Shown here: piece by piece, positions 1 to 64,000 of the stretch
Layout of the letters: the number at the start of each line of letters is the position of its first letter
Position numbering within the stretch: position 1 is the first letter of the stretch
Origin: Promethearchaeota archaeon
Lineage (GTDB): Archaea; Asgardarchaeota; Lokiarchaeia; Sigyniarchaeales; SOKP01
NCBI GenBank assembly: GCA_048939995.1
Contig: JBHLOY010000003.1
Coordinates: forward strand, 256,001-320,000
Length of the DNA: 64,000 nucleotides
Reading direction: 5' to 3'
The notes under the pieces: model-generated
Seen by the model: only the letters and a program-made list of their open reading frames with translations
What the model was told of the DNA's origin: nothing
Database searches by the model: none
Translations under genes and position numbers: made by a program

Positions 1-3000
1 ACCACTTTAAAGTTGCTTTTCCATTTATATTGGTGGTTAAATTAGCAATACTTAATCCTAATGGATCGTTAACAGTTAACTTAAGTTTAACACCACTTAC
101 TGGAATAATTGGGGCATCAAAAGTTAGGACAGTAAACTCTACAGTAGTCAAATTTACTTGAATTGGGATAGTCTCATTAAAAGTAGTGATATCTCCTGTA
201 GCAAGCCTAATAGTAGGTGGATTGCAAATCGGATTGCTATAGTATACCGAATAGTTATAAAAAGAGGGAGGTTCATCAACCCACCAAAATTTTGTATGTC
301 CTGAAGAATCTATTACACACTTTTGTAGTGGTTGCGTAGCATTACCTACAATTATCCAACCAGATTCAACAGGACTGGAATCTACATCAACTATTTCAAA
401 GAAATGAGTACTCACATCACAAATTAGATTAATGGTCTGAAATGGTTGATCAAGTAGGATTGCTTGAGATGTGACATTTACAATTTCAGTCACACTTCCA
501 ATATTTGAACTAATTGATACTGTAAAATTATACTCTCCCTCTAGAATGTTAGTAAAAATGACACTGCCATTAATACCAGTGATATCTTGTTTGATTAATT
601 CGATATTTTGATACATTGAAATAGTCGCATTAGGGATAAGATTATTATATAAATCCAAAGCGTTAATTTGAGCAGTTAGATATATTACTGGTTTCATATA
701 TTGTTCTGCTCCAACAGAATAAAAAGAGGAGGGATCAATTTGATTATTATATTCAGTTTCAATCCAATCGTTAGATCGTATAGTATTGGAAATACGAACT
801 TCATCAATAATTCCATCAAACCAAGAAGCAGAGCTGTCAGATCTTCTCGCAATACGCAAAGGTAAGGGGGGGTTATACATAGACGATGGTACTCCTGTAG
901 TTATTATAGCTACCTCTGTTCCATTAAAAAATAATTTAGAAAAATCATTTGGTTTAAAAACTCCAACAACATGATACCATTGACCTACTCTTACGCGTTC
1001 ATAACCCGTTGTAATCGTACTAGTTCCATCAGGTGAGTATCGAAACATAATCCAACCATCAGGGTTTATGGCAGGATCATCATCAAAACTGATATCCCAC
1101 CCTCGAAAACCTGCACCTCCATGTTTTGCTACTAGATAATCATTATCTATATAATTATCTGCTTTAAACCATGCTTGAACAGTTATTTCTCCTGTAATTT
1201 GCAGCTCACCTGTATTTCCAAAATCAATATAATCATTACTCCCATCAAAATCTAAAGCACCATCGATCATTCCTCCAACTTGATCTGAATTTGTCATGGT
1301 ACCATACGAGGATCCATCACTAGAAGGAAGAGTTCTATCTTTTATCTGCGGAGGTGTACCAGAAGGGTCTTCATTTAAGTGCCAAACTCCAACATATCCA
1401 GAAATCCATACTCCAGATGATCTTTCTCGTGAACTCATTGTAGAATTTCCATAATACATAGTAATATTTGTATCAAAAGCTGTGGATAAAAAAGGAATAC
1501 GCACCCAAGCTATAAATTCAGCGTCCGTACTACTATAAGATTGATTAAAGATTTCTATTTCATGATCTAACCATGTACCATCCATAGCAAAAGCAATATC
1601 ATCACCATCAGATTGCACATCATTGTGTAAATCATTATCTAGAAGTGAAATTAGAAAGGGGAAATTAATATGACTCCCCGTTCCTAGAATCATATTGTGA
1701 TTAATCGTTATAACTTTATAATAATTGAAATAATTCGCATTATATGGTAAGTTATTTACCAATTGCTCAGTACTTATACTATAAAAAGAACTTGGATCAT
1801 TTTGATTCTGATATTGAGTATTAATCCAATTGTCTGATCTTGTACTAGAAGAAATTCGTACTTCATCAATTAATCCGTCAAAAACCTCTCCTGTCCACGC
1901 TCTATTAATCCCGATATAAAAAGGGTTAGAATTTATTCCTATATTTCCAATTCCGAAACTTTGCTGCTGTCTAAAAACACCATTCAGATAAATTCTTCCA
2001 ATTGAGGTGGAACTTTGATAAGTAAAAACAAAATGTTGCCACGTTCCAGTAGAGAAAGATACTGTTGAGGCCCATTCATAATAACTATCTGACGGATTTG
2101 CCAGTACTATATCAAAATTACCCAAATCATTTGTAGCTACATATATATCACATAGATTTATACTTCCACTGCCTAGAGCTCCATCTACTTTACTTATTAT
2201 TGTCATCCATTTACTACTAACATCTGGTCTAATCCATGCTTCTACTGTAAGTAAGGTGGATATATCCAAACTATTATCATCAGGAACTTCAATTCTTTGA
2301 CTTGAAGCATCAGTAAATCCAATAGAATTGTGGATTTTACCAGCCTGATCTAATAATGGATTATTATAATCTGTTCCATCATTTGAATATGAACTGGAAT
2401 CTTTAATGGCATTAGCACCCCCAACTACTTCATTTAAATGCCAGACTCCTCGATAATCACTTGTCCAAACGCCAGCGGGATTCTGTCGTGAACTCATTGT
2501 GGAGTTACCATAATACATTGTGATAATTGTATTTGTTGTGGTTGATAAATAAGGAGCCCTAACCCATGCAATAAGTTGAGCTTGTGTACTACTATAACTT
2601 TGATTAAAAATTTCTATTTCGTGATCTAGCCAATCTCCTCCAAGAGAAAAAGCAATATCATCACCATCAGATTGTGCATGATATCGTAAATTTTCATCAA
2701 TGAGAGAAATTAATACAGGAAAATTTGTATGACTACCTGTTCCAGCGACCTTATTATGATCAATTGTTATAATTTTGTAATATGTAAAATAATGAGCATT
2801 TGGGGGTTCTAAAGTTACTATTTGTTCTGGTCCTATAGTGTAAAATGATTTAGGATCATTTTGATTACTATATTCAGTGAATATCCAACCTGCAGAACGT
2901 TGTATACTGCAGATTCTTATTTCATCTAATAAACCATCTAAATCATAAAGCGCTGTAGGTGCAAAAAGAGCTTTAGCGTTATTTATATTACCAACAGCTG

Positions 3001-3979
3001 AGATACTATTTCCAGATCCTACCTGCATTCCGTTTTTAAAGATGCGGATAGCGTCCAAGGTCCTATCAACCACTCCGGTTATATACATCCAACTATCCAT
3101 ATCAATATCTAAATTAGGTGATTCTCCAATATTTGAGCCATCACATATTCGAAAACTGAGTGATGTTGCTACTAAATTTGTTTCAAAATCATATCCCACA
3201 TCACTAAAAGTTGTAGCGCCTTTATATAACGGTAATTGGTAATTTCCAGTACTTGCGTCAATATTTAACCAAAAACTAATAGTAAAGCTTCCTGTTCCGA
3301 AATCCAAATGCCCATCAACAGGATCACCAAAATTGAGCTGACCATCAGTTCCAAAATCATATGCTCCATCAACTTTTCCATTTTGCTCCCTATTAATTGT
3401 TCCATATATTGACCCTGATACACCGTAACTTGTGGAGTCTAGAGCGTTTCCCGTAGATTCCGAGAGATGCCAAACTCCTCTATAGTTATTAACCCATACT
3501 CCAGCAGGGTTTTCTTGTGAGTTCATAGTGGAATTCCCATAATACATTCTAATTACTGTATCAAAAGATCCATATAAAGTTGGAACTCGAACCCATACAA
3601 TAAGTTTCGCATGGGTAGAATTAAAAGTTTGGTTAAACAATTCGATCTCATGATCTATCCATGAATTTTCAGAAGAAAATGCAATATCATCTCCATCTGA
3701 TTGAACATCAGATCTTAAATCTGGATCAGTTATTGAAATTAGAACTGGAAAATTAGTATAAGTACCTGTTCCAGCAACTTCATTATGATCAATAATAATC
3801 TCTTTATAGAAATTAAAATATTGAGCATTAGGTGGTGCGCTCGATTTTGGAGTTAAATACTCTTCATTTTTTAAATTCTTAGGATTACTAAAAACTGTAA
3901 ATAAGGGTGTGCTAAAAATAGTAGGAATAACAAAAATAAAGATTAATATAATTAAAGATTTATATTTACGTTTCATCAT
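1..3979 (-). CDS. Large secreted/surface protein with three tandem DUF2341 + LamG (concanavalin-like) units; partial, runs off the window start
   Basis: Not in the ORF track; translated by eye at the start and at repeat markers, not end to end. Begins MMKRKYKSLIILIFIFVIPTIFS (signal-like). The motifs IDH...GTG...NFP.LIS...QSDGDDIAF, GVWHL and DE.RI recur; DNA marker gcaatatcatc at 3681, 2652, 1593. Confidence 0.85.
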   Translation of the reverse strand, partial: MMKRKYKSLIILIFIFVIPTIFSTPLFTVFSNPKNLKNEEYLTPKSSAPPNAQYFNFYKEIIIDHNEVAGTGTYTNFPVLISITDPDLRSDVQSDGDDIAFSSENSWIDHEIELFNQTFNSTHAKLIVWVRVPTLYGSFDTVIRMYYGNSTMNSQENPAGVWVNNYRGVWHLSESTGNALDSTSYGVSGSIYGTINREQNGKVDGAYDFGTDGQLNFGDPVDGHLDFGTGSFTISFWLNIDASTGNYQLPLYKGATTFSDVGYDFETNLVATSLSFRICDGSNIGESPNLDIDMDSWMYITGVVDRTLDAIRIFKNGMQVGSGNSISAVGNINNAKALFAPTALYDLDGLLDEIRICSIQRSAGWIFTEYSNQNDPKSFYTIGPEQIVTLEPPNAHYFTYYKIITIDHNKVAGTGSHTNFPVLISLIDENLRYHAQSDGDDIAFSLGGDWLDHEIEIFNQSYSSTQAQLIAWVRAPYLSTTTNTIITMYYGNSTMSSRQNPAGVWTSDYRGVWHLNEVVGGANAIKDSSSYSNDGTDYNNPLLDQAGKIHNSIGFTDASSQRIEVPDDNSLDISTLLTVEAWIRPDVSSKWMTIISKVDGALGSGSINLCDIYVATNDLGNFDIVLANPSDSYYEWASTVSFSTGTWQHFVFTYQSSTSIGRIYLNGVFRQQQSFGIGNIGINSNPFYIGINRAWTGEVFDGLIDEVRISSSTRSDNWINTQYQNQNDPSSFYSISTEQLVNNLPYNANYFNYYKVITINHNMILGTGSHINFPFLISLLDNDLHNDVQSDGDDIAFAMDGTWLDHEIEIFNQSYSSTDAEFIAWVRIPFLSTAFDTNITMYYGNSTMSSRERSSGVWISGYVGVWHLNEDPSGTPPQIKDRTLPSSDGSSYGTMTNSDQVGGMIDGALDFDGSNDYIDFGNTGELQITGEITVQAWFKADNYIDNDYLVAKHGGAGFRGWDISFDDDPAINPDGWIMFRYSPDGTSTITTGYERVRVGQWYHVVGVFKPNDFSKLFFNGTEVAIITTGVPSSMYNPPLPLRIARRSDSSASWFDGIIDEVRISNTIRSNDWIETEYNNQIDPSSFYSVGAEQYMKPVIYLTAQINALDLYNNLIPNATISMYQNIELIKQDITGINGSVIFTNILEGEYNFTVSISSNIGSVTEIVNVTSQAILLDQPFQTINLICDVSTHFFEIVDVDSSPVESGWIIVGNATQPLQKCVIDSSGHTKFWWVDEPPSFYNYSVYYSNPICNPPTIRLATGDITTFNETIPIQVNLTTVEFTVLTFDAPIIPVSGVKLKLTVNDPLGLSIANLTTNINGKATLKW

Positions 3980-4264
3980 TTTTTACAACTTATAATATAT
4001 TATATAATCTAAAAAAAAAAAAAAATTCAAATACCCATAATTAAGACAAAGATATTATAAGTATTTATATTTAGGTAACAATAAGGAGCACTAATCATCA
4101 TTAGGTTTAGAATCTATTATAAAAGTTTGTAATTTATAATCAAGTTTTTATCAGTAAAATTTATTACATAATTAAAATAAAAATAAAAAATCGAAAATTC
4201 AATTTCAAAAATAATATATTGATACTAATACATACAGTATTTTGAAAGCGTTAATATTTGGTGT

Positions 4265-6319
4265 TTGATCATTTTATTACAAGTGTATATTTATAGAGAT
4301 AAAAACTTACTTTATAAGAAGCAATTTGGAATAACTTCAGATGATTTAATCTTTGAGCAATTAATAGCGCCACTTATAGAAGAATCGCAAGCCTATGAAG
4401 ATGTTTTTTCTAAAGATTATTATAAATATCGAATATCATACACTTTAAAAAATGATTTTTTATTCTTATTTATCAATAGCTTAAATGACACTCTTGAGAC
4501 AATTAAAAAGGAATTAAATCGATGCATGGAGAATTTCATTGACTTAATTCAAACAGAATCTTTTAGCTTTGATGATGAAAAGAGTGTTGAAAAAATAGAT
4601 AAATTAGTTTTCTCAATTCAAAACAAATTCCCTCCAATAATATCTTTAGTTGGATACTCGGAAGTTGGAAAGACTACAATTACCAATCTACTCAGAACAA
4701 AAGATATTCCTATAGAAAGCAAACCCACTATCTCAGGAAATGTTGCTACACTGAAGTTGGGATACTTTTACTTTTTTATAAGGGATTTTGATGGTGATGA
4801 GAAAATTGGTTTCTTGTGGAATAATTTTATCAGGGGTAGTGATGCTGTACTTATAATTACAGATTCTACTTTAAAAAATGTAGAAAATTCAAAATTTTTT
4901 TTGACAAAAATTGAAGAAGAGGTACCATATGCAAATACTGGAGGAATAGGAAATAAACAAGATTTGGAAGAAGCTATAGAAGTTTCAAAAATCAGAGAAA
5001 TTTTAGGATTAGAGTCATATCCTTTGATAGCCATAGATTCAGATTATAGGCAAAAAATGATTTTAATTATTACAGAAATTCTGAAGATGCAACCAATTAT
5101 TTCACCCATAATCGATTTAGTTCTTGAAAGAGATAAATTAATTTTAAGCATTGAAGAAGCAATTAAGAATGAGGATTATGGAAACCTTGAAAATCTTCTA
5201 GTAAAAGCAATCGATATTTCTAAAAAATTGGGAGAAAATGCAGAACCTTTTTATGAAATTCAATTAAAAATAAGAGATCGGTTAGAAATGCTAAAACCGG
5301 CAAGAATTGGTTCAGAAATTCAAGCCCCAAGCCCAGAGATTCAATCTAGAAAATTATCTTTTTTAGAAAGGCGCCTAAAGATACTATTAAAAAATTACAT
5401 GGATGAACTTGAGAGTATGATCGCTGTGACTATTTGTGACAGAGAAGGACTAATTATAACCTCAGAGCGTAAAGGAGAGGCCGGAGATGAAGATGTATTA
5501 GGAGTAATAGCTGCTTCTGTTGATAGTTATATGGAAAGAATTAGAATGGAATTTAAGGAGGAAACAAATTTTTTTAATATCACTGCGACTAAAGACAAAA
5601 AATTTGCCTATTGCTCAATGGGGTTAAAATCAATTTTATTAACCGTCACAGATTTATCAAGTTCTGATACTGAATTAAGAATCTTTTCTGAGCATATAGC
5701 AGGAAAAGTTGAAATGATCATTGAGGGGAATGAGAAAGTATCTCTTGAAATACCTGAGATAGTAAAAACTTTGTCTAAAACTAAGGAAGGGAAAATTCCA
5801 GAAGGTGATTATTCATTAAAACTAATAGTTATTGGAGATTATGAAGCTGGAAAAACATCTTTAATATCTCGATTCGTAAAAAATCTTTTTAAAGAGAGTT
5901 ACCAAAGTACAATAGGTGTAGAAATTTCAAAAAAAGATGTAGAATTAGGCAAAAATACAAAAATAGATTTTGCTATTTGGGACGTTGGAGGCCAAGTGAC
6001 CCAAATGATTCCATATAGAAAAAGGTTTTATGAAGGGGCTAATTCTGCGTTTATAGTTATAGATCGAACAAATGAAGACAGTATAAATTCTATTCTAAAA
6101 TGGTATAATGAAATAAGCAAGTATATTGGAAAAAAAATTAATGTTATATTAATTGGAAATAAATCAGATTTAGAAGATCAAGTTGTTATAAGCGAAGAAC
6201 AAATTAAAAAGGTAGCAAATCAGTTAAATTTTCATTATATTCTTACTTCAGCTAAAACAGGCGAGAATGTTAATGATTCTTTTTTATATGTAGCTTATAG
6301 GTTTTTAGAATTAGTATAA
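4265..6319 (+). CDS. Multidomain small-GTPase protein: longin-like N-terminus, Arf-like GTPase, roadblock/LC7 domain, Rab-like GTPase
   Basis: GTPase 1: GYSEVGKT, DFDG, NKQD. Roadblock-like AVTICDREGLIITS. GTPase 2: GDYEAGKTS, YQSTIG, WDVGGQ, NKSD, SAK. Confidence 0.88.
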   Translation: MIILLQVYIYRDKNLLYKKQFGITSDDLIFEQLIAPLIEESQAYEDVFSKDYYKYRISYTLKNDFLFLFINSLNDTLETIKKELNRCMENFIDLIQTESFSFDDEKSVEKIDKLVFSIQNKFPPIISLVGYSEVGKTTITNLLRTKDIPIESKPTISGNVATLKLGYFYFFIRDFDGDEKIGFLWNNFIRGSDAVLIITDSTLKNVENSKFFLTKIEEEVPYANTGGIGNKQDLEEAIEVSKIREILGLESYPLIAIDSDYRQKMILIITEILKMQPIISPIIDLVLERDKLILSIEEAIKNEDYGNLENLLVKAIDISKKLGENAEPFYEIQLKIRDRLEMLKPARIGSEIQAPSPEIQSRKLSFLERRLKILLKNYMDELESMIAVTICDREGLIITSERKGEAGDEDVLGVIAASVDSYMERIRMEFKEETNFFNITATKDKKFAYCSMGLKSILLTVTDLSSSDTELRIFSEHIAGKVEMIIEGNEKVSLEIPEIVKTLSKTKEGKIPEGDYSLKLIVIGDYEAGKTSLISRFVKNLFKESYQSTIGVEISKKDVELGKNTKIDFAIWDVGGQVTQMIPYRKRFYEGANSAFIVIDRTNEDSINSILKWYNEISKYIGKKINVILIGNKSDLEDQVVISEEQIKKVANQLNFHYILTSAKTGENVNDSFLYVAYRFLELV

Positions 6320-6493
6320 CTTTATTCAGATTTTTAAGAAGCTCTTGGATGGTGTTAAGTTTATTTTTTGAAGAAAGATATTTTACAAAGAATTTTACAA
6401 ATACCATTGAATAATTTTTAATAAAGGAATTAGTATAATTAATTTAAATTAAAATTTATTTGTAGCTTCTTTAAAAAACTGAAGGATGATTTA

Positions 6494-7195
6494 ATGGTTA
6501 ATGTCAACGATACACATGATGAAGTTAACGATTTAAGAACGCGAATTAATGAATTAGAGATTGAACTTAAGAAGAGAGAAGATGAAATTTCTAAATATTT
6601 AGAAACAATAGAACATTTAGAAAATACAATCATGAAACTAGAGTCTTTGATTCCAGATGGGGAAGACGATAAAAAAAGCAAAAAGCAGAAAGCAATAGAT
6701 TCGAAGATGACTTTAGAAATTGAAGAAAAAGATAGAGAAATAAGAGATTTAAAAAATCGAATGGGGTTTTTAAGAAAAGAAAAAATACAAATTCAACAAG
6801 AACTAGAAAAATTTAAAGCTGAAAATTCTGATTCCACTGTGATTCGGACAGAAGATTTAAGAACCCCTCAACCATTAAATATTTTAGTTAAGGAATTACA
6901 AGACAAGGTAAACAAACAAAAATCAATAATTGAAAGATTAAAAGGGCAATCTATAGATAAACATGAATTTGATGACAAGGTTAAAGCCCAAGAAGAAGTT
7001 ATTGAAAGAAAGATGGCTTTCCTAATGCAAAAGCAAATTGATGACCAAAAGAATAAAATTGAATCCCAAAACAACATCATAAAAGAATTTAAGAATGACA
7101 ATGAAAGTATGAAAAGGAGATTAGATGTATTAGAAATTCAATTAAAAATGAGAGAACAGAAAATCGAAGAATTAGAAAAAAAGAAAAAAAAATGA
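6494..7195 (+). CDS. Coiled-coil protein
   Basis: 233 aa, E/K/Q-rich heptads throughout. Confidence 0.75.
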   Translation: MVNVNDTHDEVNDLRTRINELEIELKKREDEISKYLETIEHLENTIMKLESLIPDGEDDKKSKKQKAIDSKMTLEIEEKDREIRDLKNRMGFLRKEKIQIQQELEKFKAENSDSTVIRTEDLRTPQPLNILVKELQDKVNKQKSIIERLKGQSIDKHEFDDKVKAQEEVIERKMAFLMQKQIDDQKNKIESQNNIIKEFKNDNESMKRRLDVLEIQLKMREQKIEELEKKKKK

Positions 7196-7747
7196 ATGCA
7201 CTTAAAAAGAATGCAAAATGATTTAAAATCCTCCTTAATGGAATCCTTATTCGTCTATGGTCTTGGAATCATTATATTTTTTCTTTCTGTACTATTTTTT
7301 GTTCTAATAGGATATCCTCTCGTTAATACTGCTACAGAAACATTAAATATTGTTACCCCTCCATTATATATGAATTCAGTATTTTTACCCTATGGAATGC
7401 TTATTGGTGAATTGTTATGGAATTTGAATGAAAGAAAAGAACGTAAGATGTATAGTATTTTTCTTTTTGAATCTATTATTGTTGGAATCTTATCATTTAT
7501 TCGATATCTTCTTGGTATTCCATTTAGCGGTCATACAATTATGCTATTCTTTATTTTATTACACCAATCGATTACTAATAAAGCTAAATTTCCATTAAGA
7601 CTTCTAATTGGAATAGCAGTCCTTATAATAACTGCGGTTTATAAGATATTCATCTGGAATGATCCAATTACTTTTATTCTTGGAGCATTAGTTGGTATCA
7701 TTATATGGGTTTCAGGATTCTTCTATCAACTAAAAAAAAAGAAATAA
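7196..7747 (+). CDS. Multi-pass membrane protein
   Basis: About 6 hydrophobic segments; PFSGH motif reminiscent of PAP2-like proteins. Confidence 0.65.
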   Translation: MHLKRMQNDLKSSLMESLFVYGLGIIIFFLSVLFFVLIGYPLVNTATETLNIVTPPLYMNSVFLPYGMLIGELLWNLNERKERKMYSIFLFESIIVGILSFIRYLLGIPFSGHTIMLFFILLHQSITNKAKFPLRLLIGIAVLIITAVYKIFIWNDPITFILGALVGIIIWVSGFFYQLKKKK

Positions 7748-7762
7748 AATAAAAGAAAAAAC

Positions 7763-7975
7763 TTATCGTTTTATTAGATGGAAAACATACATTTGTTCTG
7801 AGCCATGTACATTTACAAGATCAAACCCATTTTCTGTCATATAATCTTCCACATAGGTTAAAAATTCTTGGTAGAATCCCTTTTTTTTTTCAAATTTTAA
7901 TGTTTTAACCCCAGAAGAACTAGCATGAGACATGGAATGAGCAAGTAAATTAATTGTGATTGTCTCAATCTTCAA
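7763..7975 (-). CDS. Small hypothetical protein
   Basis: 70 aa ORF, TTG start with AGGT upstream. Confidence 0.5.
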   Translation of the reverse strand: MKIETITINLLAHSMSHASSSGVKTLKFEKKKGFYQEFLTYVEDYMTENGFDLVNVHGSEQMYVFHLIKR

Positions 7976-8125
7976 ACTATATCTACCTGATACTTTTTAT
8001 ATATATTAGATATTCCTTTAATTTTGTAAGTCTTGACACCATTTAATGTTTTGCAATAAAATTTCCTTACATAAAAATTAAGGAAACCTTATTTGAGGTA
8101 AAAGGAGATAGAAAGACCTATTTTA

Positions 8126-8407
8126 TCAAAAACTCTTAAGCATCCAAACTAAAATTATCATAAAAACAAAAAATCCAACTATTGGAATAGCCATCCAAGC
8201 AAATACGAATTTGTTAGGATTCGAATCATCAACAAAATTAGGTTTCACCGTCATTTGTTTTTCTAAGGACGCAACTTTTTGCTCCAATTCTTGTATCTTT
8301 TTATCTTTATCTTTTAATTCCTTATTATCATCAAATTCAATACCGCAAAAGGAACAGAATAAGTCACTTTCTTCTAATTTTGCACCACAGTTAGTACAAT
8401 ATCTCAT
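8126..8407 (-). CDS. Zinc-ribbon + coiled-coil + C-terminal TM protein
   Basis: YCTNCG...FCSFCG, short coil, hydrophobic tail. Confidence 0.8.
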   Translation of the reverse strand: MRYCTNCGAKLEESDLFCSFCGIEFDDNKELKDKDKKIQELEQKVASLEKQMTVKPNFVDDSNPNKFVFAWMAIPIVGFFVFMIILVWMLKSF

Positions 8408-8531
8408 AGTTCATAATATAAAAATTATTAGTTTTAAAATTATTTATCTCAAAAAAATCCGAAAATTACAACATGAATGGACATTATATTTAAATAGAGA
8501 ATTATCTATGATCATTTCTTGGAAAAAATAA

Positions 8532-8852
8532 ATGAAAATTAGAGCAAAGAAGAATTATTTAATAATAGTTTTTCTCATAAGCATTTGCACTTTTACTATA
8601 AGTGTATATGCATCTCTTATTTTAGATAAAAAAGTTATTTACACAAGTGGTACTATTGCTTTAGTTCCTTTAGAAGGTGGTTTTTATGGTATTGAAGGAG
8701 ATGATTACAAACATTATGAGCCCATTAATCTACCAAAAGATTTTGAGATAAATGGATTAAGAGTAATTTTTAATGCCATAAAAAGAGATGACTTAGGCAG
8801 CTTTCGTATGTGGGGATCCATTATCCAAATAATTAATATCAAGCGTATTTAA
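8532..8852 (+). CDS. Membrane-anchored hypothetical protein
   Basis: N-terminal TM, then LEGGFYGI...YEPINLP. Confidence 0.7.
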   Translation: MKIRAKKNYLIIVFLISICTFTISVYASLILDKKVIYTSGTIALVPLEGGFYGIEGDDYKHYEPINLPKDFEINGLRVIFNAIKRDDLGSFRMWGSIIQIINIKRI

Positions 8853-8866
8853 AGCTTTTCATACTC

Positions 8867-9532
8867 TTATCTTTTTATTATTTGAATCCCTCTCCTTTTC
8901 AGATTTTTAATTACAAAAGGGTATTCAATAAGTTCTTCAAATTCCAAATTTGGAATACCTAGACTCCTAATTTGGTCAACTGTAAAAAGATTCACTAAAA
9001 GGGCTGCTCTGTTTTTTATATTATATTTATTTAAAAGTTTTAATGCATTAATTTGATAATGAAAATACTTGCCAACTACACCAGTAATCTTTTGAAAAGT
9101 TATTTCGTCTACACCTTTTAACGAGACTCTTACGTAAATATTCTCAAATCTACTTAATTTTTTCGCAAATTTTTCATCAAAAAGAATTCCATTCGTTTCA
9201 AGGATAAATATAACATCTTTGGGAACTAAATTTATCAAACTAAGAAGGTGTTCCTTACAAATAGTAGGTTCTCCACCACTTATTCTTATAAGTGGTTGAT
9301 TCATATTTACAAGTTTTTTGCTTACTTGTAATGCAGAATAGTATTGCCCAAATTTATAGGACCAAACTTTTTTTTGTCCCCAGCAATAGACGCATCTTAA
9401 ATTACATCCTATACAATCGGCTGTGGCACATCCACCATAAAATTTGGTTTTTCGGAATCTATAATACTTTCTTTTATTATTAATGCAAACATTATGCTTA
9501 ATTTGTTTAGATAATTCGATTGGATCAATCAT
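8867..9532 (-). CDS. Radical SAM protein
   Basis: CNLRCVYC, ISGGEPT, LETNG. Confidence 0.9.
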   Translation of the reverse strand: MIDPIELSKQIKHNVCINNKRKYYRFRKTKFYGGCATADCIGCNLRCVYCWGQKKVWSYKFGQYYSALQVSKKLVNMNQPLIRISGGEPTICKEHLLSLINLVPKDVIFILETNGILFDEKFAKKLSRFENIYVRVSLKGVDEITFQKITGVVGKYFHYQINALKLLNKYNIKNRAALLVNLFTVDQIRSLGIPNLEFEELIEYPFVIKNLKRRGIQIIKR

Positions 9533-9572
9533 ATCATAATTCTCATCAAAAAATAAATGAAAATAAGGTTAT

Positions 9573-9737
9573 TCATTTATCATTTAAATCGTTATTATTT
9601 CCTAATTCTCTTATAAGATAATCTTTCAGAGCACATCTTACAAGTTCAGAGCGACTAGGATATATCTTATGATCCCCGACTAATTTGTTAATTGCCTCAA
9701 CATCTTCTTGTGGAAGGTTAATAGTGACAATTTTCAT
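9573..9737 (-). CDS. Ribbon-helix-helix (CopG/Arc/MetJ-type) regulator, 54 aa
   Basis: Translated by eye: MKIVTINLPQEDVEAINKLVGDHKIYPSRSELVRCALKDYL..., with the typical beta-strand + SRSE.VR.A pattern. Confidence 0.85.
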   Translation of the reverse strand: MKIVTINLPQEDVEAINKLVGDHKIYPSRSELVRCALKDYLIRELGNNNDLNDK

Positions 9738-9794
9738 TTGAACTTCTCATTCCTCTTATTAGTATTGTAGTCCTTTCAAATATTTATATTTTAG

Positions 9795-9814
9795 TCATAC
9801 AATATAGTGTATGA
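9795..9814. promoter_or_regulatory. Near-perfect 20-bp palindrome, candidate RHH operator
   Basis: TCATACAATATAGTGTATGA, 9 of 10 pairs, adjacent to the TATA-like box of the RHH gene. Confidence 0.55.
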
Positions 9815-9848
9815 ATTATTGTAATAATGAGAAATTTCAAAAATCTTC

Positions 9849-10130
9849 TTATTTAATATGCTCCAACATGGAAAGATGAGTCAAAGAAAAGTCGTGAAAA
9901 CCGTCTCGAGAGGGGCTTTTAATGCCTTCAGCAAGGATCATATGTCCTACTCGCGGTAGAAACCCATAAGTATTAATTTTTGAAGAATCTACTAAGACAG
10001 AATATAAAGCATCCTTCGTTTGTACAGTAAGTATCATATAACCATAAGTAAAACTTCGAGAAATTTTTTTCTCGCCATCTCGGATTGCCGTAATCCTTCC
10101 TCTTATAATTACTTTCCCAGTTCCACTCAT
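9849..10130 (-). CDS. Small OB-fold-like protein
   Basis: Beta-rich pattern IRGRITAI...PRVGHMILAEG. Confidence 0.55.
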   Translation of the reverse strand: MSGTGKVIIRGRITAIRDGEKKISRSFTYGYMILTVQTKDALYSVLVDSSKINTYGFLPRVGHMILAEGIKSPSRDGFHDFSLTHLSMLEHIK

Positions 10131-10248
10131 CTAAAATACTTTATATTAATTTTCTATAGAAACAAAAATAAATTAGCTAATTCATTTAGTTATATAATCA
10201 TAATCATTTATAGTTAAAAAAATCCAATTAAAGGGTTCAATTAAAAAA

Positions 10249-10512
10249 ATGGTAAAAAAATTTGTAGGTTTCATCTTAATGGGTGTTGCGGCAGGTAATT
10301 TTGTTGTCTCTATTATATTATTTTTTACATATAATAGCTTATTAGACTTTATTGGATTTCCTGACTATCAAAAACGGATATTAATCATTTCTATTTTAGT
10401 CTCAAGTCTAATACCCGCGATTGTACTTCTAATAGTAGGAATTGTCGTTTTGATAAAAGCATCCAAACAAGAAAAGCAAAGAACCTTAAAGGATCAAAAA
10501 GATCAGAGTTGA
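10249..10512 (+). CDS. Small 2-TM membrane protein
   Basis: Two hydrophobic helices. Confidence 0.65.
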   Translation: MVKKFVGFILMGVAAGNFVVSIILFFTYNSLLDFIGFPDYQKRILIISILVSSLIPAIVLLIVGIVVLIKASKQEKQRTLKDQKDQS

Positions 10513-10572
10513 TTATAGAAAATTATTAGATTTCTTGTAAAACATTCTATTCTTTGTATTTGTAAATTTAAT

Positions 10573-11733
10573 TTAGGTAAAAAAATTTGAATCATGCCTT
10601 TTCAGACTGTCACTTAAAACAAGACAAAGCTTCTTTAAGACTTTTGTATTGACTTTGTCAATAGTATCATTAGGAGTGTGCATATAATTTTGTACATGTA
10701 CTCCTCCAATCCCATATCCTTGAAACCCTTTATCTCCTAAAAAGCCTCCATCAGAATGGGTACCAAAAACTCTATTAGTAATATAGTGATTTATCCTAAG
10801 GTATCTAGAATTGTTCAAAATGAGATTATCAACATCTTTAGCATGATCATCTTCCCTTCCTCCTGGAAATAAAAAAATATAATTAGCAATAGATTCAAAA
10901 TTAAAAATTATTGATTTCTTAGGATCAAAATTATCTAAATTATTATAAAAGTGTCTTACACCCATTGTTCCGCATTCTTCAGCTCCGCTAAAAAGAAACC
11001 ACATATTATAATTGGTTAATCGGTTTTCAGGACGAGAAAAATAATTAAGGAGCTCTAAATTACAAGCTATACCTGAGGCGTTGTCAACAGTTCCTGGAGA
11101 ATCATTATTTGTTGTGTTAAGAATAATGAGAATTGAACTTAATATGTTTAATGTAAGAGGAGGCGCTCCTATAATGAATAATATTATTTCATATGTTCTC
11201 GATATTGTTACTTTTAAAATGATGATAAGTGCCATAACTATAGAGGAAATTACCCATAATTTAATAATTCTTATTCGAGTTTTAACCGTGAATCTTTGTC
11301 CCTTAGAATCTAAATGGCTCATCAATAAAACTATGCGATCATTATTTTTTTCATCATCCGATTTACCTTTTAGCCTGACTACTAGATTCTGGGAATTAAA
11401 TTTAGGCATTATTCGTATCTTTTCGGGTTTTCGTGTTATAATAAAAGAAACGATTACAATACCTAATAAAATTAGAATTAAAAGTAAAGAAATTATCATA
11501 TTAATATTAAAGAAAAGTAGTAAAAATATTAAGGAACCCGATGAAAATGCTATTTTGGGATATATCCTTGAATAAAAAGAACTGAAAGTGAAGCGCTGTA
11601 TTTCAAAATCTAAATTTAAATTCTCAACCTCGCTTTTTACTTTATTAAAAGCTTTCAATTCAGATTGAGTTCCAGATAATCGAGGAAAAGCAAACTTTTT
11701 AAGATTCTGTTTTATTCGGGTTTCTTTAATCAT
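10573..11733 (-). CDS. Membrane-embedded M28 family peptidase
   Basis: SHLDSK, GTVDNASG, GAEECG, SD, MHTPNDT plus TM inserts. Confidence 0.88.
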   Translation of the reverse strand: MIKETRIKQNLKKFAFPRLSGTQSELKAFNKVKSEVENLNLDFEIQRFTFSSFYSRIYPKIAFSSGSLIFLLLFFNINMIISLLLILILLGIVIVSFIITRKPEKIRIMPKFNSQNLVVRLKGKSDDEKNNDRIVLLMSHLDSKGQRFTVKTRIRIIKLWVISSIVMALIIILKVTISRTYEIILFIIGAPPLTLNILSSILIILNTTNNDSPGTVDNASGIACNLELLNYFSRPENRLTNYNMWFLFSGAEECGTMGVRHFYNNLDNFDPKKSIIFNFESIANYIFLFPGGREDDHAKDVDNLILNNSRYLRINHYITNRVFGTHSDGGFLGDKGFQGYGIGGVHVQNYMHTPNDTIDKVNTKVLKKLCLVLSDSLKRHDSNFFT

Positions 11734-11875
11734 ATTAATACTTTTACATAATTTCGTTTTTTAAATATTAGAAATAATAAAAGAGCTTCTGTATTAAATT
11801 CAAATTTGGGAAAAATACATCTTTAATTCAAAAAATTATTAAAATTTTCAAAATTTAGAGATTGATCAGATAAAA

Positions 11876-12355
11876 ATGATTTTTCAATTAGATTCATATT
11901 GTGGATTATATTGCGGCGCTTGCTTTATCATGACTGCTTATCGTCAAAATCGTAATGATTGTCTACCAAATGAGTGGGTAAGCCCTATACATGATAAAGA
12001 AATTAAATGTCATGGCTGTAAAAGTAAATTTGTCTTTAAGAATTGTCGAGGGTGTAGAATTCGCGCATGTGCTCAAACTAAAAATATTGAATTTTGTAAT
12101 GAATGCTCTGAATTCCCCTGTGAAAAGATCAATAATCTAAAAAAATTTAATCTTGCACATCATCATGTAGCCATTAATAGTTTAGAAAGCATCAAAACAA
12201 TCGGTAAACAAGAATGGTTAAAACAACAAAGAAAGCGTTGGAAATGTTCCAATTGTGGTTTTCCATTCTCCTGGTATGAAAAAACCTGTATTAAATGTGG
12301 CAATGATTTGTTTAATAGTGTTAAAGAAAAAAATATCCTCTTTTTAGATTTCTAA
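11876..12355 (+). CDS. DUF3795-type Cys-rich metal-binding protein
   Basis: CGLYCGAC, CHGC, CRGCRIRAC, FCNECSEFPC, C-terminal zinc ribbon. Confidence 0.8.
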   Translation: MIFQLDSYCGLYCGACFIMTAYRQNRNDCLPNEWVSPIHDKEIKCHGCKSKFVFKNCRGCRIRACAQTKNIEFCNECSEFPCEKINNLKKFNLAHHHVAINSLESIKTIGKQEWLKQQRKRWKCSNCGFPFSWYEKTCIKCGNDLFNSVKEKNILFLDF

Positions 12356-12424
12356 ATTTCCTTTTAGAAATTTTCTTTAATATAAACCGAATAAATCAAT
12401 TTATTAATATTAAAAACTTTATAT

Positions 12425-12871
12425 ATGATTATGGTAAAAATCCAAGTTGAACCAATTGGCTACGTAGAAAGAGAATCTCCCGATGAATATAATAAAGATC
12501 GGAGTTTAAACTCAAAAATAATCATTAAAAAGAGCATTAGTAAGGCATTAGATGGTATTGAAGATTTCTCCCACATTTATATCATCTTCTGGATGGACAA
12601 AATCAAAGATTCTGGCTATTTGCATCATCCGGGGAAAACTCAAGGATCGAAACCCCTAGGTATCTTTGCAACTAGAGCTCCAATACACCCCAATCCTATT
12701 GGATTAACATTAGTTGAATTAATAAAACGAAAAGAAAATGTTATTTGGGTGAAAGGACTTGATGCTTATAATAAAACATCCGTGTTGGACATTAAACCAT
12801 ATCCTGATTGGGAACATGGAAAGTGTATTATAATTGATGACTTTAGAGTACCAAAATGGTTGAAAAAATAA
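12425..12871 (+). CDS. tsaA: tRNA m6t6A37 methyltransferase TrmO/TsaA family
   Basis: PIGYV, GIFATRAP.HPNPIGLT, GLDA....VLDIKPY. Confidence 0.88.
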   Translation: MIMVKIQVEPIGYVERESPDEYNKDRSLNSKIIIKKSISKALDGIEDFSHIYIIFWMDKIKDSGYLHHPGKTQGSKPLGIFATRAPIHPNPIGLTLVELIKRKENVIWVKGLDAYNKTSVLDIKPYPDWEHGKCIIIDDFRVPKWLKK

Positions 12872-12876
12872 TTAAT

Positions 12877-14079
12877 TTAAATTAAATTGATTAGTCTAGT
12901 CAATAACTCGAGACTCCTTTTTTCGTTATTAAGAACCATGTTCATTAAATTAGAGTTATAGTTTCGACGCACAGGGCTGTCTAATTTGACAGCAGGTCCC
13001 CATAAAGTATCTATTACGGGAAAAATATTTCGAATTCTCTCTAAAATTTCAGTTTTCAAATTAGATACATCATATAAAAAAGATTGACTACCGTTTATAT
13101 TTTCTATTAACTTTTCTAGACTACTTGTTTCATTCAATCTTTTATCCCAGTAAGATTGCTTTAAAATGCTTGATAGCTGGCTAGTCTCATTATATAATTT
13201 GCTTATTGCCTTTAATTGTGAATATTGGAGGTATTTCTCAATTTCTTCTAAAAATCTGCCAGCATTAGAACGATCATATGAAAGTTGTCCAGCCTGAGTT
13301 GTAACACTCCAAATTACTGGCCAGGTAATTTCTGACTGTTCTATCTCTTCCTTTAAATCAATAAGTGCAGCTAAACCTTGTTTAAGGGATTTATCTTCCA
13401 ATGAGGGAGTGCTATATTTTTGAGCGCCGGGATGGTTTTTATAAAGTAAGGATTTCCCCTTATAAAGATTAATAGCTCGGTTTATTGATTCAAAAAATAT
13501 ATTTTTTTGATCTGGTTGATTTATCTTTTTTTCAAATAAGAAAATAGGATTATCAGCCCAAATAATAGGTCCAGGAACTGGACCATCCCACTTTTCCGAA
13601 ATAGAGATTTTCTCATATTTATAAGAATCTGATAAATTTTCACGACCAATTTGTAATAAAAATTCATCTGTATCCTCATTGATACCAGTAATAATAATAG
13701 CTCCATGATACCATTGGCTACCCAAATTAGATGTAATAATAGGATAACCTTCTTTTAAGGAATTTTTAATACGATCTTTAGTTCTTTCTATTTTTTCATT
13801 AACAAACCATTTTCCTTCCCAACCAACTGAGGCACATGCGAATGATATAGTATCTATCGGTACTCGATCTCTCATTGGTTCACGCACATCATCTTTATCA
13901 TACACAAATTTAAAGGCATCTCCCGAAATGCCTGTTAACCACCAAGAATTGATTTTCTGTCCAAGATAACTTAAACAAGATTCAAGCGCAAGCATGAACA
14001 TATCTCCAGCATCCCAATCAAGAAGGAAAGCTGGCACATTTTCGATAACTATTTCGATATTTTGAGGTACAGAATTCAT
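12877..14079 (-). CDS. Hypothetical protein with BtrH/C39-like N-terminal region
   Basis: LTGISGDAF.F, GYPII, HGAIITG pattern; family call is tentative. Confidence 0.5.
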   Translation of the reverse strand: MNSVPQNIEIVIENVPAFLLDWDAGDMFMLALESCLSYLGQKINSWWLTGISGDAFKFVYDKDDVREPMRDRVPIDTISFACASVGWEGKWFVNEKIERTKDRIKNSLKEGYPIITSNLGSQWYHGAIIITGINEDTDEFLLQIGRENLSDSYKYEKISISEKWDGPVPGPIIWADNPIFLFEKKINQPDQKNIFFESINRAINLYKGKSLLYKNHPGAQKYSTPSLEDKSLKQGLAALIDLKEEIEQSEITWPVIWSVTTQAGQLSYDRSNAGRFLEEIEKYLQYSQLKAISKLYNETSQLSSILKQSYWDKRLNETSSLEKLIENINGSQSFLYDVSNLKTEILERIRNIFPVIDTLWGPAVKLDSPVRRNYNSNLMNMVLNNEKRSLELLTRLINLI

Positions 14080-14156
14080 ATAATTATATATTAAATAAAC
14101 TATATAAAATAATGGGAGTTGATAGACCGATTTTAAATAAGTAATCTAAATTTTAA

Positions 14157-14522
14157 TTAATACCATTGAGTAGTATCTGCTTCCAATGTGAGATCATTTA
14201 AAGTTGCAGCTCCCACTATTTTAACCCCTGGAATAAGATCAATTTTCTCCCATCCTAGCATTCTCTTTGAAGCTTCACATACTAGAATTTCTACCCCGGC
14301 ATCTAAAGTTTTATCTATCATCTCTTTTACAGTTGGAAACGAACCTAATTTAATTTTTTCAGCTTCACCAGGTCTTAATATTCTCAATCCTTTTCCTAAG
14401 TAATATACCTTAGCATCTAAATCCATTGCTTTAGCAGTCTGAGCTAATACAAGAGGAGAATATTGTCGTTCAGGGTCATCACTTGTCTGAACATATAAAA
14501 TAGACTTTTTTTCTTTACTAAT
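14157..14522 (-). CDS. DsrE/DsrF-like protein, apparent ATT start
   Basis: The frame extends upstream of the track's ATG as (I)SKEKKSILYVQTSDDPERQYSPLVLAQTAKAMD; also GVEILVCEAS and VGAATL. GAGGTGG RBS 6 nt before the ATT. Confidence 0.75.
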   Translation of the reverse strand: MSKEKKSILYVQTSDDPERQYSPLVLAQTAKAMDLDAKVYYLGKGLRILRPGEAEKIKLGSFPTVKEMIDKTLDAGVEILVCEASKRMLGWEKIDLIPGVKIVGAATLNDLTLEADTTQWY

Positions 14523-14922
14523 TTTTTTCCACCTCTTTAAGGTTATATTTATTTTATTTTAATCAAAAAGCTTATTCTCCTCATCGAAATTAAAAGTATA
14601 AATGTTCGTTTAGTTTTTTTAAAGAAAACTTAAAATTTCAATTATAATAATTCATCAATTTTAATTGAAAATTTATAGAATATTACTTTCTTCATTTTAC
14701 AATAAATTAAGAGTATTGACTAAGAGTTTGAATGGTTTAATAACAGTTTTATAAAAAAAATATTATTTAAACTGCATTTTAATAAAAAAAGAACAAGAAA
14801 AAAGCATTTTATTTAAAGCACCTTTATAACATCTGGAGAACAGATGGATAACTCTAAAATTTTTTAAAGAAGTTATTATTATAATATTAATAACGTTAAA
14901 ATATGCAAACAGTGGCTTATAA

Positions 14923-15588
14923 TTGAATATTATTCCTTTATTCTCATCAGTTATTTCACTTGTGTTTTCAGGATTATTGTTAATTCAATTTGTTAAAAGA
15001 CGTAAGATTCATCAAGTTTTATGGATGATTGCATTACTTTTTTTCGGAATTTCAACTTTAATTGAATTTTTAATGAACGCTGATATTTTAGGAGTTAATA
15101 ATATGATTCTCTTTACTATATTCTATGTAACAGCTTCTTCCTTAGTAGGATTATTAGGTGCGGGACAATTATATTTAATCCTTAAAAACAAAATTTCCCA
15201 TTTTTTCCTAATTTTTGTAATCATACTTACAGTAATCCTAATTATAACTCTAAGCATCGTTCCTTTTCCAACCTCCTTAACTTTTGTAGGTGAACTTGGA
15301 GAGGATATTCGGATTATTTCAAATGCCTATCCTATGTCTGTAAGAATTTTTGCAATTATTTTAGCTTCTGTAGGAGGGTCAGTATTACTCTTAGGTTCTC
15401 TATATAGCTTTATCAGAGACAGAAAACGGTATTATACTCTTTTTTTCACGCTCGGGGCAATTTTTCCTTTACTTCGCAATATTCCCTTTGGTTATTTAGG
15501 AAATGAGTTGGCAAGTGTAATTTCCTTATTTACAGGATTTATACTGAGTCTGGTATATCTAAAAAAAAGCACTAAACCAATCGAATAA
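14923..15588 (+). CDS. Multi-pass (about 7 TM) membrane protein
   Basis: Hydrophobic segments throughout. Confidence 0.7.
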   Translation: MNIIPLFSSVISLVFSGLLLIQFVKRRKIHQVLWMIALLFFGISTLIEFLMNADILGVNNMILFTIFYVTASSLVGLLGAGQLYLILKNKISHFFLIFVIILTVILIITLSIVPFPTSLTFVGELGEDIRIISNAYPMSVRIFAIILASVGGSVLLLGSLYSFIRDRKRYYTLFFTLGAIFPLLRNIPFGYLGNELASVISLFTGFILSLVYLKKSTKPIE

Positions 15589-15601
15589 TAATTAGCTAAA
15601 A

Positions 15602-17017
15602 TTATTTTAAGTCATTCTTTTTTTTCCGGACTCTTTTGGCTTGGATTGCAATAGTTTCAAGAAGTCTCCTCTGATTTGTTGAGATCCATGGCCCTTCACA
15701 ATCAATTGCTGCGTATGGAATTTCACTCTTATTGGTTAGTGGCCGTATAATAGCTTGTGAGTTCATTGCAGGCTGACAATTAAAGGTTCCTAAATTAATT
15801 AAGCCATCGTAGATACCCTCTTTAATTGAATGTAAAAATCGACCAGTTATTATTGGGGTTTCGCTAAGGCTATTTGACGAAACAAACTTACTCCCTTCTT
15901 CAAAAAGATCAATAAAATCTATAAATGGGTCAAAAATTAATCCTGATTTACTCATAATCTTTTTGAAAATCTTTAATTGGGAATTTAAGAAATTCAAAGC
16001 ACTTTTATTTCTTTTTATCCTAATAACTTCTTTCTGCTCAGTTTCATCTAAACCACTAGCATTAAGTAATTGTTCATTAAATTGTTCTTTTGGAGTGATA
16101 TATCCCTTTTTAAATCCATATCTTATTGTACTTTCAGCTAAAATTAAACTCATAGTTTCAACGATGTCTACGACTTTCGTAATAATACCCCTATCAAGAA
16201 AAAAATTTTCAACAGGATAATGATCAAACATTAAATTTAAACCACCAAATATTAATACCTTTGGAGTTTCTTCAACTTTTGCTCTAACCGGTATTTTTGC
16301 AACCTCTCTTGCCCATTTTATTAAACCTATGTTTAAAGTTTTCTTTCCTTCTTTAACACTTTTGATAAAATTGTTGGTCAAATCTTCAAATTTCTCTAAG
16401 GCTGCAAATCTTTTTTCAGCAACACATTGCAAGGCATTTCTTGCTTCGATAAGATATTGGCCTAAAATAAAGTATATATTCTCCCATGCTAATAGATCGC
16501 GATTCAAGCCTAAATAATTGTTAGTATACTTAGGGAATGCACAGAAAATTGCATTTTTCAGATTTAATCTTTTTGCAAAGATTTCCCAAAGAACTGGCCA
16601 TGCCCCATTTTGGCACGGACCATGGTTATCTATTGGGCTACGATAAATTGTGATTTCATTTTCATTCCGATATTCATTTATATCCTTTAAGACTGCTCCG
16701 GCTATGGCAACACTCGCAAGACACTCTCTTCCAGAACAAATATGTTTAGCATATTGTAAAACTGAAGCATCTGTTTCTTTACTTATTCTGATATTTCTAT
16801 TATATTTTTTAAATAAATCTTTCACAAGTCTTCTTCCATAAGGATTACGAGGTTCTGGATTAACATATACTATCCTTGGATCATCAAATCCAACTTTTTG
16901 ATCATCACTGTCAATAATGTACTTACGATCTTCTGAAAATCGAGCTGGTTTAACAGGATCTTCGTTATCACCTTTAATTTCATCAATCTCAGTCATCTTT
17001 AGGCCACTATTATTCAA
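15602..17017 (-). CDS. Partner of the CoA-enzyme activase (2-hydroxyacyl-CoA dehydratase-related C-terminal part)
   Basis: CSGRECL, GPCQNG, GTFNCQPA, IDCEG; 9 bp after the activase gene. Confidence 0.75.
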   Translation of the reverse strand: MNNSGLKMTEIDEIKGDNEDPVKPARFSEDRKYIIDSDDQKVGFDDPRIVYVNPEPRNPYGRRLVKDLFKKYNRNIRISKETDASVLQYAKHICSGRECLASVAIAGAVLKDINEYRNENEITIYRSPIDNHGPCQNGAWPVLWEIFAKRLNLKNAIFCAFPKYTNNYLGLNRDLLAWENIYFILGQYLIEARNALQCVAEKRFAALEKFEDLTNNFIKSVKEGKKTLNIGLIKWAREVAKIPVRAKVEETPKVLIFGGLNLMFDHYPVENFFLDRGIITKVVDIVETMSLILAESTIRYGFKKGYITPKEQFNEQLLNASGLDETEQKEVIRIKRNKSALNFLNSQLKIFKKIMSKSGLIFDPFIDFIDLFEEGSKFVSSNSLSETPIITGRFLHSIKEGIYDGLINLGTFNCQPAMNSQAIIRPLTNKSEIPYAAIDCEGPWISTNQRRLLETIAIQAKRVRKKKNDLK

Positions 17018-17026
17018 TTTGATATT

Positions 17027-19945
17027 TTATTTTACATTTCGATGGCGTTCTTCAATAATATCTAGAAAGGCGCCCACTCTTGTTTCAAACCCTGCATGAG
17101 CTGTATGCGAATCTAGTTCTAGGTAACAAAAAGTATGATTTTCAAGCTTTTGCCGAAAATTATGGTACATAGTACCATCAGGACCACAAGAAAAGCAAGA
17201 TACAAAACAAATATAAAAATTTGGATACTTTTTTACATATTCGATGGCATTATCAATCTCTTGTGTAAAACTCCACACATTTCTTGAATGTGTTTTTCCA
17301 TTGTTTAATACAGGTAACAAATCAGAAGGAATGGCATTATATCCTCTACTAACAATTTTACGGGGAAGCGCTATATTAACATCTGAGGGGTAAACAATAT
17401 AAGGTCTTCCAGCAATGATTACTGTGGGTTTCTTTAATAGTTCTTTCAGTTTTACTTTACCAAACTCGCGGTATTTTTCTCTAAACATTTTGTAGTGAGA
17501 TAAAGCAACTAATCCCGCATTAATACCCACACCTTCTTCTAATCCCAATAAAAAAGCAATTCTCCCAAATTCCTTTAAAGTTGTTCCTATAAGTTCTTCT
17601 GAGAGGCCAATATGAGGTGATAATAATTTATCACTAACATTTTCAAAAGCTGCACGGATGATGTCCGGGATAGTGGTCGTAGAAGGGCATGTATAACTAT
17701 GGATATATCCTGGTGGAATTTTTAATTCAATAACATGAGGTAAGAAAATGTAATCTACATTACGATTAATAAGATCATCTACCGCTCTATGAACTAATTC
17801 ACAAGGATAACATATAGGGGCTTTTGTTTTACTATTACTTGACTTTGAAGAATCCGATAATACAACATTATATCCAAGCTCGTTGATAAATTTAGCATAT
17901 AGTGGGTAAAGTACATGGGATGTTAAAGCCATTGGGATACCTATCGTTCCAAGAGGATCCTTTAATGAACGTGCCCCAAATTCATCAATTGTCATCTTGT
18001 TTCTTAATTCTACAAGATCTTGGCCTTCATTTAGTTTAGTACCTTTTTGGCGTATTATTTTATACCTAGAACATAAACCTCCAAATGGGTATACTTTATT
18101 TCTTATCGATATTCTTTGAATTTTGCAATTGTTTTGACATATTTTGCATCTAAAGGTATCTTTGATTTCATTTTCCCCTTTTGTAAGGTTATTAAGCTTG
18201 TATTTTTCTTCAGATATAATGTTATTTCGCAAAAGATCTCTTGTCATAAAAGCTGTACCCACTGCCCCCATAAGTTCTGGATGTGCTGGAACTATTACCT
18301 TTCGTTGTGAACGAGCAGCAATAGCTAAAGCAACAGATCTATTAAGAGCAACTCCTCCAAGAAAAAGAAGATTATCACCAATATGACGAGGTCCAACAAT
18401 CCGTGAGATGTAATTATCAGCAATAGAATACACTAAACCTGCAATCACATCCTTATAATTAGCTCCCTGTTGAAGTGCATTTCTTATGTCAGTATTAATG
18501 AAGGCAGCACAGCGCTCACCAAATGCTATTGGTTGAGTGCTTTTTAGAGCGATGTCACTTATCTCTTCTACTTCTATGCCCATATCCACTGATGCAGATT
18601 CCTCAAGAAAACTACCCGTTCCCGCAGAACATCCCTCATTCATCGCATAGTCGATTGGTACGCCTTTAAGAAATGAAATAAATTTTGAATCTTGACCTCC
18701 TATTTCAAATACCGTATCAACATTCGAGATCTCTTCTTTAGCGGCTCTAGCATGGGCTAATATCTCATTAAAGCTTCGACAGTTATCTAAATAAACAGAT
18801 ACCATTTCCCTTGCAGAACCTGTTACACCGCATTGAATTAATTTGATAGTATTATCACCAACTTGTTCCATGAGTTTGTTAATACATTGTTTAGTTGCTA
18901 GTATAGGATTTCCCAATGTTCTTAAGTAGATACTTGCCCCTATTGAACCATCTGAGGCATTAAACAATACAGCTTTAGTAGTCGTTGAACCTGCATCTAT
19001 ACCAAGTATATACTTTTCTCCTGCCTTTATTTCTACATGATTATCTAAGTTGGCTCGATAATCCAGAAGAGATTCCGATTCCATAAGAGGTTGATGAGTT
19101 TCAAACTCAATTTCTAACGATTTAAACCATTTTTTATCTTGAATGGAATATTCTTGCAACTCAGACGCAAATAATGATGCACCAAATACTTCAAGATATT
19201 GACTTTCGGGGAGTACTTTTATCTCTGAATCCTTTAAAAACTGCGATAAATTTTTAATAAACACTTTATTTAATGCTACTCCACCTGAAATTACAATTAA
19301 TCTTTTGGGCCATTGAGCGGCTTCTATCATTTCTCCGACCTTTCTAGCTAAATCGTGGATTAAAGTCTTCACAATATCTGCTGGCGTGCATTCTCCCTTA
19401 TTAAGTTTGTGAGTGGCATCACTTTTGCAATGTACAGAACATCTCGTAGCCAATTGCGTAAATTTACCAGTTTTACTTGCTTCAATTCCTTGATCAATAG
19501 ATAAACCCATTCTCTGTAACTGTTGGACAATAAATTCACCCGTACCAGCAGCGCATTTCGTAGTTGAAATAATATTTTTTATAATGCCATTTTTCAAGGG
19601 ATAGACGCTAAATGTTTCCCCTCCTAGAGAGAGAAGAATATCTGGTTTTAAATTATAGAAAGATAAGGCTTTTTCTAAGCATTCTACTTCTGAAAAGTAC
19701 GGTAAATTGAGAAAACTACTTGTAGCTTGGCCAGTAATTACAATTCTAGAACTCTTATCAACTCTATAACGTCTAAATATTTCTAGTACTTTTTTCTTTG
19801 GAGAACCTTCGTGTCGTATAACTTCGCTTAGTATTTCTCCACTCGGTGTTCTTCGAACCCATTTTACGGAAACAGTTCCAATTTCTAATCCCTCATAAAA
19901 AGTTGTTTCACGCCGCTTTATTTCTGAAAGACTCTCATTTGACAT
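17027..19945 (-). CDS. Acyl-CoA dehydratase activase: two BadF/BadG/BcrA/BcrD ATPase domains + DUF2229
   Basis: KCAAGTGEF, RCSVHCKSD, GIDAGSTTTK, EIGGQDSK, MNEGCSAGTGSF, CYPC, SCFSCGPD. Confidence 0.9.
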   Translation of the reverse strand: MSNESLSEIKRRETTFYEGLEIGTVSVKWVRRTPSGEILSEVIRHEGSPKKKVLEIFRRYRVDKSSRIVITGQATSSFLNLPYFSEVECLEKALSFYNLKPDILLSLGGETFSVYPLKNGIIKNIISTTKCAAGTGEFIVQQLQRMGLSIDQGIEASKTGKFTQLATRCSVHCKSDATHKLNKGECTPADIVKTLIHDLARKVGEMIEAAQWPKRLIVISGGVALNKVFIKNLSQFLKDSEIKVLPESQYLEVFGASLFASELQEYSIQDKKWFKSLEIEFETHQPLMESESLLDYRANLDNHVEIKAGEKYILGIDAGSTTTKAVLFNASDGSIGASIYLRTLGNPILATKQCINKLMEQVGDNTIKLIQCGVTGSAREMVSVYLDNCRSFNEILAHARAAKEEISNVDTVFEIGGQDSKFISFLKGVPIDYAMNEGCSAGTGSFLEESASVDMGIEVEEISDIALKSTQPIAFGERCAAFINTDIRNALQQGANYKDVIAGLVYSIADNYISRIVGPRHIGDNLLFLGGVALNRSVALAIAARSQRKVIVPAHPELMGAVGTAFMTRDLLRNNIISEEKYKLNNLTKGENEIKDTFRCKICQNNCKIQRISIRNKVYPFGGLCSRYKIIRQKGTKLNEGQDLVELRNKMTIDEFGARSLKDPLGTIGIPMALTSHVLYPLYAKFINELGYNVVLSDSSKSSNSKTKAPICYPCELVHRAVDDLINRNVDYIFLPHVIELKIPPGYIHSYTCPSTTTIPDIIRAAFENVSDKLLSPHIGLSEELIGTTLKEFGRIAFLLGLEEGVGINAGLVALSHYKMFREKYREFGKVKLKELLKKPTVIIAGRPYIVYPSDVNIALPRKIVSRGYNAIPSDLLPVLNNGKTHSRNVWSFTQEIDNAIEYVKKYPNFYICFVSCFSCGPDGTMYHNFRQKLENHTFCYLELDSHTAHAGFETRVGAFLDIIEERHRNVK

Positions 19946-20648
19946 TGATTCTCAACTTTGCTATTTTTGGTGATTATTTCGTTAATTTTTTCAATAAATT
20001 AACTCTCTTGTTATAAAATTAAATAATAAGTTATTTCTATCAACAATTAATTTATAAAATTTTCACGTGAAAACACACTATTAAAGGTATTATTTTATAA
20101 GCGCTATCATTAATGATTTTTAAAAATTCTATTAAATTCTCAAATTGGAATAGATTTTATAAAGAAATACATCTTTAATCAAACTAAATTTCATATCAAC
20201 ACTAATTCTGTACTTTAGTTTAAATTTAAAACTGTCAAAGATTAATTTCCTTGATCTTGAAATATTTTTAATATATATTGAACAAGTACTTTTATTTAAA
20301 AAATAGGAGGATGAATTGTTTCAATTTTTTCGTACCGATTTTTGCAAATATCAGATATGGTACAATCTTCTCTTGCTAATCGTATTCAAAATAAAAGTAA
20401 GAAAAAAATAGAAGTAAGGATAATCTTTTAGGAGTCAACACAATTGATCTGATCCAGAATTTTTTAAAATTTTACTAGATATATTGTTAAAAGTTTGTGA
20501 ATCAAGTTAAGTTAAAGTGATTGAATGTCATTTAAATGGAATAATTCTAATTTAGAATTTAAGAGTGTCTAATGAAAAAATCATAAAAAAGATTGATTGT
20601 AATATTCTATGATGAAGTTCACTGAAAAATTATTTAAAGTGGAGAACT

Positions 20649-21896
20649 ATGGGAATTAATATATTATTAGTGAATCCAAATAGGTTTAAAAGTCCCCCAG
20701 TAATCCCTATTGGCTTAGAATATCTTGTAAGTGCACTGGAGAAGCACAATCACAATGTTGACATATTGGATTTATGTTTTTCTGAATCTCCGGAAGAGAA
20801 GTTGACTAAAATGCTGCTTAAAAGAACATACAATCTCGTAGGTTTTACAATCCGCAACATTGACTCAATTAGTTATTTTAATAGCGAGTTTTTTCTCCCT
20901 TCAATGAAAACTCTAATTCAATGTGTTAAGAAACTTAGTATCCCTGTAGTGTTAGGGGGTTCAGGATTTTCAGCCATGCCACAAGAAATCCTAGATTATC
21001 TCGGAGCAGATTATGGAATCATTGGACCTGGAGAAATTATATTTCCTCATTTTTTAGAATTACTTCAATCTCAAAAAGTAAATAAGCAGATTTATGATGG
21101 TTGGCAATACGGTACTGATGCTGAATTAATTCATTTGCGTGGTAAAAAAATTAATTATTCAAAATATTTGTCTGGAGAGGAGATCATTGGATTTGAGACG
21201 CATAAAGGTTGCCCAGATAAGTGTCCTTTCTGCATCTCAGCATGCTCACGAACTTGGTACAAAAAGATTCCAACCATAATAGAAGAAATTAAATTTCTTA
21301 TTAATCAAGGTTATACTCATTTTCAATTATGCGATAGTGAATTTAATTCTGATATAAATTTCTCAATTAAATTTTGCAGATCTTTAATTGAGGAAAATTT
21401 TCCTATGAAATGGAAGCTCTTTATGAAGCCTTATCCTTATAATAAAAAATTATTTAAATTATTACAAAAGAGCAATGCTTATTTAATAGACCTAACTGTT
21501 TTCAGCGATAAAAAAATTCAAAATTTAAATAATTACTCATATGAGGATTTAGAGAAAGTAATCGAATATTGCGAAAAATATGAAATCGAGTTGATGATTG
21601 ATTCGCATGTAGGATACCCATATGAATCACTTGAATCTATTAAAGACATGATTGAGTTTTTTAAAACCCATCATCCCACAAAAGTGAGTTTAAATCCTTA
21701 CTTTCGATTGTATAAACATACCCAATTAGCGTATTTGATTAAAACTGATACATCTCTACAAAAACACCTAACAAAATGTATTCCTAAAGATTCAGATTTA
21801 TTGGAACCTGTTTTTTACAATCAAGTTGATTACACCATCTTAGAAAAATTAATTTCAGGTAATGAGTTGTTTAAAATTGCATGGCTTACGCCTTAA
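20649..21896 (+). CDS. Cobalamin-binding radical SAM protein
   Basis: N-terminal PIGLEYL...VLGGSGFS B12-binding domain; GCPDKCPFC. Confidence 0.88.
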   Translation: MGINILLVNPNRFKSPPVIPIGLEYLVSALEKHNHNVDILDLCFSESPEEKLTKMLLKRTYNLVGFTIRNIDSISYFNSEFFLPSMKTLIQCVKKLSIPVVLGGSGFSAMPQEILDYLGADYGIIGPGEIIFPHFLELLQSQKVNKQIYDGWQYGTDAELIHLRGKKINYSKYLSGEEIIGFETHKGCPDKCPFCISACSRTWYKKIPTIIEEIKFLINQGYTHFQLCDSEFNSDINFSIKFCRSLIEENFPMKWKLFMKPYPYNKKLFKLLQKSNAYLIDLTVFSDKKIQNLNNYSYEDLEKVIEYCEKYEIELMIDSHVGYPYESLESIKDMIEFFKTHHPTKVSLNPYFRLYKHTQLAYLIKTDTSLQKHLTKCIPKDSDLLEPVFYNQVDYTILEKLISGNELFKIAWLTP

Positions 21897-22103
21897 ATTT
21901 CTCAATGTAGTGTTTGGTGTTGAAAGAGGAAATCTAAGGTTCAGGTTTAGAGCTTGAGGGTTTGCAGAAGTTTGGAATGATTTGAGATTAGAAATGGATT
22001 ATGTTCTGAACAGTATTTTTTATTCTTTTTTGGGGGTTGAGAGATAATTATAAAAATAAATCTGTATTATTATAACTCTATCAATTTTTTAAGTGAGATC
22101 CAT

Positions 22104-22664
22104 ATGAAGGAAGATTTGGTCCCTGTATTTATAGAAGGAGAGAAGATTGCATTAATAGCAAAAAATTCTGCGCTTGTTTCGTTATATGTTAAATGGTTAA
22201 ACGATCCTATTTGTTGAAAATATGCACCATTTATATTTCCTAGGACGGTTGATGACGCTAAAAAATACTTAGAACCATCGATGGGAGTTAAAACACTAAT
22301 TGAATTTGATATATATCATAAAGTCGATGAAAAAGTCATAGGGTGGATAGGGATAAAGGATATAATGTGGTCCCATCGTTGCGCTGAAATTTTTTATATA
22401 ATTGGTGATCGAGACTATTGGGGTCGTGGTTTAGCTACTGAAGCCGTGATTTTAATTCTTAAATATGCTTTTCTGGAGCTGAATTTGCATAAAATTAAAG
22501 CTCTAGCACTTGCTCCCAATACGGCATCAAATCGGATACTACAAAAGCTTGGCTTTTCATTAGAGGGTACTTTTAAGGAGGAGGGCTATATTGATGGTAA
22601 ATATTATGACTTGAAACATTATGGGCTTTTGAAAGCAGAATGGTTAAATAGAGCGGTTGAATGA
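22104..22664 (+). pseudogene. RimJ/RimL-type GNAT acetyltransferase interrupted by an in-frame TGA at 22215-22217
   Basis: ATG 22104 gives MKEDLVPVFIEGEKIAL...KWLNDPIC*KYAP..., in frame with the 22281 ORF (YWGRGLATEA, NTASNRILQKLGF). Confidence 0.75.
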
Positions 22665-22751
22665 TTGTTATTAATGCTAATTAATCAGGTTTAGGGCTGT
22701 AGAGTTTGTGAGCAAAATAGTAATAGCACCTCTAAATCAGGGAGTGATTAA

Positions 22752-24590
22752 TTGAAAGGTTTTAGAGGGAAACTTCTAAATGTAGATTTGACAAATAGGT
22801 CTGTCTCGGAAGAACCACTCAATATTAATATTGCTAAAAATTTCCTTGGAGGCACTGGCTATTGTTGTAGATATTTATATAATAAAATAGAAAAAACTAC
22901 AGATCCATTATCTCCGTATAATGTTTTAATGTTTATGACTGGTCCTTTTTGCGGTTCTAATATCCCTGCAAGTGGGAGATTCACAGTTTGCGCAAAATCT
23001 CCACTAACAGGTATCTGGGGAGAATCAACATGTGGAGGTTATTTTGGGAATGAATTAAAAAAGGCAGGATATGATGGAATAATCATTAATGGATCTTCAA
23101 ACATTCCAGTTTATTTAGAAATTACTGATAATGGTACTCAAATTAGAGACGCTACTTTATTGTGGGGGAAAGGAATTCATGAAACTTCAAAATTATTAAA
23201 AAAAAGATTAGGATCAGATTTCATAAGAGTGGCATGTATTGGTCAAGCTGGTGAAAATTTGGTTAGATTCGCTTCTATAGGTTCTGAGGATAAGTCGGCA
23301 GGAAGAACGGGAATGGGGGCTGTAATGGGTTCAAAAAAGCTAAAAGCTATAGCAATACGTGCTAAAAAAAGAGCTTATGAAGGAGCTAATCCAGAAAAAT
23401 TGAAGGAAGTGATCAAAAAAGCAATAGAAAATATCATGGCTTCTTTTGCTTCTCGTATGTACGGGATTCTTGGGACTTCAGGAGCTGTCGATAAGTTCAA
23501 TGCTGAAGGTGATTTACCTATTAAATATTGGACTTTAGGTACATGGGAAGGAGCATTTAATATTTCTGGAGCAACTGCGTCAGAAAAGATTTACACTAAA
23601 AGATATCATTGTTTTTCATGCCCTATAGGATGTGCTCATAAAGCAATGGTAAGAAATGGTGAGTATACAACTGAATACGAAATTGAAGCCGCTGAATATG
23701 AAACTGTAGCGGGTTTTGGTTCTATGATTTTAAATGACAATATAGAATCAATACTAAGAGCAAATTTTTTATGTAATGATTATGGAATCGATACAATTAG
23801 TGGTAGTAGTACCATCGCCTTTGTATATTACCTATTTAATAATGGAAAAATAGATGCTGTTGATATTGATGGCTTAAAACCTAAATGGGGTGATGTAAAA
23901 CCTGCTTTACAAATGATAAGAAAAATAGCCCTAAGAGAAGGATTTGGAAATATCCTTGCAGATGGTTCTAATGCAGTAGGAAAAAAATTTAATATTCCTC
24001 AAGATGATATTGCTACTGTATATGGCATGGAGGTTCCCTATCATGATATAAGACGTTGTTATGGGATGTCCATAGCATATGCACTTGGAACCCCAAGAGG
24101 ACCATGCCACGAATCATGTGATGTTTTTTATATATTAATCGGTGTCCCTCTCGAAGAATATGGAATTAAATGGATAGATTGTTATCAAAATGATGAGGAA
24201 ATGGCAATAACTAGTGCTCTTGCTCAAGATTATCGGGCTATATATAATTCTTTAATAATGTGTAGTATTGCGAATCCAAAACCTTCAATTATTATTGATA
24301 TGTTAAATGCTGCAACAGGGTTAAATGTAGATATGGATGAGTTTAAAATTCTAGGAGAACGAATTTATATGATTAAGCGTTTATTCAACCTTAAAATGGG
24401 CATTACTCCTGCTGATGATCGACTACCTCAAATTTTACTAAACCCTGTCAATGAGGGAGGATCTGCAGGTAAATCTCCAGATTTTGAAAAGCTTAAAGCA
24501 GCCTACTATAATTATAGAACATTTGATCTTAGAAATGGCTTTCCAAGTTTGGAGAAATTAAAAAGTTTGGGACTGGAAAATCTCATATGA
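22752..24590 (+). CDS. aor: Aldehyde:ferredoxin oxidoreductase (tungstopterin family)
   Basis: KSPLTG, AGRTGMGAVMGSKKLKAI, CFSCPIGC, EYET, DTIS. Confidence 0.93.
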   Translation: MKGFRGKLLNVDLTNRSVSEEPLNINIAKNFLGGTGYCCRYLYNKIEKTTDPLSPYNVLMFMTGPFCGSNIPASGRFTVCAKSPLTGIWGESTCGGYFGNELKKAGYDGIIINGSSNIPVYLEITDNGTQIRDATLLWGKGIHETSKLLKKRLGSDFIRVACIGQAGENLVRFASIGSEDKSAGRTGMGAVMGSKKLKAIAIRAKKRAYEGANPEKLKEVIKKAIENIMASFASRMYGILGTSGAVDKFNAEGDLPIKYWTLGTWEGAFNISGATASEKIYTKRYHCFSCPIGCAHKAMVRNGEYTTEYEIEAAEYETVAGFGSMILNDNIESILRANFLCNDYGIDTISGSSTIAFVYYLFNNGKIDAVDIDGLKPKWGDVKPALQMIRKIALREGFGNILADGSNAVGKKFNIPQDDIATVYGMEVPYHDIRRCYGMSIAYALGTPRGPCHESCDVFYILIGVPLEEYGIKWIDCYQNDEEMAITSALAQDYRAIYNSLIMCSIANPKPSIIIDMLNAATGLNVDMDEFKILGERIYMIKRLFNLKMGITPADDRLPQILLNPVNEGGSAGKSPDFEKLKAAYYNYRTFDLRNGFPSLEKLKSLGLENLI

Positions 24591-24623
24591 GAGTCCATGA
24601 TGATTAAAGAATATTGAGTTATT

Positions 24624-25640
24624 TTATATCAAAATTTCAATGATCTCTAAGCCATCGTCTCTATCAGCAACATAAGCAATATTATCAATAACTTCTACAT
24701 CATAGGCATGGCCCCCATCATAAAACTGAGCCACTTTTATAGGATTAGATGGGTTACTAACATCAATAACATTTAAACCCTTTCCATAATCCGCAAGATA
24801 GGCTTTTGATCCATTTACATAAGCAGCATTAATAGTACCTCCATTGTCAAATAATCCTACTTGTAGGATATTTGAGGGATCATTCACATCAAGGATTCTT
24901 AATTCCCCTCCACCAGTCCCATGATTACATATATAAACATAATCGCCATAAACATATGGATTCCAATAATCCACTCCATTAGGAGTGTGACTTCCAATTT
25001 GAACTGGATTTAGAACATCACTAACATTTATAATTCTTAAACCACTGTATTCTGAATGATGATCTATTATATATGCTAAATTATCTAAAATATCAACGTG
25101 AATACAAGCTCCTGAAATGCTAAAATGGGTTAATTCTATTACATTTGAAGGGTCACTTACATTTAGAATTACTAAACCCCTTGACCAATCTGCTAAGTAC
25201 CCTATATCACCAATCACTTCTATATCATAAGCAGCACCACTTCCTGTATATTGATCTAACTTAATAGGGTTCGTAGGGTCACTAATGTCGAGGATTTCTA
25301 ATCCTACTTGTGTGTTGGCTAGGTATGCAATCTCTCCAACTACAGATACACAAAGAGGAAGTCCACTTTGATAATATGACCCTAAAACGTAAGGATGAGT
25401 TGGATCACTCACATTAATAATAACTAATCCGCCAGGATTGTTATCCATTGTATCTACTACGTATGCGATGTCTCCATGTACTTCAACATTATAAGCTTGC
25501 CCACCAGTATTAATTTGACCTAATTCTTCTGTATTAAACGAATAGGGCATTAATAGAAGAATCAATGGGATTGCGATACTGGTAATTATTATTAAACTAA
25601 GAGATATGGCAAATATTATTATCTTATATTTTTTTTCCAT
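24624..25640 (-). CDS. LVIVD-repeat beta-propeller, N-terminal membrane anchor
   Basis: Repeated AYVAD..GL.I.DVSDP.NP units. Confidence 0.9.
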   Translation of the reverse strand: MEKKYKIIIFAISLSLIIITSIAIPLILLLMPYSFNTEELGQINTGGQAYNVEVHGDIAYVVDTMDNNPGGLVIINVSDPTHPYVLGSYYQSGLPLCVSVVGEIAYLANTQVGLEILDISDPTNPIKLDQYTGSGAAYDIEVIGDIGYLADWSRGLVILNVSDPSNVIELTHFSISGACIHVDILDNLAYIIDHHSEYSGLRIINVSDVLNPVQIGSHTPNGVDYWNPYVYGDYVYICNHGTGGGELRILDVNDPSNILQVGLFDNGGTINAAYVNGSKAYLADYGKGLNVIDVSNPSNPIKVAQFYDGGHAYDVEVIDNIAYVADRDDGLEIIEILI

Positions 25641-25664
25641 GAAAAACTCATTTTAATTCAGCAA

Positions 25665-25701
25665 TTGTAAGTACGTCTAAGTAAGAAAATTTATAAATTT
25701 A
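25665..25701 (-). repeat. 37-bp TATA-containing element, copy 1 (copy 2 at 27812-27848)
   Basis: ttgtaagta(c/t)gtctaagtaagaaaatttataaattta, 36/37 identical. Confidence 0.8.
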
Positions 25702-25798
25702 ATTGCCCATCGTGAATGATTAAGTGTCTCTTAATATAGCTGAAGAGAAAGAGAAGAGAAATTAATCTAAAAGATCTTGAAAAAGAATTTTGAGGGAT

Positions 25799-25879
25799 CT
25801 AATCTTTCTCGGAATCTTTATCATCTTCTTGTTTAATTTTTTTCTTTCTCTTATTCTTCCTTTCTTTTTTCCTCGGCAT
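25799..25879 (-). CDS. Possible 26-aa charged micro-protein
   Basis: MPRKKERKNKRKKKIKQEDDKDSEKD with GTGAGG RBS upstream. Confidence 0.3.
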   Translation of the reverse strand: MPRKKERKNKRKKKIKQEDDKDSEKD

Positions 25880-26079
25880 GTTAATATTCCTCACTTCTAA
25901 ACCAATTTTGAACCTCAAAAAACTTAGTTCTGAGCATGGAATATGGACAAAAATGTTAAATATTAACTTGTTTTAAATTATATTTGATAATATTCGATCA
26001 AAGATCTAGAAGGCGATTGAAGTAGAAGAAGTGAATTTTATCGTAGTAGATCAACATTAAAAAAAAAAGAGGTAAAAAT

Positions 26080-26820
26080 ATGAAAAAATATCAATGGATA
26101 TTAGTATTAACTTTAGGTATTTGTATTTTTGGTTTCGTCCCACTAGTTCAAGCAAAAACAATTATTAGACCAATTGACGACTATGCTGGAGAATATACTG
26201 TTTTTTTAGATCTATGGGATATGCCAGGGTCCTTCTTAAGCTGGGCTGATCCGGATTCAGGGTTATGCATCCATCCTCATGCTGTTACATGGTTTGGTCC
26301 ATTAGCGGGGCCTCTCCCCATATATAACTTTCTCGTCTGGGAGTATAAACTTTTAGGGCAATGCCAGCATGGAGGGAGTATACAGGAAAGAAATATAGAT
26401 GAAGAAAATACATTAATTTCCATAAACCTACATGTAAAAGAAGTTCCCTTTATGTTATTTGACTATTATCCCACTGGTCCTTACCCCTTTTATTGGAATT
26501 ACGAACCAATATACACAGGTACTATGAACTATAACTTCCAATGTAAGGTTCTTTACAATACAGAAATGTTAAATGATTGGTTTGAAAAGTGGGGAAGATT
26601 ACCATCACTTTTTGAGATATTTTACATCTTTCCTGATCCTATGTTTCCCCCTACTTATCCACCAGAAATGATTCCTGTCACAACATTTATGCATACAACT
26701 GGGGAAGGATATTTAACTGAAGGAGGAGAAGGAATAGTCAAATTCAATCAAGTTGCGATTTTGGATCCAGACACAGGAGATTACAAGTGGCCTGTAGAAA
26801 TAGTAATTGTACTTCCATAA
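26080..26820 (+). CDS. Secreted hypothetical protein
   Basis: Signal peptide MKKYQWILVLTLG...VQA; GAGGT RBS. Confidence 0.8.
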   Translation: MKKYQWILVLTLGICIFGFVPLVQAKTIIRPIDDYAGEYTVFLDLWDMPGSFLSWADPDSGLCIHPHAVTWFGPLAGPLPIYNFLVWEYKLLGQCQHGGSIQERNIDEENTLISINLHVKEVPFMLFDYYPTGPYPFYWNYEPIYTGTMNYNFQCKVLYNTEMLNDWFEKWGRLPSLFEIFYIFPDPMFPPTYPPEMIPVTTFMHTTGEGYLTEGGEGIVKFNQVAILDPDTGDYKWPVEIVIVLP

Positions 26821-26842
26821 ATTATTTTAATTTTAATTAAGG

Positions 26843-26932
26843 CTATAGTAAATGGAGGAGTTGGTTTAGAAAAAATACTTCAAGATGGAGCGATTACCGA
26901 ACCAATAACTCTCCATTCTATAGATTTTTTTT
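26843..26932 (+). terminator. Long bulged hairpin followed by a T-run
   Basis: ctatag-aatggag-ttggtt ... aaccaa-ctccatt-ctatag, then T8. Confidence 0.55.
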
Positions 26933-27074
26933 AGATCAACATTTTTAACGCGGATTTATATAATCTATTAGCTTTACTTGTGAATACTTCAAGTCAGAAT
27001 TTGAAAACAACAATGACAAGGATTTTTAATATTCATTTTGAGGAAGTTGATGAAAAAGATCTAGGAAAAAAGGA

Positions 27075-27614
27075 TTAACGTTCTTCCTTATTTGACAAAT
27101 GCTTTATAATATTAAATTTCAAATTATTATTTTCTAATACTTTTATAGTTTCAGGATGATAGTCTAAAACTATTTTTTGACTTTCCTTCATTATAGAAGT
27201 AGTTTGTAGATACATCATTTCCATAAAAAGTTCCTTTAATTCTAAATATGTAGAAGAAATTGCTTTTTTGCCATTATAATACACAACGCTATTATAATTT
27301 TCAATTAAAATAATTTCTCCATTCTTTTTTATTCCCCTGAATCTAACAGAAACTGTTCTTTCATCTTCGTGTATAAACCTTTGAGTTAATTCTTTTAAAT
27401 CTTCAGGGTGAACTATTTTATAGAATTCTCTTTTCTTCCATTTAGTTATTTCCTCTTCACTGTACCCAAATATCTCAGCAAATTGTTTATTGAAATATAT
27501 GAGATGGCCTTTTTGAAAAACTACAATTCCTAAACTTGAATTACCAGCAAAATAGAGAAATGCCTCATCGTTTAATTCTGCAGTAATCTCCCCTTCTACT
27601 CCTATTTTTGACAT
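27075..27614 (-). CDS. Stand-alone PAS-domain protein
   Basis: YFNKQFAEIFGYSEEE, IVHPEDL, KKNGE. Confidence 0.85.
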   Translation of the reverse strand: MSKIGVEGEITAELNDEAFLYFAGNSSLGIVVFQKGHLIYFNKQFAEIFGYSEEEITKWKKREFYKIVHPEDLKELTQRFIHEDERTVSVRFRGIKKNGEIILIENYNSVVYYNGKKAISSTYLELKELFMEMMYLQTTSIMKESQKIVLDYHPETIKVLENNNLKFNIIKHLSNKEER

Positions 27615-27811
27615 ATTACTCCAACCTTTTATCTTAATCTATTTTAATATATTAGATTTTATTTATAATCTTTTTTGTTCTTGGAATTTTTTTCTAGCTT
27701 TAAAAAATGACTGACCAAATGAATACGAGAGAGATAATAATAAAGATTATTAAATCTTAAAGAATAATTTGAAATCTGATATAGTTTGATCCAGAGTGTT
27801 GCTTTCCAAGT

Positions 27812-27848
27812 TTGTAAGTATGTCTAAGTAAGAAAATTTATAAATTTA
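27812..27848 (-). repeat. 37-bp TATA-containing element, copy 2
   Basis: Matches 25665-25701. Confidence 0.8.
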
Positions 27849-28188
27849 GACTATATTAATTGTAATTTTTAAAAAATATCTCTTGTAATCTGGTATTCCA
27901 CTGGATGATTTTCCTCACTGATATTAAACTGATATTTAAGATTTTTCATATCTATAATAGTAATCCAATTTAAAAATGAAAAAAGCTTTAATACTTTTAG
28001 ATAATAATAAGTCTAATGTTTATTTCAAGCCTTCTTCTAACATTTGCTAATTTTTTTCCCTATACTTCCTTATTTCAGCTTTCTATTCCTTGTTCATTAT
28101 GCTCTTTTAGGCTTATTAAGGTCTTCGTTTCCCCAAACCGAAGGATCGGTTTGATAAACACTAAAAAATTAAAAAGAAAATAATAATT

Positions 28189-28644
28189 TTACATATTTAC
28201 TTTGACAGCCACAATTTCCCCTTTTACGCACTCTTTTTCTTTTGCAAACATTGAACAAGTTACTATTGCTTTACGCTCCTTCATTTCCTTTATTCGTGCT
28301 CTAAAGGTCCATGGTTTATTTAATGGGGTTGGTTTTAAGAATTTCACTAATAAAGTTCCTGTTGCATAAGCAATTACCGGTTTTGTGCTTTCATCTCGAC
28401 CTTCAGCGCGATAAGCTGCTGAAGCCACTGTATTAAGACAGTGACAATCGAGAATGCTAGCAATAATGCCTCCACATCCTATCCCTGGATATGCACAATG
28501 GTATCTTTTGGGTTTCCATATACATATACACTCATCCCCTTCCCAATAGCTCTTTATTTGAAGTCCATGTTCATTACTACGTCCACAACCCCAACAATAG
28601 GTGCCTAATTCAGGCCATTTATCTTGAATTGCTTCATTTTCCAT
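28189..28644 (-). CDS. PaaI/hotdog-fold thioesterase
   Basis: CWGCG..N.HGL, GGIIASILDCH, VKFLKPTP. Confidence 0.88.
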   Translation of the reverse strand: MENEAIQDKWPELGTYCWGCGRSNEHGLQIKSYWEGDECICIWKPKRYHCAYPGIGCGGIIASILDCHCLNTVASAAYRAEGRDESTKPVIAYATGTLLVKFLKPTPLNKPWTFRARIKEMKERKAIVTCSMFAKEKECVKGEIVAVKVNM

Positions 28645-29296
28645 AAAAATTTCTCTCTATTCGACTTTTTATACAATTTATTGAATTTCTAAATTTTAGA
28701 TAAAAATGTCAATTTATAATGTCATTAAAGGATCATTAGTTATTAATCTTAAGTCTGGAAATTTTTCAAAAATCTTAGTATTATCGCATATACATTTCCT
28801 CCTGATATTTTTTTTCTTGGTACCAAAAGGCATTACATTCGTAGATTTTATATTTATCATCGAAGGAAATAACCCAATCATAAAATAACTAAAATAACAA
28901 TTTTTTTTAGAATTTTTTTTTTAATTTTGATTCAACAGAATCAATTTGCTGGACTCATATTCTTTACTTCTTTATTTTTTTATTGACTATATTATAAAGT
29001 ATACAACCAAAACGTTAGGATCTTCAAAAAGTTTGATCAAATCTGTTTCCTTTATAAAATCTGCTCCTTCAATAATTAATTCTCTGAATTCTTCTTCTCT
29101 AGTTTTCCTCTAATATTAATTAATAAAGCTTTTAAAATTCTAAAAGATTTGGGGATGGAAAAAGGATATACTGGGGAAAAAATCAAGGAAGCGATATCAA
29201 GAATTTCCAATCAAAAAATAAATAGAAATTACTCCCAAAGTTCAATAAAACTTCGATAAATTACTCTATATATAAAGTACTTAATTATGAATAATT

Positions 29297-30121
29297 ATGA
29301 AATTTGGATATGCTATAGAAAATTTTGATGTAAATTTAAGTCCAAAAAATCTAATTCAAACAGCTAAATTACTCGAAGATTCAAGCTTTGAATCTCTATG
29401 GACAGTAGATCATATAATGCAACCTAAAGGAGGGCATCTCCCTCTTTATGATACAATTTCAGAAGTAATTGTAACCTTATCATTTCTTGGAAGCTATACC
29501 AAAAAAATCAAACTAGGTGTTTCAGCTTTGGTCTTGCCAATAAGAAATCCAGTTATTGTCGCAAAACAATTGGCAACTTTAGATTATTTAACTAATGGTA
29601 GGATGATGATTGTGTTTGTTGGAGGGTGGAATGAAGGTGAATTCAGTTTTTTAGGAAAACAGTTTAAAAATCGTGGAAAGATTTTTGATGAATACATTCA
29701 AATTGTTAAAAACCTCTGGATGGGTAAATCTGAATTTAAAGGAGTTTATTACCAATTTAAAAACGCCAGTTTTAAACCTATAAGAGATGACCTACAGAAT
29801 AAACCAATATTAATAGGTGGATATGTGAAACCAGCTATTGAGCGAGCTATATGTTTTGGTGATGGATGGCACCCAGGAGCATTGAGTGGAAAGGAGATGG
29901 AAGAAAAAATTGCCCCATTTAAAGATCAAATTAAACATAAAAATTTTCAACTCTCAGTTCATTCATTCGTATCAAAAAATACAAATATTTCAGAATTTGT
30001 TGATGAATATGCTAATCATGGAATATCAAGAATTGTTTTTGATATCACTAGAACTGATATTCCCCCCAATGAACGAAAAAATTACTTAAGAAAGTTATGC
30101 GATTTTGTTAAAAATTATTGA
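29297..30121 (+). CDS. LLM-class (probably F420-dependent) oxidoreductase
   Basis: SLWTVDH, LPIRNPVIVAKQLATLD, GDGWHP. Confidence 0.88.
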   Translation: MKFGYAIENFDVNLSPKNLIQTAKLLEDSSFESLWTVDHIMQPKGGHLPLYDTISEVIVTLSFLGSYTKKIKLGVSALVLPIRNPVIVAKQLATLDYLTNGRMMIVFVGGWNEGEFSFLGKQFKNRGKIFDEYIQIVKNLWMGKSEFKGVYYQFKNASFKPIRDDLQNKPILIGGYVKPAIERAICFGDGWHPGALSGKEMEEKIAPFKDQIKHKNFQLSVHSFVSKNTNISEFVDEYANHGISRIVFDITRTDIPPNERKNYLRKLCDFVKNY

Positions 30122-30295
30122 ATTTGCTTAATATATAAGTTTAAACTTATTATTTTCAATTGAAAGAATGCATGCCCTTTCTCTGGATTGCCAACTGAAT
30201 AAAAAACATCGGAAACTCTACGACAAACTTCTGATTCAAAACCTTTACTCACACACTTCAAGATAAGATAAATTACCTGGATATATTGCTCTTGA

Positions 30296-30451
30296 TTAAT
30301 TTTCCCATAAATCAAGATGCTTAAGGTTTACAAGTTTATGAAGTCCTTTAATTTCACTTATCGAATGAATATTTTTACCTCGTAAGCAGAGACTCTCAGT
30401 TGGAAGCTTTCCAACTTTATATTTCTTTCCTTTTACAGACACATAATTCAT
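30296..30451 (-). pseudogene. Truncated leucine-rich-repeat gene
   Basis: MNYVSVKGKKY...LCLRGKNIHSISEIKGLHKLVNLKHLDLWEN* stops after about 1.5 LRR units. Confidence 0.6.
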
Positions 30452-30560
30452 AAATATATTAATTTATCTTATTTATTTAAATGTTTACCCTGCAAGACTT
30501 TATTAGCTTACTAAAAAACGCTCTAGGCAGCATATTATTTAATAATGAGTTTGTGATCAA

Positions 30561-30644
30561 TACACACTCATACACAAAAAAAAGAAAACATTTAAATACT
30601 ATTATACACACTTTATGATCAGAGCTACACAAAAAAACTACACA
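30561..30644 (+). promoter_or_regulatory. Five TACACA direct repeats around a TTTAAATA box
   Basis: TACACA at 30561, 30571, 30605, 30626, 30639. Confidence 0.6.
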
Positions 30645-30678
30645 ACAAAAAAAAATAAAAAAAAGGTGGAAAGAAAAG

Positions 30679-30762
30679 ATGGAAAATAGTTATGAATACT
30701 ATCAGAAGAGTAAGGCCAGAAATGACGTGAATCGAGCGTTTGTTGGCCCAATGTGTTATTAA
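30679..30762 (+). CDS. 27-aa peptide ORF
   Basis: MENSYEYYQKSKARNDVNRAFVGPMCY; GGTGG RBS, followed by T-tracts. Confidence 0.55.
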   Translation: MENSYEYYQKSKARNDVNRAFVGPMCY

Positions 30763-30853
30763 ATAAAATTTTTTTTAATTTTTTTTATGCTAACCAAAAT
30801 TAATGAATAAATAATAAAAAGGTAAGAAAGAGAATAGTTTGGAGTTAAGAATA

Positions 30854-30940
30854 ATGAAAAGAGAAGAAATTATAGAAAATTGGAATCAATATTTAGATTT
30901 TAGATATGAATATATGGCATTTAATTATATTATCAAATAG
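30854..30940 (+). CDS. 28-aa peptide ORF
   Basis: MKREEIIENWNQYLDFRYEYMAFNYIIK; GGAG RBS; stop abuts the RBS of the next gene. Confidence 0.45.
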   Translation: MKREEIIENWNQYLDFRYEYMAFNYIIK

Positions 30941-30951
30941 GAGGGGAGAAA

Positions 30952-31635
30952 ATGAAAATATCAGGATCAGGAACACTTTCTGAGGGAAGGATATACGATG
31001 AGCTGAATGCTTCTGGTTCAGTTAAACTAAAAGGGAATTTTGAATGTGATGGATTTCATTCCTCTGGTTCTTTGAGAGGGGAGGGAAACTTGATTGTTCA
31101 TGGGGACATAGAGAGTTCTGGTTCGTTTAGATTGATAGGGTCCCTTTATGGAGATAACAATTATAGATCTTCGGGTTCGACTTCAATAGAAGGAGAGATA
31201 ATTATCAAGGGGGAAGTAGTAAACTCTGGTTCATTAAGGGTAGGTAATAACCTTGAGGCTATTCAAGGAATTAGAATCTCTGGATCAACCCATGTAAAAG
31301 GCGGACTTAAGTCTAAAAGTCTTATAAAAATTACTGGATCATCTACAATTTATGGCGATATCAATGGGTTTGACATTTCACTAGGGCGCAAAGGCTTATC
31401 TAAAAGAAGCATATATAAGCATCCCAACAAAGTCTTTGGAAGCGTTTATGGGAGAGATAATATTTATTTAATCAATTGTCTTGTAGAAAATGATGTGAAA
31501 GGAAGAAAAGTATATATTGGACCTAAGACGGAAGTTTTAGGGACTGTATATTATGTTGATACCATTCAAGTTGATGTTAATGCGGTTCTCAAGAACAAGT
31601 CTGTTCAAATTAAAGAAGAAGAATTAATAGATTAG
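30952..31635 (+). CDS. Polymer-forming cytoskeletal (bactofilin-like) beta-helix protein
   Basis: Repeated SSGS/ISGS...I.G units. Confidence 0.75.
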   Translation: MKISGSGTLSEGRIYDELNASGSVKLKGNFECDGFHSSGSLRGEGNLIVHGDIESSGSFRLIGSLYGDNNYRSSGSTSIEGEIIIKGEVVNSGSLRVGNNLEAIQGIRISGSTHVKGGLKSKSLIKITGSSTIYGDINGFDISLGRKGLSKRSIYKHPNKVFGSVYGRDNIYLINCLVENDVKGRKVYIGPKTEVLGTVYYVDTIQVDVNAVLKNKSVQIKEEELID

Positions 31636-31737
31636 ATTTAGGAGTTATGATAACAAGATTTTTTGAATTAGACTTATGTAAATATATAAAAAAATTTTAT
31701 TAAATATTAAAAAAATTGGATTAAAAGAGGTTTTAAT

Positions 31738-32709
31738 ATGTCTTTTGATGAAGAATGGAATGAAAAAAAAGAAGATGAAAAGGAAGACAAAAGTGAAGAA
31801 GATAAAGATGCAGGAAAAGTTCCTTTTTGGAAATTGCATGATATTCGGGATGAACTTCTATTTGAATTGGATGAGTTGCATGATGATTTAAAGGAAGAGA
31901 TCGAAGATGTTAAACATGATGCAGAGGACATAAAAGAGGATCTAAGAGAGGAACTAGAGGATCTTATGGAGGAACGAGAATCATTACTAGAAGAAGTTGG
32001 GAGTATTAAAGAGGAATTAGGGCAATATGGAGATGCTGCTCGAGAACATGTTGATCATGCAAAAGAGAAACTTATGAAACTCCGCGAAAGAATTGATAAA
32101 CATGAAGCAAAATTTAATGAAAGACTCAAAAAGAAAGTGGAAAAAGCAGCAAAAAAAGCTGCTAGAATTAATATTTCTGTTGATCCTGACGTAAGTGATG
32201 AGTGGAGAGATTGGGCAGAAGGATTAGGTGCTTCAGTATCAGAATTGGTTCGTAAGTCTATGAAGTTTGTAAAAAATAATATTGGAGATCTCCAAAAGCT
32301 GGAAAAACTTGGACCAATTCTTGAAGATGCTTTTGATGGGAGTGGCATAGAAGAACTGGGAGATAAGATTGAAAAAGCCGTAAAGAAATCTGGTATTCAA
32401 GATTTGGGAAAAAAAATTGAGAAATTCAAAACGAAAGATCTTGGTGCAAAAATAAAGATCGATATTTCTGATGACACTGATAAGGAACGAGCGAAGAAAA
32501 GAATTCAAGGATTAATAAAACTAAAGAATTCAATACCTATTGAAAAATTAGCTCAAGTCTTAAGTATTCCCCAAGAAGAGGCAGAAAACATGATCTATGA
32601 ATTAGCTGCAGAGGGCATAGAAGGCACTTTACAGGAAGGAATCTTCCAATTTGAGGGAGATTCGGAGAGAGTAATCGAAGCTCTATTTAAATTGATTGAT
32701 AAATTATAA
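31738..32709 (+). CDS. Coiled-coil + ribbon-helix-helix + C-terminal winged-helix protein
   Basis: Acidic coil; RINISVDPDVSDEWRDWAEGLGASVSELVRKSM (RHH); IPIEKLAQVLSI...AENMIYEL (wH). Confidence 0.75.
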   Translation: MSFDEEWNEKKEDEKEDKSEEDKDAGKVPFWKLHDIRDELLFELDELHDDLKEEIEDVKHDAEDIKEDLREELEDLMEERESLLEEVGSIKEELGQYGDAAREHVDHAKEKLMKLRERIDKHEAKFNERLKKKVEKAAKKAARINISVDPDVSDEWRDWAEGLGASVSELVRKSMKFVKNNIGDLQKLEKLGPILEDAFDGSGIEELGDKIEKAVKKSGIQDLGKKIEKFKTKDLGAKIKIDISDDTDKERAKKRIQGLIKLKNSIPIEKLAQVLSIPQEEAENMIYELAAEGIEGTLQEGIFQFEGDSERVIEALFKLIDKL

Positions 32710-34009
32710 GGGTGTTAAAAGAATGGAAGTAGTACCTACTAAGGAAAGTTTTAAACATTATATGTTTTTTTGGAGTGGTCAATTATTTTCTCTGCTAGGT
32801 TCGATGGTGGTATTTTTTGTATTAACTTTTTGGTTAGCAGATGTATATGGGGACCCTATAATATCTTCTTTTGCTTCATTTCTATATATAATGATGATGA
32901 CTATATGTATGCCTTTTGCTGGTGTAATTGCAGATAGAATTAATCGAAAATGGTTGATTATAATTGCTGATTCATCACAAGCTTTCTTTACGTTTATATT
33001 AATATTTCTATTTCAATTAGGATTAGCAAATTTTTGGATGGTTTATATCTTCATTAGTTTACGAAGTGTTTTTCAAGCATTCCATGTACCAACAGTAAAT
33101 GCAATTATTCCTACGATGGTACCAAAAGATAAATTATCAAGAATAAACGGTGTTAACTTTTTATTTACAGGTGTTGTTCAATTTTTTGCACCATTCATCG
33201 CAGCCACATTATTAGTTCTTTTCGCTTCATCAGTATATCTAATTTTCTGGATAGACATTATTACTTTTTTTATAGCATTAGCACCATTGCTATCAATTAC
33301 TATACCATTAGTTAAAGAAAGCAATCATCGCGAGACCGAGAAAAAATCTTTTAGAAAAGAATTTAAATTAGGGCTTAAAACATTAAAATTTATTCCTGGA
33401 TTAATTATAATGATAGTCCTTTCAATGCTTCTGAACTTCTTAATTAGACCTATTGATTCTCTTCTTGCTTTATTTATCATTGATGTTCATGGGGGTGGAG
33501 CAGGAGAATTAGCAATTGTCCAAATGTGTTTTACAGGAGGTATGATTGCCGGAGCTCTATTAACTTCAGTAAAAAAAAATTGGAATAATAAGATAAGAGT
33601 AATTTTTATTAGTCTTGTTTTTGCATTGCTGGGATATATGACTTTTGGAATAGCTCCCCCAGGTTTATTCCTTATAATAGGTATAGGAGGTGCTGTTTTA
33701 GGTTTCAATCTACCGATAATTAATTCGCTCTATCAAACATTCATTCAAACCACAGTTCCAGCTGATAAACTAGGAAGAGTCACTTCAATTGATCATACCG
33801 TATCTTCAGCAATTTCACCAGCTGGGTCACTACTTTCGGGACCAGTGGCCCTTTTTTTGGGCATTCCAGCTTTATTTTTCTATTGTGGATTAATTGGTGT
33901 CATTTGTACTATTGGATTTTGGACTTTTACAGGCATTAAGAAAGTTGATATGGACAGTAAGGATGCACTTGATGATATTAGTGGTAATATAAATAATATT
34001 TCAATTTAA
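32696..34009 (+). CDS. MFS transporter (MefA-like H+ antiporter); start may be 32723
   Basis: FWSGQLFSLLGS, AGVIADRINRK, 12 TM. Confidence 0.9.
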   Translation: MINYKGVKRMEVVPTKESFKHYMFFWSGQLFSLLGSMVVFFVLTFWLADVYGDPIISSFASFLYIMMMTICMPFAGVIADRINRKWLIIIADSSQAFFTFILIFLFQLGLANFWMVYIFISLRSVFQAFHVPTVNAIIPTMVPKDKLSRINGVNFLFTGVVQFFAPFIAATLLVLFASSVYLIFWIDIITFFIALAPLLSITIPLVKESNHRETEKKSFRKEFKLGLKTLKFIPGLIIMIVLSMLLNFLIRPIDSLLALFIIDVHGGGAGELAIVQMCFTGGMIAGALLTSVKKNWNNKIRVIFISLVFALLGYMTFGIAPPGLFLIIGIGGAVLGFNLPIINSLYQTFIQTTVPADKLGRVTSIDHTVSSAISPAGSLLSGPVALFLGIPALFFYCGLIGVICTIGFWTFTGIKKVDMDSKDALDDISGNINNISI

Positions 34010-34036
34010 TATTCTTTTAGAAAGAGTTGATATGAT

Positions 34037-35140
34037 ATGGTTGAACTAGAGAATGTTTACAGAAGGTTGCAACAACATCTTGATCAAATGCCAATTGGAT
34101 TTCCTAAGGCAAAATCTGGTTCAGATTTGCGTCTTTTAAAAATCTTGTTTACACCCGAAGAAGCTAAAATCGCAAGTTTCTTAAAATTTGGTTGGTATCG
34201 AGATATTGAGGCATTAGATCAGATCTATAGTCGTATAAAGTCTACAGGAATCTCCCTACAAGAGTTAGAAAAATCATTGGAAATTATGGCAACAAAGGGA
34301 ATTATATTATCAAAGAGAGAAGGAAAGAAAAAATATTATGGAAATGCACCTTTAATCGTAGGAATGTACGAGTTTCAAGTTGATAAGCTCTCAAAAGAAT
34401 TTCTGGAAGCTTTAGGAGCTTACTTAGGCGAGATTTGGGGTAAAGAAGCAAATCCCACCAACATTGATCAAATGCGATATATACCTGTTGAAGTAAGTAT
34501 TGAACCTGAACATGGTATTGCTCATTATGAAAATGTGAGACAGATTATTGAGAGCTGCACTGGTCCATTCGTAAAAGTTAATTGTGTTTGTCGCCAAACT
34601 AATGACCTCCTTGGCGAACCATGTAAAATGACCAATCACAGAGATAATTGTCTTGGATTTGGGCCTATGGCACAAATGTATATTGATCAAGGATATGGTA
34701 TTGAAATCAGTAAAGAGGAGACTCTCAAAATTTTAGAACGGAATAGAAAAGAAGGTTTAATATTACGTCCAAACAATTCTCAAAATGTGGAATTTATTTG
34801 TAGCTGTTGTTATTGTTGTGATGGAGCGATCTCGAGTCTTCAAGAAATGACAGAACCGGCCAATTATGTTCTATCTAACTACTATTCAGAAATAGACCCC
34901 ATATTATGTACAGGATGTAGTACTTGTATTGAACGCTGTCAAATTAAAGCAATTACTCTTATTGATAATAAATGTTTAATTGATAAAAAAAGATGTATTG
35001 GGTGCGGGAATTGTATTGGAACTTGTCCTTCAGATGCTATAGCTCTCCATAAAAAGAAAGAACAATTCATCCCACCACCAACTATGGATGATTTATATGA
35101 TTTAATTCAAAAAGAAAAAATGAAAATGAAAAATCAATAA
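34037..35140 (+). CDS. 4Fe-4S dicluster protein with N-terminal wH-like region
   Basis: CVCR, ICSCCYCC, CTGCSTCIERC, CIGCGNCIGTCP. Confidence 0.88.
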   Translation: MVELENVYRRLQQHLDQMPIGFPKAKSGSDLRLLKILFTPEEAKIASFLKFGWYRDIEALDQIYSRIKSTGISLQELEKSLEIMATKGIILSKREGKKKYYGNAPLIVGMYEFQVDKLSKEFLEALGAYLGEIWGKEANPTNIDQMRYIPVEVSIEPEHGIAHYENVRQIIESCTGPFVKVNCVCRQTNDLLGEPCKMTNHRDNCLGFGPMAQMYIDQGYGIEISKEETLKILERNRKEGLILRPNNSQNVEFICSCCYCCDGAISSLQEMTEPANYVLSNYYSEIDPILCTGCSTCIERCQIKAITLIDNKCLIDKKRCIGCGNCIGTCPSDAIALHKKKEQFIPPPTMDDLYDLIQKEKMKMKNQ

Positions 35141-35143
35141 GTT

Positions 35144-35713
35144 TTAACTAGGAGTAAGGAGTAATTTGTCTTGCTCTATTTCTTCCTTATTTTCGTATAA
35201 TCCAAAATAATCCCAAATTTCTAGAGCAAAATCAACAAAAGCATGACCCTTAGCAGTAATTAGATTTGAGTCCTTTACTATTCTGCTCTCAATATAATTA
35301 TCCCTTGGAAAGGGATCAATTTCTTTCTTCTCTTCATAATATTCTGGTAGTAAAGAAGTAGTATACTTTTTATCATTAAGAATACCACTTTTCGCCAGAA
35401 ATTCCGGAGCAGCACATATAGCAGCAATTAGCTTTTTTTCTCCATTAAGTTTTTGAATTAATGACATTAGTTCTGGTTTAAATTCTCTTATGGATCCCCC
35501 TGGTATTAAAAGACCATAGATGTCTTCTCCATCAGAGATTTCTGAAACAGTCTTATCCGGGATTATCTTTAAGCCTCCTGAACTTATTATAGGAGCCTTG
35601 TCATAAGCAATGTATACTAGATTATAGTCTTCCATTTCATTCAAATACGAGCATGTAAAGACAGTTTCGAAATCTACAAATTTTTCATAAATATAACATA
35701 ATACGTTTTTCAT
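35144..35713 (-). CDS. DJ-1/PfpI family protein
   Basis: LIPGG, AAICAAP, NLITAKG. Confidence 0.9.
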   Translation of the reverse strand: MKNVLCYIYEKFVDFETVFTCSYLNEMEDYNLVYIAYDKAPIISSGGLKIIPDKTVSEISDGEDIYGLLIPGGSIREFKPELMSLIQKLNGEKKLIAAICAAPEFLAKSGILNDKKYTTSLLPEYYEEKKEIDPFPRDNYIESRIVKDSNLITAKGHAFVDFALEIWDYFGLYENKEEIEQDKLLLTPS

Positions 35714-35748
35714 TTTTATACCTCATATTATAATATAAAGATTTGATT

Positions 35749-36564
35749 TTAGCCCAAACTCTCCCAAAATTTAGGAGGAGGGTGATTAGTGTTTTTATTT
35801 ACTCGAGTGTCATGATAACAACAATCGCAACAATTATCCCCTTGCATTATTGTTTTTGTTCTTGTTAAAGTAAACTCGGGATTATAGTTTTTTACTTGCA
35901 CAAGATCTTGATAACACATCATAGAGAAGCAAAGCTCTTTATCATATCCCTGTTGAAGCAATTCCTCTGCCCATCTGCATTTGTTAATTTTTAAAATCAT
36001 TTTATCCTTGTCAGTTATCATTATAGTTCCTTTATGGGCTTGCCATTCTTTATTAATCTTCTTAAAATAATCAATTAAATCCTCAAGACTATTATAATAA
36101 TTATCTGGATTACGTAGGCTCTTGATATGTCGAGTAATAAAATCCTTTATAAAATTGATGGCTTCTTCTCTTGAAATGACATTCAATAATGAATTTGCTT
36201 GTAAGTAATCAAAATTGGTATACGTCTTGACAAGATCCCCCACATCGACACTTACCTCTTCATCAATAGGAGAATTCTGATATTTGGGATAATTCAGTAA
36301 GTTTAATATTTTATTGATGCTTTTATTGAGTAGTAGAGGATTTTTCTGATATATTTCATTCTCGCTATCTATAGAAATTCCATAATCTAGATTTATCTCA
36401 CATTGTGAAATTACTTCTTCCATATATTTATTCATTAAATCAGGTAATTCTTTTTGAATGTGATGTAAAAACTCTGCAAATCCAGCTAAATTATTATTTA
36501 TTATTTCTTTTATTTTTAGTCTTCTGGTTGCCTTCTCATTATAGATGTACTCATCTTTTTCCAT
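35749..36564 (-). CDS. L-2-amino-thiazoline-4-carboxylate hydrolase-like (ATC_hydrolase family) protein
   Basis: KCRWAE, MCYQD, LTRTKTIMQGDNCCDCCY. Confidence 0.78.
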   Translation of the reverse strand: MEKDEYIYNEKATRRLKIKEIINNNLAGFAEFLHHIQKELPDLMNKYMEEVISQCEINLDYGISIDSENEIYQKNPLLLNKSINKILNLLNYPKYQNSPIDEEVSVDVGDLVKTYTNFDYLQANSLLNVISREEAINFIKDFITRHIKSLRNPDNYYNSLEDLIDYFKKINKEWQAHKGTIMITDKDKMILKINKCRWAEELLQQGYDKELCFSMMCYQDLVQVKNYNPEFTLTRTKTIMQGDNCCDCCYHDTRVNKNTNHPPPKFWESLG

Positions 36565-36580
36565 ATTCGTGCCCTCTTAA

Positions 36581-37297
36581 TCAGAATTTATAGATTACCT
36601 CAAAGGGTAAATCATTAAAAATATCTTCCGCAAGTTTTTTAAATTCTCCATCTAAGGCTTTATATCCCCTACAAGCATAATTCTTTAGAAGAAATTTAGT
36701 TGGTAGTAACTCCGATACTAATTTTTTCAATCCGAGTAAACTTTTCTGATTATCGTTAATTCCTTCTAAAATTACGCTTACTACGATTAGTTCTCCTTTA
36801 AATGTTTTTCTAAATAACCTCACCCCTTCAATTAAATCTTCTAAATAAATTCCCTCGTGTTGTCTACATATCTCTTGAAATTCATTTGGAATAACACTCA
36901 CGAGTTCAATTAACATTAAATCACACAAAGAACAATCTTCTCTTACTTCCTTGCGAGAAAGGAGGGAACCATTCGTTGAAATTCCAATTTTTATGTTTGG
37001 ATACATTCTTTTTATTAACATTGAAAGCTGTTTAAAAGACGCATAAAGAGTAGGTTCTCCAAATCCCGTCATCCAAACAATATTGGGTTCTCCTTTTAGT
37101 TCAATATATTCTCTAATTTCTCTAAAAATATCTCCAGGAGGATAAAATTCTTTTCTTTCAATGGTTTTATCTGTTGTTGGACCAGTTCCACAATAAATAC
37201 AATTAAAATTACATACTTTGAAAGGGTTAAAATTTATAGATAAAACTTTACCAAATCTACTGTCTTCTTTAAATCCCTTAACAAATTTCCACCCCAT
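36581..37297 (-). CDS. Radical SAM Fe-S protein, module copy 1 (intact motif)
   Basis: SRFGKVL, CNFNCIYC, GFGEPTLY, STNGSLL, GIND. Confidence 0.9.
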   Translation of the reverse strand: MGWKFVKGFKEDSRFGKVLSINFNPFKVCNFNCIYCGTGPTTDKTIERKEFYPPGDIFREIREYIELKGEPNIVWMTGFGEPTLYASFKQLSMLIKRMYPNIKIGISTNGSLLSRKEVREDCSLCDLMLIELVSVIPNEFQEICRQHEGIYLEDLIEGVRLFRKTFKGELIVVSVILEGINDNQKSLLGLKKLVSELLPTKFLLKNYACRGYKALDGEFKKLAEDIFNDLPFEVIYKF

Positions 37298-37321
37298 AAT
37301 CCCTTCACATATACTTTGCTC

Positions 37322-39862
37322 TTAATCTTCATCTGAATTTAATTCAAATTGCTTTATCTTTAATAAATAATTGTTAGCTTTCTTTAACCAATGCTCCTTT
37401 TTCTCCATTTCACATAAACATGAATGGGTGTAATCCTTCCCTTGTTCTAACATTTGGATGGATAGGTCATATTCTTTAAGATGATAGAAACAAATACCCA
37501 TTTTAATGAAAGTTTGATATACAAAAAACCCATAAGGCTCTAGACCTATAGCTGTTTTAAATAACTCGATTGCCTTCTTATAATGTTTAAATATCATTAA
37601 TATTTCTCCATACGAATCATGGTAATTTCCATTGTTTGGCTCTAAACTTACTAATTTTTCAGCTAAATCAATTGATTCTTTCTCACGATCTAGATAAGCT
37701 AAACCATAAACCATACTATTTACTAAATCATTGTCATCATGATATAATTCCATGAGTTTACTTAAAATTTCGTATGATTCCTCATATCTCTTCGGATCAT
37801 TTTCATAATAACCCATCTTAATCAACATATATGCTTTTTTATGCAATATATGCTTACTCTTGTCAGGAAACATAGGTAAAATTTCAGCTATCAATTCTAA
37901 TGCTTCATCAAATCTTTTGCCTAAGTTATACCCAAGTATCTTATTGTAGTAATAATCAATAATTTTAGGTCTTAACTCAATTGCCTCATCAATTGCTTCA
38001 AATGCTTCTTCAAATTGTCTTAACTCAAATAAAATTATTGCTTTTAACTGATAACATCGTGAGATGTTTAATTCACTTGACTCGAGAGAGATTGCCTCCT
38101 CGATTTCTTTGACAAACTTGTCTAATTTAACCTGATTTTTGTCCCATTCGAAAATAGTATTATATCCCAGTACCATTGCTCTATTCAAATGAGAAATAGG
38201 ATGATCGGAGTGAAAACTTATACTATCCTCTGAAATTTTGAATGCTTTCTTAAAATCCCCTATTGATAAATGTGAAAAGCTAAGAATAAATAAAATTACC
38301 GGTATAAGATCATTTCGGCCTAATTCCTCCAATTTATCAAGTTGTTTATCTAAAATTTCAATTGCTTCTTTCAGGTTACTATATAGACATAGAACAATTG
38401 ACTTTAATATGTACAACTCAACTTTTTTTGCATCAGATTTAAGTGCAGAACCAATTAGTTCCAAAGCTTTGTTCACATCTTTATTATCAATACAAGACAA
38501 CACTTCTTTAAATAATGGTTTAATGTCTTTGATATAATATTCTGCTAATGCTTTCAAAACTTCTGGATATAAATAATACCTTACTTCTTTCTGCCCTTTA
38601 AGAGGATGATCCAAATCTTCTGATTCAATAGTTCTGAGCATTAATGGGATATTTTCATAAATAAATCCCTCTAACTTATCAGAAGCATCTACTAACTGTT
38701 TCTCAGTTTCAACTTTATAGGATAAATATTTGATGTATTCTGGTAAAAATTCTTTTAGAGATCCCTTTAAATTTTTATGAAATAAATCATTGCAAATATC
38801 ATCAATAATATCATCAATTAAGGTATACATTGTATAATAAGGATATCCACTTAATTTATTTAGATAAGTAAATTTCGTTACATAATCGTCAACAATAGCT
38901 CGAAGCACCCGCTCAATTTTTTCATCTGACTGAAAATAAAAATGCTTATCACCATCAAATTTCAAACTCCAAAATTTAATCGGATAGATCTCCTTCTCTA
39001 CAATCTGATGAATATGAAATTTCAAGATGATCTCTTCAATATCATATCGTAAAGCAAATTCATCTGGAGAAATATATCTTGGATATGAATCAGGATGATT
39101 TATCGAGAAAAATAGTAATAACTTCTTGAAATCTTCCTCATCATCTAGTGAATTCTGCACTTTAGCATAATCCATCTTTAATACATTATTTAAAAATCGA
39201 AATTTTACATCCTTATCCTCAATACTATACTTTCTAAAGAATTCTCGCGTCTTTTTGGTGATCTCTTCAATCCTTTTACTCTCTTCCTCTAAAATAGATT
39301 GTCGGTCAAGATCATATAATCGTAACATGCGAGAATACTCTATTTTTCCCGCTTCTGTAATCTTATATCGCTTATTATCTTTCTGGACATAACTATTCTC
39401 CATTAATAGATTTAAATTTTTTGAGAGTGATGATTGGTTTATATAAACAGGTGTATTCTCCCTAAGAAAATCACTCCATTTGCAGTAACTATTATTGTAT
39501 AACATCCATAAGATCCAATGATCATAATTCCTCCTTCTTAAAACCGCTTTGGGAGGATAATTCAATCTCCTCTTTGATTTTTTCCGACGCGATAATTCAT
39601 GATACCTCTCTCTACCGGCATTTGTAATTATATAGATACCTCTCTTGATATTCTCTATATATCCTTTACTTTCTAACCGATTCTTGTAATTTGAAAGGGT
39701 TGATTGACTAATACTTACTGGATCTTCAGTAAAATGAGACCATTCACACTCATTATTATTATATAACATCCAAAGTATAATAAGCTCAAAATTTCTCTTA
39801 CCCATAGGAGAATTAGATAAAATTTCTTCAGGAGGCAAGTTTACTTGCTCACTTTTACTCAT
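37322..39862 (-). CDS. Tandem winged-helix + TPR protein, module copy 1 (start probably MSKSEQ at 39862; track gives 39937)
   Basis: Two repeats of ILWMLYNN..C.WS.F...I.QS.LS..L..L..GY...Y.IT.AG; TPR C-terminus (EAFEAIDEAIELRP, GNYHDSYGEIL). Confidence 0.88.
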   Translation of the reverse strand: MSKSEQVNLPPEEILSNSPMGKRNFELIILWMLYNNNECEWSHFTEDPVSISQSTLSNYKNRLESKGYIENIKRGIYIITNAGRERYHELSRRKKSKRRLNYPPKAVLRRRNYDHWILWMLYNNSYCKWSDFLRENTPVYINQSSLSKNLNLLMENSYVQKDNKRYKITEAGKIEYSRMLRLYDLDRQSILEEESKRIEEITKKTREFFRKYSIEDKDVKFRFLNNVLKMDYAKVQNSLDDEEDFKKLLLFFSINHPDSYPRYISPDEFALRYDIEEIILKFHIHQIVEKEIYPIKFWSLKFDGDKHFYFQSDEKIERVLRAIVDDYVTKFTYLNKLSGYPYYTMYTLIDDIIDDICNDLFHKNLKGSLKEFLPEYIKYLSYKVETEKQLVDASDKLEGFIYENIPLMLRTIESEDLDHPLKGQKEVRYYLYPEVLKALAEYYIKDIKPLFKEVLSCIDNKDVNKALELIGSALKSDAKKVELYILKSIVLCLYSNLKEAIEILDKQLDKLEELGRNDLIPVILFILSFSHLSIGDFKKAFKISEDSISFHSDHPISHLNRAMVLGYNTIFEWDKNQVKLDKFVKEIEEAISLESSELNISRCYQLKAIILFELRQFEEAFEAIDEAIELRPKIIDYYYNKILGYNLGKRFDEALELIAEILPMFPDKSKHILHKKAYMLIKMGYYENDPKRYEESYEILSKLMELYHDDNDLVNSMVYGLAYLDREKESIDLAEKLVSLEPNNGNYHDSYGEILMIFKHYKKAIELFKTAIGLEPYGFFVYQTFIKMGICFYHLKEYDLSIQMLEQGKDYTHSCLCEMEKKEHWLKKANNYLLKIKQFELNSDED

Positions 39863-39956
39863 AACAATAACTCTTTTACGGTAATCTATTCCATAATATA
39901 TAATTAGTAAAAGTTCAATATAAGGTTTCTCGTTCACAAGTCGATATGAACATTAT

Positions 39957-39974
39957 TTGAAGTTCGAACTTCAA
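39957..39974. promoter_or_regulatory. Perfect 18-bp palindrome, candidate operator
   Basis: TTGAAGTTCGAACTTCAA in the divergent intergenic region. Confidence 0.65.
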
Positions 39975-40058
39975 CTGAACAACATGAAGATAAACTAAAT
40001 ATGCACTTAGTGATTATAATTTCTTAAGAAAAAAAACTTAAAAAAGGAGTTAAAAAAA

Positions 40059-40319
40059 ATGGTACAAGTATATGAAAAGCATGGAATAGAAGACCTATTA
40101 GAGGTTAAAGCATGTGTAGTAGAGTCGCTCCCTGTAGTAGAGGAATGCACAGAATGCAGAGAAAGTAAAGAGGAGCAGAGCAAATCGCGATCATTTTTCA
40201 ATAGACTTTCAAAAAAGAACGTTAATTCCAAATCAAACGCTAAAATTTTAGAGGAGCAAGTCCATATCGACAAGCTCAAGCGTGGACTTCCTATTTCAGG
40301 GAGATTTTATATGGGCTAA
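40059..40319 (+). CDS. 86-aa protein divergent from wH-TPR copy 1
   Basis: AGGAG RBS; CTEC; ends GLPISGRFYMG. Confidence 0.7.
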   Translation: MVQVYEKHGIEDLLEVKACVVESLPVVEECTECRESKEEQSKSRSFFNRLSKKNVNSKSNAKILEEQVHIDKLKRGLPISGRFYMG

Positions 40320-40361
40320 AAAAGCCGAATATTAAAAAAATTAAAAAATGAGGAGAGAAAA

Positions 40362-40433
40362 ATGAATAAAAATGAAGAATTAAGAGTATCTGATATAATA
40401 GTTATTCAGAATCCAGCATATATAATGTATTAA
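40362..40433 (+). CDS. 23-aa peptide A
   Basis: MNKNEELRVSDIIVIQNPAYIMY; GAGGAG RBS; T-tract after; paralog at 43356. Confidence 0.72.
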   Translation: MNKNEELRVSDIIVIQNPAYIMY

Positions 40434-40503
40434 ATAAATCAATCAATTTTTTTATTTTTAATTAACCATTACGGGTACATTTTTCATTTCCATTATTGAC
40501 ACA

Positions 40504-40563
40504 TAAGGGAGGGGTGTTGGATTGATTTTTTATCACTTTTCCTTTACCTTTTCCCTCCCTTAA
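40504..40563. repeat. Hairpin-forming intergenic element, copy 1
   Basis: taagggaggg...ccctccctta 10-bp arms; homologous to 55234-55294. Confidence 0.75.
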
Positions 40564-40592
40564 CCTTTATCTTTTTAAATTGTATTTTGATT

Positions 40593-41096
40593 TTAAAAGG
40601 CTGAATGGCATTCTTCCACAATAGTACATGTCGGACAGACTTTACGTTTCATATGAATAAGCATTAAAGATAGCGCAGCTATAAATCCAATTAAAAATAT
40701 TAAAGCAAATAAAGAAAAGTTCAGAAAAAACGAAATAATTATTAAAATAATTGGTGAAAAAAACGTTATGAAAAAATTGATGCTCCATTTTTTTGCACAA
40801 GTTACATGCTTCTTTAGATACATTTCTTTCCATTTATCTAAAGGCAAGAGATTCGTGCTAATCATTCCTGTCTCATCATCTGTTGTTGTTTCCTTTACCC
40901 TATAATAACAATATTGACAATGCTTTAATGGCATTGCAAAAAAGTAAAACCCTATATAAAATGTTAAATACACCATAGCAACCCAAAAGTTAAGAAATAT
41001 TATCCCTATAGTACCAAAAGCCAACATAGCAAACCTCAAAACCCATTGAACTACAGGTTTAGTGTAGGGACACTTTAAATTAAATATCATATTCAT
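40593..41096 (-). CDS. Membrane protein with Cys motifs
   Basis: 4 TM; HCQYC and CPTC....CH. Confidence 0.75.
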   Translation of the reverse strand: MNMIFNLKCPYTKPVVQWVLRFAMLAFGTIGIIFLNFWVAMVYLTFYIGFYFFAMPLKHCQYCYYRVKETTTDDETGMISTNLLPLDKWKEMYLKKHVTCAKKWSINFFITFFSPIILIIISFFLNFSLFALIFLIGFIAALSLMLIHMKRKVCPTCTIVEECHSAF

Positions 41097-41235
41097 TCAA
41101 CCTAGATTAAATTAACTATTTACAATTTCTCAATGCTTCATTTCTTTTATATTTGGTTTTTTCTAAGCAGTAATATTATTTTGGGGTAAAAACAGATATA
41201 GTAAGCTTTTAACAAGATTTTTCAATAAAAATTTC

Positions 41236-41263
41236 ATTGAACTTAGACGCTGAATTTACCTTC
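41236..41263 (+). repeat. 28-bp intergenic repeat, copy 1
   Basis: attgaacttagacgctgaatttaccttc. Confidence 0.7.
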
Positions 41264-41278
41264 TATAACAAGTTAAGT

Positions 41279-41737
41279 TCATTCTGATAATTTTTTCTTT
41301 TTAATTTTTCTAATATAGATAATCAAATAGCCCGCAGGAATTGAAAGACTAAAGCCCCATAATGGAGATCTAAATATAAATAGAATACTCCCTATTGAAT
41401 AAAGAAAACGAATGATGAATTTTAATGCTCGATTTCTCAATGGTTTTTTTTTTAGAATTTGAATCAAATATTGAAAAATTGAGGGGATCCAGCACAGGAA
41501 GAAAACTAGGATAATTATTGGCAGGCTAATGAAATTTACTATGAAATAATAGAATATGTTCCCAATTATTAATGCAATAGTCGCACCCAGCAAAAAAGCA
41601 AAACATCCTATACAAACAGTATAGTTAAATATATAAAATATATGATCATTAAAATCATCCCGTTCTGGATCATGATGTGCTAACCAAGTGAGTATTATTC
41701 TTTTATCCTTTTGAAATTCTTCTTTTTGGTTTTGCAT
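41279..41737 (-). CDS. Membrane protein (DUF2085-like)
   Basis: AHH...VCIGC followed by TM helices. Confidence 0.65.
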   Translation of the reverse strand: MQNQKEEFQKDKRIILTWLAHHDPERDDFNDHIFYIFNYTVCIGCFAFLLGATIALIIGNIFYYFIVNFISLPIIILVFFLCWIPSIFQYLIQILKKKPLRNRALKFIIRFLYSIGSILFIFRSPLWGFSLSIPAGYLIIYIRKIKKKKLSE

Positions 41738-41759
41738 CCTTCTACTCCATTATTTAAGA

Positions 41760-42143
41760 TTAACAACTTGCACAGACTGCTCCTTTTGATCCAATAGCAA
41801 GGAGAATTAAACCTATTATAATAAGCGTTATTCCTACAGGCAATGATGAAGGTAGTGAAAAAACTCCCGCAATCGTTAATATAGCTCCAATCAGAAATAT
41901 TATGATTAAAGTTAGAGTAGATGATTTAATTTTAAGTCCTTGTCCTGAGGTGGATCTAAATTTTGAAAGTCTTATTATCTTATTTGAACCGCATTTGGGA
42001 CATTGTGGTAAGTCTTCTTCTTCAGTAGCCAGGCAATATTTACAATTTTGACACACTAAAAATTTCCTTTTCTCCCCCATTTTAACTTTATCTCTCTCTA
42101 CTAGAATTTTTTGTTCAGAATCAAATAAAAATAAAGATACCAT
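41760..42143 (-). CDS. Zinc-ribbon + 2-TM protein (true start probably the internal MGEK)
   Basis: CQNC...CPKCGS, two TM, ends CASC. Confidence 0.7.
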   Translation of the reverse strand: MVSLFLFDSEQKILVERDKVKMGEKRKFLVCQNCKYCLATEEEDLPQCPKCGSNKIIRLSKFRSTSGQGLKIKSSTLTLIIIFLIGAILTIAGVFSLPSSLPVGITLIIIGLILLAIGSKGAVCASC

Positions 42144-42225
42144 TTTATAAATTTTATCTAAAAAAAATTCATCTTGAAGAATCGTCTATTTCAACTTCCG
42201 TAAGAATTTCTAGCATTGAATTTTT

Positions 42226-42253
42226 ATTGAAATCAGACCCTGAATTTACCTTC
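42226..42253 (+). repeat. 28-bp intergenic repeat, copy 2
   Basis: attgaaatcagaccctgaatttaccttc. Confidence 0.7.
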
Positions 42254-42389
42254 CCAAACCAATTTCGTTGAAAATTGGGATAAAATTTAAAATAGTTTGA
42301 ACGTTTTTAGAATGATTATTGTAAATTGAATAGAAAATTTTTTTATTGATCTTTATTCGATAACAAGTTATAAAAAACGGATTTATAGA

Positions 42390-43205
42390 ATGATGTTCGT
42401 AATCAAAATGCTATTAGGCAAGGTTAAATTTAATGCTTGGAAAAGAAAAAACATTATTGAAGATTACGTCGATATCGGAGATATCAAAATGTATTATGCC
42501 ATGTTCGGTACTGGAGAGCCAGTTTTTTTATTACATGGCGGGATGGTAGATTACACAAGTTGGTTTTTTCAAATCAAAGAATTAGCAAAACATTTTCAGA
42601 TAATCGCTCCAGATACTCGAGCTCATGGAAGGACAACAGATTCAGATAAGCCTTTAAGTTATCATCTCTTTGCTTCAGATATTTCTCAAATGATGGAGAA
42701 ATTGGAAATAAAAAAAGCAAGTTTCGTAGGTTGGAGCGATGGGGGGTGCACTTCCTTGGTTCTTGGTCTACAGCATCCTGAATTAGTAAATAAGTTAGTA
42801 TTAATTGGTACTCCATATAATATATCTAATTTTTATCCTGATATCTTTGAAAGTTTTAATAATCTAAATCCTAATAATTTACCTAAAGATTATAAATTTA
42901 TTAAAAAAGCATATGAGAAAGTAGCATTAGATCCGGATAATTGGCCAATTCTAATCGAAAAAGAATTGAATATGGCTAAGAGAGAACCAAATTTCACGTT
43001 AGACCAATTGAAGAGCATTAAAAGTCCCTCACTTATTATTGATGGAGAAGGTGAACGCCTTTATCCATTAAAAGTTATTCAAGAAATGGCTGATGCTATA
43101 CCTAATGCGCAACTCGAAATTATTCCAGGTGGGACACATTTAGTTCTTATGGAGAAACCTAAACTAATAAACCGACTAATTGTAAGTTTTTTGAAGAATG
43201 ACTAA
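42390..43205 (+). CDS. Alpha/beta hydrolase
   Basis: LLHGG, GWSDGG nucleophile elbow, GTH. Confidence 0.92.
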   Translation: MMFVIKMLLGKVKFNAWKRKNIIEDYVDIGDIKMYYAMFGTGEPVFLLHGGMVDYTSWFFQIKELAKHFQIIAPDTRAHGRTTDSDKPLSYHLFASDISQMMEKLEIKKASFVGWSDGGCTSLVLGLQHPELVNKLVLIGTPYNISNFYPDIFESFNNLNPNNLPKDYKFIKKAYEKVALDPDNWPILIEKELNMAKREPNFTLDQLKSIKSPSLIIDGEGERLYPLKVIQEMADAIPNAQLEIIPGGTHLVLMEKPKLINRLIVSFLKND

Positions 43206-43233
43206 ATTGAATTCAGACTCTGAATTTTTCTTG
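43206..43233 (+). repeat. 28-bp intergenic repeat, copy 3
   Basis: attgaattcagactctgaatttttcttg; core AATTCAGA-C-TCTGAATT is a perfect inverted repeat. Confidence 0.7.
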
Positions 43234-43355
43234 AACTCCATGTTTAAATTAAATATTGGTCTCTACAAACTCTTTATATCGGGTTTAAATATTAAGAATT
43301 AGGAAAGTAAATTTTTCTCATTTCGATAAAAAATTAAAAAGTGAGGAGAAAGAGT

Positions 43356-43427
43356 ATGAATAAAGAAGGAAGAAAAAAGTCACCCAAGATAGTGGTTATT
43401 TATAATCCCGCATATATAATTTACTAA
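43356..43427 (+). CDS. 23-aa peptide B
   Basis: MNKEGRKKSPKIVVIYNPAYIIY; GAGGAG RBS; own TTTATAT box at about 43273; T-tract after. Confidence 0.72.
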   Translation: MNKEGRKKSPKIVVIYNPAYIIY

Positions 43428-43544
43428 TCAAATTTTTTTACTTTTTTTAAATTCATCATGAATTTCACGGGTACTATATTTTTAAAAGTGAAACTATCTA
43501 TATTTTAATATAAACTTAATTTAACTTTAAAGTGGAGGGTAAAA

Positions 43545-44267
43545 ATGGTAAATAATTATTATTTAAAAAATAAAGTAAAATTAACTACTCAATTTGAAAA
43601 GTATTTACATATATCAAAAGAATTATTGCTAAAGAAATTCAATGAACTGGAAATAGAAGAGATTTTTAATAAAATGCGAAATGAATATGAGAGTCTAATC
43701 CCAGAAATACCATATATCGGGGGTAAGAAAAATCCTTCCACACCTATGCTGATAGATTGTGTTGCTATGCTAGTATTTTTTCGCATTCTTGAACAAGCAG
43801 GGGTGACCTACCGTGAAATTGGGGAATTTAGTTATGAATTTTGGGAAAAGGTAAACGGGATAAGAGTCCATAAATTAGAAAAAGCAGGTCAAAATCCTGT
43901 AGATCAATATTTTAACGACACTTATATCAATTTTAATAAAAGTTACGCAAAAACAACACAACTAAAAGAATATCCAGACGATTTTGTTATGGAGTTTGTA
44001 GAAGGCGATGGTAAAACATTTGATTACGGTTATACTTTTACGGAATGTGGAATTCATAAAGTTTTTAAAAAGTTAGGGGCTGAGAAGTACGTTCCCTTCT
44101 TATGCTTGTCCGATTTTGCTCAGGCTAATATATTTGGATATGGATTTACACGAACTCAAACTATTGGGAATGGTGCTCTATTATGCGACCATCGATTTTT
44201 AAAAAAGGGGTCAACTCCACGAGCTTGGCCTCCAGATAATCTGCAAGAATTTAAGATGAAATTATAG
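43545..44267 (+). CDS. ATC_hydrolase-family protein
   Basis: IPYIGGKKN, TECGI, LCLSD, TRTQTIGNGALLCDHRF. Confidence 0.8.
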   Translation: MVNNYYLKNKVKLTTQFEKYLHISKELLLKKFNELEIEEIFNKMRNEYESLIPEIPYIGGKKNPSTPMLIDCVAMLVFFRILEQAGVTYREIGEFSYEFWEKVNGIRVHKLEKAGQNPVDQYFNDTYINFNKSYAKTTQLKEYPDDFVMEFVEGDGKTFDYGYTFTECGIHKVFKKLGAEKYVPFLCLSDFAQANIFGYGFTRTQTIGNGALLCDHRFLKKGSTPRAWPPDNLQEFKMKL

Positions 44268-44308
44268 CTTTCAGTTAACATTATAAAATAAGAAAAAAAA
44301 TAGTAAAT

Positions 44309-44500
44309 TTACTTAAATAAGTTTTCAAAGAGAGGAGAAGCTCCTACAGGAATAAATTCGTACTCAACTAGTTCTTCTCTTACAAATGGTAAGTCTTTAA
44401 TATAATTTTTAGCTTCATCAACATCTTTGCATTCAAGAACTAGCATAAGACCTGGCTTATCTGTTCTGAAATAAAATTCTCGGAAAAAAAGCTTGATGGT
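44309..44500 (-). pseudogene. 5'-truncated muconolactone-isomerase-like gene fragment
   Basis: REFYFRTDKPGLMLVLECKDVDEAKNYIKDLPFVREELVEYEFIPVG...; no intact start in frame seen. Confidence 0.5.
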
Positions 44501-44535
44501 AATGATTTCTTCAGCATAGTAGGATTTTTCTTGAA

Positions 44536-45498
44536 TTATACGCTTAACTCTTTAACTTTTAACTCCAGTTCTTCTATTCCTCTAATATCTTTAACAGATT
44601 TAGCTACATTAAATAATATTTGATAATAATTTAACGCAACGTTCTTTCCTTCCTCTCTAACAATAGCCTCACCACGTCTAAAAATTAGAACTTTTAATGC
44701 GTCAATCCGATCAACATTTGCCGCAGCAGAATATGCTTTTAAAAAGTAATCTCTCGCATTATCAAAATCATCTTTAAGAAAGTACAAAAATGCCACAGCA
44801 AAATATGAGAATTGCAAGGAGAATATAAATCCAATTTCTTCTCTTATTTCTGCAGACTTTTTATGGTATTCTAGGCCCTTATCAAGATCTTCTTTATAAA
44901 AAGAATAATAAAAAGCAAGATGTCTATATAAATAGGATTGTTCTAATTTAAAATTGCCCTCTTCTGCTAGCTCTAATCCCTTCTGATAATATTCAAAAGC
45001 ATTTTGTTTATCTCTATTATCAACTCCTTTTCTATTCTCATGATAAAGACCTAAATGAAAATAAGATTTAGATAATCCTAGTTTATCATTTATCTGGGAT
45101 CTGATATTTAGCGCTTTATCATAAAAATTCTTTGCTTCTTCAAAATCTCCTTCCAAAATTCCTTTACGGTATATGCAATTTCCATAAAGATCAAGAGCAT
45201 CAGCTAAAGTAGCCTTCGCATTAGAAGAATCTGCCAATGTTATCGCTTCCTGTAGCAAATTCATTTCATCATCATAATTAAATTCTTTAAGAAATTTTTG
45301 ATCAGTTTTGAGCTTAGCAACTTGTACTAAATATCTTGCTTTATCTTGCTTTTTTAATTCGTTTGAATCTAATATTTGTTTGATCGAATTGAGAAATAAC
45401 ATTGCGCTATCAAACTTGCCTTCAAAACGGTAAACCTCAGAGATTCTACAGACAATATTTATAAACTTGTTAAAAAGTTCTTCAAGCACGTTAATCAA
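44536..45498 (-). CDS. TPR protein
   Basis: EEAKNFYDKALNIR, SKSYFHLG, AFEYYQKGLEL. Confidence 0.85.
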   Translation of the reverse strand: MINVLEELFNKFINIVCRISEVYRFEGKFDSAMLFLNSIKQILDSNELKKQDKARYLVQVAKLKTDQKFLKEFNYDDEMNLLQEAITLADSSNAKATLADALDLYGNCIYRKGILEGDFEEAKNFYDKALNIRSQINDKLGLSKSYFHLGLYHENRKGVDNRDKQNAFEYYQKGLELAEEGNFKLEQSYLYRHLAFYYSFYKEDLDKGLEYHKKSAEIREEIGFIFSLQFSYFAVAFLYFLKDDFDNARDYFLKAYSAAANVDRIDALKVLIFRRGEAIVREEGKNVALNYYQILFNVAKSVKDIRGIEELELKVKELSV

Positions 45499-45739
45499 CT
45501 ATTAATACAATATTTCAGGAATTGAACTCGTTAGAAGATTAAAATTCTAAGTAGAATTATTAAATTACTTTATATATAGATTTACAGATTGAACTTCAAA
45601 CAAATTTTGATAAAAAATTTGAACTAACTCAGTTAATAAACTTGATACTGTATTAATCACTCCATTAAGTCTAAAACAACAGTTTTTTAAGAATAAATGA
45701 CTATTTTTTCTAGATCTTAAAGATTAGAGGGGGAATCAT

Positions 45740-46300
45740 TTGGTAGAAGTTAGATATTGGTGGCCTCTATTTCCTTTAATTGGAATTATTTTAATGATTA
45801 CGTCTTTATTTTTGCCATGGATGTTAGTTACAATTGATTATCTTCCTAATTTTTACTTACAGGATGGATTTTTGCTCTTTGGTGGTATTTTAGTTTCTCT
45901 GGAACCTTTTTCTGTATTATACCCAGAAATGCTAATCGTGTTGAACCTTCTTCGGATGCTATTAATAATTTTTGGGGCTGCTTTGATGGGGTATACTTTA
46001 TTATTGTTAATATCCACTATTTGGGTTATTAAAAGTAATAAAGGAATAAAAAAAGCAAAGATTATGTGGTTAGTTATTGGTCTTTTATTGCTTTCAAATC
46101 AAATAATCCAATTGGCTATTTATAATATAAATTTTTTATATATTAGTCGTCATTTCCCAAACCCGTTGACAGTTAGATTTACTGTTGACATAGGAATGAT
46201 CTTTTTAATATTTGGAAGTGTAATTTTGATTTTAGGATATATATTAGCTAAGAGAATAGGTCAAAATCGTCTCAGTGAAAAACCTATTAATGTTGATTAA
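45740..46300 (+). CDS. 4-TM membrane protein
   Basis: SLFLPW and hydrophobic helices. Confidence 0.7.
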   Translation: MVEVRYWWPLFPLIGIILMITSLFLPWMLVTIDYLPNFYLQDGFLLFGGILVSLEPFSVLYPEMLIVLNLLRMLLIIFGAALMGYTLLLLISTIWVIKSNKGIKKAKIMWLVIGLLLLSNQIIQLAIYNINFLYISRHFPNPLTVRFTVDIGMIFLIFGSVILILGYILAKRIGQNRLSEKPINVD

Positions 46301-46340
46301 TAAGAATTAAATGAAAAAAATAAGCTCAAAATGACTGCTT

Positions 46341-47207
46341 TTATGCATAATTTATTTCTCGAATGTTCTCTATAGATCTAACTCCCTTTTTTGATAAAAT
46401 CTTGGTTAATTTACTCCGTAAACTGTTTAACCTTAATTCATGGAACATTAATGCTGGCAATGGTATAATTGAAAGCATAAAAGGTGTCGAAATAATTCCT
46501 GGTATATCAGCAAGTTCTCCCAATTCGGGATGTAAACTTTGTATAGCACCGAACATTAATACTATCATGCCGAATATTGCTCCGATTCCTACATAACCAG
46601 AAAATATACTGTGGAAATAATGATAAACCCCTTCGACATCTGGTAAAAGCCTTTTTTCTTTCTTCCTTTTTTCATTCTTCAATGAACACATAATACTCGA
46701 ATCTCTGAGTAACCAAATTGGTTCAAGTATTAAAATCAAGAATGGGAGGACAAAATAACTAGTAGTTGATGCTTTTAGAAAGGGAGTAGGCGCTTCATAT
46801 ACTGATGGTGAAGGGGCTATAATAATTTCTTCGGGTATGATCTGAGATAGAAATATTCCAATGCTGAATGAAAAGAAACCTAGGAGTAGAACTCGTTTTG
46901 CGATGCTCCAATAATTCAATTTAAGATAAGTCTCTTTTAATATATAATAGTCATATCGGTTCAATTTCATAATTCTATGAATTTTAAAGAAAAATACAGA
47001 AAATATAACAGAAAAACATTGAATCAAAATCATCATAATTAATGGTGAAAAGAAAAAGTTATAGGCAGAATCAATAACTAAACTTACAAATGGTATTAAG
47101 TAGGTAAGATCTTGTGTACCTTCAGCTCCAAGAGCAATAATTTGAAAAAGAAAACTAGGGATAACTACGGCTAGATATAAAATAATCGGATAAACATATT
47201 TGTTCAT
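46341..47207 (-). CDS. Multi-pass membrane protein
   Basis: About 6 TM, PIWLLRDS motif. Confidence 0.72.
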   Translation of the reverse strand: MNKYVYPIILYLAVVIPSFLFQIIALGAEGTQDLTYLIPFVSLVIDSAYNFFFSPLIMMILIQCFSVIFSVFFFKIHRIMKLNRYDYYILKETYLKLNYWSIAKRVLLLGFFSFSIGIFLSQIIPEEIIIAPSPSVYEAPTPFLKASTTSYFVLPFLILILEPIWLLRDSSIMCSLKNEKRKKEKRLLPDVEGVYHYFHSIFSGYVGIGAIFGMIVLMFGAIQSLHPELGELADIPGIISTPFMLSIIPLPALMFHELRLNSLRSKLTKILSKKGVRSIENIREINYA

Positions 47208-47372
47208 TTTTTTTTCTTACCTTATAATTTTTTGAGATTATAGTTATTGAATTTCTTTTAATCTTACCAATGAAATTTATAATTTTAAATTATTTGAAAA
47301 TAAAATTCTTGATTTTATACATAATAGATCTAAGTCGTAGCGATTTAAATAGAGAATTAGGGTCAATTCGAA

Positions 47373-47984
47373 TTAATTAGATTTCTTTTTTAGGATTAGA
47401 TATTTAATAGTATCATAGATACTGTAAATTCCGATTGAAAAGACTGTAAAAGATATGCAAAAAATAGCTATTATAAATATCAAATCTGAAGGGATTCGTA
47501 TAATTGTAATGATTCCAACTCCTATTAGAACCAGGCCAAGTATAAACCCAAATGGAATTATAGAAATACGGACAATTTTATATAAGAAAATTAAGGAGAG
47601 TGAAAAACTGATACTTAAGACCAATGTTCCCAAAGAATGAGGAATGAATGCAGCAAAAATGGTTATCATAAATGTAATTACAAGGATTTTCAATTCTTTA
47701 TCTAATGGTTCTTTATCTTTTTTTTTAGCAAATTTTTTTATACCAAATAACATTGACTTTAATTTCATTGCTCTTTTATAATTCTTTATTGCTTCTTTGT
47801 ATCGCTTGGAATTTACTAAATTATCTCCCTCGATTTTTAAGACATCTAACTCCCAAATACATCTATTGAATTTGTTTAAATCAATTTTTTTAAGCTCATG
47901 TTGATTTTCAATAAGCCAATCTTCCAATAATGAAAATTCCTCCTCAAAATGTTGAATCTTTCTTAAAAACTTTATTTCTTTCAT
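47373..47984 (-). CDS. TPR-like N-terminus + 4-TM protein
   Basis: EGDNLV..KRYKEAIKNYKRAM, then TM helices. Confidence 0.62.
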   Translation of the reverse strand: MKEIKFLRKIQHFEEEFSLLEDWLIENQHELKKIDLNKFNRCIWELDVLKIEGDNLVNSKRYKEAIKNYKRAMKLKSMLFGIKKFAKKKDKEPLDKELKILVITFMITIFAAFIPHSLGTLVLSISFSLSLIFLYKIVRISIIPFGFILGLVLIGVGIITIIRIPSDLIFIIAIFCISFTVFSIGIYSIYDTIKYLILKKKSN

Positions 47985-48105
47985 TTTAGGGTAATTGAAT
48001 TTCTTTTAATATTTATAATTTTAATTTATTTACAAATTTATGAGTAAAAAGCCAATTATTTAAAACATTTATTTCTCTATTTAACTTTAACTTCTAATTG
48101 TAATA

Positions 48106-48354
48106 TTGTTGAATCATTCAATGGATGAGAAAAAGAAGATTACTGAAGAGTTTAAAGATGAAATGGGATTTAAATCGTGTGATTTATCTAATAAACAAAC
48201 AACTAATAAACAAGAACTATTTGGAACTCAGAGACCAACTATAAACATGGATTGTAAAAATTCATTAAATATTACTTATGAGTGCACTGGATTGATTGAT
48301 GTCAACAAAAAGAAAGTATTTAAATCTACTTGTGAAGAAAAAATAAGTAAATAA
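48106..48354 (+). CDS. Small hypothetical protein
   Basis: 82 aa ORF in an intergenic gap, 4 Cys. Confidence 0.45.
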   Translation: MLNHSMDEKKKITEEFKDEMGFKSCDLSNKQTTNKQELFGTQRPTINMDCKNSLNITYECTGLIDVNKKKVFKSTCEEKISK

Positions 48355-48368
48355 GAAGTAAAAATAAA

Positions 48369-49082
48369 CTATTTGTTATCAGATTGCTCTAAATCAGCGG
48401 AGAAAAACGTATTTCCATAATGCGTATATAAAACTGTTGCAGGATTGTGAGGATTTGCCCTATCCTTGGCAATAAATGTTGTGACAGGCGCATCTGAAAG
48501 GCGTGTAAAGGTGACATCATGGCCAACACACAATCCAACAATAAGATTGAGATCTGTTTTAAATTTATTTAAGATTAAAGCTTGTGCAACAGGATTACAT
48601 GATACAAAACCAATTGGGTATCCTGTTTTCGATATCGTAAAGTATTCTTTAGGTATACCTACCTCAAGTTTATTAATTGCTCCTGTCTTACAGCATACTG
48701 AACAAACCTCAAAACCATATTTAAGAAGAATATCGGCAGTTTTTTCTGTTTCTTTTTGTAAAGCAACACAAGAGGCAAGTCCAATTTTTTTAAAACCCAT
48801 TCCTTTTGCATATTCTATAGTATCTTTTAGCCGAGGCCAATGCATATATCCTTTAGCTTCAACAATAGATGCTATATTGGTTGACTTCTTTATAAATTCA
48901 TCCATTCTATACAATTCCATTGCTTGCTTAGTGATTTCAGGGCTTACCTTCATCGGACAATTCTTTAGCTCTTTATTCGGTTTCCCAATAGTGCACTGAT
49001 TTAAACTATCGCACTTAAAGCATGTTGGAGCGTTTAGATCTGTTCTTTTTTTAGTATTTATCTTATTTTTCTCTAATGCCAT
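48369..49082 (-). CDS. DUF1847 metal-binding protein
   Basis: KKIGLASC, SVCCKTG, CNPVAQA, VGLCVGHD, KDR...HNP. Confidence 0.88.
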   Translation of the reverse strand: MALEKNKINTKKRTDLNAPTCFKCDSLNQCTIGKPNKELKNCPMKVSPEITKQAMELYRMDEFIKKSTNIASIVEAKGYMHWPRLKDTIEYAKGMGFKKIGLASCVALQKETEKTADILLKYGFEVCSVCCKTGAINKLEVGIPKEYFTISKTGYPIGFVSCNPVAQALILNKFKTDLNLIVGLCVGHDVTFTRLSDAPVTTFIAKDRANPHNPATVLYTHYGNTFFSADLEQSDNK

Positions 49083-49416
49083 ACTACATCAAATTTCAAT
49101 TCTAACTAAGAATAAAGAATGAAAAATATTAAGTTTTGATTGAATATAATAAAAGATAGCAATTATCGAAAAACGAAATTTTTTTTCCAGACATTGAGGA
49201 AATAGGACAAAATGATCATTTTTCTCGATAGATTCTCTCCAATTTTTTGCATCTCGATAATATACTTCATGGTATTTTATCTAAATTCGAAATTGAAAAC
49301 TAAAATAGTGAATGAATTAACTACTTGTGTAATTATTGCACTTTTATTTATATAGTATACAATGATATGTCATTAGCAGAATTGATTAATTTTAGCCTTA
49401 AAAATTTGTGATTTGA

Positions 49417-49815
49417 ATGCTAAAAAGCGACAAACAAATGCCCCAACTTAAAAATTTTACAGCTCCAGATATATTAGAAATTAGATCTTTAAAAGAGATA
49501 GATACTTTATTTACAGATAATCCCAAATTGGATATAGTATTAGATTTCTGGGCTGAATGGTGTGGTCCATGTAAGCAGTTTTTTCCAATATTCGAAAGGC
49601 TACATAAAGAATATTACAAACATTTTGTTTTTGCCAAGGTAAATATTGAGCAAGATAAACGAATTTCTTATAAATATAATATAACCAACCTTCCAACTTG
49701 TATAATCATTAAAAATGGCAATCTAGCCTATATGCATACAAGCATTATTGATTATCTTGAATTAAAAGAAACACTTGAAAGATATAAGAATTTTAAATTA
49801 AATACTAATGATTAA
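49417..49815 (+). CDS. trxA: Thioredoxin
   Basis: DFWAEWCGPCK, NLPT. Confidence 0.88.
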   Translation: MLKSDKQMPQLKNFTAPDILEIRSLKEIDTLFTDNPKLDIVLDFWAEWCGPCKQFFPIFERLHKEYYKHFVFAKVNIEQDKRISYKYNITNLPTCIIIKNGNLAYMHTSIIDYLELKETLERYKNFKLNTND

Positions 49816-51313
49816 GAATCTCATGATATATCAAGAACTTATAAGAATCTTGGAAATCTATTTTACTGGAATAGATATGTTTTACCGTAATGTTGATAAG
49901 TACTTTCTTGAAAAGATAAAGCGATTTTTAGGAAATAATGTAGATAATATAGATAAAGTTCTTGAAGACATTATTCTGATTTTAATTGATGAGTTTGTAG
50001 AATTAGGATTATATAAAGCTAAAGTTCAAAATAGATTTTTCGATAAATTTTTAACCGTGAGAATTGAAGAAAATAGCATTTCTTCAATTGATACTTTATA
50101 TGAAAAAAAAATTGCTCCATTAGTTTATGAAGTAATCTTAGAACAAGTCATTTTCTATCTTATAGATGATAGAGGAATACCAATAATTTTATGTTTTAAA
50201 AATAAAGGTTTTCTTACTCTTGATTTTGTGATTGAATTAAGGAATTTGAAAAATTTATTAAATGAATCACCTGTAAAACTTGATAAGTTGAAAAAGTATT
50301 TTCAAATCCGAGATAAAATTATTATAAAATTCTGTGAGAACAAAGAAAAAATAGAAAGTTTAGAGGATTTAGATGATTTAGAGACTAAAATACAATTATT
50401 TTATCAGATCTACAAAATTATTGATTTCTTCGATATTAACTACATTTTTGATTTTTCTCACATGAAATGTTTTTTACAAGATCATTTTGAGGATTGTATG
50501 GAAAGTATACCTCTAATTTCTTTAAAAAATCCAGACATTTATTATTGTGCATTATACTTAGCAAATGAATTAAAAGTTAATTTTAATCATAAGAAAATCA
50601 AAGTCTTTTTGCAGGATTTATATAAAGATCTTCTAGATGATTTTGACGTTCCTATTTTGGAAGCAACTAATCAAATATCCTTTTATTTACAATCAACTTC
50701 CCTAGTAAAATTGTGGTTAGAAGATGAACAAATAAAAAATCTTGTGAAATTTGATTCTCATATGTTTGATCCTTATTATTTAAAAAATATGGAAACCTCT
50801 CAACTTGGAAATATTTTAGCTATATTTGCTTTTCTTAATTCTTTGAATAAAGATGAATTAATTATTGAAGCCATTAATGATGAGATTGAAAAGAGAATTA
50901 CTCCAAATAAAGTATTGCAATATCGAAATGGTTTTTATTCATCAGAAGCAAGCTATTATGTCATATTTAGTAATTATATAAATAATAATTATGATAAATT
51001 AAAATCCTTGTTAAATCCCAATATCTTGGACAAAATTGTGTCTAGAATCTATAGAAACCTGGAATTTCTGGAATTTTCAGGAGATATGAATATTGACTTA
51101 TTAAGTGAACTATTTTATTCTATTGAGAGCTTGAGACTATTTAATTGTATAAAAATAAAAGAATTTACAATGCTTCTAACTAAATATATGTTTCCTGAAA
51201 CAATTGAGCGCAAAATATCAAGAACTATAGGTATTAATGGATCAAAAACAAGATCCAAATATTTAACTATAGATAAAATAACTGGAGAATCATATTATAT
51301 GATTACAAGTTAG
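49808..51313 (+). CDS. Hypothetical helical protein
   Basis: 501 aa ORF overlapping thioredoxin by 8 bp; no motif recognised. Confidence 0.7.
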   Translation: MIKNLMIYQELIRILEIYFTGIDMFYRNVDKYFLEKIKRFLGNNVDNIDKVLEDIILILIDEFVELGLYKAKVQNRFFDKFLTVRIEENSISSIDTLYEKKIAPLVYEVILEQVIFYLIDDRGIPIILCFKNKGFLTLDFVIELRNLKNLLNESPVKLDKLKKYFQIRDKIIIKFCENKEKIESLEDLDDLETKIQLFYQIYKIIDFFDINYIFDFSHMKCFLQDHFEDCMESIPLISLKNPDIYYCALYLANELKVNFNHKKIKVFLQDLYKDLLDDFDVPILEATNQISFYLQSTSLVKLWLEDEQIKNLVKFDSHMFDPYYLKNMETSQLGNILAIFAFLNSLNKDELIIEAINDEIEKRITPNKVLQYRNGFYSSEASYYVIFSNYINNNYDKLKSLLNPNILDKIVSRIYRNLEFLEFSGDMNIDLLSELFYSIESLRLFNCIKIKEFTMLLTKYMFPETIERKISRTIGINGSKTRSKYLTIDKITGESYYMITS

Positions 51314-51336
51314 TATTAATTTATCGAATAAAGTTA

Positions 51337-51498
51337 TTAATGAGTAAAGAGTTTTGAGCCCGATTTAAGACATTTATCAAGATTTTCTTTTATATTTGGG
51401 TTCTCAAGAGCTTTAAAAATCTCATCTACATTTAAACATGATTGTATTGATTCATTTTTAAATCCTATTTTAATTACTTTTTCTTTCTTTTCATTCAT
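51337..51498 (-). CDS. 53-aa hypothetical protein
   Basis: MNEKKEKVIKIGFKNESIQSCLNVDEIFKALENPNIKENLDKCLKSGSKLFTH; GTGAG upstream. Confidence 0.45.
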   Translation of the reverse strand: MNEKKEKVIKIGFKNESIQSCLNVDEIFKALENPNIKENLDKCLKSGSKLFTH

Positions 51499-51695
51499 TT
51501 TTAATGACTCACACTAATTTCATAATTTATTCTATTATTGAGGATAAATTCGAATAACAAATTTAAAAGTTGGTTTAATAAGCCAATGAAAATTGCGATG
51601 ATTTTAGAAAATTTTATAATTAGTACGTAGATTTTTCTTAAATTTTATAATTTAGAACTGAAAATTTTATTTAATTTTATTCTATTTCAAGCTAT

Positions 51696-52733
51696 GTGAA
51701 AGCAGCTTTCATTAGATCTCATGGAGAATTAGAGCAATTATCAGTTGGAGATTTAGAAATCCCAAAAATTAAACCAAATGAAGTTCTAATTGAAACAAAA
51801 TTTAGTGCTTTAAATCACATAGATCTCTTTTTAATTAAGGGTTGGCCTAGCTTAAACCTTAATTTACCTCATATTTTAGGTAGTGATGGAAGCGGAATAA
51901 TAAAAGAAATTGGATCTGCCGTCACGACTACTAAGGTTGGAGATCGGGTTACTATCAATCCCGGATTAAGTTGTGGTAAGTGTTATTATTGTCTTTCAGG
52001 TAAACAAAACTTCTGTAAACAATTTTCAATAATGGGGGAGACACAATGGGGTACATTTTCAGAATATTTTAAATTACCCGAGCACAGTGCCTTAACAATT
52101 CCGAAAAAGTTTTCTTTTGAACTCGCTGCTGCTGCTCCTCTAACTTTTTTAACCGCTTGGAGAGCATTAACAACTCAAGCTAATTTAAAGCGAGAAAATA
52201 TTATATTAATTCATGGTGCGGGAGGTGGAGTATCTACAGCTGCAATTCAAATCGCAAAATATTTAGGTGCAATTGTAATTACCACTACCAGCAGTGCAAA
52301 TAAAGTGAAAAGAGCAGAAAAGATAGGTGCGGATTATGTCTTTAATTATAAAGAAGACCCTAATTTCGGTAAAACTATTTACAATGAGATAACTAATAAA
52401 AAAGGAGTAGATGTAATTCTCGATAGTGTGGGAAAAGATACTTTCCAAAGTAGTTTAAGGTTATTACGTCCAGGTGGAACTTTGGTAACCCCCGGTGCTA
52501 CAACTGGAGCGATACTAGAAATTGATATCAGACAGATATTTTGGAAACAGATAAAAGTAATCGGAACAACCATGAGTAATCAGGCAGAATTCCGAGATGT
52601 AATGAATCTAATTTTTCAAAACAAATTAAATCCAGTTGTAGATAAAATTTTCCCATTGAATGAAGTTAGAGACGCTGAAGCCTATTTAAAAGAGGGAAAA
52701 CAATTCGGGAAAGTCCTTCTAGAAATACAATAA
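51696..52733 (+). CDS. Zinc-binding MDR dehydrogenase / quinone oxidoreductase
   Basis: ALNHID, LGSDGSG, CGKCYYC..C, HGAGGGV, GKQFGKVLL. Confidence 0.92.
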   Translation: MKAAFIRSHGELEQLSVGDLEIPKIKPNEVLIETKFSALNHIDLFLIKGWPSLNLNLPHILGSDGSGIIKEIGSAVTTTKVGDRVTINPGLSCGKCYYCLSGKQNFCKQFSIMGETQWGTFSEYFKLPEHSALTIPKKFSFELAAAAPLTFLTAWRALTTQANLKRENIILIHGAGGGVSTAAIQIAKYLGAIVITTTSSANKVKRAEKIGADYVFNYKEDPNFGKTIYNEITNKKGVDVILDSVGKDTFQSSLRLLRPGGTLVTPGATTGAILEIDIRQIFWKQIKVIGTTMSNQAEFRDVMNLIFQNKLNPVVDKIFPLNEVRDAEAYLKEGKQFGKVLLEIQ

Positions 52734-52767
52734 CTATGTAAAAAGAATTAAAAAAATTGAATTAATT

Positions 52768-53658
52768 ATGGTAAGTACTATGACTAAAATTGCAATTGTA
52801 GCTACAAAAGATCGTGTTTATGGTGTCAATAAATCTATTGAGTTACTTGGAATCAATCCTGTGAAAGGGAAAAATGTCATTTTTAAACCAAATTTTAATA
52901 CTGCTGATCCTCCCCCTGCATCAAGTTCCATGGAAACTATTAAGCAACTTATTATTAAACTAAAAGATATGGGCGCAAAAACAATCACAGTAGCAGAGAG
53001 GAGTGGCCCCGCTGATACAGCTAAGACGTTTGAGAAAAAAGGTTTATATCAATTAGCAAAAGAACTAGATTTTGGGATTATTAACTTATCTGAGCTCCCC
53101 TTTGAAGGTTATATTCTCAAAAGACCTGATGAGAGTCATTGGAGAGATGGATTCCTTTTTGCTAAGATTTATAATGATGCTGAATGTATTGTAGAAACAT
53201 GCTGTTTGAAAACCCATATGTATGGAGGACACTTTACTCTATCTCTAAAAAATGCGGTAGGTTTAGTCCCTAAGAAATGTATGTCTGAGTTGCATGCATC
53301 ACGACATCAAAGGAAAATGATCGCCGAAATTAATACTGTGTACAAACCTGATCTTATTGTTATGGATGGAGTTATTGCTTTTGTAGATCGTGGACCAATG
53401 GACGGTACCAGAAAAGAGGCAAATGTTTTTATTGCAGGTACAGATAAAATTGCTATTGATGCTATTGGAGTTGCTATATTGCGAATTTTAGGCACCACTC
53501 CAGAAGTATCCAAAGGATCAATTTTTGACCAGGACCAAATCAAACGAGCAATAGAATTGGGAATTGGTATAACATCACCTAAGGGTATAGAATTTATAAC
53601 TGACTCTAAAGACGCTGAACAATTAGTAGCAAAGATTAAAGAAAAACTAGCAGAATAA
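52768..53658 (+). CDS. DUF362 protein
   Basis: KPNFN, LKTH, TLSLKNAVG, DKIAIDA. Confidence 0.88.
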   Translation: MVSTMTKIAIVATKDRVYGVNKSIELLGINPVKGKNVIFKPNFNTADPPPASSSMETIKQLIIKLKDMGAKTITVAERSGPADTAKTFEKKGLYQLAKELDFGIINLSELPFEGYILKRPDESHWRDGFLFAKIYNDAECIVETCCLKTHMYGGHFTLSLKNAVGLVPKKCMSELHASRHQRKMIAEINTVYKPDLIVMDGVIAFVDRGPMDGTRKEANVFIAGTDKIAIDAIGVAILRILGTTPEVSKGSIFDQDQIKRAIELGIGITSPKGIEFITDSKDAEQLVAKIKEKLAE

Positions 53659-53783
53659 TATATCTAAATAATCTATAAGTCCTTTTTTCTTATTTTGTTT
53701 CTTTATTTGAGTTTTACAAAGATTTTTATACCTGATTTTCTATAAGTTCTCACAAGGGCTGTATAATAGAATGAACCTTATTT

Positions 53784-53990
53784 ATGAGGGTAGGAGAAAT
53801 GAAAAAATTATTTGGTATAATTTTCATAACCATAATTTGTATAGCCGACATATCTTGGATTTTTTATGATTTATTTATACGAAAGAGTGATCCTTGGTAT
53901 GCAATATTATTCATTGTTGTATTTGGAGTTATGTTGATTGGATATCATTATTTAGGATCTCCCTTTAGAGAGAATAGACCTTTATACTAA
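53784..53990 (+). CDS. Small 2-TM protein (start may be 53799)
   Basis: Two hydrophobic helices. Confidence 0.55.
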   Translation: MRVGEMKKLFGIIFITIICIADISWIFYDLFIRKSDPWYAILFIVVFGVMLIGYHYLGSPFRENRPLY

Positions 53991-54030
53991 AATACTTATA
54001 GAAAGCCAGCATTAATGGGAGAAACAAACT

Positions 54031-54693
54031 TTGAGCAGTTACTATTCTAAAACACTTAATGCTGAAAAACTTGAATTATGTTACGAAATTGCTCCTCAAA
54101 GAGTTCAGCAATATCTTCAAGAAGAGATAAATTACGTTTTAGAAAGAGTCTCTGCAACAGATATTGTATTAGATCTAGGATGTGGCTATGGGCGTATTAT
54201 TCCTCAGCTTAAACAAAAAGCCAGGAGTGTAGTCGGAATAGATATAAGCCTAAACAACTTAATTTATGGTTTACCAAATGTATATAATTGTAATGTGTCA
54301 AACATGAATGCTATAAATCTTGGGTTTCGAGATCATGTATTTGATTTAGTGATCTGCATTCAAAATGGGATATCCGCATTTCAAGTGAATAAACGAAGGT
54401 TAATCCAAGAGACAATACGTATAACTAAACCTGGTGGAAAAATATTCTATTCGACTTATTCTGATAAATTTTGGAAGTATCGATTTAATTGGTTTGAACT
54501 CCAGTCAGAAGTAGGACTATTGGGTGAGATAGACTATCAAAAATCTAAGGACGGTAAGATAATTTGCAAAGATGGATTTAAAGCAACAACCATAACACCA
54601 AAGCAATTTCTTTCAATCGTAAAAGGACTCAACATAGATGTAAAGATCTCAGAAATAGATGAATCAAGTTTATTTTATGAGATTTCAGCCTAA
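54031..54693 (+). CDS. Class I SAM-dependent methyltransferase
   Basis: VLDLGCGYGR, GIDIS, FDLV, KPGG. Confidence 0.9.
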   Translation: MSSYYSKTLNAEKLELCYEIAPQRVQQYLQEEINYVLERVSATDIVLDLGCGYGRIIPQLKQKARSVVGIDISLNNLIYGLPNVYNCNVSNMNAINLGFRDHVFDLVICIQNGISAFQVNKRRLIQETIRITKPGGKIFYSTYSDKFWKYRFNWFELQSEVGLLGEIDYQKSKDGKIICKDGFKATTITPKQFLSIVKGLNIDVKISEIDESSLFYEISA

Positions 54694-54709
54694 TCTTTAC
54701 TAAGATTTT

Positions 54710-55104
54710 TCAGATCCAACCAATCTCTTTATATTTTGTAATACCAAATTTTAGGATATGTTTAATTTCTGTGAGAATTTGAGGCTTAAACCTACTTATA
54801 TTAAAACATGATTTACCTTTAAGCAGTGGTCTTAAATCAGAACTAATATCTTTAAATATGTCCGGATGAGAGTAGATTGGTGAAAAATAAAAACTCACAT
54901 AATTTTTTTGTTGAATAACACCCGCTAAATAAGTTGCTTGAGGTTTTTTTCCAAATAAGCTAACTTCCTTTTTTTCATATAAGTGGTATCCAGTTTTTTT
55001 GTTTTAGCTTGTGAACCAACATATTCATCCCTAGCTGAAAAGTTAGCTGAGTATTTTTCCAGGATGTTTTTAATCTGGATAAATATGACTCCAAGATTTT
55101 CCAT
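54710..55104 (-). pseudogene. DUF1801-like gene with a frameshift in an A-tract near 54990-55005
   Basis: MENLGVIFIQIKNILEKYS...GSQAK then a frame change to GYHLYEKK...QQKNYVSFYFSPIY...LLKGKSCFN; span of 395 nt is not a multiple of 3. Confidence 0.65.
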
Positions 55105-55233
55105 ATTTTAAAGCGAAAATGGATTACTTTATAACTTTATCATTTTGAAAATCAAAGCAAAAATCGGTCTCTATAAAATCTTTATATTGAAGATAATTCT
55201 AAAAAATTAAGAAAAGTTTTTCATTTCCATATT

Positions 55234-55294
55234 TTAAGAGAGGGTATTGGATTGGTCTTTTATTAACTTCTTCTTTAATTTTTCCCTCCCTTAA
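55234..55294. repeat. Hairpin-forming intergenic element, copy 2
   Basis: ttaagagaggg...ccctcccttaa. Confidence 0.75.
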
Positions 55295-55308
55295 TTTAAT
55301 TCTTTAAC

Positions 55309-55659
55309 TCAAGTGTACATCCCATCTGGTGGAGGTTTGTAATACATATTTCTATAACTTCTACCGAATAAAAGTCTTAAAATTTCTTGTATCCGTAAAA
55401 AGTCATAATTTCCAAAAATATCGCTCATATCAATGTTTCGAGGGTCAAAACCTGCTTGATCATAGATTTGCCGCTTTATAGGGTCACTCAAGATATCGTA
55501 TGCCTCTTTTAATTCTATGAATTTATCCTTAGCTTTCGGATCTTTATTAAGATCTGGATGATATTTTTTTGCTAATTTTCGATATGCTATTTTAATTTCA
55601 CTTTCAGTAGCCTCTTTTTCAACACCAAGAATTTTATAATAATCTGCTTTTTTGTTCAT
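55309..55659 (-). CDS. Short J-domain protein
   Basis: [32 protein letters not shown]; no zinc finger or substrate-binding domain. Confidence 0.92.
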
Positions 55660-55798
55660 GAAAGTAATCCTAAAAAATATTTTATTTTTTGATAATCAAG
55701 GAAATTAGGAAATAAATAATTGATCATAAAATTATATAGAAAATTAACAACTTGGATTTTAAATTAAAAGATAAATCTAGTTAAGGATTATAAATTAG

Positions 55799-56128
55799 TC
55801 AAAATAATAAATCAAGAGATATATCCTCAGGAGAAACAACAAATAGTAACTTTTTATTACTTAACCAATATCCTATTAGATAACCTTCTGAGCTTTTAAT
55901 CGTCAGTTGCTTAAAATTACCATTGTTCGTTTCGGAAACTATTCTTCTAGCAGCAGATAAAATCGCAAGTGCTATTCCCGCAATTTTTACATGTTCAATT
56001 TCTTGAGAAAGAGTTGAATTAAGAGGCATCCCCTCATTTGAAACAATTAATGCCTCTTTTATTTCAGGAAATTTTAAATATAATTTTTTCAAAATTTTTC
56101 GATGGGAACGAGCTTGAAACAACCTCAT
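55799..56128 (-). CDS. Roadblock/LC7 domain protein
   Basis: IKEALIVSNEGMPL.S, QLTIKSSEGYLI. Confidence 0.85.
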   Translation of the reverse strand: MRLFQARSHRKILKKLYLKFPEIKEALIVSNEGMPLNSTLSQEIEHVKIAGIALAILSAARRIVSETNNGNFKQLTIKSSEGYLIGYWLSNKKLLFVVSPEDISLDLLF

Positions 56129-56257
56129 TTCTAGCAGATACGGTTTTTATCTTTACTTTTTGTTTCTTCTTACATCTTAAATACGCTAACTATTATTATA
56201 AAACTTACTGATGCTTAATTATTTGATTAACAATTTAATTTTAGTTGAAAAGTTAAT

Positions 56258-56914
56258 TTAAAATCTAAATGACACCTTGAATGGAAGATCGTGAAAAATC
56301 TCTTTAAGTTTGGTCTTAAATTCATCAGAGACTGACTCTAAATCTTTACCTGTAAAAACATTTACTGAAAAATGATCTGGGGTAATCTCTAGTAAATATT
56401 TCTTCAAGTCTCGAACTGTATCTAAATCATCATTTACTCCCTTGAAAAACATAGTATAAATTCTAAAATTCCCTTTAAATTCTTTTCTAAAAATTCTAAT
56501 TCCCTTTAAAATTTCTTGAACGTTAAAGAAATCAAAACAAATGCAAGATTTATGAAAATTCGAAGGAGTAACAGAATTTAAGTTAATTACTATTAAATCA
56601 CATATCAAAAGTGCCTTTCGCACTTTTTCATAATTAAAAAGAGAACAATTAATATAAACTCCCATTTTCTGATTCGGAAAACTCTCCTTAATCTTATTAA
56701 GTAAGCGATTGAATCCAAAAAATAGGTTGATATCATTAATGCCTTTTAACCAGATGTAATCGGGACTTTCCTTTTTAAGAAAATAATCCTTTAACTCACT
56801 AAATATCTCTTCAGTGGGATAATACGGAATCTGATTATCAACATAATCAAAATCTACCGGTAAAACCTTCCCAAATTTAGAACTTGTTTGGAGTTCTTTT
56901 AAATGCAGATACAA
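56258..56914 (-). CDS. Radical-SAM-fold protein lacking CxxxCxxC, module copy 2
   Basis: Aligns by eye with 36581-37297 (SKFGKVL, YP..IF.E, GI..FRK.FKG, GVND, DLPFKV) but lacks the cluster loop. Confidence 0.82.
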   Translation of the reverse strand: MYLHLKELQTSSKFGKVLPVDFDYVDNQIPYYPTEEIFSELKDYFLKKESPDYIWLKGINDINLFFGFNRLLNKIKESFPNQKMGVYINCSLFNYEKVRKALLICDLIVINLNSVTPSNFHKSCICFDFFNVQEILKGIRIFRKEFKGNFRIYTMFFKGVNDDLDTVRDLKKYLLEITPDHFSVNVFTGKDLESVSDEFKTKLKEIFHDLPFKVSFRF

Positions 56915-56950
56915 TTCATCACCAGTGCTAAAAATAATTCTTTAGAAGTT

Positions 56951-59917
56951 TCAATCTTCAGATTTTTTATCGTACAAATCTTTATGAAATGAACTCATTA
57001 TTTCTGCCATCTTTTCCATTTTTTTAATCGATTTTTGTGCTTCCTCAATATTTCCAAGCTTTTCATGGCATATACTCATTTTACGATAAGTATCAGATAT
57101 ATACCATGCTGTAGGATTAATTCTTTCAGCCTCTCGTAGTTTTTCTAGTGCTTCTTCATACTTTCCTGATTCAATTAAAAGTTCTGCATACGTATCATAG
57201 GAATTCCCATCTTCAGGATCGCAACTTATTAATGTCTCTGCTGCTTCAAATGCTTCATTCATCCTATTTAATCTTAATAACATATATGCCCTATTATTCA
57301 AAAGTTCTTTATTATCTGGAAATTGTTTTAAAATTTCGTCTATATGATTTAATCCCTTATTGTAATCTTGAAGTTTATAATATATTAATGATTCTAATTT
57401 ACCTATACAATATCTTTGTTCTGGAAATTTATTGGTAATAGATTGACTTATTCCTATAGCTTCTTTATCTTTACCAAGTGACATCATGAGTAAGACTTTA
57501 GTTTTATAAAAATCAAAATCCATTGGATTTAACTTTATAGCTTCTTCAATAGCATTCAAAGCTTCTTCATTTAATCCCAGATCTCGCAATATAAAAGCCT
57601 CAGATTGTAGATAAAGTGCTTTCTTAAAATTAATCTTTTCAATATTTAAAGCATTATTGATACTCTCTTTAAAGTCATCAATAGTCAGATCATTTAATTC
57701 ACCACTATATATCAATGAATAACCAAAAACAAGGGCTTTTGAAAGGTAAGATATAGAATAATCTTGATACTTAATTTGGCTGATATTGGCAAAATCTAAC
57801 GCTTCCTTGAATCTATTACGAGCAATATATGAATACACTAAAATTAATATCGTAGAAGTATCTATTAGAGGATTTAATCCCCAAGGGTCAATAACAAAAT
57901 TTAATTCCTCTTTAATTATCTTTTCTGCCTCTCTATACTTCTTTGTAATACATAATATCAAAGCTTTTAGGATTAAAAGCTCTTTATCCAATGGTTTTAA
58001 TTTAATTGCATTATTTATCACTTCAAGAGGTTCTTTAGGTGATCTTGTACAAACACCTTCTGTGCAAACTATGGCTAAAAATTTTGTTCTTAATAGAAGA
58101 ATATTGTTTGGGAACTCAGAAATGGCTTTATTAATTACTTTGAGACCTTCAAGTTCTTGATCTTTTTTTATTAAAATTTGAGCTTTTTGGGCTATTAATG
58201 AAATATTAAACGCATTCTGAATCCCTTCTTCAACTACTTTTAATGACTTGTCTAAGAAATCCATTAAAAAGTAAGTCATTGACTGTAATAAATAGCCAAT
58301 ATAATTTTGTGGAAATTCTTGGATTATATGGTTTGTTATTTCAATTGATTCTTCGAATCTATGACCTACTGTTTTAATAATATCATTAACTACCAAACTT
58401 TCTATCTTGTCTAAATTCTGACTTTTATCATTAAATAGATTAAAAGCTTCATTAATCTTCCCATTTTTAAGCATTTGTATAATTTGACTAACAAATTCAC
58501 GATTTGATGCTTTAAAACCCTCTATGGTTTCAATATACTCAATATAATTCAATTTGCTTAAATAGAATAGATCCATTGATTCGAAAATTTGATAATACAA
58601 TGTATAATTCAATTCAGGCTCTTTCTCTAGAGTATTAGAAGCCTTAGAAGAAAAGGTCTCAAACTCTGCCGAAATTGTCTGCCAGATAAGACTTTCTAAT
58701 TTAGTCTCATCAGTTATTAACTTCTTTTCAGTTTCAATCTTGTATGCTAAATATTTTATATAGTTCGGTAAAAATTTCCTTAGAGTATCCTTTAAATTAT
58801 CATGAAATAAGTGATTACAAATTTCACTTAAGATATTTTCAATTATATTTGAAATGGTTAATGCTGGTGCCTTTTTGTTTGTATTCTCATATAAATTATT
58901 CAAATAGGTATATCGAGTTATATAATCATCTACAATTGCTCTTAAAACTCTCTCAATTTTTTCGTTCACTTGGAAATAATACACTTTATTAGGTGAAACC
59001 TCTAATTTGAAGAACTTTATTTCATAAAATTCTTCTTCCACTATTTTATCTATGAAGAAATTCAACGTCGTTTTCTTTAAATTAAAATCACTAGAAAATC
59101 TTTCAGGTGAAATATAATCTGGATATTGATTTGGATGATTTATTGATAAAAATAATAAGATTTTGTTAAAATCTTCTTCCTCTTCCAATAGGGTCTCTAC
59201 TCGAGAATAGTTTAATTTCAATACATTATTGAGAAATCTAAACTTAATTCTATCATCCTCTATTCCATATTCTTCAAAAAATTGGGTGCTAAATTTGGTA
59301 AATTCTTGAATATGCTTACTCTCTTCTTCTAATATTGATTGACGGTCTAATTCATATTCTCTTAGAACGTTAAAATATTCTGACTTACCCAATGGAGTTA
59401 TTTTATACTCTCTATTTTCATTAATAACAAAACCATTATCCATTAAGTAATTTAGAGCTCTCGATAATGAAGATTGATTTATTTTATAGAGGATTTCTTC
59501 AAATCTAATATCTTCTAAAAAGTCGGACCATTTACAAGCTTCATTATTATAAAGCATCCATAAAATCCAATGATTATATTCCCTTCTCTTTAATATAACT
59601 TGGGGAGGGTAATTTAGCCCTTTAGGGCCCTCTCTTCCATATTGTGTTAATTCCTTATATCTTTCTATACCTTCCTGAGTAATCTTATAATAATTACGTT
59701 CAGGCTTAATTATAAATCCTTTACCAATAAGCTTATCTAAATTCTGCGATAACGTTGAAGCAGGAATCTCGAGATTATCATCTGAATCATCAGTAAAATT
59801 AGACCATTCACAATGATCCTTTCCGTAAAGATTATCACTATTATATAATTTCCAAAGAATAATATATTCTGCAGAATTATTTGCGATTTTTGCAATCTGA
59901 ATTTTGGTTTTACTCAT
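56951..59917 (-). CDS. Tandem winged-helix + TPR protein, module copy 2
   Basis: Shares LNYPP, HWILWMLYNN..CKWSDFL, LDRQSILEEESK, KFRFLNNVLK, EKIERVLRAIVDDY with copy 1; long TPR C-terminus. Confidence 0.9.
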   Translation of the reverse strand: MSKTKIQIAKIANNSAEYIILWKLYNSDNLYGKDHCEWSNFTDDSDDNLEIPASTLSQNLDKLIGKGFIIKPERNYYKITQEGIERYKELTQYGREGPKGLNYPPQVILKRREYNHWILWMLYNNEACKWSDFLEDIRFEEILYKINQSSLSRALNYLMDNGFVINENREYKITPLGKSEYFNVLREYELDRQSILEEESKHIQEFTKFSTQFFEEYGIEDDRIKFRFLNNVLKLNYSRVETLLEEEEDFNKILLFLSINHPNQYPDYISPERFSSDFNLKKTTLNFFIDKIVEEEFYEIKFFKLEVSPNKVYYFQVNEKIERVLRAIVDDYITRYTYLNNLYENTNKKAPALTISNIIENILSEICNHLFHDNLKDTLRKFLPNYIKYLAYKIETEKKLITDETKLESLIWQTISAEFETFSSKASNTLEKEPELNYTLYYQIFESMDLFYLSKLNYIEYIETIEGFKASNREFVSQIIQMLKNGKINEAFNLFNDKSQNLDKIESLVVNDIIKTVGHRFEESIEITNHIIQEFPQNYIGYLLQSMTYFLMDFLDKSLKVVEEGIQNAFNISLIAQKAQILIKKDQELEGLKVINKAISEFPNNILLLRTKFLAIVCTEGVCTRSPKEPLEVINNAIKLKPLDKELLILKALILCITKKYREAEKIIKEELNFVIDPWGLNPLIDTSTILILVYSYIARNRFKEALDFANISQIKYQDYSISYLSKALVFGYSLIYSGELNDLTIDDFKESINNALNIEKINFKKALYLQSEAFILRDLGLNEEALNAIEEAIKLNPMDFDFYKTKVLLMMSLGKDKEAIGISQSITNKFPEQRYCIGKLESLIYYKLQDYNKGLNHIDEILKQFPDNKELLNNRAYMLLRLNRMNEAFEAAETLISCDPEDGNSYDTYAELLIESGKYEEALEKLREAERINPTAWYISDTYRKMSICHEKLGNIEEAQKSIKKMEKMAEIMSSFHKDLYDKKSED

Positions 59918-60159
59918 AATTTGATTATTTTGCCTATGTTTCTCACTTAATTAATTTAAATATGAACTTCTATTTATATTTTATAGTCCGTTACTTCGTT
60001 CCAAACTATCCCGAACAAATGTACTCCGATCAGAAGTACGCATAAATAAACTAAATATAGAAGTATTTCTTAACTTTTAATAAGTGAAAAGAAGGATTTC
60101 TAAAAAAAAATAGTCTCCCAAAGAAAAGAACAATTCAAATTAGTGAGTGGAAAGAAAAA

Positions 60160-60528
60160 ATGAGCCAAAATGTCGCGATATCAAGATATACAGATTCATT
60201 AGCAGCTGTTGAAACCATTCTTGAAGATTATTGGAAACCTAAAATTATCCCTCTTGAAAGTTTGGAACAGAAGCCTAAAACTAAAGAAAATCTGCATGAT
60301 ACGATTGCGGCTCAAAAAAGTCTTACGTACACTATTACGTTAAATGTGACTATTTTAGTGAGTTCAATTGGAGGGCTCTTACTGTTGATAACAATTAGCC
60401 CGTTATTAATACCCTTTAATATAATAATAATAATGGCATTTGCATTGGTCCAAGCTTTAGTTATAATAAAAAGCGAGACTGAATGTATTATGAAAAAAAT
60501 TAAGAAGAGGATGAGTAGGACAAAATGA
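60160..60528 (+). CDS. 122-aa 2-TM protein divergent from wH-TPR copy 2
   Basis: Polar N-terminus, two TM helices, basic tail. Confidence 0.7.
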   Translation: MSQNVAISRYTDSLAAVETILEDYWKPKIIPLESLEQKPKTKENLHDTIAAQKSLTYTITLNVTILVSSIGGLLLLITISPLLIPFNIIIIMAFALVQALVIIKSETECIMKKIKKRMSRTK

Positions 60529-60653
60529 ATGAAAATAGTAAGGATGTCTTATATAAGGTCACTTATGGCGTTATAACTCTTGCTACTATTGTTATAGCCG
60601 TCTATAGTTTAATATTTTTTATTGATTCATTAATGATTGCTTTTTCAAGTTAA
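60525..60653 (+). CDS. 42-aa single-TM peptide
   Basis: MNENSKDVLYKVTYGVITLATIVIAVYSLIFFIDSLMIAFSS; ATGA overlap with the upstream stop. Confidence 0.55.
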   Translation: MNENSKDVLYKVTYGVITLATIVIAVYSLIFFIDSLMIAFSS

Positions 60654-60702
60654 ATTCTTTTCCAGATCCGTATTTTAACAGGCCACCTGAGTGAGGGAAA
60701 CC

Positions 60703-62949
60703 TCACTCTAGCCCTGTTTCTAAAAATTTCTTTTGGTTCTTTACTTTTTTAAATATAAGGATTGATACAATAAATAAAATACAATATAGAAACATCATGT
60801 TATATCCGGGCACTGTTTCATTGTCTTCATTGTCTTCTCCGTAATTGCAGAATTGATTATCTTTAAAAATATTTCCTATACAATCCAATTCTTTTACACA
60901 CTCAGTATTCCCAAAAATAATGTTTTCATAGATATAATTGTAATTACTATGATCAAGGAATATACTGCAGCTATTATTGTTTACAATGTTTCCTGATATA
61001 CTGTTGTAATTACTAAAATAAAGCTGTATTCCATACTGATTCTTGTTTACTATGTTTCCTAAAAAAGTATTAGAATGACTATAATGTAAGTAAATCCCAG
61101 GACCAGCATTATTGTTTGCAATTATTCCGGAAATTGTATTATTATTACAGTAGTATAATGACAGCCCTAATGAACAAAAAGAAAGAATTTGGGATAATAT
61201 CGTCGAGTTATTACAATTAACAAGAATAATTTGTCCTGCATTTACAAAATCATTTAATCCTAAATTAATTTCATTCTTGTAATAATATAGTGGTCTTCCA
61301 TTTACTAAATTTGTAGTATCTATATTATTGGAACTTAATTCATTTCTGGATCCATACAATCTTCCTAATCCGCACTCATTCATAATATTTCTTCTAAAAG
61401 TATTATTAAGGTTATAATATATAAACATCCCATATTGGCTATTGTTTATGATATTGTCAATAATTATACTATTCGTAGCAGAACCTAATTCTATTCCAAA
61501 ATTCTTATTATTAATTAGTTTATTTTGGGAAAAGAGGTTATCATCACCATACGATAAATATATCCCCTCAGTACTATTATTTATAGCGTTTTCCACTATA
61601 TCATTATGGTTGCAATTATATCCAAATGATATTCCACAATAATCTGCATATATAATATTTTTTAAAATCTTATTACGATCACTGCTCCATAAATCTATAC
61701 CAACGCCACAACCATCTAATTCATTATCTGAAATGAAGTTACCATGACAGTATCTCAATTCTATCCCATAAATGTTATTATTGTTTAAAATACTCCCTGA
61801 AATATTGTTTTGGTTGCTATAATAAAGCTTTATTCCGTACTGGTTATTGTTTAATGTGTTTCCTAAAAAAGTATTAGAATGACTATAATGTAAGTAAATC
61901 CCAGAACCCCTATTATTTTTTGCGATGATTCCCGAAATTGTATTATTCGTACAGTAGTATAATGATAGCCCCAAAGAACAAAAAGAAAGATTTTGGGATG
62001 ATACCATTGAGTTATTACAATTAACTAAAATAATCTGTCCTGCATTTAAAAAATCGTTTGATTCTAAATTAATTTCATTCTTGTAATAATATAATGGCTT
62101 TCCATTTACTAAATTTGTAGAATCTATATTATTGGAACTTAATTCCTCACTCGTTCCAGGTCCAAAGAAGTGTCCAAACCCGCATTCACTCATGATATTT
62201 TTTCTAAAAGTATTATTAAGGCTATGAGATAAGCTCATCCCCGAAAGACAACTATTAAGAATATTATCTAATATTACGTTATTCTCCGCAGAAACTAATC
62301 TTATACCTTCCTCCTTATAATTTACTCTATTTCCAGATACATTATTATTAGATCCAAAAATATGTATCCCTGCAATACCAATATTAACAACATTACCTAT
62401 AATTTTGTTCTTATTGCTATTAGCTAAATGTATGCCATAATCATTATTATTTACGTTGTTCTCTTTAATAGTATTATTATTACTATTCTCTAAGTTTATT
62501 CCTTTTCGGTTATATGAACAGTTATTTCTAATTACCATTCCATTATTAACTCCGAACAAGTTTATTCCCGCATCCTTGGTGTACCATTCACTGCCAGAAT
62601 TATAAATCGTGCAATTTTCAATTTTAAAATATACGTTAGAATTTTCAATAATGATACAGCTTCCTAATCCTCCACCATCTATTATTAAGTCTTCAATATA
62701 GTAAGGATCAGTAAATGTGCCTGAACCAGTGCAGTTGCCAGCATTTCTAAAAGCAACCCAGCCAGAATTATCGATAATGCGGATTCTTACAGAACTTCTG
62801 GAACTAATTAGATTTTCTAATCTTATTTCAGAGTTACCTGTATATTCATCCCTATTATCAAGGTGATAATTTAAATTGAAATTTACCAGAGAAAATAATA
62901 GAAATGTAACTCCTAAGGTTATGAAAATAACTTTTATTCTAGATTTCAT
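60703..62949 (-). CDS. NosD-like right-handed beta-helix surface protein with C-terminal PGY-TM-basic sorting tail
   Basis: GI.L..S.NN.I..N repeats; GSGT..DPY.IE; TNLVNG.PLYYY twice; VPGY + TM + KKVK. Confidence 0.88.
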   Translation of the reverse strand: MKSRIKVIFITLGVTFLLFSLVNFNLNYHLDNRDEYTGNSEIRLENLISSRSSVRIRIIDNSGWVAFRNAGNCTGSGTFTDPYYIEDLIIDGGGLGSCIIIENSNVYFKIENCTIYNSGSEWYTKDAGINLFGVNNGMVIRNNCSYNRKGINLENSNNNTIKENNVNNNDYGIHLANSNKNKIIGNVVNIGIAGIHIFGSNNNVSGNRVNYKEEGIRLVSAENNVILDNILNSCLSGMSLSHSLNNTFRKNIMSECGFGHFFGPGTSEELSSNNIDSTNLVNGKPLYYYKNEINLESNDFLNAGQIILVNCNNSMVSSQNLSFCSLGLSLYYCTNNTISGIIAKNNRGSGIYLHYSHSNTFLGNTLNNNQYGIKLYYSNQNNISGSILNNNNIYGIELRYCHGNFISDNELDGCGVGIDLWSSDRNKILKNIIYADYCGISFGYNCNHNDIVENAINNSTEGIYLSYGDDNLFSQNKLINNKNFGIELGSATNSIIIDNIINNSQYGMFIYYNLNNTFRRNIMNECGLGRLYGSRNELSSNNIDTTNLVNGRPLYYYKNEINLGLNDFVNAGQIILVNCNNSTILSQILSFCSLGLSLYYCNNNTISGIIANNNAGPGIYLHYSHSNTFLGNIVNKNQYGIQLYFSNYNSISGNIVNNNSCSIFLDHSNYNYIYENIIFGNTECVKELDCIGNIFKDNQFCNYGEDNEDNETVPGYNMMFLYCILFIVSILIFKKVKNQKKFLETGLE

Positions 62950-63026
62950 ATTTCGCTAGCAATTGGTATTTACCAATAATAAATATTCTAAGTGGCAATT
63001 TAAATCTTATCTTTCTATTAGAAATC

Positions 63027-63686
63027 TTAGAATGTGAATGAAACTTTAAAAGGAAGGTTTTTAAGAATATCTTTAGCTTTATTCTTAAATTCATCAGAAA
63101 TAGATTCAAACCCATTCCCTGTAAAAGTATTCACTGAAAAATGGTCAGGTTTAATATCCAACAAAAATGTTTTTAGGTCTAGCATATCGTTAAGATTATC
63201 GTTGACACCGTCTATGAGTATCGCATACACCCTAAAACGACCTTCAAACTCTTTTCGGAAAGTTTTAATCCCATCTAGGATAGCTTGAACATTTACTTCC
63301 TCATCACATACACAAGATTTAAAAAAAGTTAATGGATTTACTGTATTCAAATTAGTGACGATTAGATCACATTGGGAGAGTTCTTTACGAACTATTTTAT
63401 ATCGAAATAATGAACAATTAACATACACTCCCAATTTCTGGTTAGGAAATTCTCTTTTTACTCTTTTAAGCAATTCTTGAAATCCATAAAATAGTTCCAT
63501 ATTTTTGACTCCTTTTAACCAGATATAATCTGGTTTTCCCTTCTTTTTGAAATAATCTTTAATTTCAGAGAATATAGCCTCTACAGGATAAAATTGAATT
63601 GACTCCTCGTTAGATTTAAGATTAATTGGTAAAATTTTTCCAAATTTCGAATTAATTTGCATCTCTTTTAAATGTATATACCCCAA
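63027..63686 (-). CDS. Radical-SAM-fold protein lacking CxxxCxxC, module copy 3
   Basis: Close paralog of 56258-56914 (PDYIWLKG, FPNQK.GVY.NCSLF, PDHFSVN.FTG). Confidence 0.82.
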   Translation of the reverse strand: MGYIHLKEMQINSKFGKILPINLKSNEESIQFYPVEAIFSEIKDYFKKKGKPDYIWLKGVKNMELFYGFQELLKRVKREFPNQKLGVYVNCSLFRYKIVRKELSQCDLIVTNLNTVNPLTFFKSCVCDEEVNVQAILDGIKTFRKEFEGRFRVYAILIDGVNDNLNDMLDLKTFLLDIKPDHFSVNTFTGNGFESISDEFKNKAKDILKNLPFKVSFTF

Positions 63687-63704
63687 TTACTCACCTAAAT
63701 GCTT

Positions 63705-64000
63705 TTAATTATACATATCTTTTATTAATGGTAATGTCTTTCCTTTTACCTCATTCATTTTTTTAAAGCATTTTTTAGCTTCCTCTGTATTACCAAGATT
63801 TTTATAACATTCTCCCATTTTGCGGTAGGTTTCAAAAATATACCATCCTGAGGGATTGATTTCAATCGCTTTTTCAAATTTCTCTATCGCACTTTCATAT
63901 CTTTTCAGTTCCATCAAAATTTCTCCATAAGTATCATAAGAATTTCCTTCTTCGGGATCAATTTCTATTAATTTCTCTATTGTTTCAAGTGCTTCTTCTA
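63705..64000 (-). CDS. C-terminal TPR end of a third wH-TPR paralog (partial)
   Basis: EEALETIEKLIEIDPEEGNSYDTYGEIL...INPSGWYIFETYRKM matches copy 2 DPEDGNSYDTYAELL...INPTAWYISDTYRKM. Confidence 0.8.
   Translation of the reverse strand, partial: EEALETIEKLIEIDPEEGNSYDTYGEILMELKRYESAIEKFEKAIEINPSGWYIFETYRKMGECYKNLGNTEEAKKCFKKMNEVKGKTLPLIKDMYN

Follow-up and report, generated by a model that had tools for sequence, protein, structure and literature searches.

Regulators of the RRNPPA group (Rgg/SHP, PlcR, NprR, PrgX and AimR) join a DNA-binding domain to a tetratricopeptide repeat (TPR) solenoid, are encoded next to, and often divergently from, short peptide genes, and have expanded by paralogy (PMC9765709, PMC12700828). 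Their core comprises five or nine TPRs with an optional single N-terminal helix-turn-helix (HTH) domain (PMC12700828), and their export criterion is either an export signal in the propeptide or export by PptAB; SHP peptides leave the cell via a non-Sec exporter (PMC9765709). The locus analyzed here, in a 64,000-nucleotide stretch (the window) of a Promethearchaeota (Loki) genome, shares this general layout, with conserved 23-aa and ~70-86-aa ORFs in the position of the peptide genes. It differs in its archaeal setting, in a regulator with three winged-helix (wH) units and a lineage-specific core of ~230 aa instead of one HTH, in TPR arrays that are variable and much longer, in a co-transcribed pseudoenzyme, in the absence of a signal-like hydrophobic stretch from nearly all of the ~70-aa proteins and of a consistently linked transporter from the loci read, and in having no sequence-family match: RNPP_C, Rgg_C, AimR and HTH_3 are absent from the 24 Pfam matches of regulator copy 1, from the NCBIfam matches of copies 1 and 2, and from the best 25 of the 34 Pfam matches of copy 2. 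With no profile match and the wrong HTH/TPR layout, the RRNPP link drawn in the initial annotation is one of analogy and not of membership; by that analogy, the regulator would work like an RRNPP protein but is not one of them.

Three pairs of a regulator gene and a gene for a protein of radical-SAM fold lie on the minus strand, as first annotated, and the reported intergenic gaps of 24, 36 and 18 bp hold for copies 1, 2 and 3. Copy 1 consists of a mid-length regulator of 846 aa (37322-39862) and a short radical-SAM protein of 238 aa (36581-37297), copy 2 of a long regulator of 988 aa (56951-59917) and a 218-aa partner (56258-56914), and copy 3 of a 219-aa partner (63027-63686; 60% identical to that of copy 2) and the 3' end of another long-class regulator (63705-64000). 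The N terminus of the latter does lie outside the window: its gene is complete (984 aa), extends past the window end, and is accompanied there by a candidate operator and a divergent 71-aa gene. An assembly duplication of copies 2 and 3 is ruled out by their 51% identity and by the recurrence of the same tandem on an independent contig. Both complete copies face divergent genes, as had been described, but these belong to different families. Opposite copy 1 is a small charged protein of 86 aa (40059-40319, plus strand), whose family (~70-95 aa) is represented opposite the majority of regulator genes; the copy-2 locus has, instead of a ~70-aa gene, one for a 122-aa membrane protein (60160-60528, plus strand), followed by a 42-aa hydrophobic microprotein (60525-60653, plus strand), probably single-TM and kept in relatives.

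The large proteins are ~52% identical across their first ~415 aa. Winged-helix Pfam matches and the wH fold in an AF2 model of copy 2 (pLDDT 84.5) bear out the two N-terminal wH repeats proposed earlier, which are 41% identical to each other, and profile matches together with the structure model and fold searches confirm the TPR arrays. The conserved central block is likewise real, but is predicted to include a third wH-type unit (copy-2 residues 247-316), so that the modeled architecture reads wH-wH-core-TPR in copy 1, with the third unit inside the core, and three wH units followed by about 30 C-terminal helices in copy 2. The wH repeats weakly match the HTH_45, HTH_34, MarR, Sso10a and Sta1 profiles, remaining under the curated cut-offs of the Sso10a and Sta1 models, and few parts of the family are as well conserved as wH2. 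Such matches, and an inverted repeat near TATA boxes, recall the archaeal MarR/Sso10a/Sta1 wH regulators, from which these proteins differ in that their wH units are in tandem and continue, in the same chain, into a novel core and then TPRs. TPR proteins fill the whole-model fold searches, and an Atlas feature search with the core returned sub-threshold leads only. The best reading of the large protein is that of a one-component transcription factor with a predicted wH-wH-wH-TPR fold.

The proposed paralogous expansion is borne out by about 400 copies, of 430-1300 aa, in 106 of the 135 genomes of one Asgard family, eight of them in the host genome. The same query found none in an order-level family with complete single-contig genomes (0/14), an absence that may hamper in vivo work. 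The sole bacterial match, in Desulfobacteraceae, lies on a 3.2-kb contig of 30.6% GC that is probably misbinned, and bacterial occurrence was therefore rejected. As the 94 regulators in our tree were picked partly by partner proximity, the family-wide fractions given here derive from separate counts. The literature searched, with incomplete coverage, held no description of this regulator family, in agreement with the initial annotation, and no paper on its combination with a radical-SAM pseudoenzyme.

The radical-SAM fold is present in all three partners, but the CxxxCxxC motif expected of them survives only in copy 1. Like members of the radical SAM superfamily (PF04055; E=1.7e-16), the copy-1 partner combines a partial TIM barrel with intact CxxxCxxC and GGE-type motifs, and by these features it qualifies as a catalytic radical SAM protein. 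In copies 2 and 3, by a shared clean deletion of 19 residues, the partner is without the CxxxCxxC loop, and its GGE motif is gone as well. This loop is deleted in 42/42 genes of the dead clade and in 108/108 full-length database homologs, none of which has CxxxCxxC. Phylogenetic inference recovered the dead partners as monophyletic (100/99) and sister to the intact forms adjacent to regulators; judged from these sequences, catalysis was lost once, in the long-regulator branch. The fold nonetheless persists: the dead partner is modeled at pLDDT 91 as a partial (beta/alpha)6 barrel, with PFL-activating enzyme (Foldseek TM 0.69) and NifB as best matches and an Atlas TM of 0.80, and the clade retains the beta5 GxND and post-beta4 polar motifs. 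Median dN/dS in the dead partners (0.225) equals that of their cognate regulators (0.22), and this value, with the shared clean deletion, rules out recent pseudogene decay. That the catalytic parts are lost yet the gene is conserved suggests that an enzyme has been turned to use as a partner without catalysis. A dead paralog kept under selection beside an active relative is also what pseudoenzyme regulators, such as pseudokinases and iRhoms, present; the literature searched describes no radical-SAM pseudoenzyme that is monophyletic and under selection, nor one paired with a transcription factor.

Unlike the PSRRLG-type family of ~315 aa, the short partners have no C-terminal extension, and those of copies 2 and 3 also lack the cluster loop and GGE. 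The radical-SAM-fold gene was probably recruited from a free-standing short family, itself derived from the 315-aa enzyme. JGI labels the latter 'wyosine synthetase', which does not indicate function because none of these proteins reaches the TYW1 cut-off (TIGR03972: 26.5 bits for the copy-1 partner and 36.7 for the 315-aa parent, against 318); such database labels are wrong for these radical-SAM-fold proteins.

The partner is not fixed, as had been supposed, since 5/8 host paralogs and about 87% of regulators family-wide have none; a radical-SAM gene follows 3/8 and about 13%, respectively. Viewed from the partner side, the adjacency is tight: the dead form lies directly downstream of a long (~985-aa) regulator at 41/41 informative loci, with gaps mostly <60 bp, a linkage that is largely one inherited event. 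Long regulators without a radical-SAM neighbor in several genomes indicate that the architecture does not require the partner, and some regulators have Rab-like GTPase neighbors instead. Complex prediction for the dead partner and residues 212-988 of the regulator gave a score of 0.29 (mark 0.32), which speaks neither for nor against an interaction.

Between back-to-back TATA-like boxes in the copy-1 promoter lies a perfect 18-bp palindrome (39957-39974), within a candidate operator (39946-39985) of two overlapping inverted repeats of the type GAACTTC-N4-GAAGTTC (held-out matrix scores of 19.5 and 15.6). The matrix, trained without the host genome, found sites in 4/8 paralog promoters, compared with 11 of the ~1990 intergenic regions elsewhere (Fisher p about 1e-7), and the palindrome is a candidate operator linked to the family. 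Less in keeping with DNA binding, the wH regions of copy 2 are net acidic, the copy-2 promoter holds only a variant with a 5-bp spacer (60019-60041; score 15.0), the preference for 4 bp being biased by the training of the matrix, and three host paralogs have no good site. The palindrome also adjoins a TrmB-like gene, so another factor could bind it. A sigma-70 promoter scan, with a model unsuited to archaea, stayed at chance level. In archaeal promoters, a site directly upstream of the TATA box fits activation, and activation is suggested here because the palindrome sits just upstream of both boxes.

Of the 87 regulator genes that were informative, 56 face a small-protein gene and 23-28 a micropeptide gene, the genome-wide background for the latter being 0.007 pattern matches per 1.5 kb. 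The two NPAY-type peptides found in the host genome, each of 23 aa and preceded by an SD, are an unannotated ORF kept in other genomes (40362-40433, plus strand) and a paralog (43356-43427, plus strand). The former has a basic start, an aliphatic run, the NPAY motif and a C-terminal Tyr; the last residue of the 23-aa peptides and of the small proteins is mostly aromatic. The aliphatic run presumably resembles that of streptococcal SHP at the level of low complexity.

Very probably, the regulator binds the inverted repeat as a dimer and governs both the operon to which it belongs and the divergent one for the small proteins. Its TPR solenoid would serve as the input surface, and the likeliest feedback ligands inside the cell would be the small proteins and the 23-aa peptides under the same control, a proposal that we rate slightly above even. 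That the dead partner is a non-catalytic accessory, modulating the regulator through direct contact or through a ligand common to both (such as SAM or an adenosine product), falls a little short of an even chance. Our best explanation overall, a wH/TPR one-component transcription factor with the pseudoenzyme as clade-specific accessory, stands at even chances.

The same regulator could instead be accompanied by a co-transcribed output, the dead form having a separate job (a ligand or metal sink, or another partner) and never touching it. Operon position alone would explain the adjacency, the partner is missing beside most regulators, intact short forms stand free beside NifU-like or nitroreductase-like genes, and three cysteines (C90, C105 and C126) are conserved across the dead clade; yet no intact dead copy was found apart from a long regulator, the two copies without one are truncated with stops (possibly a single event), and genes further downstream vary freely while the pair is constant. 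We consider this output role rather improbable. Ubiquitin-operon and small-GTPase neighbors, acidic wH regions in copy 2 and eukaryotic TPR scaffolds as best structural matches would suit a scaffold that, like ESCRT-II or cullins, uses its wH units to bind proteins and not DNA, the palindrome belonging to another factor; its concentration at family promoters despite genome-wide rarity, and the likeness of the wH units to MarR/Sso10a/Sta1 DNA binders, leave this the least probable account.

Two further alternatives center on the peptides. Export, processing and re-import of the 23-aa peptides before TPR binding, as in Rgg/SHP, would fit their SHP-like divergent layout, the independence of SHPs from a Sec exporter (PMC9765709) and the presence of PlcR and Rap among the TPR structural matches. 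PlcR, however, ranks 18 (Z 17.2, rmsd 3.9 over 191 residues), beneath generic TPRs; no RRNPP family model matches, wH replaces the RRNPP HTH, the TPRs far exceed five or nine, only 2/60 of the ~70-aa proteins have a signal-like hydrophobic stretch, and the loci read show no consistent linkage to an exporter, protease or importer, all of which makes cell-cell signaling quite improbable. A RiPP cluster, in which the radical-SAM protein cross-links the micropeptides under control of the regulator, draws on the intact copy-1 enzyme and on a peptide at 5/5 informative loci with an intact partner. Against it, 42 of ~51 linked partners are predicted to be catalytically dead, the 238-aa protein has no SPASM, twitch or RRE domain, maturase models fall far under cut-off, and micropeptides occur at 11 loci without a radical-SAM gene; the earlier parallel with Rgg/SHP-controlled radical-SAM RiPP clusters fails for 2/3 copies because those partners, without CxxxCxxC and GGE, cannot be radical enzymes. 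We regard a RiPP cluster as very improbable.

Returning to the accessory reading, Rab-like GTPases may fill the radical-SAM slot in other branches. A broader proposal, tentative and on the unlikely side, is Asgard-specific modular signaling convergent with RRNPP, in which a triple-wH/TPR factor would read its own micropeptides with a swappable accessory subunit, in some branches a Rab-like GTPase and in the present one a radical-SAM pseudoenzyme that would sense SAM or a metabolite; copy 1 would then represent the active ancestor, preserved alongside its dead descendant in copies 2 and 3. Transcriptional regulation in Asgard archaea is, to our knowledge, poorly characterized; the regulator family defined here, with its candidate operator and ligands, is open to in vitro tests, and, because the window also encodes the active sister form, it allows direct study of how an enzyme became a putative non-catalytic partner.

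Analysis of the window confirmed three regulator/radical-SAM gene pairs on the minus strand, in which wH/TPR regulator genes (copy 1, 37322-39862; copy 2, 56951-59917; copy 3, from 63705 to beyond position 64000) are followed, after 24, 36 and 18 bp, by short radical-SAM-fold genes (36581-37297, 56258-56914 and 63027-63686, respectively). The copy 3 regulator gene is complete (984 aa), and the tandem of copies 2 and 3 recurs on an independent Logan contig. The host genome (3.75 Mb, 30% GC), assigned to Promethearchaeota/Lokiarchaeia by the labels of homologs, harbors eight regulator paralogs, and the family comprises about 400 copies in 106 of the 135 genomes of the host family, with one strong, one moderate and a dozen weak matches in the 266 other genomes of the phylum. 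The initial annotation was correct in proposing a dedicated regulator family.

In the AlphaFold model of the large protein, built on a 94-row alignment (pLDDT 84.5), two winged helices similar to the MarR/Sso10a type (wH1, 16-94; wH2, 105-187; 41% identity) precede a helical segment. A third unit, of helix-helix-helix-hairpin form (247-316), lies within what had been annotated as a central block and is followed by a helical linker and then the TPR solenoid (440-988). Family members fall into length classes of approximately 430 (without TPR), 640, 840 and 985 aa, and distant relatives combine one N-terminal wH with long TPR arrays. Two distant single-wH homologs (L224 and L225; 1001 and 1305 aa) are encoded divergently from a gene for a small RNase of the NYN type (PF11977). 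In the host genome, Rab-like GTPase genes adjoin three of the eight paralogs, all outside the window, and a TPR-less 431-aa paralog (L005:4924-6219, contig C17) immediately precedes a ubiquitin-like/E2/E1/JAB cluster.

K-mer enrichment upstream of regulator genes recovered the palindrome GAACTTC-N4-GAAGTTC, often as overlapping arrays flanked by two back-to-back TATA-like boxes. Using a matrix trained without the host genome, scores of 13.5 or more were obtained for 4 of 8 paralog promoters versus 11 of ~1990 other intergenic regions (Fisher p = 1.4e-7). Copy 1 presents two overlapping sites (39946-39985), and the copy 2 promoter a variant with a 5-bp spacer. This enrichment is the best evidence that the large protein is a transcription factor, with the palindrome as its predicted operator. 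Three strong sites on C17 (220155, 224804 and 235589), in divergent promoters of genes for probable secreted or membrane proteins near the TPR-less paralog, suggest a local regulon. The site with the highest score in the genome (C11:61356) has an aldo-keto-reductase-like gene on one side and a gene for a 751-aa TrmB-like protein on the other. Within the window, further sites map to 45589-45610 (score 15.3), between genes for a 320-aa TPR-like protein (44536-45498, minus strand) and a 186-aa membrane protein (45740-46300, plus strand), and to 29235 (score 14.0).

In 56 of 87 informative cases the regulator gene faces a gene for a charged protein of 70-95 aa, which is often followed by ORFs of 22-29 aa. 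These ORFs have SD motifs and encode peptides that start basic, contain an aliphatic run and an Asn, and end in an aromatic residue. These micropeptide ORFs, exemplified at 40362 and by a paralog at 43356, occur at 23-28 of 87 loci, far over genome background. They accompany intact, dead (lacking CxxxCxxC and the GGE-type motif) or absent radical-SAM partners, which disfavors a RiPP cluster. Opposite copy 2 are instead genes for two conserved products, a membrane protein of 122 aa and a hydrophobic microprotein of 42 aa. The 71-aa gene divergent from copy 3 (regulator at L001:3705-6659) is close to that of L067, a locus whose regulator clusters with copy 2; recombination, or the loss of genes following duplication, may account for this discordance. 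The divergent operons of genus g22 (L073, L082, L084, L116) include, in addition, a gene for a zinc-ribbon microprotein of ~45 aa (CxxC...CxxC) and, in some cases, one for a ~30-aa Cys-rich peptide. A separate clade of ~990-aa regulators (L156-L161) has a convergent ~330-376-aa gene in place of the radical-SAM gene, often with two or three micropeptide genes in tandem.

The radical-SAM partner had been described as fixed, which does not hold from the side of the regulator: among the eight paralogs, only the three window copies have one, and family-wide a short radical-SAM gene lies directly downstream of ~51 of ~399 regulators (42 dead, 9 intact). Partner type tracks regulator clade, with intact forms accompanying one clade of ~845-aa proteins and dead forms the ~985-aa proteins. 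In all 41 informative GTDB loci the dead form lies 3' of a long regulator, as it does on the further contigs checked; two dead copies without an upstream regulator are 5'-truncated and stop-bearing, and may represent one event. Some intact-partner loci (L066, L068, L069) carry a second intact short paralog farther downstream. An ATC_hydrolase-family gene (35749-36564) follows the copy 1 partner, and a similar-looking gene (43545-44267) follows the second micropeptide.

The partner is mostly a pseudoenzyme. The copy 1 partner retains CxxxCxxC and the GGE-type motif; that those of copies 2 and 3 are dead enzymes, with a clean 19-residue deletion and an altered GGE, had been overlooked. CxxxCxxC was absent from all 108 full-length database homologs of the dead form. 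On a tree rooted on the 315-aa PSRRLG-type family, short intact free-standing forms, also present in another Asgard family, branch first, followed by intact forms behind a regulator and then by a single dead clade (n = 42, support 100/99). The gene for the 315-aa parent (L006:4318-5265) belongs to an Fe-S-type operon that also contains a NifU-like gene, and free-standing 241-aa short forms often retain this neighbor. The dead protein is modeled as a radical-SAM partial barrel (pLDDT 91). Its median dN/dS across 19 independent pairs is 0.225, which indicates purifying selection; the corresponding values are 0.16 in the intact short forms and 0.22 in the long regulators. The dead form keeps three cysteines, the GxND motif of beta5 and a polar motif after beta4, and may still bind an adenosine ligand. 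We tentatively propose that the pseudoenzyme serves as a clade-specific, non-catalytic accessory; the main rival reading takes the partner to be just a co-transcribed output.

The layout works as in the RRNPP family of peptide-sensing regulators, but the large protein lacks the architecture and profile homology that define membership (PMC12700828, PMC9765709), the latter judged on all 24 Pfam matches of copy 1, the best 25 of 34 for copy 2 and the NCBIfam matches of both; in structure searches its TPR portion matches generic TPR solenoids, with PlcR ranking only 18th. Our literature search returned no paper on the regulator family or on a comparable radical-SAM pseudoenzyme. The regulator/radical-SAM gene system is real and apparently undescribed. 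The large protein most likely acts as a one-component factor on a bidirectional promoter, and the small products of the divergent operon would, on balance, be bound by its TPR as feedback ligands.

Follow-up and report, generated by a model that had tools for sequence, protein, structure and literature searches.

Two 23-codon frames in a 64,000-nucleotide stretch of DNA from a Promethearchaeota archaeon (the window, to which all coordinates refer) are very probably real genes that have never been annotated. Their products, peptides A and B, belong to a far larger peptide family, a third member of which is found in the same genome on contig C37. The peptides are mostly encoded opposite a DNA-binding TPR-repeat regulator, in a layout reminiscent of bacterial peptide-signalling circuits.

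Peptide A (40362-40433, forward strand), which belongs to the NPAY subtype, is preceded by a GAGGAG Shine-Dalgarno (SD) motif at 40350-40355 and followed by an archaeal terminator-like T-tract (40447-40459, forward strand); T-runs stand behind most family members. Its paralogue B (43356-43427, forward strand) has the same motif at 43343-43348. A ACGGGTAC box starts at 40471 behind A and at 43467 behind B, where T-run (43433-43448) and box together occupy 43433-43474 of the forward strand and the hairpin found behind A is missing. The preliminary description had placed both frames, their SD motifs, T-tracts and boxes correctly. It was also right to place A in a unit that runs divergently from the regulator (ATG at 39862). 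An 86-aa gene comes first in this unit and A second, ~500 nt from the regulator start. A and B share 9 of their 12 C-terminal residues, and the next best match among the 177,772 stop-anchored 12-mers of the genome reaches only 6/12, so that their likeness is not due to chance. The statement that they are unannotated holds for a collection of 15 billion proteins, from which both are absent.

A motif-blind ORF caller applied to 100 regulator loci returned 61 smORFs (18-34 aa) at 46 of them, where ~0.6 were expected, a ~95-fold enrichment over background. These smORFs often form tandem arrays and have in common a hydrophobic strand and NxxY/F (family consensus IIIxNxxY), and the peptides end mostly in F/Y/R. 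As had been surmised, motif search and linkage check show the peptide genes to be conserved and tightly linked to this wHTH-TPR regulator family. Only 3 of 56 metagenome pattern matches were genuine smORFs, and all three face such a regulator; the other 53 are chance matches, off-frame in other genes or without a start. Loose matches to NPAYxxY-stop in other genera (L001, L007-L012, L016, L020-L023, L028) were discarded as chance for the same reason. No classified peptide was found at 46 of 97 regulator loci, where genes for secreted proteins, GTPases or other products lie opposite the regulator. Peptides are commoner beside long-TPR regulators (44/70) than beside short ones (7/27), counts in which kin are not independent, and some family members lead a unit with an ACACA-repeat promoter and no such regulator nearby.

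Conservation of the frame was followed in relatives: all eight positional orthologues of A keep exactly 23 codons while the spacers vary (40-53 and 33-50 nt), and A is also intact in loci retrieved via the 86-aa protein alone. One orthologue has NPAY changed to NPIH. The synonymous differences between A and B that had been taken as a sign of selection are real (CCA/CCC at codon 18, TAT/TAC at codon 23), but two codons are weak evidence and pN/pS in the A clade (0.64; eight positional orthologues, each variant counted once) is not significant (p=0.18); the stronger evidence is therefore the conservation of frame, length and SD together with the family-wide pattern. Pooled disjoint pairs, which were motif-ascertained, gave a pN/pS of 0.55 (p=4e-4), and the ratio was 0.23 for core codons 12-20 against 0.56 for the N-terminus, with pairs that are not independent. 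NxxY/F occurs in 36 of 60 motif-blind peptides, compared with a mean of 11.8 and a maximum of 23 after shuffling. It is thus very improbable that the ORFs are non-functional by-products of A-rich, SD-like DNA repeats: such sequence can yield Lys-rich starts and the A-clade ratio would fit, but exact frame and length are kept across varying spacers, and the enrichment at regulator loci, the NxxY/F excess and the pooled purifying selection all speak against it.

The family-wide unit consists of a 70-100-aa protein followed by one to three peptides of 20-29 aa with their own SD and a T-tract. In the window the first gene (40059-40319, forward strand; alignment A4) encodes 86 aa and belongs to a family of 70-100-aa proteins with a variable N-terminus and a conserved C-terminal ~30 aa; of its 36 homologues, those that are named are hypothetical proteins of Asgard MAGs. 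Two further copies lie near regulator paralogues in the same genome. A BRE/TATA-like element at 39992-40003 (forward strand) fits the family consensus AAACTATATA and is the putative promoter of the unit; AACTATA occurs in 57 of 105 regulator intergenic regions (5.6 expected). A sigma-70 promoter scan, a method unsuited to archaea, stayed at chance level. Between the divergent promoters lies an 18-bp palindrome (39957-39974), a probable operator that forms part of a series of repeated GAAGTTC/GAACTTC half-sites. GAACTTC is present in 51 of the 105 intergenic regions against 2.6 expected, and operator words reach 2.2 versus 0.26 per 200 nt. From these repeats we infer that the regulator binds the half-sites.

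The regulator (37322-39862, reverse strand; 846 aa) was delineated by Pfam, an AF2 model (pLDDT 85) and fold searches, and comprises two PadR/MarR-like winged helices, two further winged-helix-like domains and a TPR solenoid at ~433-845. Its N-terminus matches Pfam HTH_45/HTH_34 and PadR/MarR-like folds at Z 9-10, which positively identifies it as tandem winged helices. Foldseek gave no match for the N-terminal 410 aa at E<=0.001, and the best-ranked row, human RPC62 (E 1.3e-3, TM 0.16), resembles it only in having tandem winged helices; the ESM Atlas gave no usable match for this N-terminus or for the 86-aa protein, and a search by structure returned only a cluster of Promethearchaeota hypothetical proteins. 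Fold matches include RapI (Z 20.7, rmsd 7.6, 318 aligned) and PlcR (Z 15.9, rmsd 5.0, 205 aligned), but both are outranked by OGT, BBS4 and Pins (Z 21-25), so that the likeness is probably one of TPRs in general. Eight regulator paralogues are present in the genome, and regulators of this type occur almost exclusively in a single family of Lokiarchaeia, the kin genomes being Promethearchaeota/Lokiarchaeia MAGs. The TPR region (29-39% identity) diverges faster than the winged-helix region (53-68%), and repeat number varies.

Our leading hypothesis, built on layout and analogy, is that the regulator controls these peptides and that their C-terminal core acts back on TPR regulators of this family, probably within the cell; we favour it tentatively, at somewhat less than an even chance. 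The regulator would bind the GAAGTTC repeats and govern its own gene as well as the unit that encodes the peptides. The peptide would work through the C-terminal half, in which a short hydrophobic beta-strand precedes an N-x-x-aromatic turn, with the basic N-terminus as a loosely constrained spacer. The core would most likely dock on the TPR solenoid of a same-family regulator, be it neighbour or paralogue, and thereby shift its DNA binding in a feedback loop; B, a copy that arose later, would supply this core under a second promoter. Since there is no export signal, the peptides probably act in the cytoplasm. Coding, linkage, operator and TATA enrichment, fast TPR divergence and the long-TPR bias argue for this feedback. 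Points against it are the loci without a classified peptide, the NPIH orthologue, the non-significant selection in the A clade, the peptides under another promoter and the lack of peptide-TPR tracking. On the sequences compared, peptide type does not track the TPR sequence beyond kinship: partial rho was 0.08 for the TPR and 0.07 for the winged-helix region, with ~0 among distant pairs, and NPAY peptides adjoin two regulator clades with 33% TPR identity. For co-folding, peptide A was lengthened to 30 residues with the 7 in-frame codons that precede it; its pairing with TPR residues 425-846 (with alignment) scored 0.01 against a mark of 0.32 and counts neither way.

The absence of co-variation and the second promoter type would also suit genuine regulator outputs that act on another protein or on other cells, as a strand-plus-NxxY docking motif or a small antimicrobial, while the TPR senses something else, for which the 70-100-aa protein, a GTPase or a metabolite are candidates. 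The core resembles the NPxY/NxxY ligands of PTB and FERM domains, which is a lead only. Arrays that keep three different peptide subtypes in order beside one regulator, the many regulators that face non-peptide targets and the Rab-like GTPases near 32 of 97 loci point the same way. Against this, the regulator is the sole steady neighbour of the peptides and no other gene co-occurs consistently: GTPases lie at 10 of 51 peptide loci versus 22 of 46 others, and a Mef-like MFS gene at 7 of 51. We regard a target of this kind as plausible though rather unlikely; a GTPase as that target was dropped because of its negative association with peptide loci.

A bolder possibility, which we consider unlikely, is a peptide-signal transcription system of Asgard archaea that evolved independently of bacterial RRNPP and acts between cells through non-Sec export. 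The 2-10 winged-helix/TPR receptors per genome would then, no more probably, read a diversified code of 20-29-aa peptides, with an equally doubtful export route such as a Mef-like MFS or an ABC exporter. The absence of a classical signal region, noted in the preliminary description, was borne out by hydropathy alone: taken as a whole, the peptides are hydrophilic, with a median GRAVY of -0.63 and a longest hydrophobic run of 4, and have neither a Sec-type signal region nor SHP-like hydrophobicity. Export by a dedicated transporter is possible.

Cis-acting leader peptides, whose translation would govern read-through of the T-tract or hairpin as in attenuation, are improbable. They would explain the T-run close behind each peptide, the Ile/Val runs, which recall ilv leaders, the Mef-like MFS gene that follows in several loci and the conserved hairpin behind A. 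Yet in only 21 of 49 loci does a gene of the same orientation lie within 450 nt behind the last peptide, these genes being mutually unrelated; tandem arrays end without a downstream gene, and the gene behind A itself is convergent. The Ile codons are also mixed (ATA 86, ATT 85, ATC 35), which led us to drop a reading as Agmatidine/AUA sensing as well; a proteasome HbYX reading was abandoned because Tyr is usually last, not penultimate.

The conserved 3' element behind A (40470-40561, forward strand) comprises the ACGGGTAC box, a TTTTCATTTCC segment and a 10-bp GC-rich stem (40505-40561), and may be a small RNA or a terminator. Of 135 genomes, 7 contain its pattern, always behind a peptide of the NPAY type. 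Compensatory pairs were absent from consensus folds of the hairpin, and Rfam gave no match. The element is pyrimidine-rich with an anti-SD-like arm and also exists in stand-alone copies. Together with the small ORFs in tandem, this could recall a type I toxin-antitoxin pair, with the hairpin as antitoxin or fold-back inhibitor. However, hydropathy found no transmembrane-length hydrophobic segment in the peptides, the arm pairs far better with its own stem (-18 to -19.5 kcal/mol) than with the peptide SD (-6 to -10 kcal/mol), and the 3' element is limited to the NPAY clade, which makes a toxin a very remote prospect.

The preliminary description had also proposed leader and core substrates of the radical SAM enzyme encoded behind the regulator (36581-37297, reverse strand; 238 aa). 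We looked at its linkage on a quick IQ-TREE receptor tree (SH-aLRT only; residues 1-400, 97 rows) that omits L132 and L146, which have mis-set starts, and loci with <700 nt upstream. The gene is intact behind the regulator in 5/5 A-clade loci on the tree and the core contains Tyr residues, but among 51 peptide loci a radical SAM gene with intact CxxxCxxC was present at 5, a motif-less one at 6 and none was found within the fetched flanks at 40. Pfam detects only Radical_SAM (24-184), with no SPASM/twitch or RRE match and no NCBIfam maturase above cut-off; radical SAM paralogues in the window are without CxxxCxxC, the gene is on the regulator's strand, opposite to the peptide, and the peptide is conserved less at its N-terminus than elsewhere, which is not the pattern of a leader bound by an enzyme. 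The proposal is thus not supported: RiPP precursors are highly improbable, and the gene, though linked in this clade, probably does not encode a maturase of the peptide. Radical-SAM RiPPs of the mycofactocin or streptide type likewise have a radical SAM gene close to a short peptide that contains Tyr, and differ in their SPASM or RRE domains, gene orientation and family-wide linkage. Streptide precursors are themselves under Rgg/SHP control.

The closest parallels in layout are bacterial. Streptococcal Rgg/SHP and ComR/ComS likewise have an annotation-missed peptide gene of ~20-25 codons beside and divergent from a TPR-type regulator, with a basic N-terminus, a conserved C-terminal core and fast peptide evolution. 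Rgg, however, has one Xre-type HTH and ~280 aa, against four winged helices and 630-1000 aa here, and the Gly-Gly core contrasts with hydrophilic peptides ending in F/Y/R, tandem arrays of differing peptides, an extra 70-100-aa gene and an archaeal host. The SHP comparison drawn earlier thus stands for size and divergent position and not for hydrophobicity; the DI(I/L)IIVGG core is absent, A having DIIV and then NPAY, B having Lys at the Asp position, and DIIV is kept neither in B nor in the family. SHP-type peptides are small and exported by PptAB (PMC9765709). RRNPPA systems (Rap/Phr, NprR/NprX, PlcR/PapR, PrgX, AimR/AimP) are known from Bacillota and the mobile elements of these bacteria (PMC12700828), and the TPR cores of their receptors bind nearby-encoded peptides (PMC12700828, PMC9765709). 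In both, a TPR solenoid follows an N-terminal DNA-binding module, a genome has several paralogous loci of receptor and peptide, some peptides and some receptors are orphans, and a small peptide gene adjoins the receptor (motif-blind, 46/100 loci here). The present system is RRNPP-like in layout and is not an RRNPP member, with tandem winged helices in place of a single Xre-type HTH, three-helix bundle or none, no signal-peptide h-region or export signal, and an archaeal host. Archaeal STAND regulators (PH0952/MalT type) are reported to combine DNA binding with a TPR sensor as well (PMC6468293); an NTPase domain was not found in our regulator by Pfam or in the AF2 model.

In the open-access literature we found no paper on Asgard peptide-responsive transcription factors or on this smORF family. 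Dozens of natural variants of the peptide are now in hand, together with their candidate receptors and a candidate operator, so that synthetic peptides and recombinant protein would suffice for binding and DNA-shift tests and the host need not be grown. Should the peptides bind TPR regulators, they would represent a convergent peptide-receptor circuit in archaea near the eukaryotic ancestor; should they not, they would still form a microprotein family that is unannotated, specific to this lineage and jointly controlled.

Finally, peptide B is a fast-diverged mosaic copy with a different promoter. A gapped alignment with A scores 91 against 78 ungapped, and the N-terminal third of B has probably been re-written by compensating indels, with the C-terminal core still in frame. 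No second peptide copy was seen in the searched loci or genomes of close relatives. B lies outside the regulator operon, without an operator array; upstream of it stands a promoter-like block (43252-43325, forward strand), common to stand-alone hairpin units and not to the A unit, which also precedes hairpins at position 55160 of the window and in G019 and L275. An ATC_hydrolase-family gene follows B, and in G010 a gene of the same family follows peptide A and its hairpin.

Peptides A (40362-40433, +) and B (43356-43427, +) are ORFs of 23 codons apiece, each with GAGGAG 6-7 nt upstream of its ATG, a T-run within 15 nt downstream of the stop and a ACGGGTAC box 37-39 nt past the stop codon; re-reading the sequence found all these elements as the preliminary description had claimed. 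The peptides were also described as unannotated, which holds for a collection of 15 billion proteins in which we searched for both and found neither. The C-terminal 12-mers of A and B share 9 of 12 residues; the next best match to A among the 177,772 stop-anchored 12-mers of the 3.75-Mb genome reaches 6 at most.

Peptide A belongs to a cassette with an 846-aa winged-helix/TPR regulator (37322-39862, -) and a 74-86-aa gene (here 86 aa, 40059-40319, +), which is also found in genomes G010, G019, G147, G149 and G013. Three more contigs retrieved through the 86-aa protein alone all encode the peptide, complete in two of them and truncated by the contig end in the third. The 86-aa gene comes from a second family, whose members share a conserved stretch of 30 aa at the C-terminus. 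Every one of the eight complete positional orthologues of A has a length of exactly 23 codons, and their spacers vary (40-53 nt before the ATG, 33-50 nt after the stop); NPIH replaces NPAY in one. Selection on the peptide is supported by frame and length, kept in 8/8 orthologues, and by disjoint pairs across the whole family (pN/pS 0.55, p=4e-4, in groups defined by motif), but not by the A clade alone (pN/pS 0.64, p=0.18, each variant counted once). From pairs that are not independent, pN/pS is 0.23 in the core (codons 12-20) and 0.56 in the N-terminus. This substitution evidence for coding is modest; A and B are very probably translated genes.

The peptide family is large. We fetched 100 regulator loci, added 8 from the genome itself, and called smORFs by length, purine-rich SD and T-run only, with thresholds chosen after examples had been viewed. 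The caller returned 61 smORFs at 46 of 100 loci with sufficient flank versus 30 across the whole own genome, a ~95-fold enrichment. Family smORFs encode 18-29 aa, frequently two or three in tandem, with a basic start, then 3-4 Ile/Val/Leu, then Asn; N-x-x-Y/F occurs in 36/60 (shuffled mean 11.8, maximum 23). A third member in the same genome lies on contig C37 opposite another regulator paralogue. A metagenome pattern scan gave 56 matches, of which three were genuine smORFs, each facing such a regulator, so that the suggested linkage to winged-helix/TPR genes is borne out by both surveys. The arrays of loci L111, L113, L121, L239 and L091 also repeatedly contain a further 22-29-aa subtype that begins KKGP[VI]CY, as well as zinc-ribbon micro-ORFs of 45-60 aa.

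The regulator has eight paralogues in its own genome, and 104 of the 135 genomes from the host's family contain homologues; a phylum sample showed it in 56/68 genomes from the family, with one weak occurrence among 232 others. Its AlphaFold2 model (pLDDT 85) has winged helices at 25-93 and 113-182, which match PadR/MarR-type DNA-binding domains (Z 9-10), two more winged-helix-like domains and a TPR solenoid from ~433. The solenoid appears to be a generic TPR, since OGT, BBS4 and Pins rank above RapI and PlcR among its fold matches. Across regulators the winged-helix part is conserved (53-68% identity), whereas the TPR part is divergent (29-39%) and varies in length. GAACTTC half-sites occur in 51/105 regulator intergenic regions versus 2.6 expected, upstream of a AAACTATATA TATA-like box, and at the A locus they form an 18-bp palindrome (39957-39974) that the regulator presumably binds.

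Other genes also accompany these regulators. Copy 2 faces probable membrane proteins of 122 and 42 aa (60160-60528 and 60525-60653, +) rather than soluble peptides, and short-TPR or truncated paralogues lie opposite genes for secreted-looking proteins, not peptides (G000 C38:11811, C38:16791, C17:231263). Rab-like small GTPase genes lie near 32/97 regulator loci (L061-L160 plus the own paralogue on C1), more commonly at peptide-less loci (22/46) than at peptide loci (10/51). One clade (L072, L074, L075, L082, L132, L133) faces a 245-aa gene that by eye resembles a histidine-kinase catalytic module; a 280-aa gene comes next, and a GTPase lies on the far side, behind the regulator.

We tentatively favor a feedback loop in which the regulator would control production of the peptides and these would act back on the TPR domains of this regulator family. 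The regulator is the steady neighbor of the peptides, whose conserved part is a short strand and turn, such as a docking motif would be expected to have. Action would most likely be cytoplasmic because the peptides lack a hydrophobic region for export (median GRAVY -0.63, hydrophobic run 4). However, peptide similarity follows the TPR no better than the winged-helix region (partial rho 0.08 vs 0.07), NPAY peptides lie beside two distant regulator clades, and 46/97 loci have no classified peptide. Among 14 profile matches examined outside the training set, three precede a bactofilin-like operon, downstream of an ACACA-repeat promoter; another three possess the family promoter, but no regulator lies within 1.5 kb of them. 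Action on a target other than the TPR is therefore a serious rival, if a somewhat unlikely one. Attenuation is improbable, and is weakened by the finding that only 21/49 arrays are trailed by a co-oriented gene, these genes being of mixed kinds. The proposal that A and B are leader-plus-core RiPP substrates of the radical SAM enzyme (36581-37297, -) is very hard to sustain: the enzyme is intact at 5/51 peptide loci, motif-less at 6 and not found within the retrieved flanks at 40, and it has no SPASM or RRE. Its paralogues at 56258-56914 and 63027-63686 (-), which lie behind copies 2 and 3 of the regulator, have no CxxxCxxC, the first, the one tested, has no Pfam match, and both are thus probably dead enzymes retained with the regulator.

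Rgg/SHP and the wider RRNPP(A) systems (PMC12700828, PMC9765709) are comparators in layout, and to that extent the proposed SHP likeness stands. It goes no further: A and B have no SHP core, their family has no export signal, the regulator has winged helices where RRNPP(A) has an Xre-type HTH, and the host is an archaeon. The system is therefore not a member of either group, and our search of the open-access literature found no description of it. The A/B locus is a real feature, related to known kinds of system by its layout; a cell-to-cell peptide signaling system evolved in Asgard archaea seems unlikely.

Upstream of B we found no operator array; the block ahead of it (43252-43325) matches that preceding stand-alone copies of the hairpin element (window 55160, G019, L275), and B retains the T-tract and ACGGGTAC box without the hairpin. 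The ATC_hydrolase-family gene behind B trails peptide A in G010, which argues that B, together with ~3 kb of genes, represents a rearrangement, found in this genome only among those examined. Allowing compensating indels improves the alignment of B codons 4-11 (score 91 vs 78), which would mean that the N-terminus was re-written and the C-terminal frame retained. Two ATC_hydrolase-family (PF14196) genes bracket the locus (35749-36564, -; 43545-44267, +).

The hairpin element, pyrimidine-rich and ~90 nt long with a 10-bp stem, lies behind NPAY peptides and also stands alone with its own promoter-like block (copies at 40470-40561 and 55210-55294, L030:875-975 (-) and L275 near 4328). Its 3' arm looks anti-SD-like and is conserved beyond the needs of pairing; it has no Rfam match and is possibly a small RNA. 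Two more unannotated smORFs of 27 and 28 aa (30679-30762 and 30857-30943, +), preceded by ACACA repeats (~30560-30650), head an operon of bactofilin-like (30952), 323-aa (31738) and Mef-like MFS (32696) genes, and in L242 and L246 similar peptides occupy an equivalent place after peptides of the A/B family.

Follow-up and report, generated by a model that had tools for sequence, protein, structure and literature searches.

The stretch of DNA analysed here (the window, 64,000 nucleotides from a Promethearchaeota archaeon) encodes three paralogous proteins of the radical-SAM type, hereafter copies 1, 2 and 3 (Table 1). Copy 1 carries both sequence motifs of an active radical-SAM enzyme, copies 2 and 3 lack the cluster-binding loop, and both kinds occur within 27 kb of this genome. 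Pfam finds in these proteins of 218-238 aa a single Radical_SAM domain and nothing further; RRE and the SPASM/twitch auxiliary-cluster domains are absent. The copy-1 TPR partner has relatives of 841-853 aa, the matches to which begin at residue 21-45 of the 871-aa frame, so that its true start may be an ATG at about 39862. The ATC_hydrolase-like gene next to copy 1 is kept in the closest copy-1 cassettes and is missing from the cluster-less ones.

Table 1. Radical-SAM-type genes of the window and the genes associated with them
Feature	Coordinates	Strand	Description
ATC_hydrolase-like gene	35749..36564	-	directly downstream of copy 1
Copy 1	36581..37297	-	238-aa intact radical-SAM enzyme; CNFNCIYC, GFGEP; in the clade sister to the cluster-less proteins
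wHTH-TPR partner of copy 1	37322..39937	-	871 aa from GTG; 24-nt gap to copy 1
Small ORF of cassette 1	40059..40319	+	86 aa, divergent; MVQVYEK...GRFYMG
Copy 2	56258..56914	-	218-aa radical-SAM-fold protein without CX3CX2C loop; TTG start; GGTGA RBS 4 nt upstream
wHTH-TPR partner of copy 2	56951..59917	-	988 aa; two N-terminal winged helices, conserved middle domain of ~250 aa, C-terminal TPR array; 36-nt gap to copy 2
Copy 3	63027..63686	-	219-aa cluster-less paralog; TTG start; GGTGA RBS
wHTH-TPR partner of copy 3, 3' end	63705..64000	-	984-aa wHTH-TPR protein; gene continues beyond the window (L055 1206-4160); 18-nt gap to copy 3

Both cluster-less paralogs of copy 1 are intact open frames that start 4 nt after the GGTGA element, as the full reading frames with ribosome-binding sites described in an earlier note on this DNA would have it; the three peptide strings quoted there are found in the sequence, at copies 1, 2 and 3. 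Copies 2 and 3 have indeed diverged from each other (60% identity), and each is 33-35% identical to copy 1 over the full length (MAFFT). The alignment contains a single 19-column gap in copies 2 and 3, in which CNFNCIYC and its flanks are gone, in exact agreement with the in-frame loss of about 19 residues, including all three cysteines, described in the earlier note. The same 19 residues carrying CX3CX2C are missing from all 37 members of the clade to which these proteins belong, and no other CX(2-15)CX2C pattern was found elsewhere in them. One member, P0091, appears as a deletion fossil, where NPFKSC is kept and followed by a direct jump to QPKYYP. The GGE motif, which lies at the end of strand beta2 and binds the amino group of the methionine part of SAM, has degenerated as well: GFGEP of copy 1 corresponds to GINDI or GVKNM in copies 2 and 3, to GIGDS or GITDS in the cluster-less proteins of genus g12, and, in divergent members, to strings without any glycine (KSPNE, TTPTS, QCSND, NLRSN). 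The earlier proposal that G.GEP had become WLKG stems from a mis-alignment, given that WLKG pairs with WMTG of copy 1 and that the next motif is the one that changes. The Pfam Radical_SAM profile (PF04055; gathering cut-off, 29.5 bits) reflects these losses, scoring 61.3 bits for copy 1 and a sub-threshold 19.2 bits for each of copies 2 and 3. With the CX3CX2C loop deleted and the GGE motif decayed, the reductive, [4Fe-4S]-dependent cleavage of SAM should no longer be possible, and the canonical radical mechanism is, judging from the sequences, excluded for copies 2 and 3.

The fold, in contrast to the catalytic loop, is predicted to have persisted. The AlphaFold (AF2) model of copy 2 (pLDDT 92, pTM 0.88) contains a partial (beta/alpha)6 TIM-barrel core that matches pyruvate formate-lyase activating enzyme (PFL-AE), RlmN, NifB and viperin with Z scores of 14-16 over 190-213 residues (Foldseek, VIA); the model of copy 1 has the same matches, at Z 17-20, and an identical order of secondary-structure elements. 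The closest structural counterparts, the PFL activating enzyme and minimal radical-SAM enzymes (PDB 3c8f, 3cb8, 8fo0), resemble these proteins over the whole length of the barrel, with 216 residues of copy 1 aligned at Z 20.1 and 202 residues of copy 2 at Z 15.7, as well as in size (~240 aa, with neither SPASM nor another extra domain). They differ in that copies 2 and 3 lack the loop and the GGE motif, and identity is only 13-18%. At the sequence level, phmmer detected no match for copy 1 among PDB sequences, and the profile of the 240-aa family recovered 3can alone (E = 0.004). By sequence, copy 1 and the 240-aa family as a whole are instead closest to the uncharacterised, 'wyosine synthetase-like' proteins of UPF0026/COG0731, which, unlike the proteins considered here, are mostly 300-330 aa long, keep the cluster motif and show no link to wHTH-TPR genes. 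The JGI automatic annotation gives the name 'wyosine synthetase-like' even to some cluster-less members.

In a tree of the radical-SAM family built without the loop columns, the cluster-less sequences form one clade (SH-aLRT 99; 31 of 31 rows at first, then 37 of 37) that is nested inside the cluster-bearing 240-aa family and is sister, with support of 95, to the copy-1 clade. The homology is clear and speaks for descent of the cluster-less clade from active enzymes. In the genome survey, the cluster-less genes were confined to two genera within a single Promethearchaeota family, and the nearest database relatives of copy 2 are P0006 (93%) and P0007 (86%). The suggestion that these are decaying remnants, ordinary pseudogenes that are open by chance, can draw on two relatives that are truncated and contain a stop codon (G228:C23 and G230:C231) and on a dN/dS above that of the active relatives. 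It is, however, already refuted by the selection tests, run on loci from the genome collection, and what little probability it retains is negligible. The cluster-less genes have a median dN/dS of 0.20 (39 pairs; range 0.07-0.47), whereas their cluster-bearing relatives have one of 0.10; each of 12 disjoint pairs shows a lower pN than pS (Fisher p <= 0.0036 in 11 and 0.05 in one); and comparison with the nearest relative yields dN/dS of 0.23 for copy 2 (p = 6e-30) and 0.30 for copy 3. Furthermore, the frames of 37 members are still open at divergence to about 40% identity, their start and ribosome-binding site have been conserved, and the gene order is strictly kept. Among the matches listed, the two broken copies stand against roughly 45 intact ones, and neither has a TPR gene within 4 kb. 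The view of a conserved pseudoenzyme that is not in decay is thus supported by checks proposed with it: dN/dS is well below 1, disruption in relatives is rare, and the predicted fold is shared with copy 1. The twofold higher dN/dS compared with the active relatives could reflect relaxed rather than redirected constraint. Be that as it may, the cluster-less proteins are an old, conserved clade and not a local accident, and the best explanation of copies 2 and 3 is that they belong to a previously undescribed clade of putative radical-SAM-derived pseudoenzymes.

A clue to what such proteins might do is the gene that precedes them. A homologous wHTH-wHTH-TPR gene lies directly in front of all 31 cluster-less genes and all 8 copy-1-clade genes compared, with at most 78 nt between the frames, and the TPR proteins diverge in step with the radical-SAM-like proteins. 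The regulators match HTH_45, HTH_34 and Sso10a-type winged helices along with TPR_1, TPR_2, TPR_14 and TPR_19 in Pfam. This genome encodes five further wHTH-TPR paralogs without a radical-SAM partner, which argues that the partner is accessory. The role of adaptor for the TPR regulator, raised in the earlier note, fits the invariant synteny of the cluster-less genes, and the combination of a retained fold, a lost loop, a conserved gene and a constant position behind the TPR gene suggests that the cluster-less proteins are most likely non-catalytic partners of this DNA-binding regulator. Such an outcome would have parallels. Pseudoenzymes, such as pseudokinases and pseudophosphatases, are paralogs of active enzymes that lack an essential catalytic element, remain under selection and are coupled to a regulatory partner; in all three respects, they are resembled by copies 2 and 3. 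In the literature searched, the coverage of which was incomplete, we found nothing relevant on radical-SAM pseudoenzymes, on radical-SAM proteins without the cysteine motif, or on their links to Asgard archaea or RRNPP receptors.

The remaining genes of the cassettes provide a further hint. Cluster-less and cluster-bearing cassettes alike may contain, opposite the TPR gene, a member of a family of small ORFs (70-86 aa) in divergent orientation. Where the upstream region could be read, 14 of 21 cluster-less cassettes have it, as do all 5 cluster-bearing ones; these putative cognate small-peptide genes are thus present in 19 cassettes. Besides the small ORF of cassette 1, one lies at L055 4367-4582. 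The cassette of copy 2 itself has lost the small ORF, with not even a remnant detected by tblastn upstream of its TPR gene, and an obligatory role as a ligand in cis is therefore excluded for this ORF. An MFS_3 exporter is encoded downstream in 12 of 28 cassettes, and among the downstream genes compared, none is both conserved and specific to the cluster-less cassettes. The small ORF and the exporter recall, by analogy, peptide-signalling or RiPP loci. In streptococci, RRNPP receptors are associated with radical-SAM RiPP operons, as in the case of Rgg/SHP with the streptide-type RaS-RiPPs, and those loci likewise combine a regulator of the HTH and TPR type with a neighbouring small ORF, a radical-SAM gene and a gene for an exporter. 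The Asgard cassettes differ in that the winged helix is double, the regulator is about 850-1000 aa long with a middle domain in addition, neither RRE nor SPASM is part of the radical-SAM protein, and the small ORF is 70-86 aa long. The likeness to RRNPP receptors is one of working mode, with DNA binding at the N terminus and a TPR array at the C terminus, rather than one of homology. Two other interpretations of the cassettes were set aside. In the PADLOC scan, copy 1 had only weak pVip matches (34 bits) and neither copy 2 nor copy 3 had any; a defence system was rejected. The position of PFL-AE as the top structural match had prompted the idea of a glycyl-radical activase, which was dropped given that no glycyl-radical enzyme was seen next to any copy and that the C-terminal glycines of the small ORFs are not conserved.

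Loss of the radical mechanism does not by itself imply loss of catalysis, and the cluster-less proteins might be enzymes with some other, non-radical chemistry, or might hold a metal at a new site that the barrel forms from its remaining cysteines or its polar residues. Polar residues are conserved on the active-site face (D21, K57, N89, N111, N113, N161, D162 and S183, in copy 2 numbering) and would also fit a new catalytic activity of the non-radical kind, with which purifying selection is compatible too. In the closer part of the clade, several barrel residues are newly fixed (K57, Q82, Y87, N111, N113, C126, Y153, S183 and S196), among them C126, the second cysteine of SCxC, present in 52 of 55 sequences at a position where active relatives have H, Q or P. 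The shared cysteines highlighted in the earlier note are real to that extent: C90 of NCS occurs in 40 of the 55 cluster-less sequences, C105 of CDL in 51, and C124, the first cysteine of SCxC, in 28. They do not, however, amount to a clade-wide set. No three cysteines are conserved throughout the cluster-less sequences compared; C126 is missing from the divergent members P0089, P0092 and P0098; and the only widely kept cysteine, C105, is ancestral (25 of 32 cluster-bearing relatives) and is predicted to lie just before strand beta4, away from the C-terminal strand ends that form the active site. Two cysteines are insufficient for a [4Fe-4S] cluster, and no precedent for non-radical activity of this fold was found in the literature searched. 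Since the clade as a whole shares no new cysteine, the alternative metal site is unlikely, and we consider new chemistry of either sort improbable. Many pseudoenzymes pair with, regulate or scaffold their active relatives, so a structural subunit acting on a radical-SAM paralog such as copy 1 also has to be considered, especially with both kinds so close together in this genome and coexisting in G257, G258, G265, G203, G215 and G218. This possibility appears slimmer still: in the g12 genomes G180, G196, G197, G201 and G209, which are 88-96% complete, the cluster-less gene is the only family member at E <= 1e-10, so that a close active paralog is not required, and the invariant neighbour is the TPR gene rather than an active paralog.

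The reading that we favour, with a probability of about 0.58, is that of a radical-SAM-derived pseudoenzyme clade that originated by one loop deletion and was kept as a putative binding partner of the wHTH-TPR protein. The tree and the synteny indicate that the ancestor, in one Loki-type Asgard family, possessed an operon in which the gene for a wHTH-wHTH-TPR regulator preceded that for a minimal radical-SAM enzyme of the size of a PFL activase; the operon usually lay opposite the gene for a small protein of 70-86 aa and often adjoined an MFS exporter. One lineage then lost the beta1-alpha1 loop with CX3CX2C through one in-frame deletion, and the GGE motif decayed afterwards, while purifying selection continued to act on the barrel and its core residues, as well as on many of the polar residues where the strands have their C-terminal ends. 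The cluster-less gene never moved from its position behind the TPR gene, and we infer that its product now binds the cognate wHTH-TPR protein and performs no radical chemistry. The most likely form of this association would be an adaptor or co-receptor that tunes the regulator by still holding the ancestral substrate in the former active-site cleft; this substrate might be the tail of the small protein or a ligand resembling a nucleoside. A more specific version is tempting but, at present, doubtful: the whole cassette might be an archaeal peptide-signalling or peptide-modification system comprising a small protein, a wHTH-TPR receptor, a radical-SAM maturase and an MFS exporter, in one lineage of which the maturase could have turned into a non-catalytic co-receptor, its old cleft presenting the tail of the small protein to the TPR regulator or sequestering it.

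If this more specific version is correct, no radical-SAM pseudoenzyme would have been described before this one, and an enzyme would have turned into a sensor within a putative circuit of cell-cell or self-signalling in Asgard archaea. The immediate reach is limited by the narrow known range, two genera in the genome survey, and by the uncultured status of the organisms. Nevertheless, the annotation of radical-SAM proteins normally rests on the cluster motif, and a motif-free clade with a long-kept barrel tied to a regulator would imply that the fold is reusable without radical chemistry; automatic names such as 'wyosine synthetase' for cluster-less genes therefore call for caution. That one genome contains both active and inactive sister cassettes amounts to a natural experiment on how the ancestral enzyme relates to the small protein and to the wHTH-TPR regulator, which could provide the first handle on peptide-linked regulation in Asgard archaea.

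The window carries three radical-SAM or radical-SAM-like paralogs in a source genome of 3.75 Mb with about 29% G+C, and the three peptide strings that the earlier note quoted for them were all located in its sequence. The in-frame loss of about 19 aa that it described, including all three cysteines, is borne out by the MAFFT alignment, in which copies 2 and 3 share one gap of 19 columns, and both copies have the RBS it claimed, with a TTG start 4 nt past GGTGA in each. The Pfam Radical_SAM profile scores 61.3 bits with copy 1 and 19.2 bits with each of copies 2 and 3, under the 29.5-bit threshold; the numerous weak NCBIfam radical-SAM matches of copy 1 dwindle to nearly none in the other two. 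The AlphaFold2 model of copy 2, with the family alignment as input, reached a pLDDT of 92 and a pTM of 0.88, the sole weak stretch (pLDDT 64) being the beta1-alpha1 loop, shortened to 13 residues vs 32 in copy 1, with an identical order of strands and helices. Among known structures (Foldseek, VIA-align), this model matched RlmN (Z 16.2), PFL-AE (Z 15.7, 202 residues aligned) and, at Z 14-15, NifB, Mmp10 and viperin, whereas the copy 1 model (pLDDT 95.4) matched the same entries somewhat more strongly (PFL-AE, Z 20.1). The fold predicted for copy 2, which the earlier note had proposed to compare with that of copy 1, is likewise a radical-SAM barrel, so that, according to the models, the barrel is retained and the cluster loop alone excised. 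Canonical radical-SAM chemistry would not be possible in the clade of copies 2 and 3, which lacks this loop; the cluster-less proteins are putative pseudoenzymes of the radical-SAM superfamily.

Coordinates of the genes discussed, in the window or in the named locus
Feature	Location	Strand	Remarks
Copy 1	window 36581-37297	-	238 aa; CNFNCIYC present
Copy 2	window 56258-56914	-	218 aa; cluster loop absent
Copy 3	window 63027-63686	-	219 aa; cluster loop absent
Truncated cluster-less copy, G228	L043 4001-4489		stop TAG, at nearly the same site as in G230
Truncated cluster-less copy, G230	L044 3851-4327		stop TGA
Small ORF, copy 1 cassette	window 40059-40319	+	
Small ORF, copy 3 cassette	L055 4367-4582	+	
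122-aa membrane protein, copy 2 cassette	window 60160-60528		in place of small ORF
MFS transporter (examples)	L059 1027-2304; L038 6351-7637; L073 5746-7068		9 other loci besides
ATC_hydrolase-like gene	window 35749-36564	-	in closest copy-1 cassettes
ATC_hydrolase-like / second radical-SAM entry	L038 4787-5602 and 5607-6332		copy-1-type relative cassette
Roadblock/LC7 gene	window 55799-56128	-	after copy 2
Minimal DnaJ-domain gene	window 55309-55659	-	after copy 2
NosD/beta-helix protein gene	window 60703-62949	-	directly downstream of copy 3

When copy 2 was searched against 5.8 billion proteins, it matched 27 clusters (43-93% identity, 190-223 aa), all 27 without the loop and all from Promethearchaeota-type metagenome bins, one with a Thorarchaeota label. 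Four divergent full-length cluster-less sequences (P0088, P0089, P0091, P0092) and one partial sequence (P0098) came in addition from an exhaustive profile search over 1.84 billion representatives; the remaining motif-less matches were N-terminally truncated fragments in which GSGEPTL is still present. Public relatives of the studied proteins carry the Promethearchaeota label (Loki-type Asgard archaea). A 57-member ESM Atlas cluster, archaeal throughout, is named 'hypothetical protein', as are the cluster-less proteins in databases, when not called 'wyosine synthetase' through automatic transfer. A literature search of incomplete coverage turned up no description of a radical-SAM pseudoenzyme or of this cassette, which does not prove absence. 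Among 400 genomes of the phylum, a profile search confined the 657-660-nt form to the genus of the window (g1) and a second genus of the same family (g12), whereas cluster-bearing relatives of about 240 aa are more widely spread. In maximum-likelihood trees, with the loop columns excluded by a fill threshold, 31 cluster-less rows (37 with the divergent members included) lie on one side of a single branch (SH-aLRT 99), nested inside the cluster-bearing 240-aa family, with the clade holding copy 1 as sister (95). The loop appears to have been lost once, anciently. P0091 keeps NPFKSC, including the first cysteine, and then runs straight into QPKYYP, a fossil of this event.

The cluster-less proteins are inseparable from a wHTH-TPR gene, which directly precedes every one of the 31 cluster-less genes whose flanks could be read, as well as 8 of 8 copy-1-clade genes. 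The same-strand genes of about 985 aa before copies 2 and 3 (gaps of 36 and 18 nt, respectively) encode proteins in which a pair of winged helices is followed by a conserved middle domain and a TPR array; the homolog before copy 1 is about 850 aa (gap 24 nt). The array is about 140 residues longer in the version paired with cluster-less proteins, and the TPR proteins and the radical-SAM(-like) proteins next to them have diverged in parallel. In deeper cluster-bearing clades, the radical-SAM gene is not directly behind a wHTH-TPR gene; in one of these (L046 3983-7934; L041), a wHTH-TPR gene of 640 aa, convergently oriented, is found two genes off, and a class-III aminotransferase adjoins the radical-SAM gene. 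Only three of the eight wHTH-TPR paralogs in the window genome have a radical-SAM(-like) neighbour; the other five, with the same middle domain, are on contigs C37, C38 (two), C1 and C17 of G000.

Opposite the TPR gene, a homologous ORF of 70-86 aa is present in 14/21 cluster-less and 5/5 cluster-bearing cassettes with readable upstream DNA. It has three conserved parts, namely MVQVLEK at the N-terminus, AK.HE..I.I..lK in the centre and a C-terminus that is variable and rich in aromatic residues and Arg, and between genome G258 and the copy 3 cassette it is better conserved than the adjoining large genes. The copy 2 cassette has lost this ORF, with no remnant left at window 59918-60528; homologs of the membrane protein found there lie further out, beyond the small ORF, in loci L058 and L070. 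In 12 of 28 cassettes, cluster-bearing and cluster-less, an MFS_1/MFS_3 ('transmembrane secretion effector') transporter is encoded on the opposite strand no more than about 2 kb downstream from the radical-SAM(-like) gene. Copy-1-type cassettes of G257, G258 and G265 include, in tandem, a further radical-SAM paralog that is more distantly related; no downstream genes are specific to cluster-less cassettes. Four other loci likewise have a Roadblock-family gene no more than 2 kb downstream from the cluster-less gene, and one has a DnaJ-like gene. The 748-aa NosD/right-handed beta-helix repeat protein next to copy 3 shows an internal duplication as well as a membrane anchor at the C-terminus.

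Two motif claims of the earlier note did not survive alignment. The conversion of G.GEP to WLKG was a register error (MAFFT): WLKG pairs with WMTG, and the changed segment is the following GFGEP. WLKG already precedes an intact GEP in the earlier-branching cluster-bearing clade of L046 and L041. In the GFGEP-equivalent segment, the glycine is retained in the window copies and g12 (GIND, GIGD, GITD) and is missing from divergent cluster-less members; this second canonical SAM-binding motif therefore seems free to drift. Nor do the other shared cysteines form a common set, no new cysteines being conserved across the cluster-less clade: C105 (copy 2 numbering), the cysteine in CDL, is an ancestral residue; C126 is new, at a position filled by H, Q or P in active relatives, and is carried by 52 of the 55 closer sequences and missing from the divergent P0089, P0092 and P0098; C90 and C124 occur in 40/55 and 28/55, respectively. 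The clade-wide invariant core is common to copy 1 (W55, P80, K83, N89, L112, G138, F146, G148, N161, D162, L170, P179, F199, K200).

Could these genes simply be decaying? This is very improbable. The earlier note took dN/dS near 1 or frequent disruption in relatives as signs of decay; neither is seen, because median dN/dS is 0.20 (range 0.07-0.47; Nei-Gojobori) in 39 pairs of cluster-less sequences at dS 0.1-0.8, and only two relatives are broken. Seven cluster-bearing pairs gave 0.10. Each of 12 phylogenetically disjoint pairs has a pN lower than its pS (Fisher p <= 0.0036 in 11, 0.05 in L022/L029); pN/pS is 0.23 for copy 2 and its nearest genome relative (p = 6e-30) and 0.30 for copy 3 and L006 (p = 3e-26). 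The two broken copies (G228:C23 and G230:C231, both g12) have lost the first 56-59 residues and acquired one stop codon each, and there is no wHTH-TPR gene within 4 kb of either; these are orphaned and in decay. The cluster-less proteins at large are conserved and under selection. An intact protein might have acquired a novel non-radical or metal-dependent activity, but this is unlikely, with no ligands conserved clade-wide. A role as scaffold for an active radical-SAM paralog is somewhat less probable still, given that some genomes carry the cluster-less gene alone.

The reading that we favor, with a probability of roughly 0.58, is that the cluster-less proteins are non-catalytic partners of the wHTH-TPR regulator in which the ancestral substrate cleft is probably still in use. 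Polar residues located at C-terminal strand ends in the model of copy 2 (D21, K57, N89, N111, N113, N161, D162, S183) are fixed in the closer clade, suggesting that the old cleft may still bind something. The small protein, HTH-TPR protein, radical-SAM enzyme and exporter of the cassette recall the RRNPP and RaS-RiPP loci of Firmicutes, and it is within such an RRNPP/RaS-RiPP-like cassette that these putative pseudoenzymes would act.
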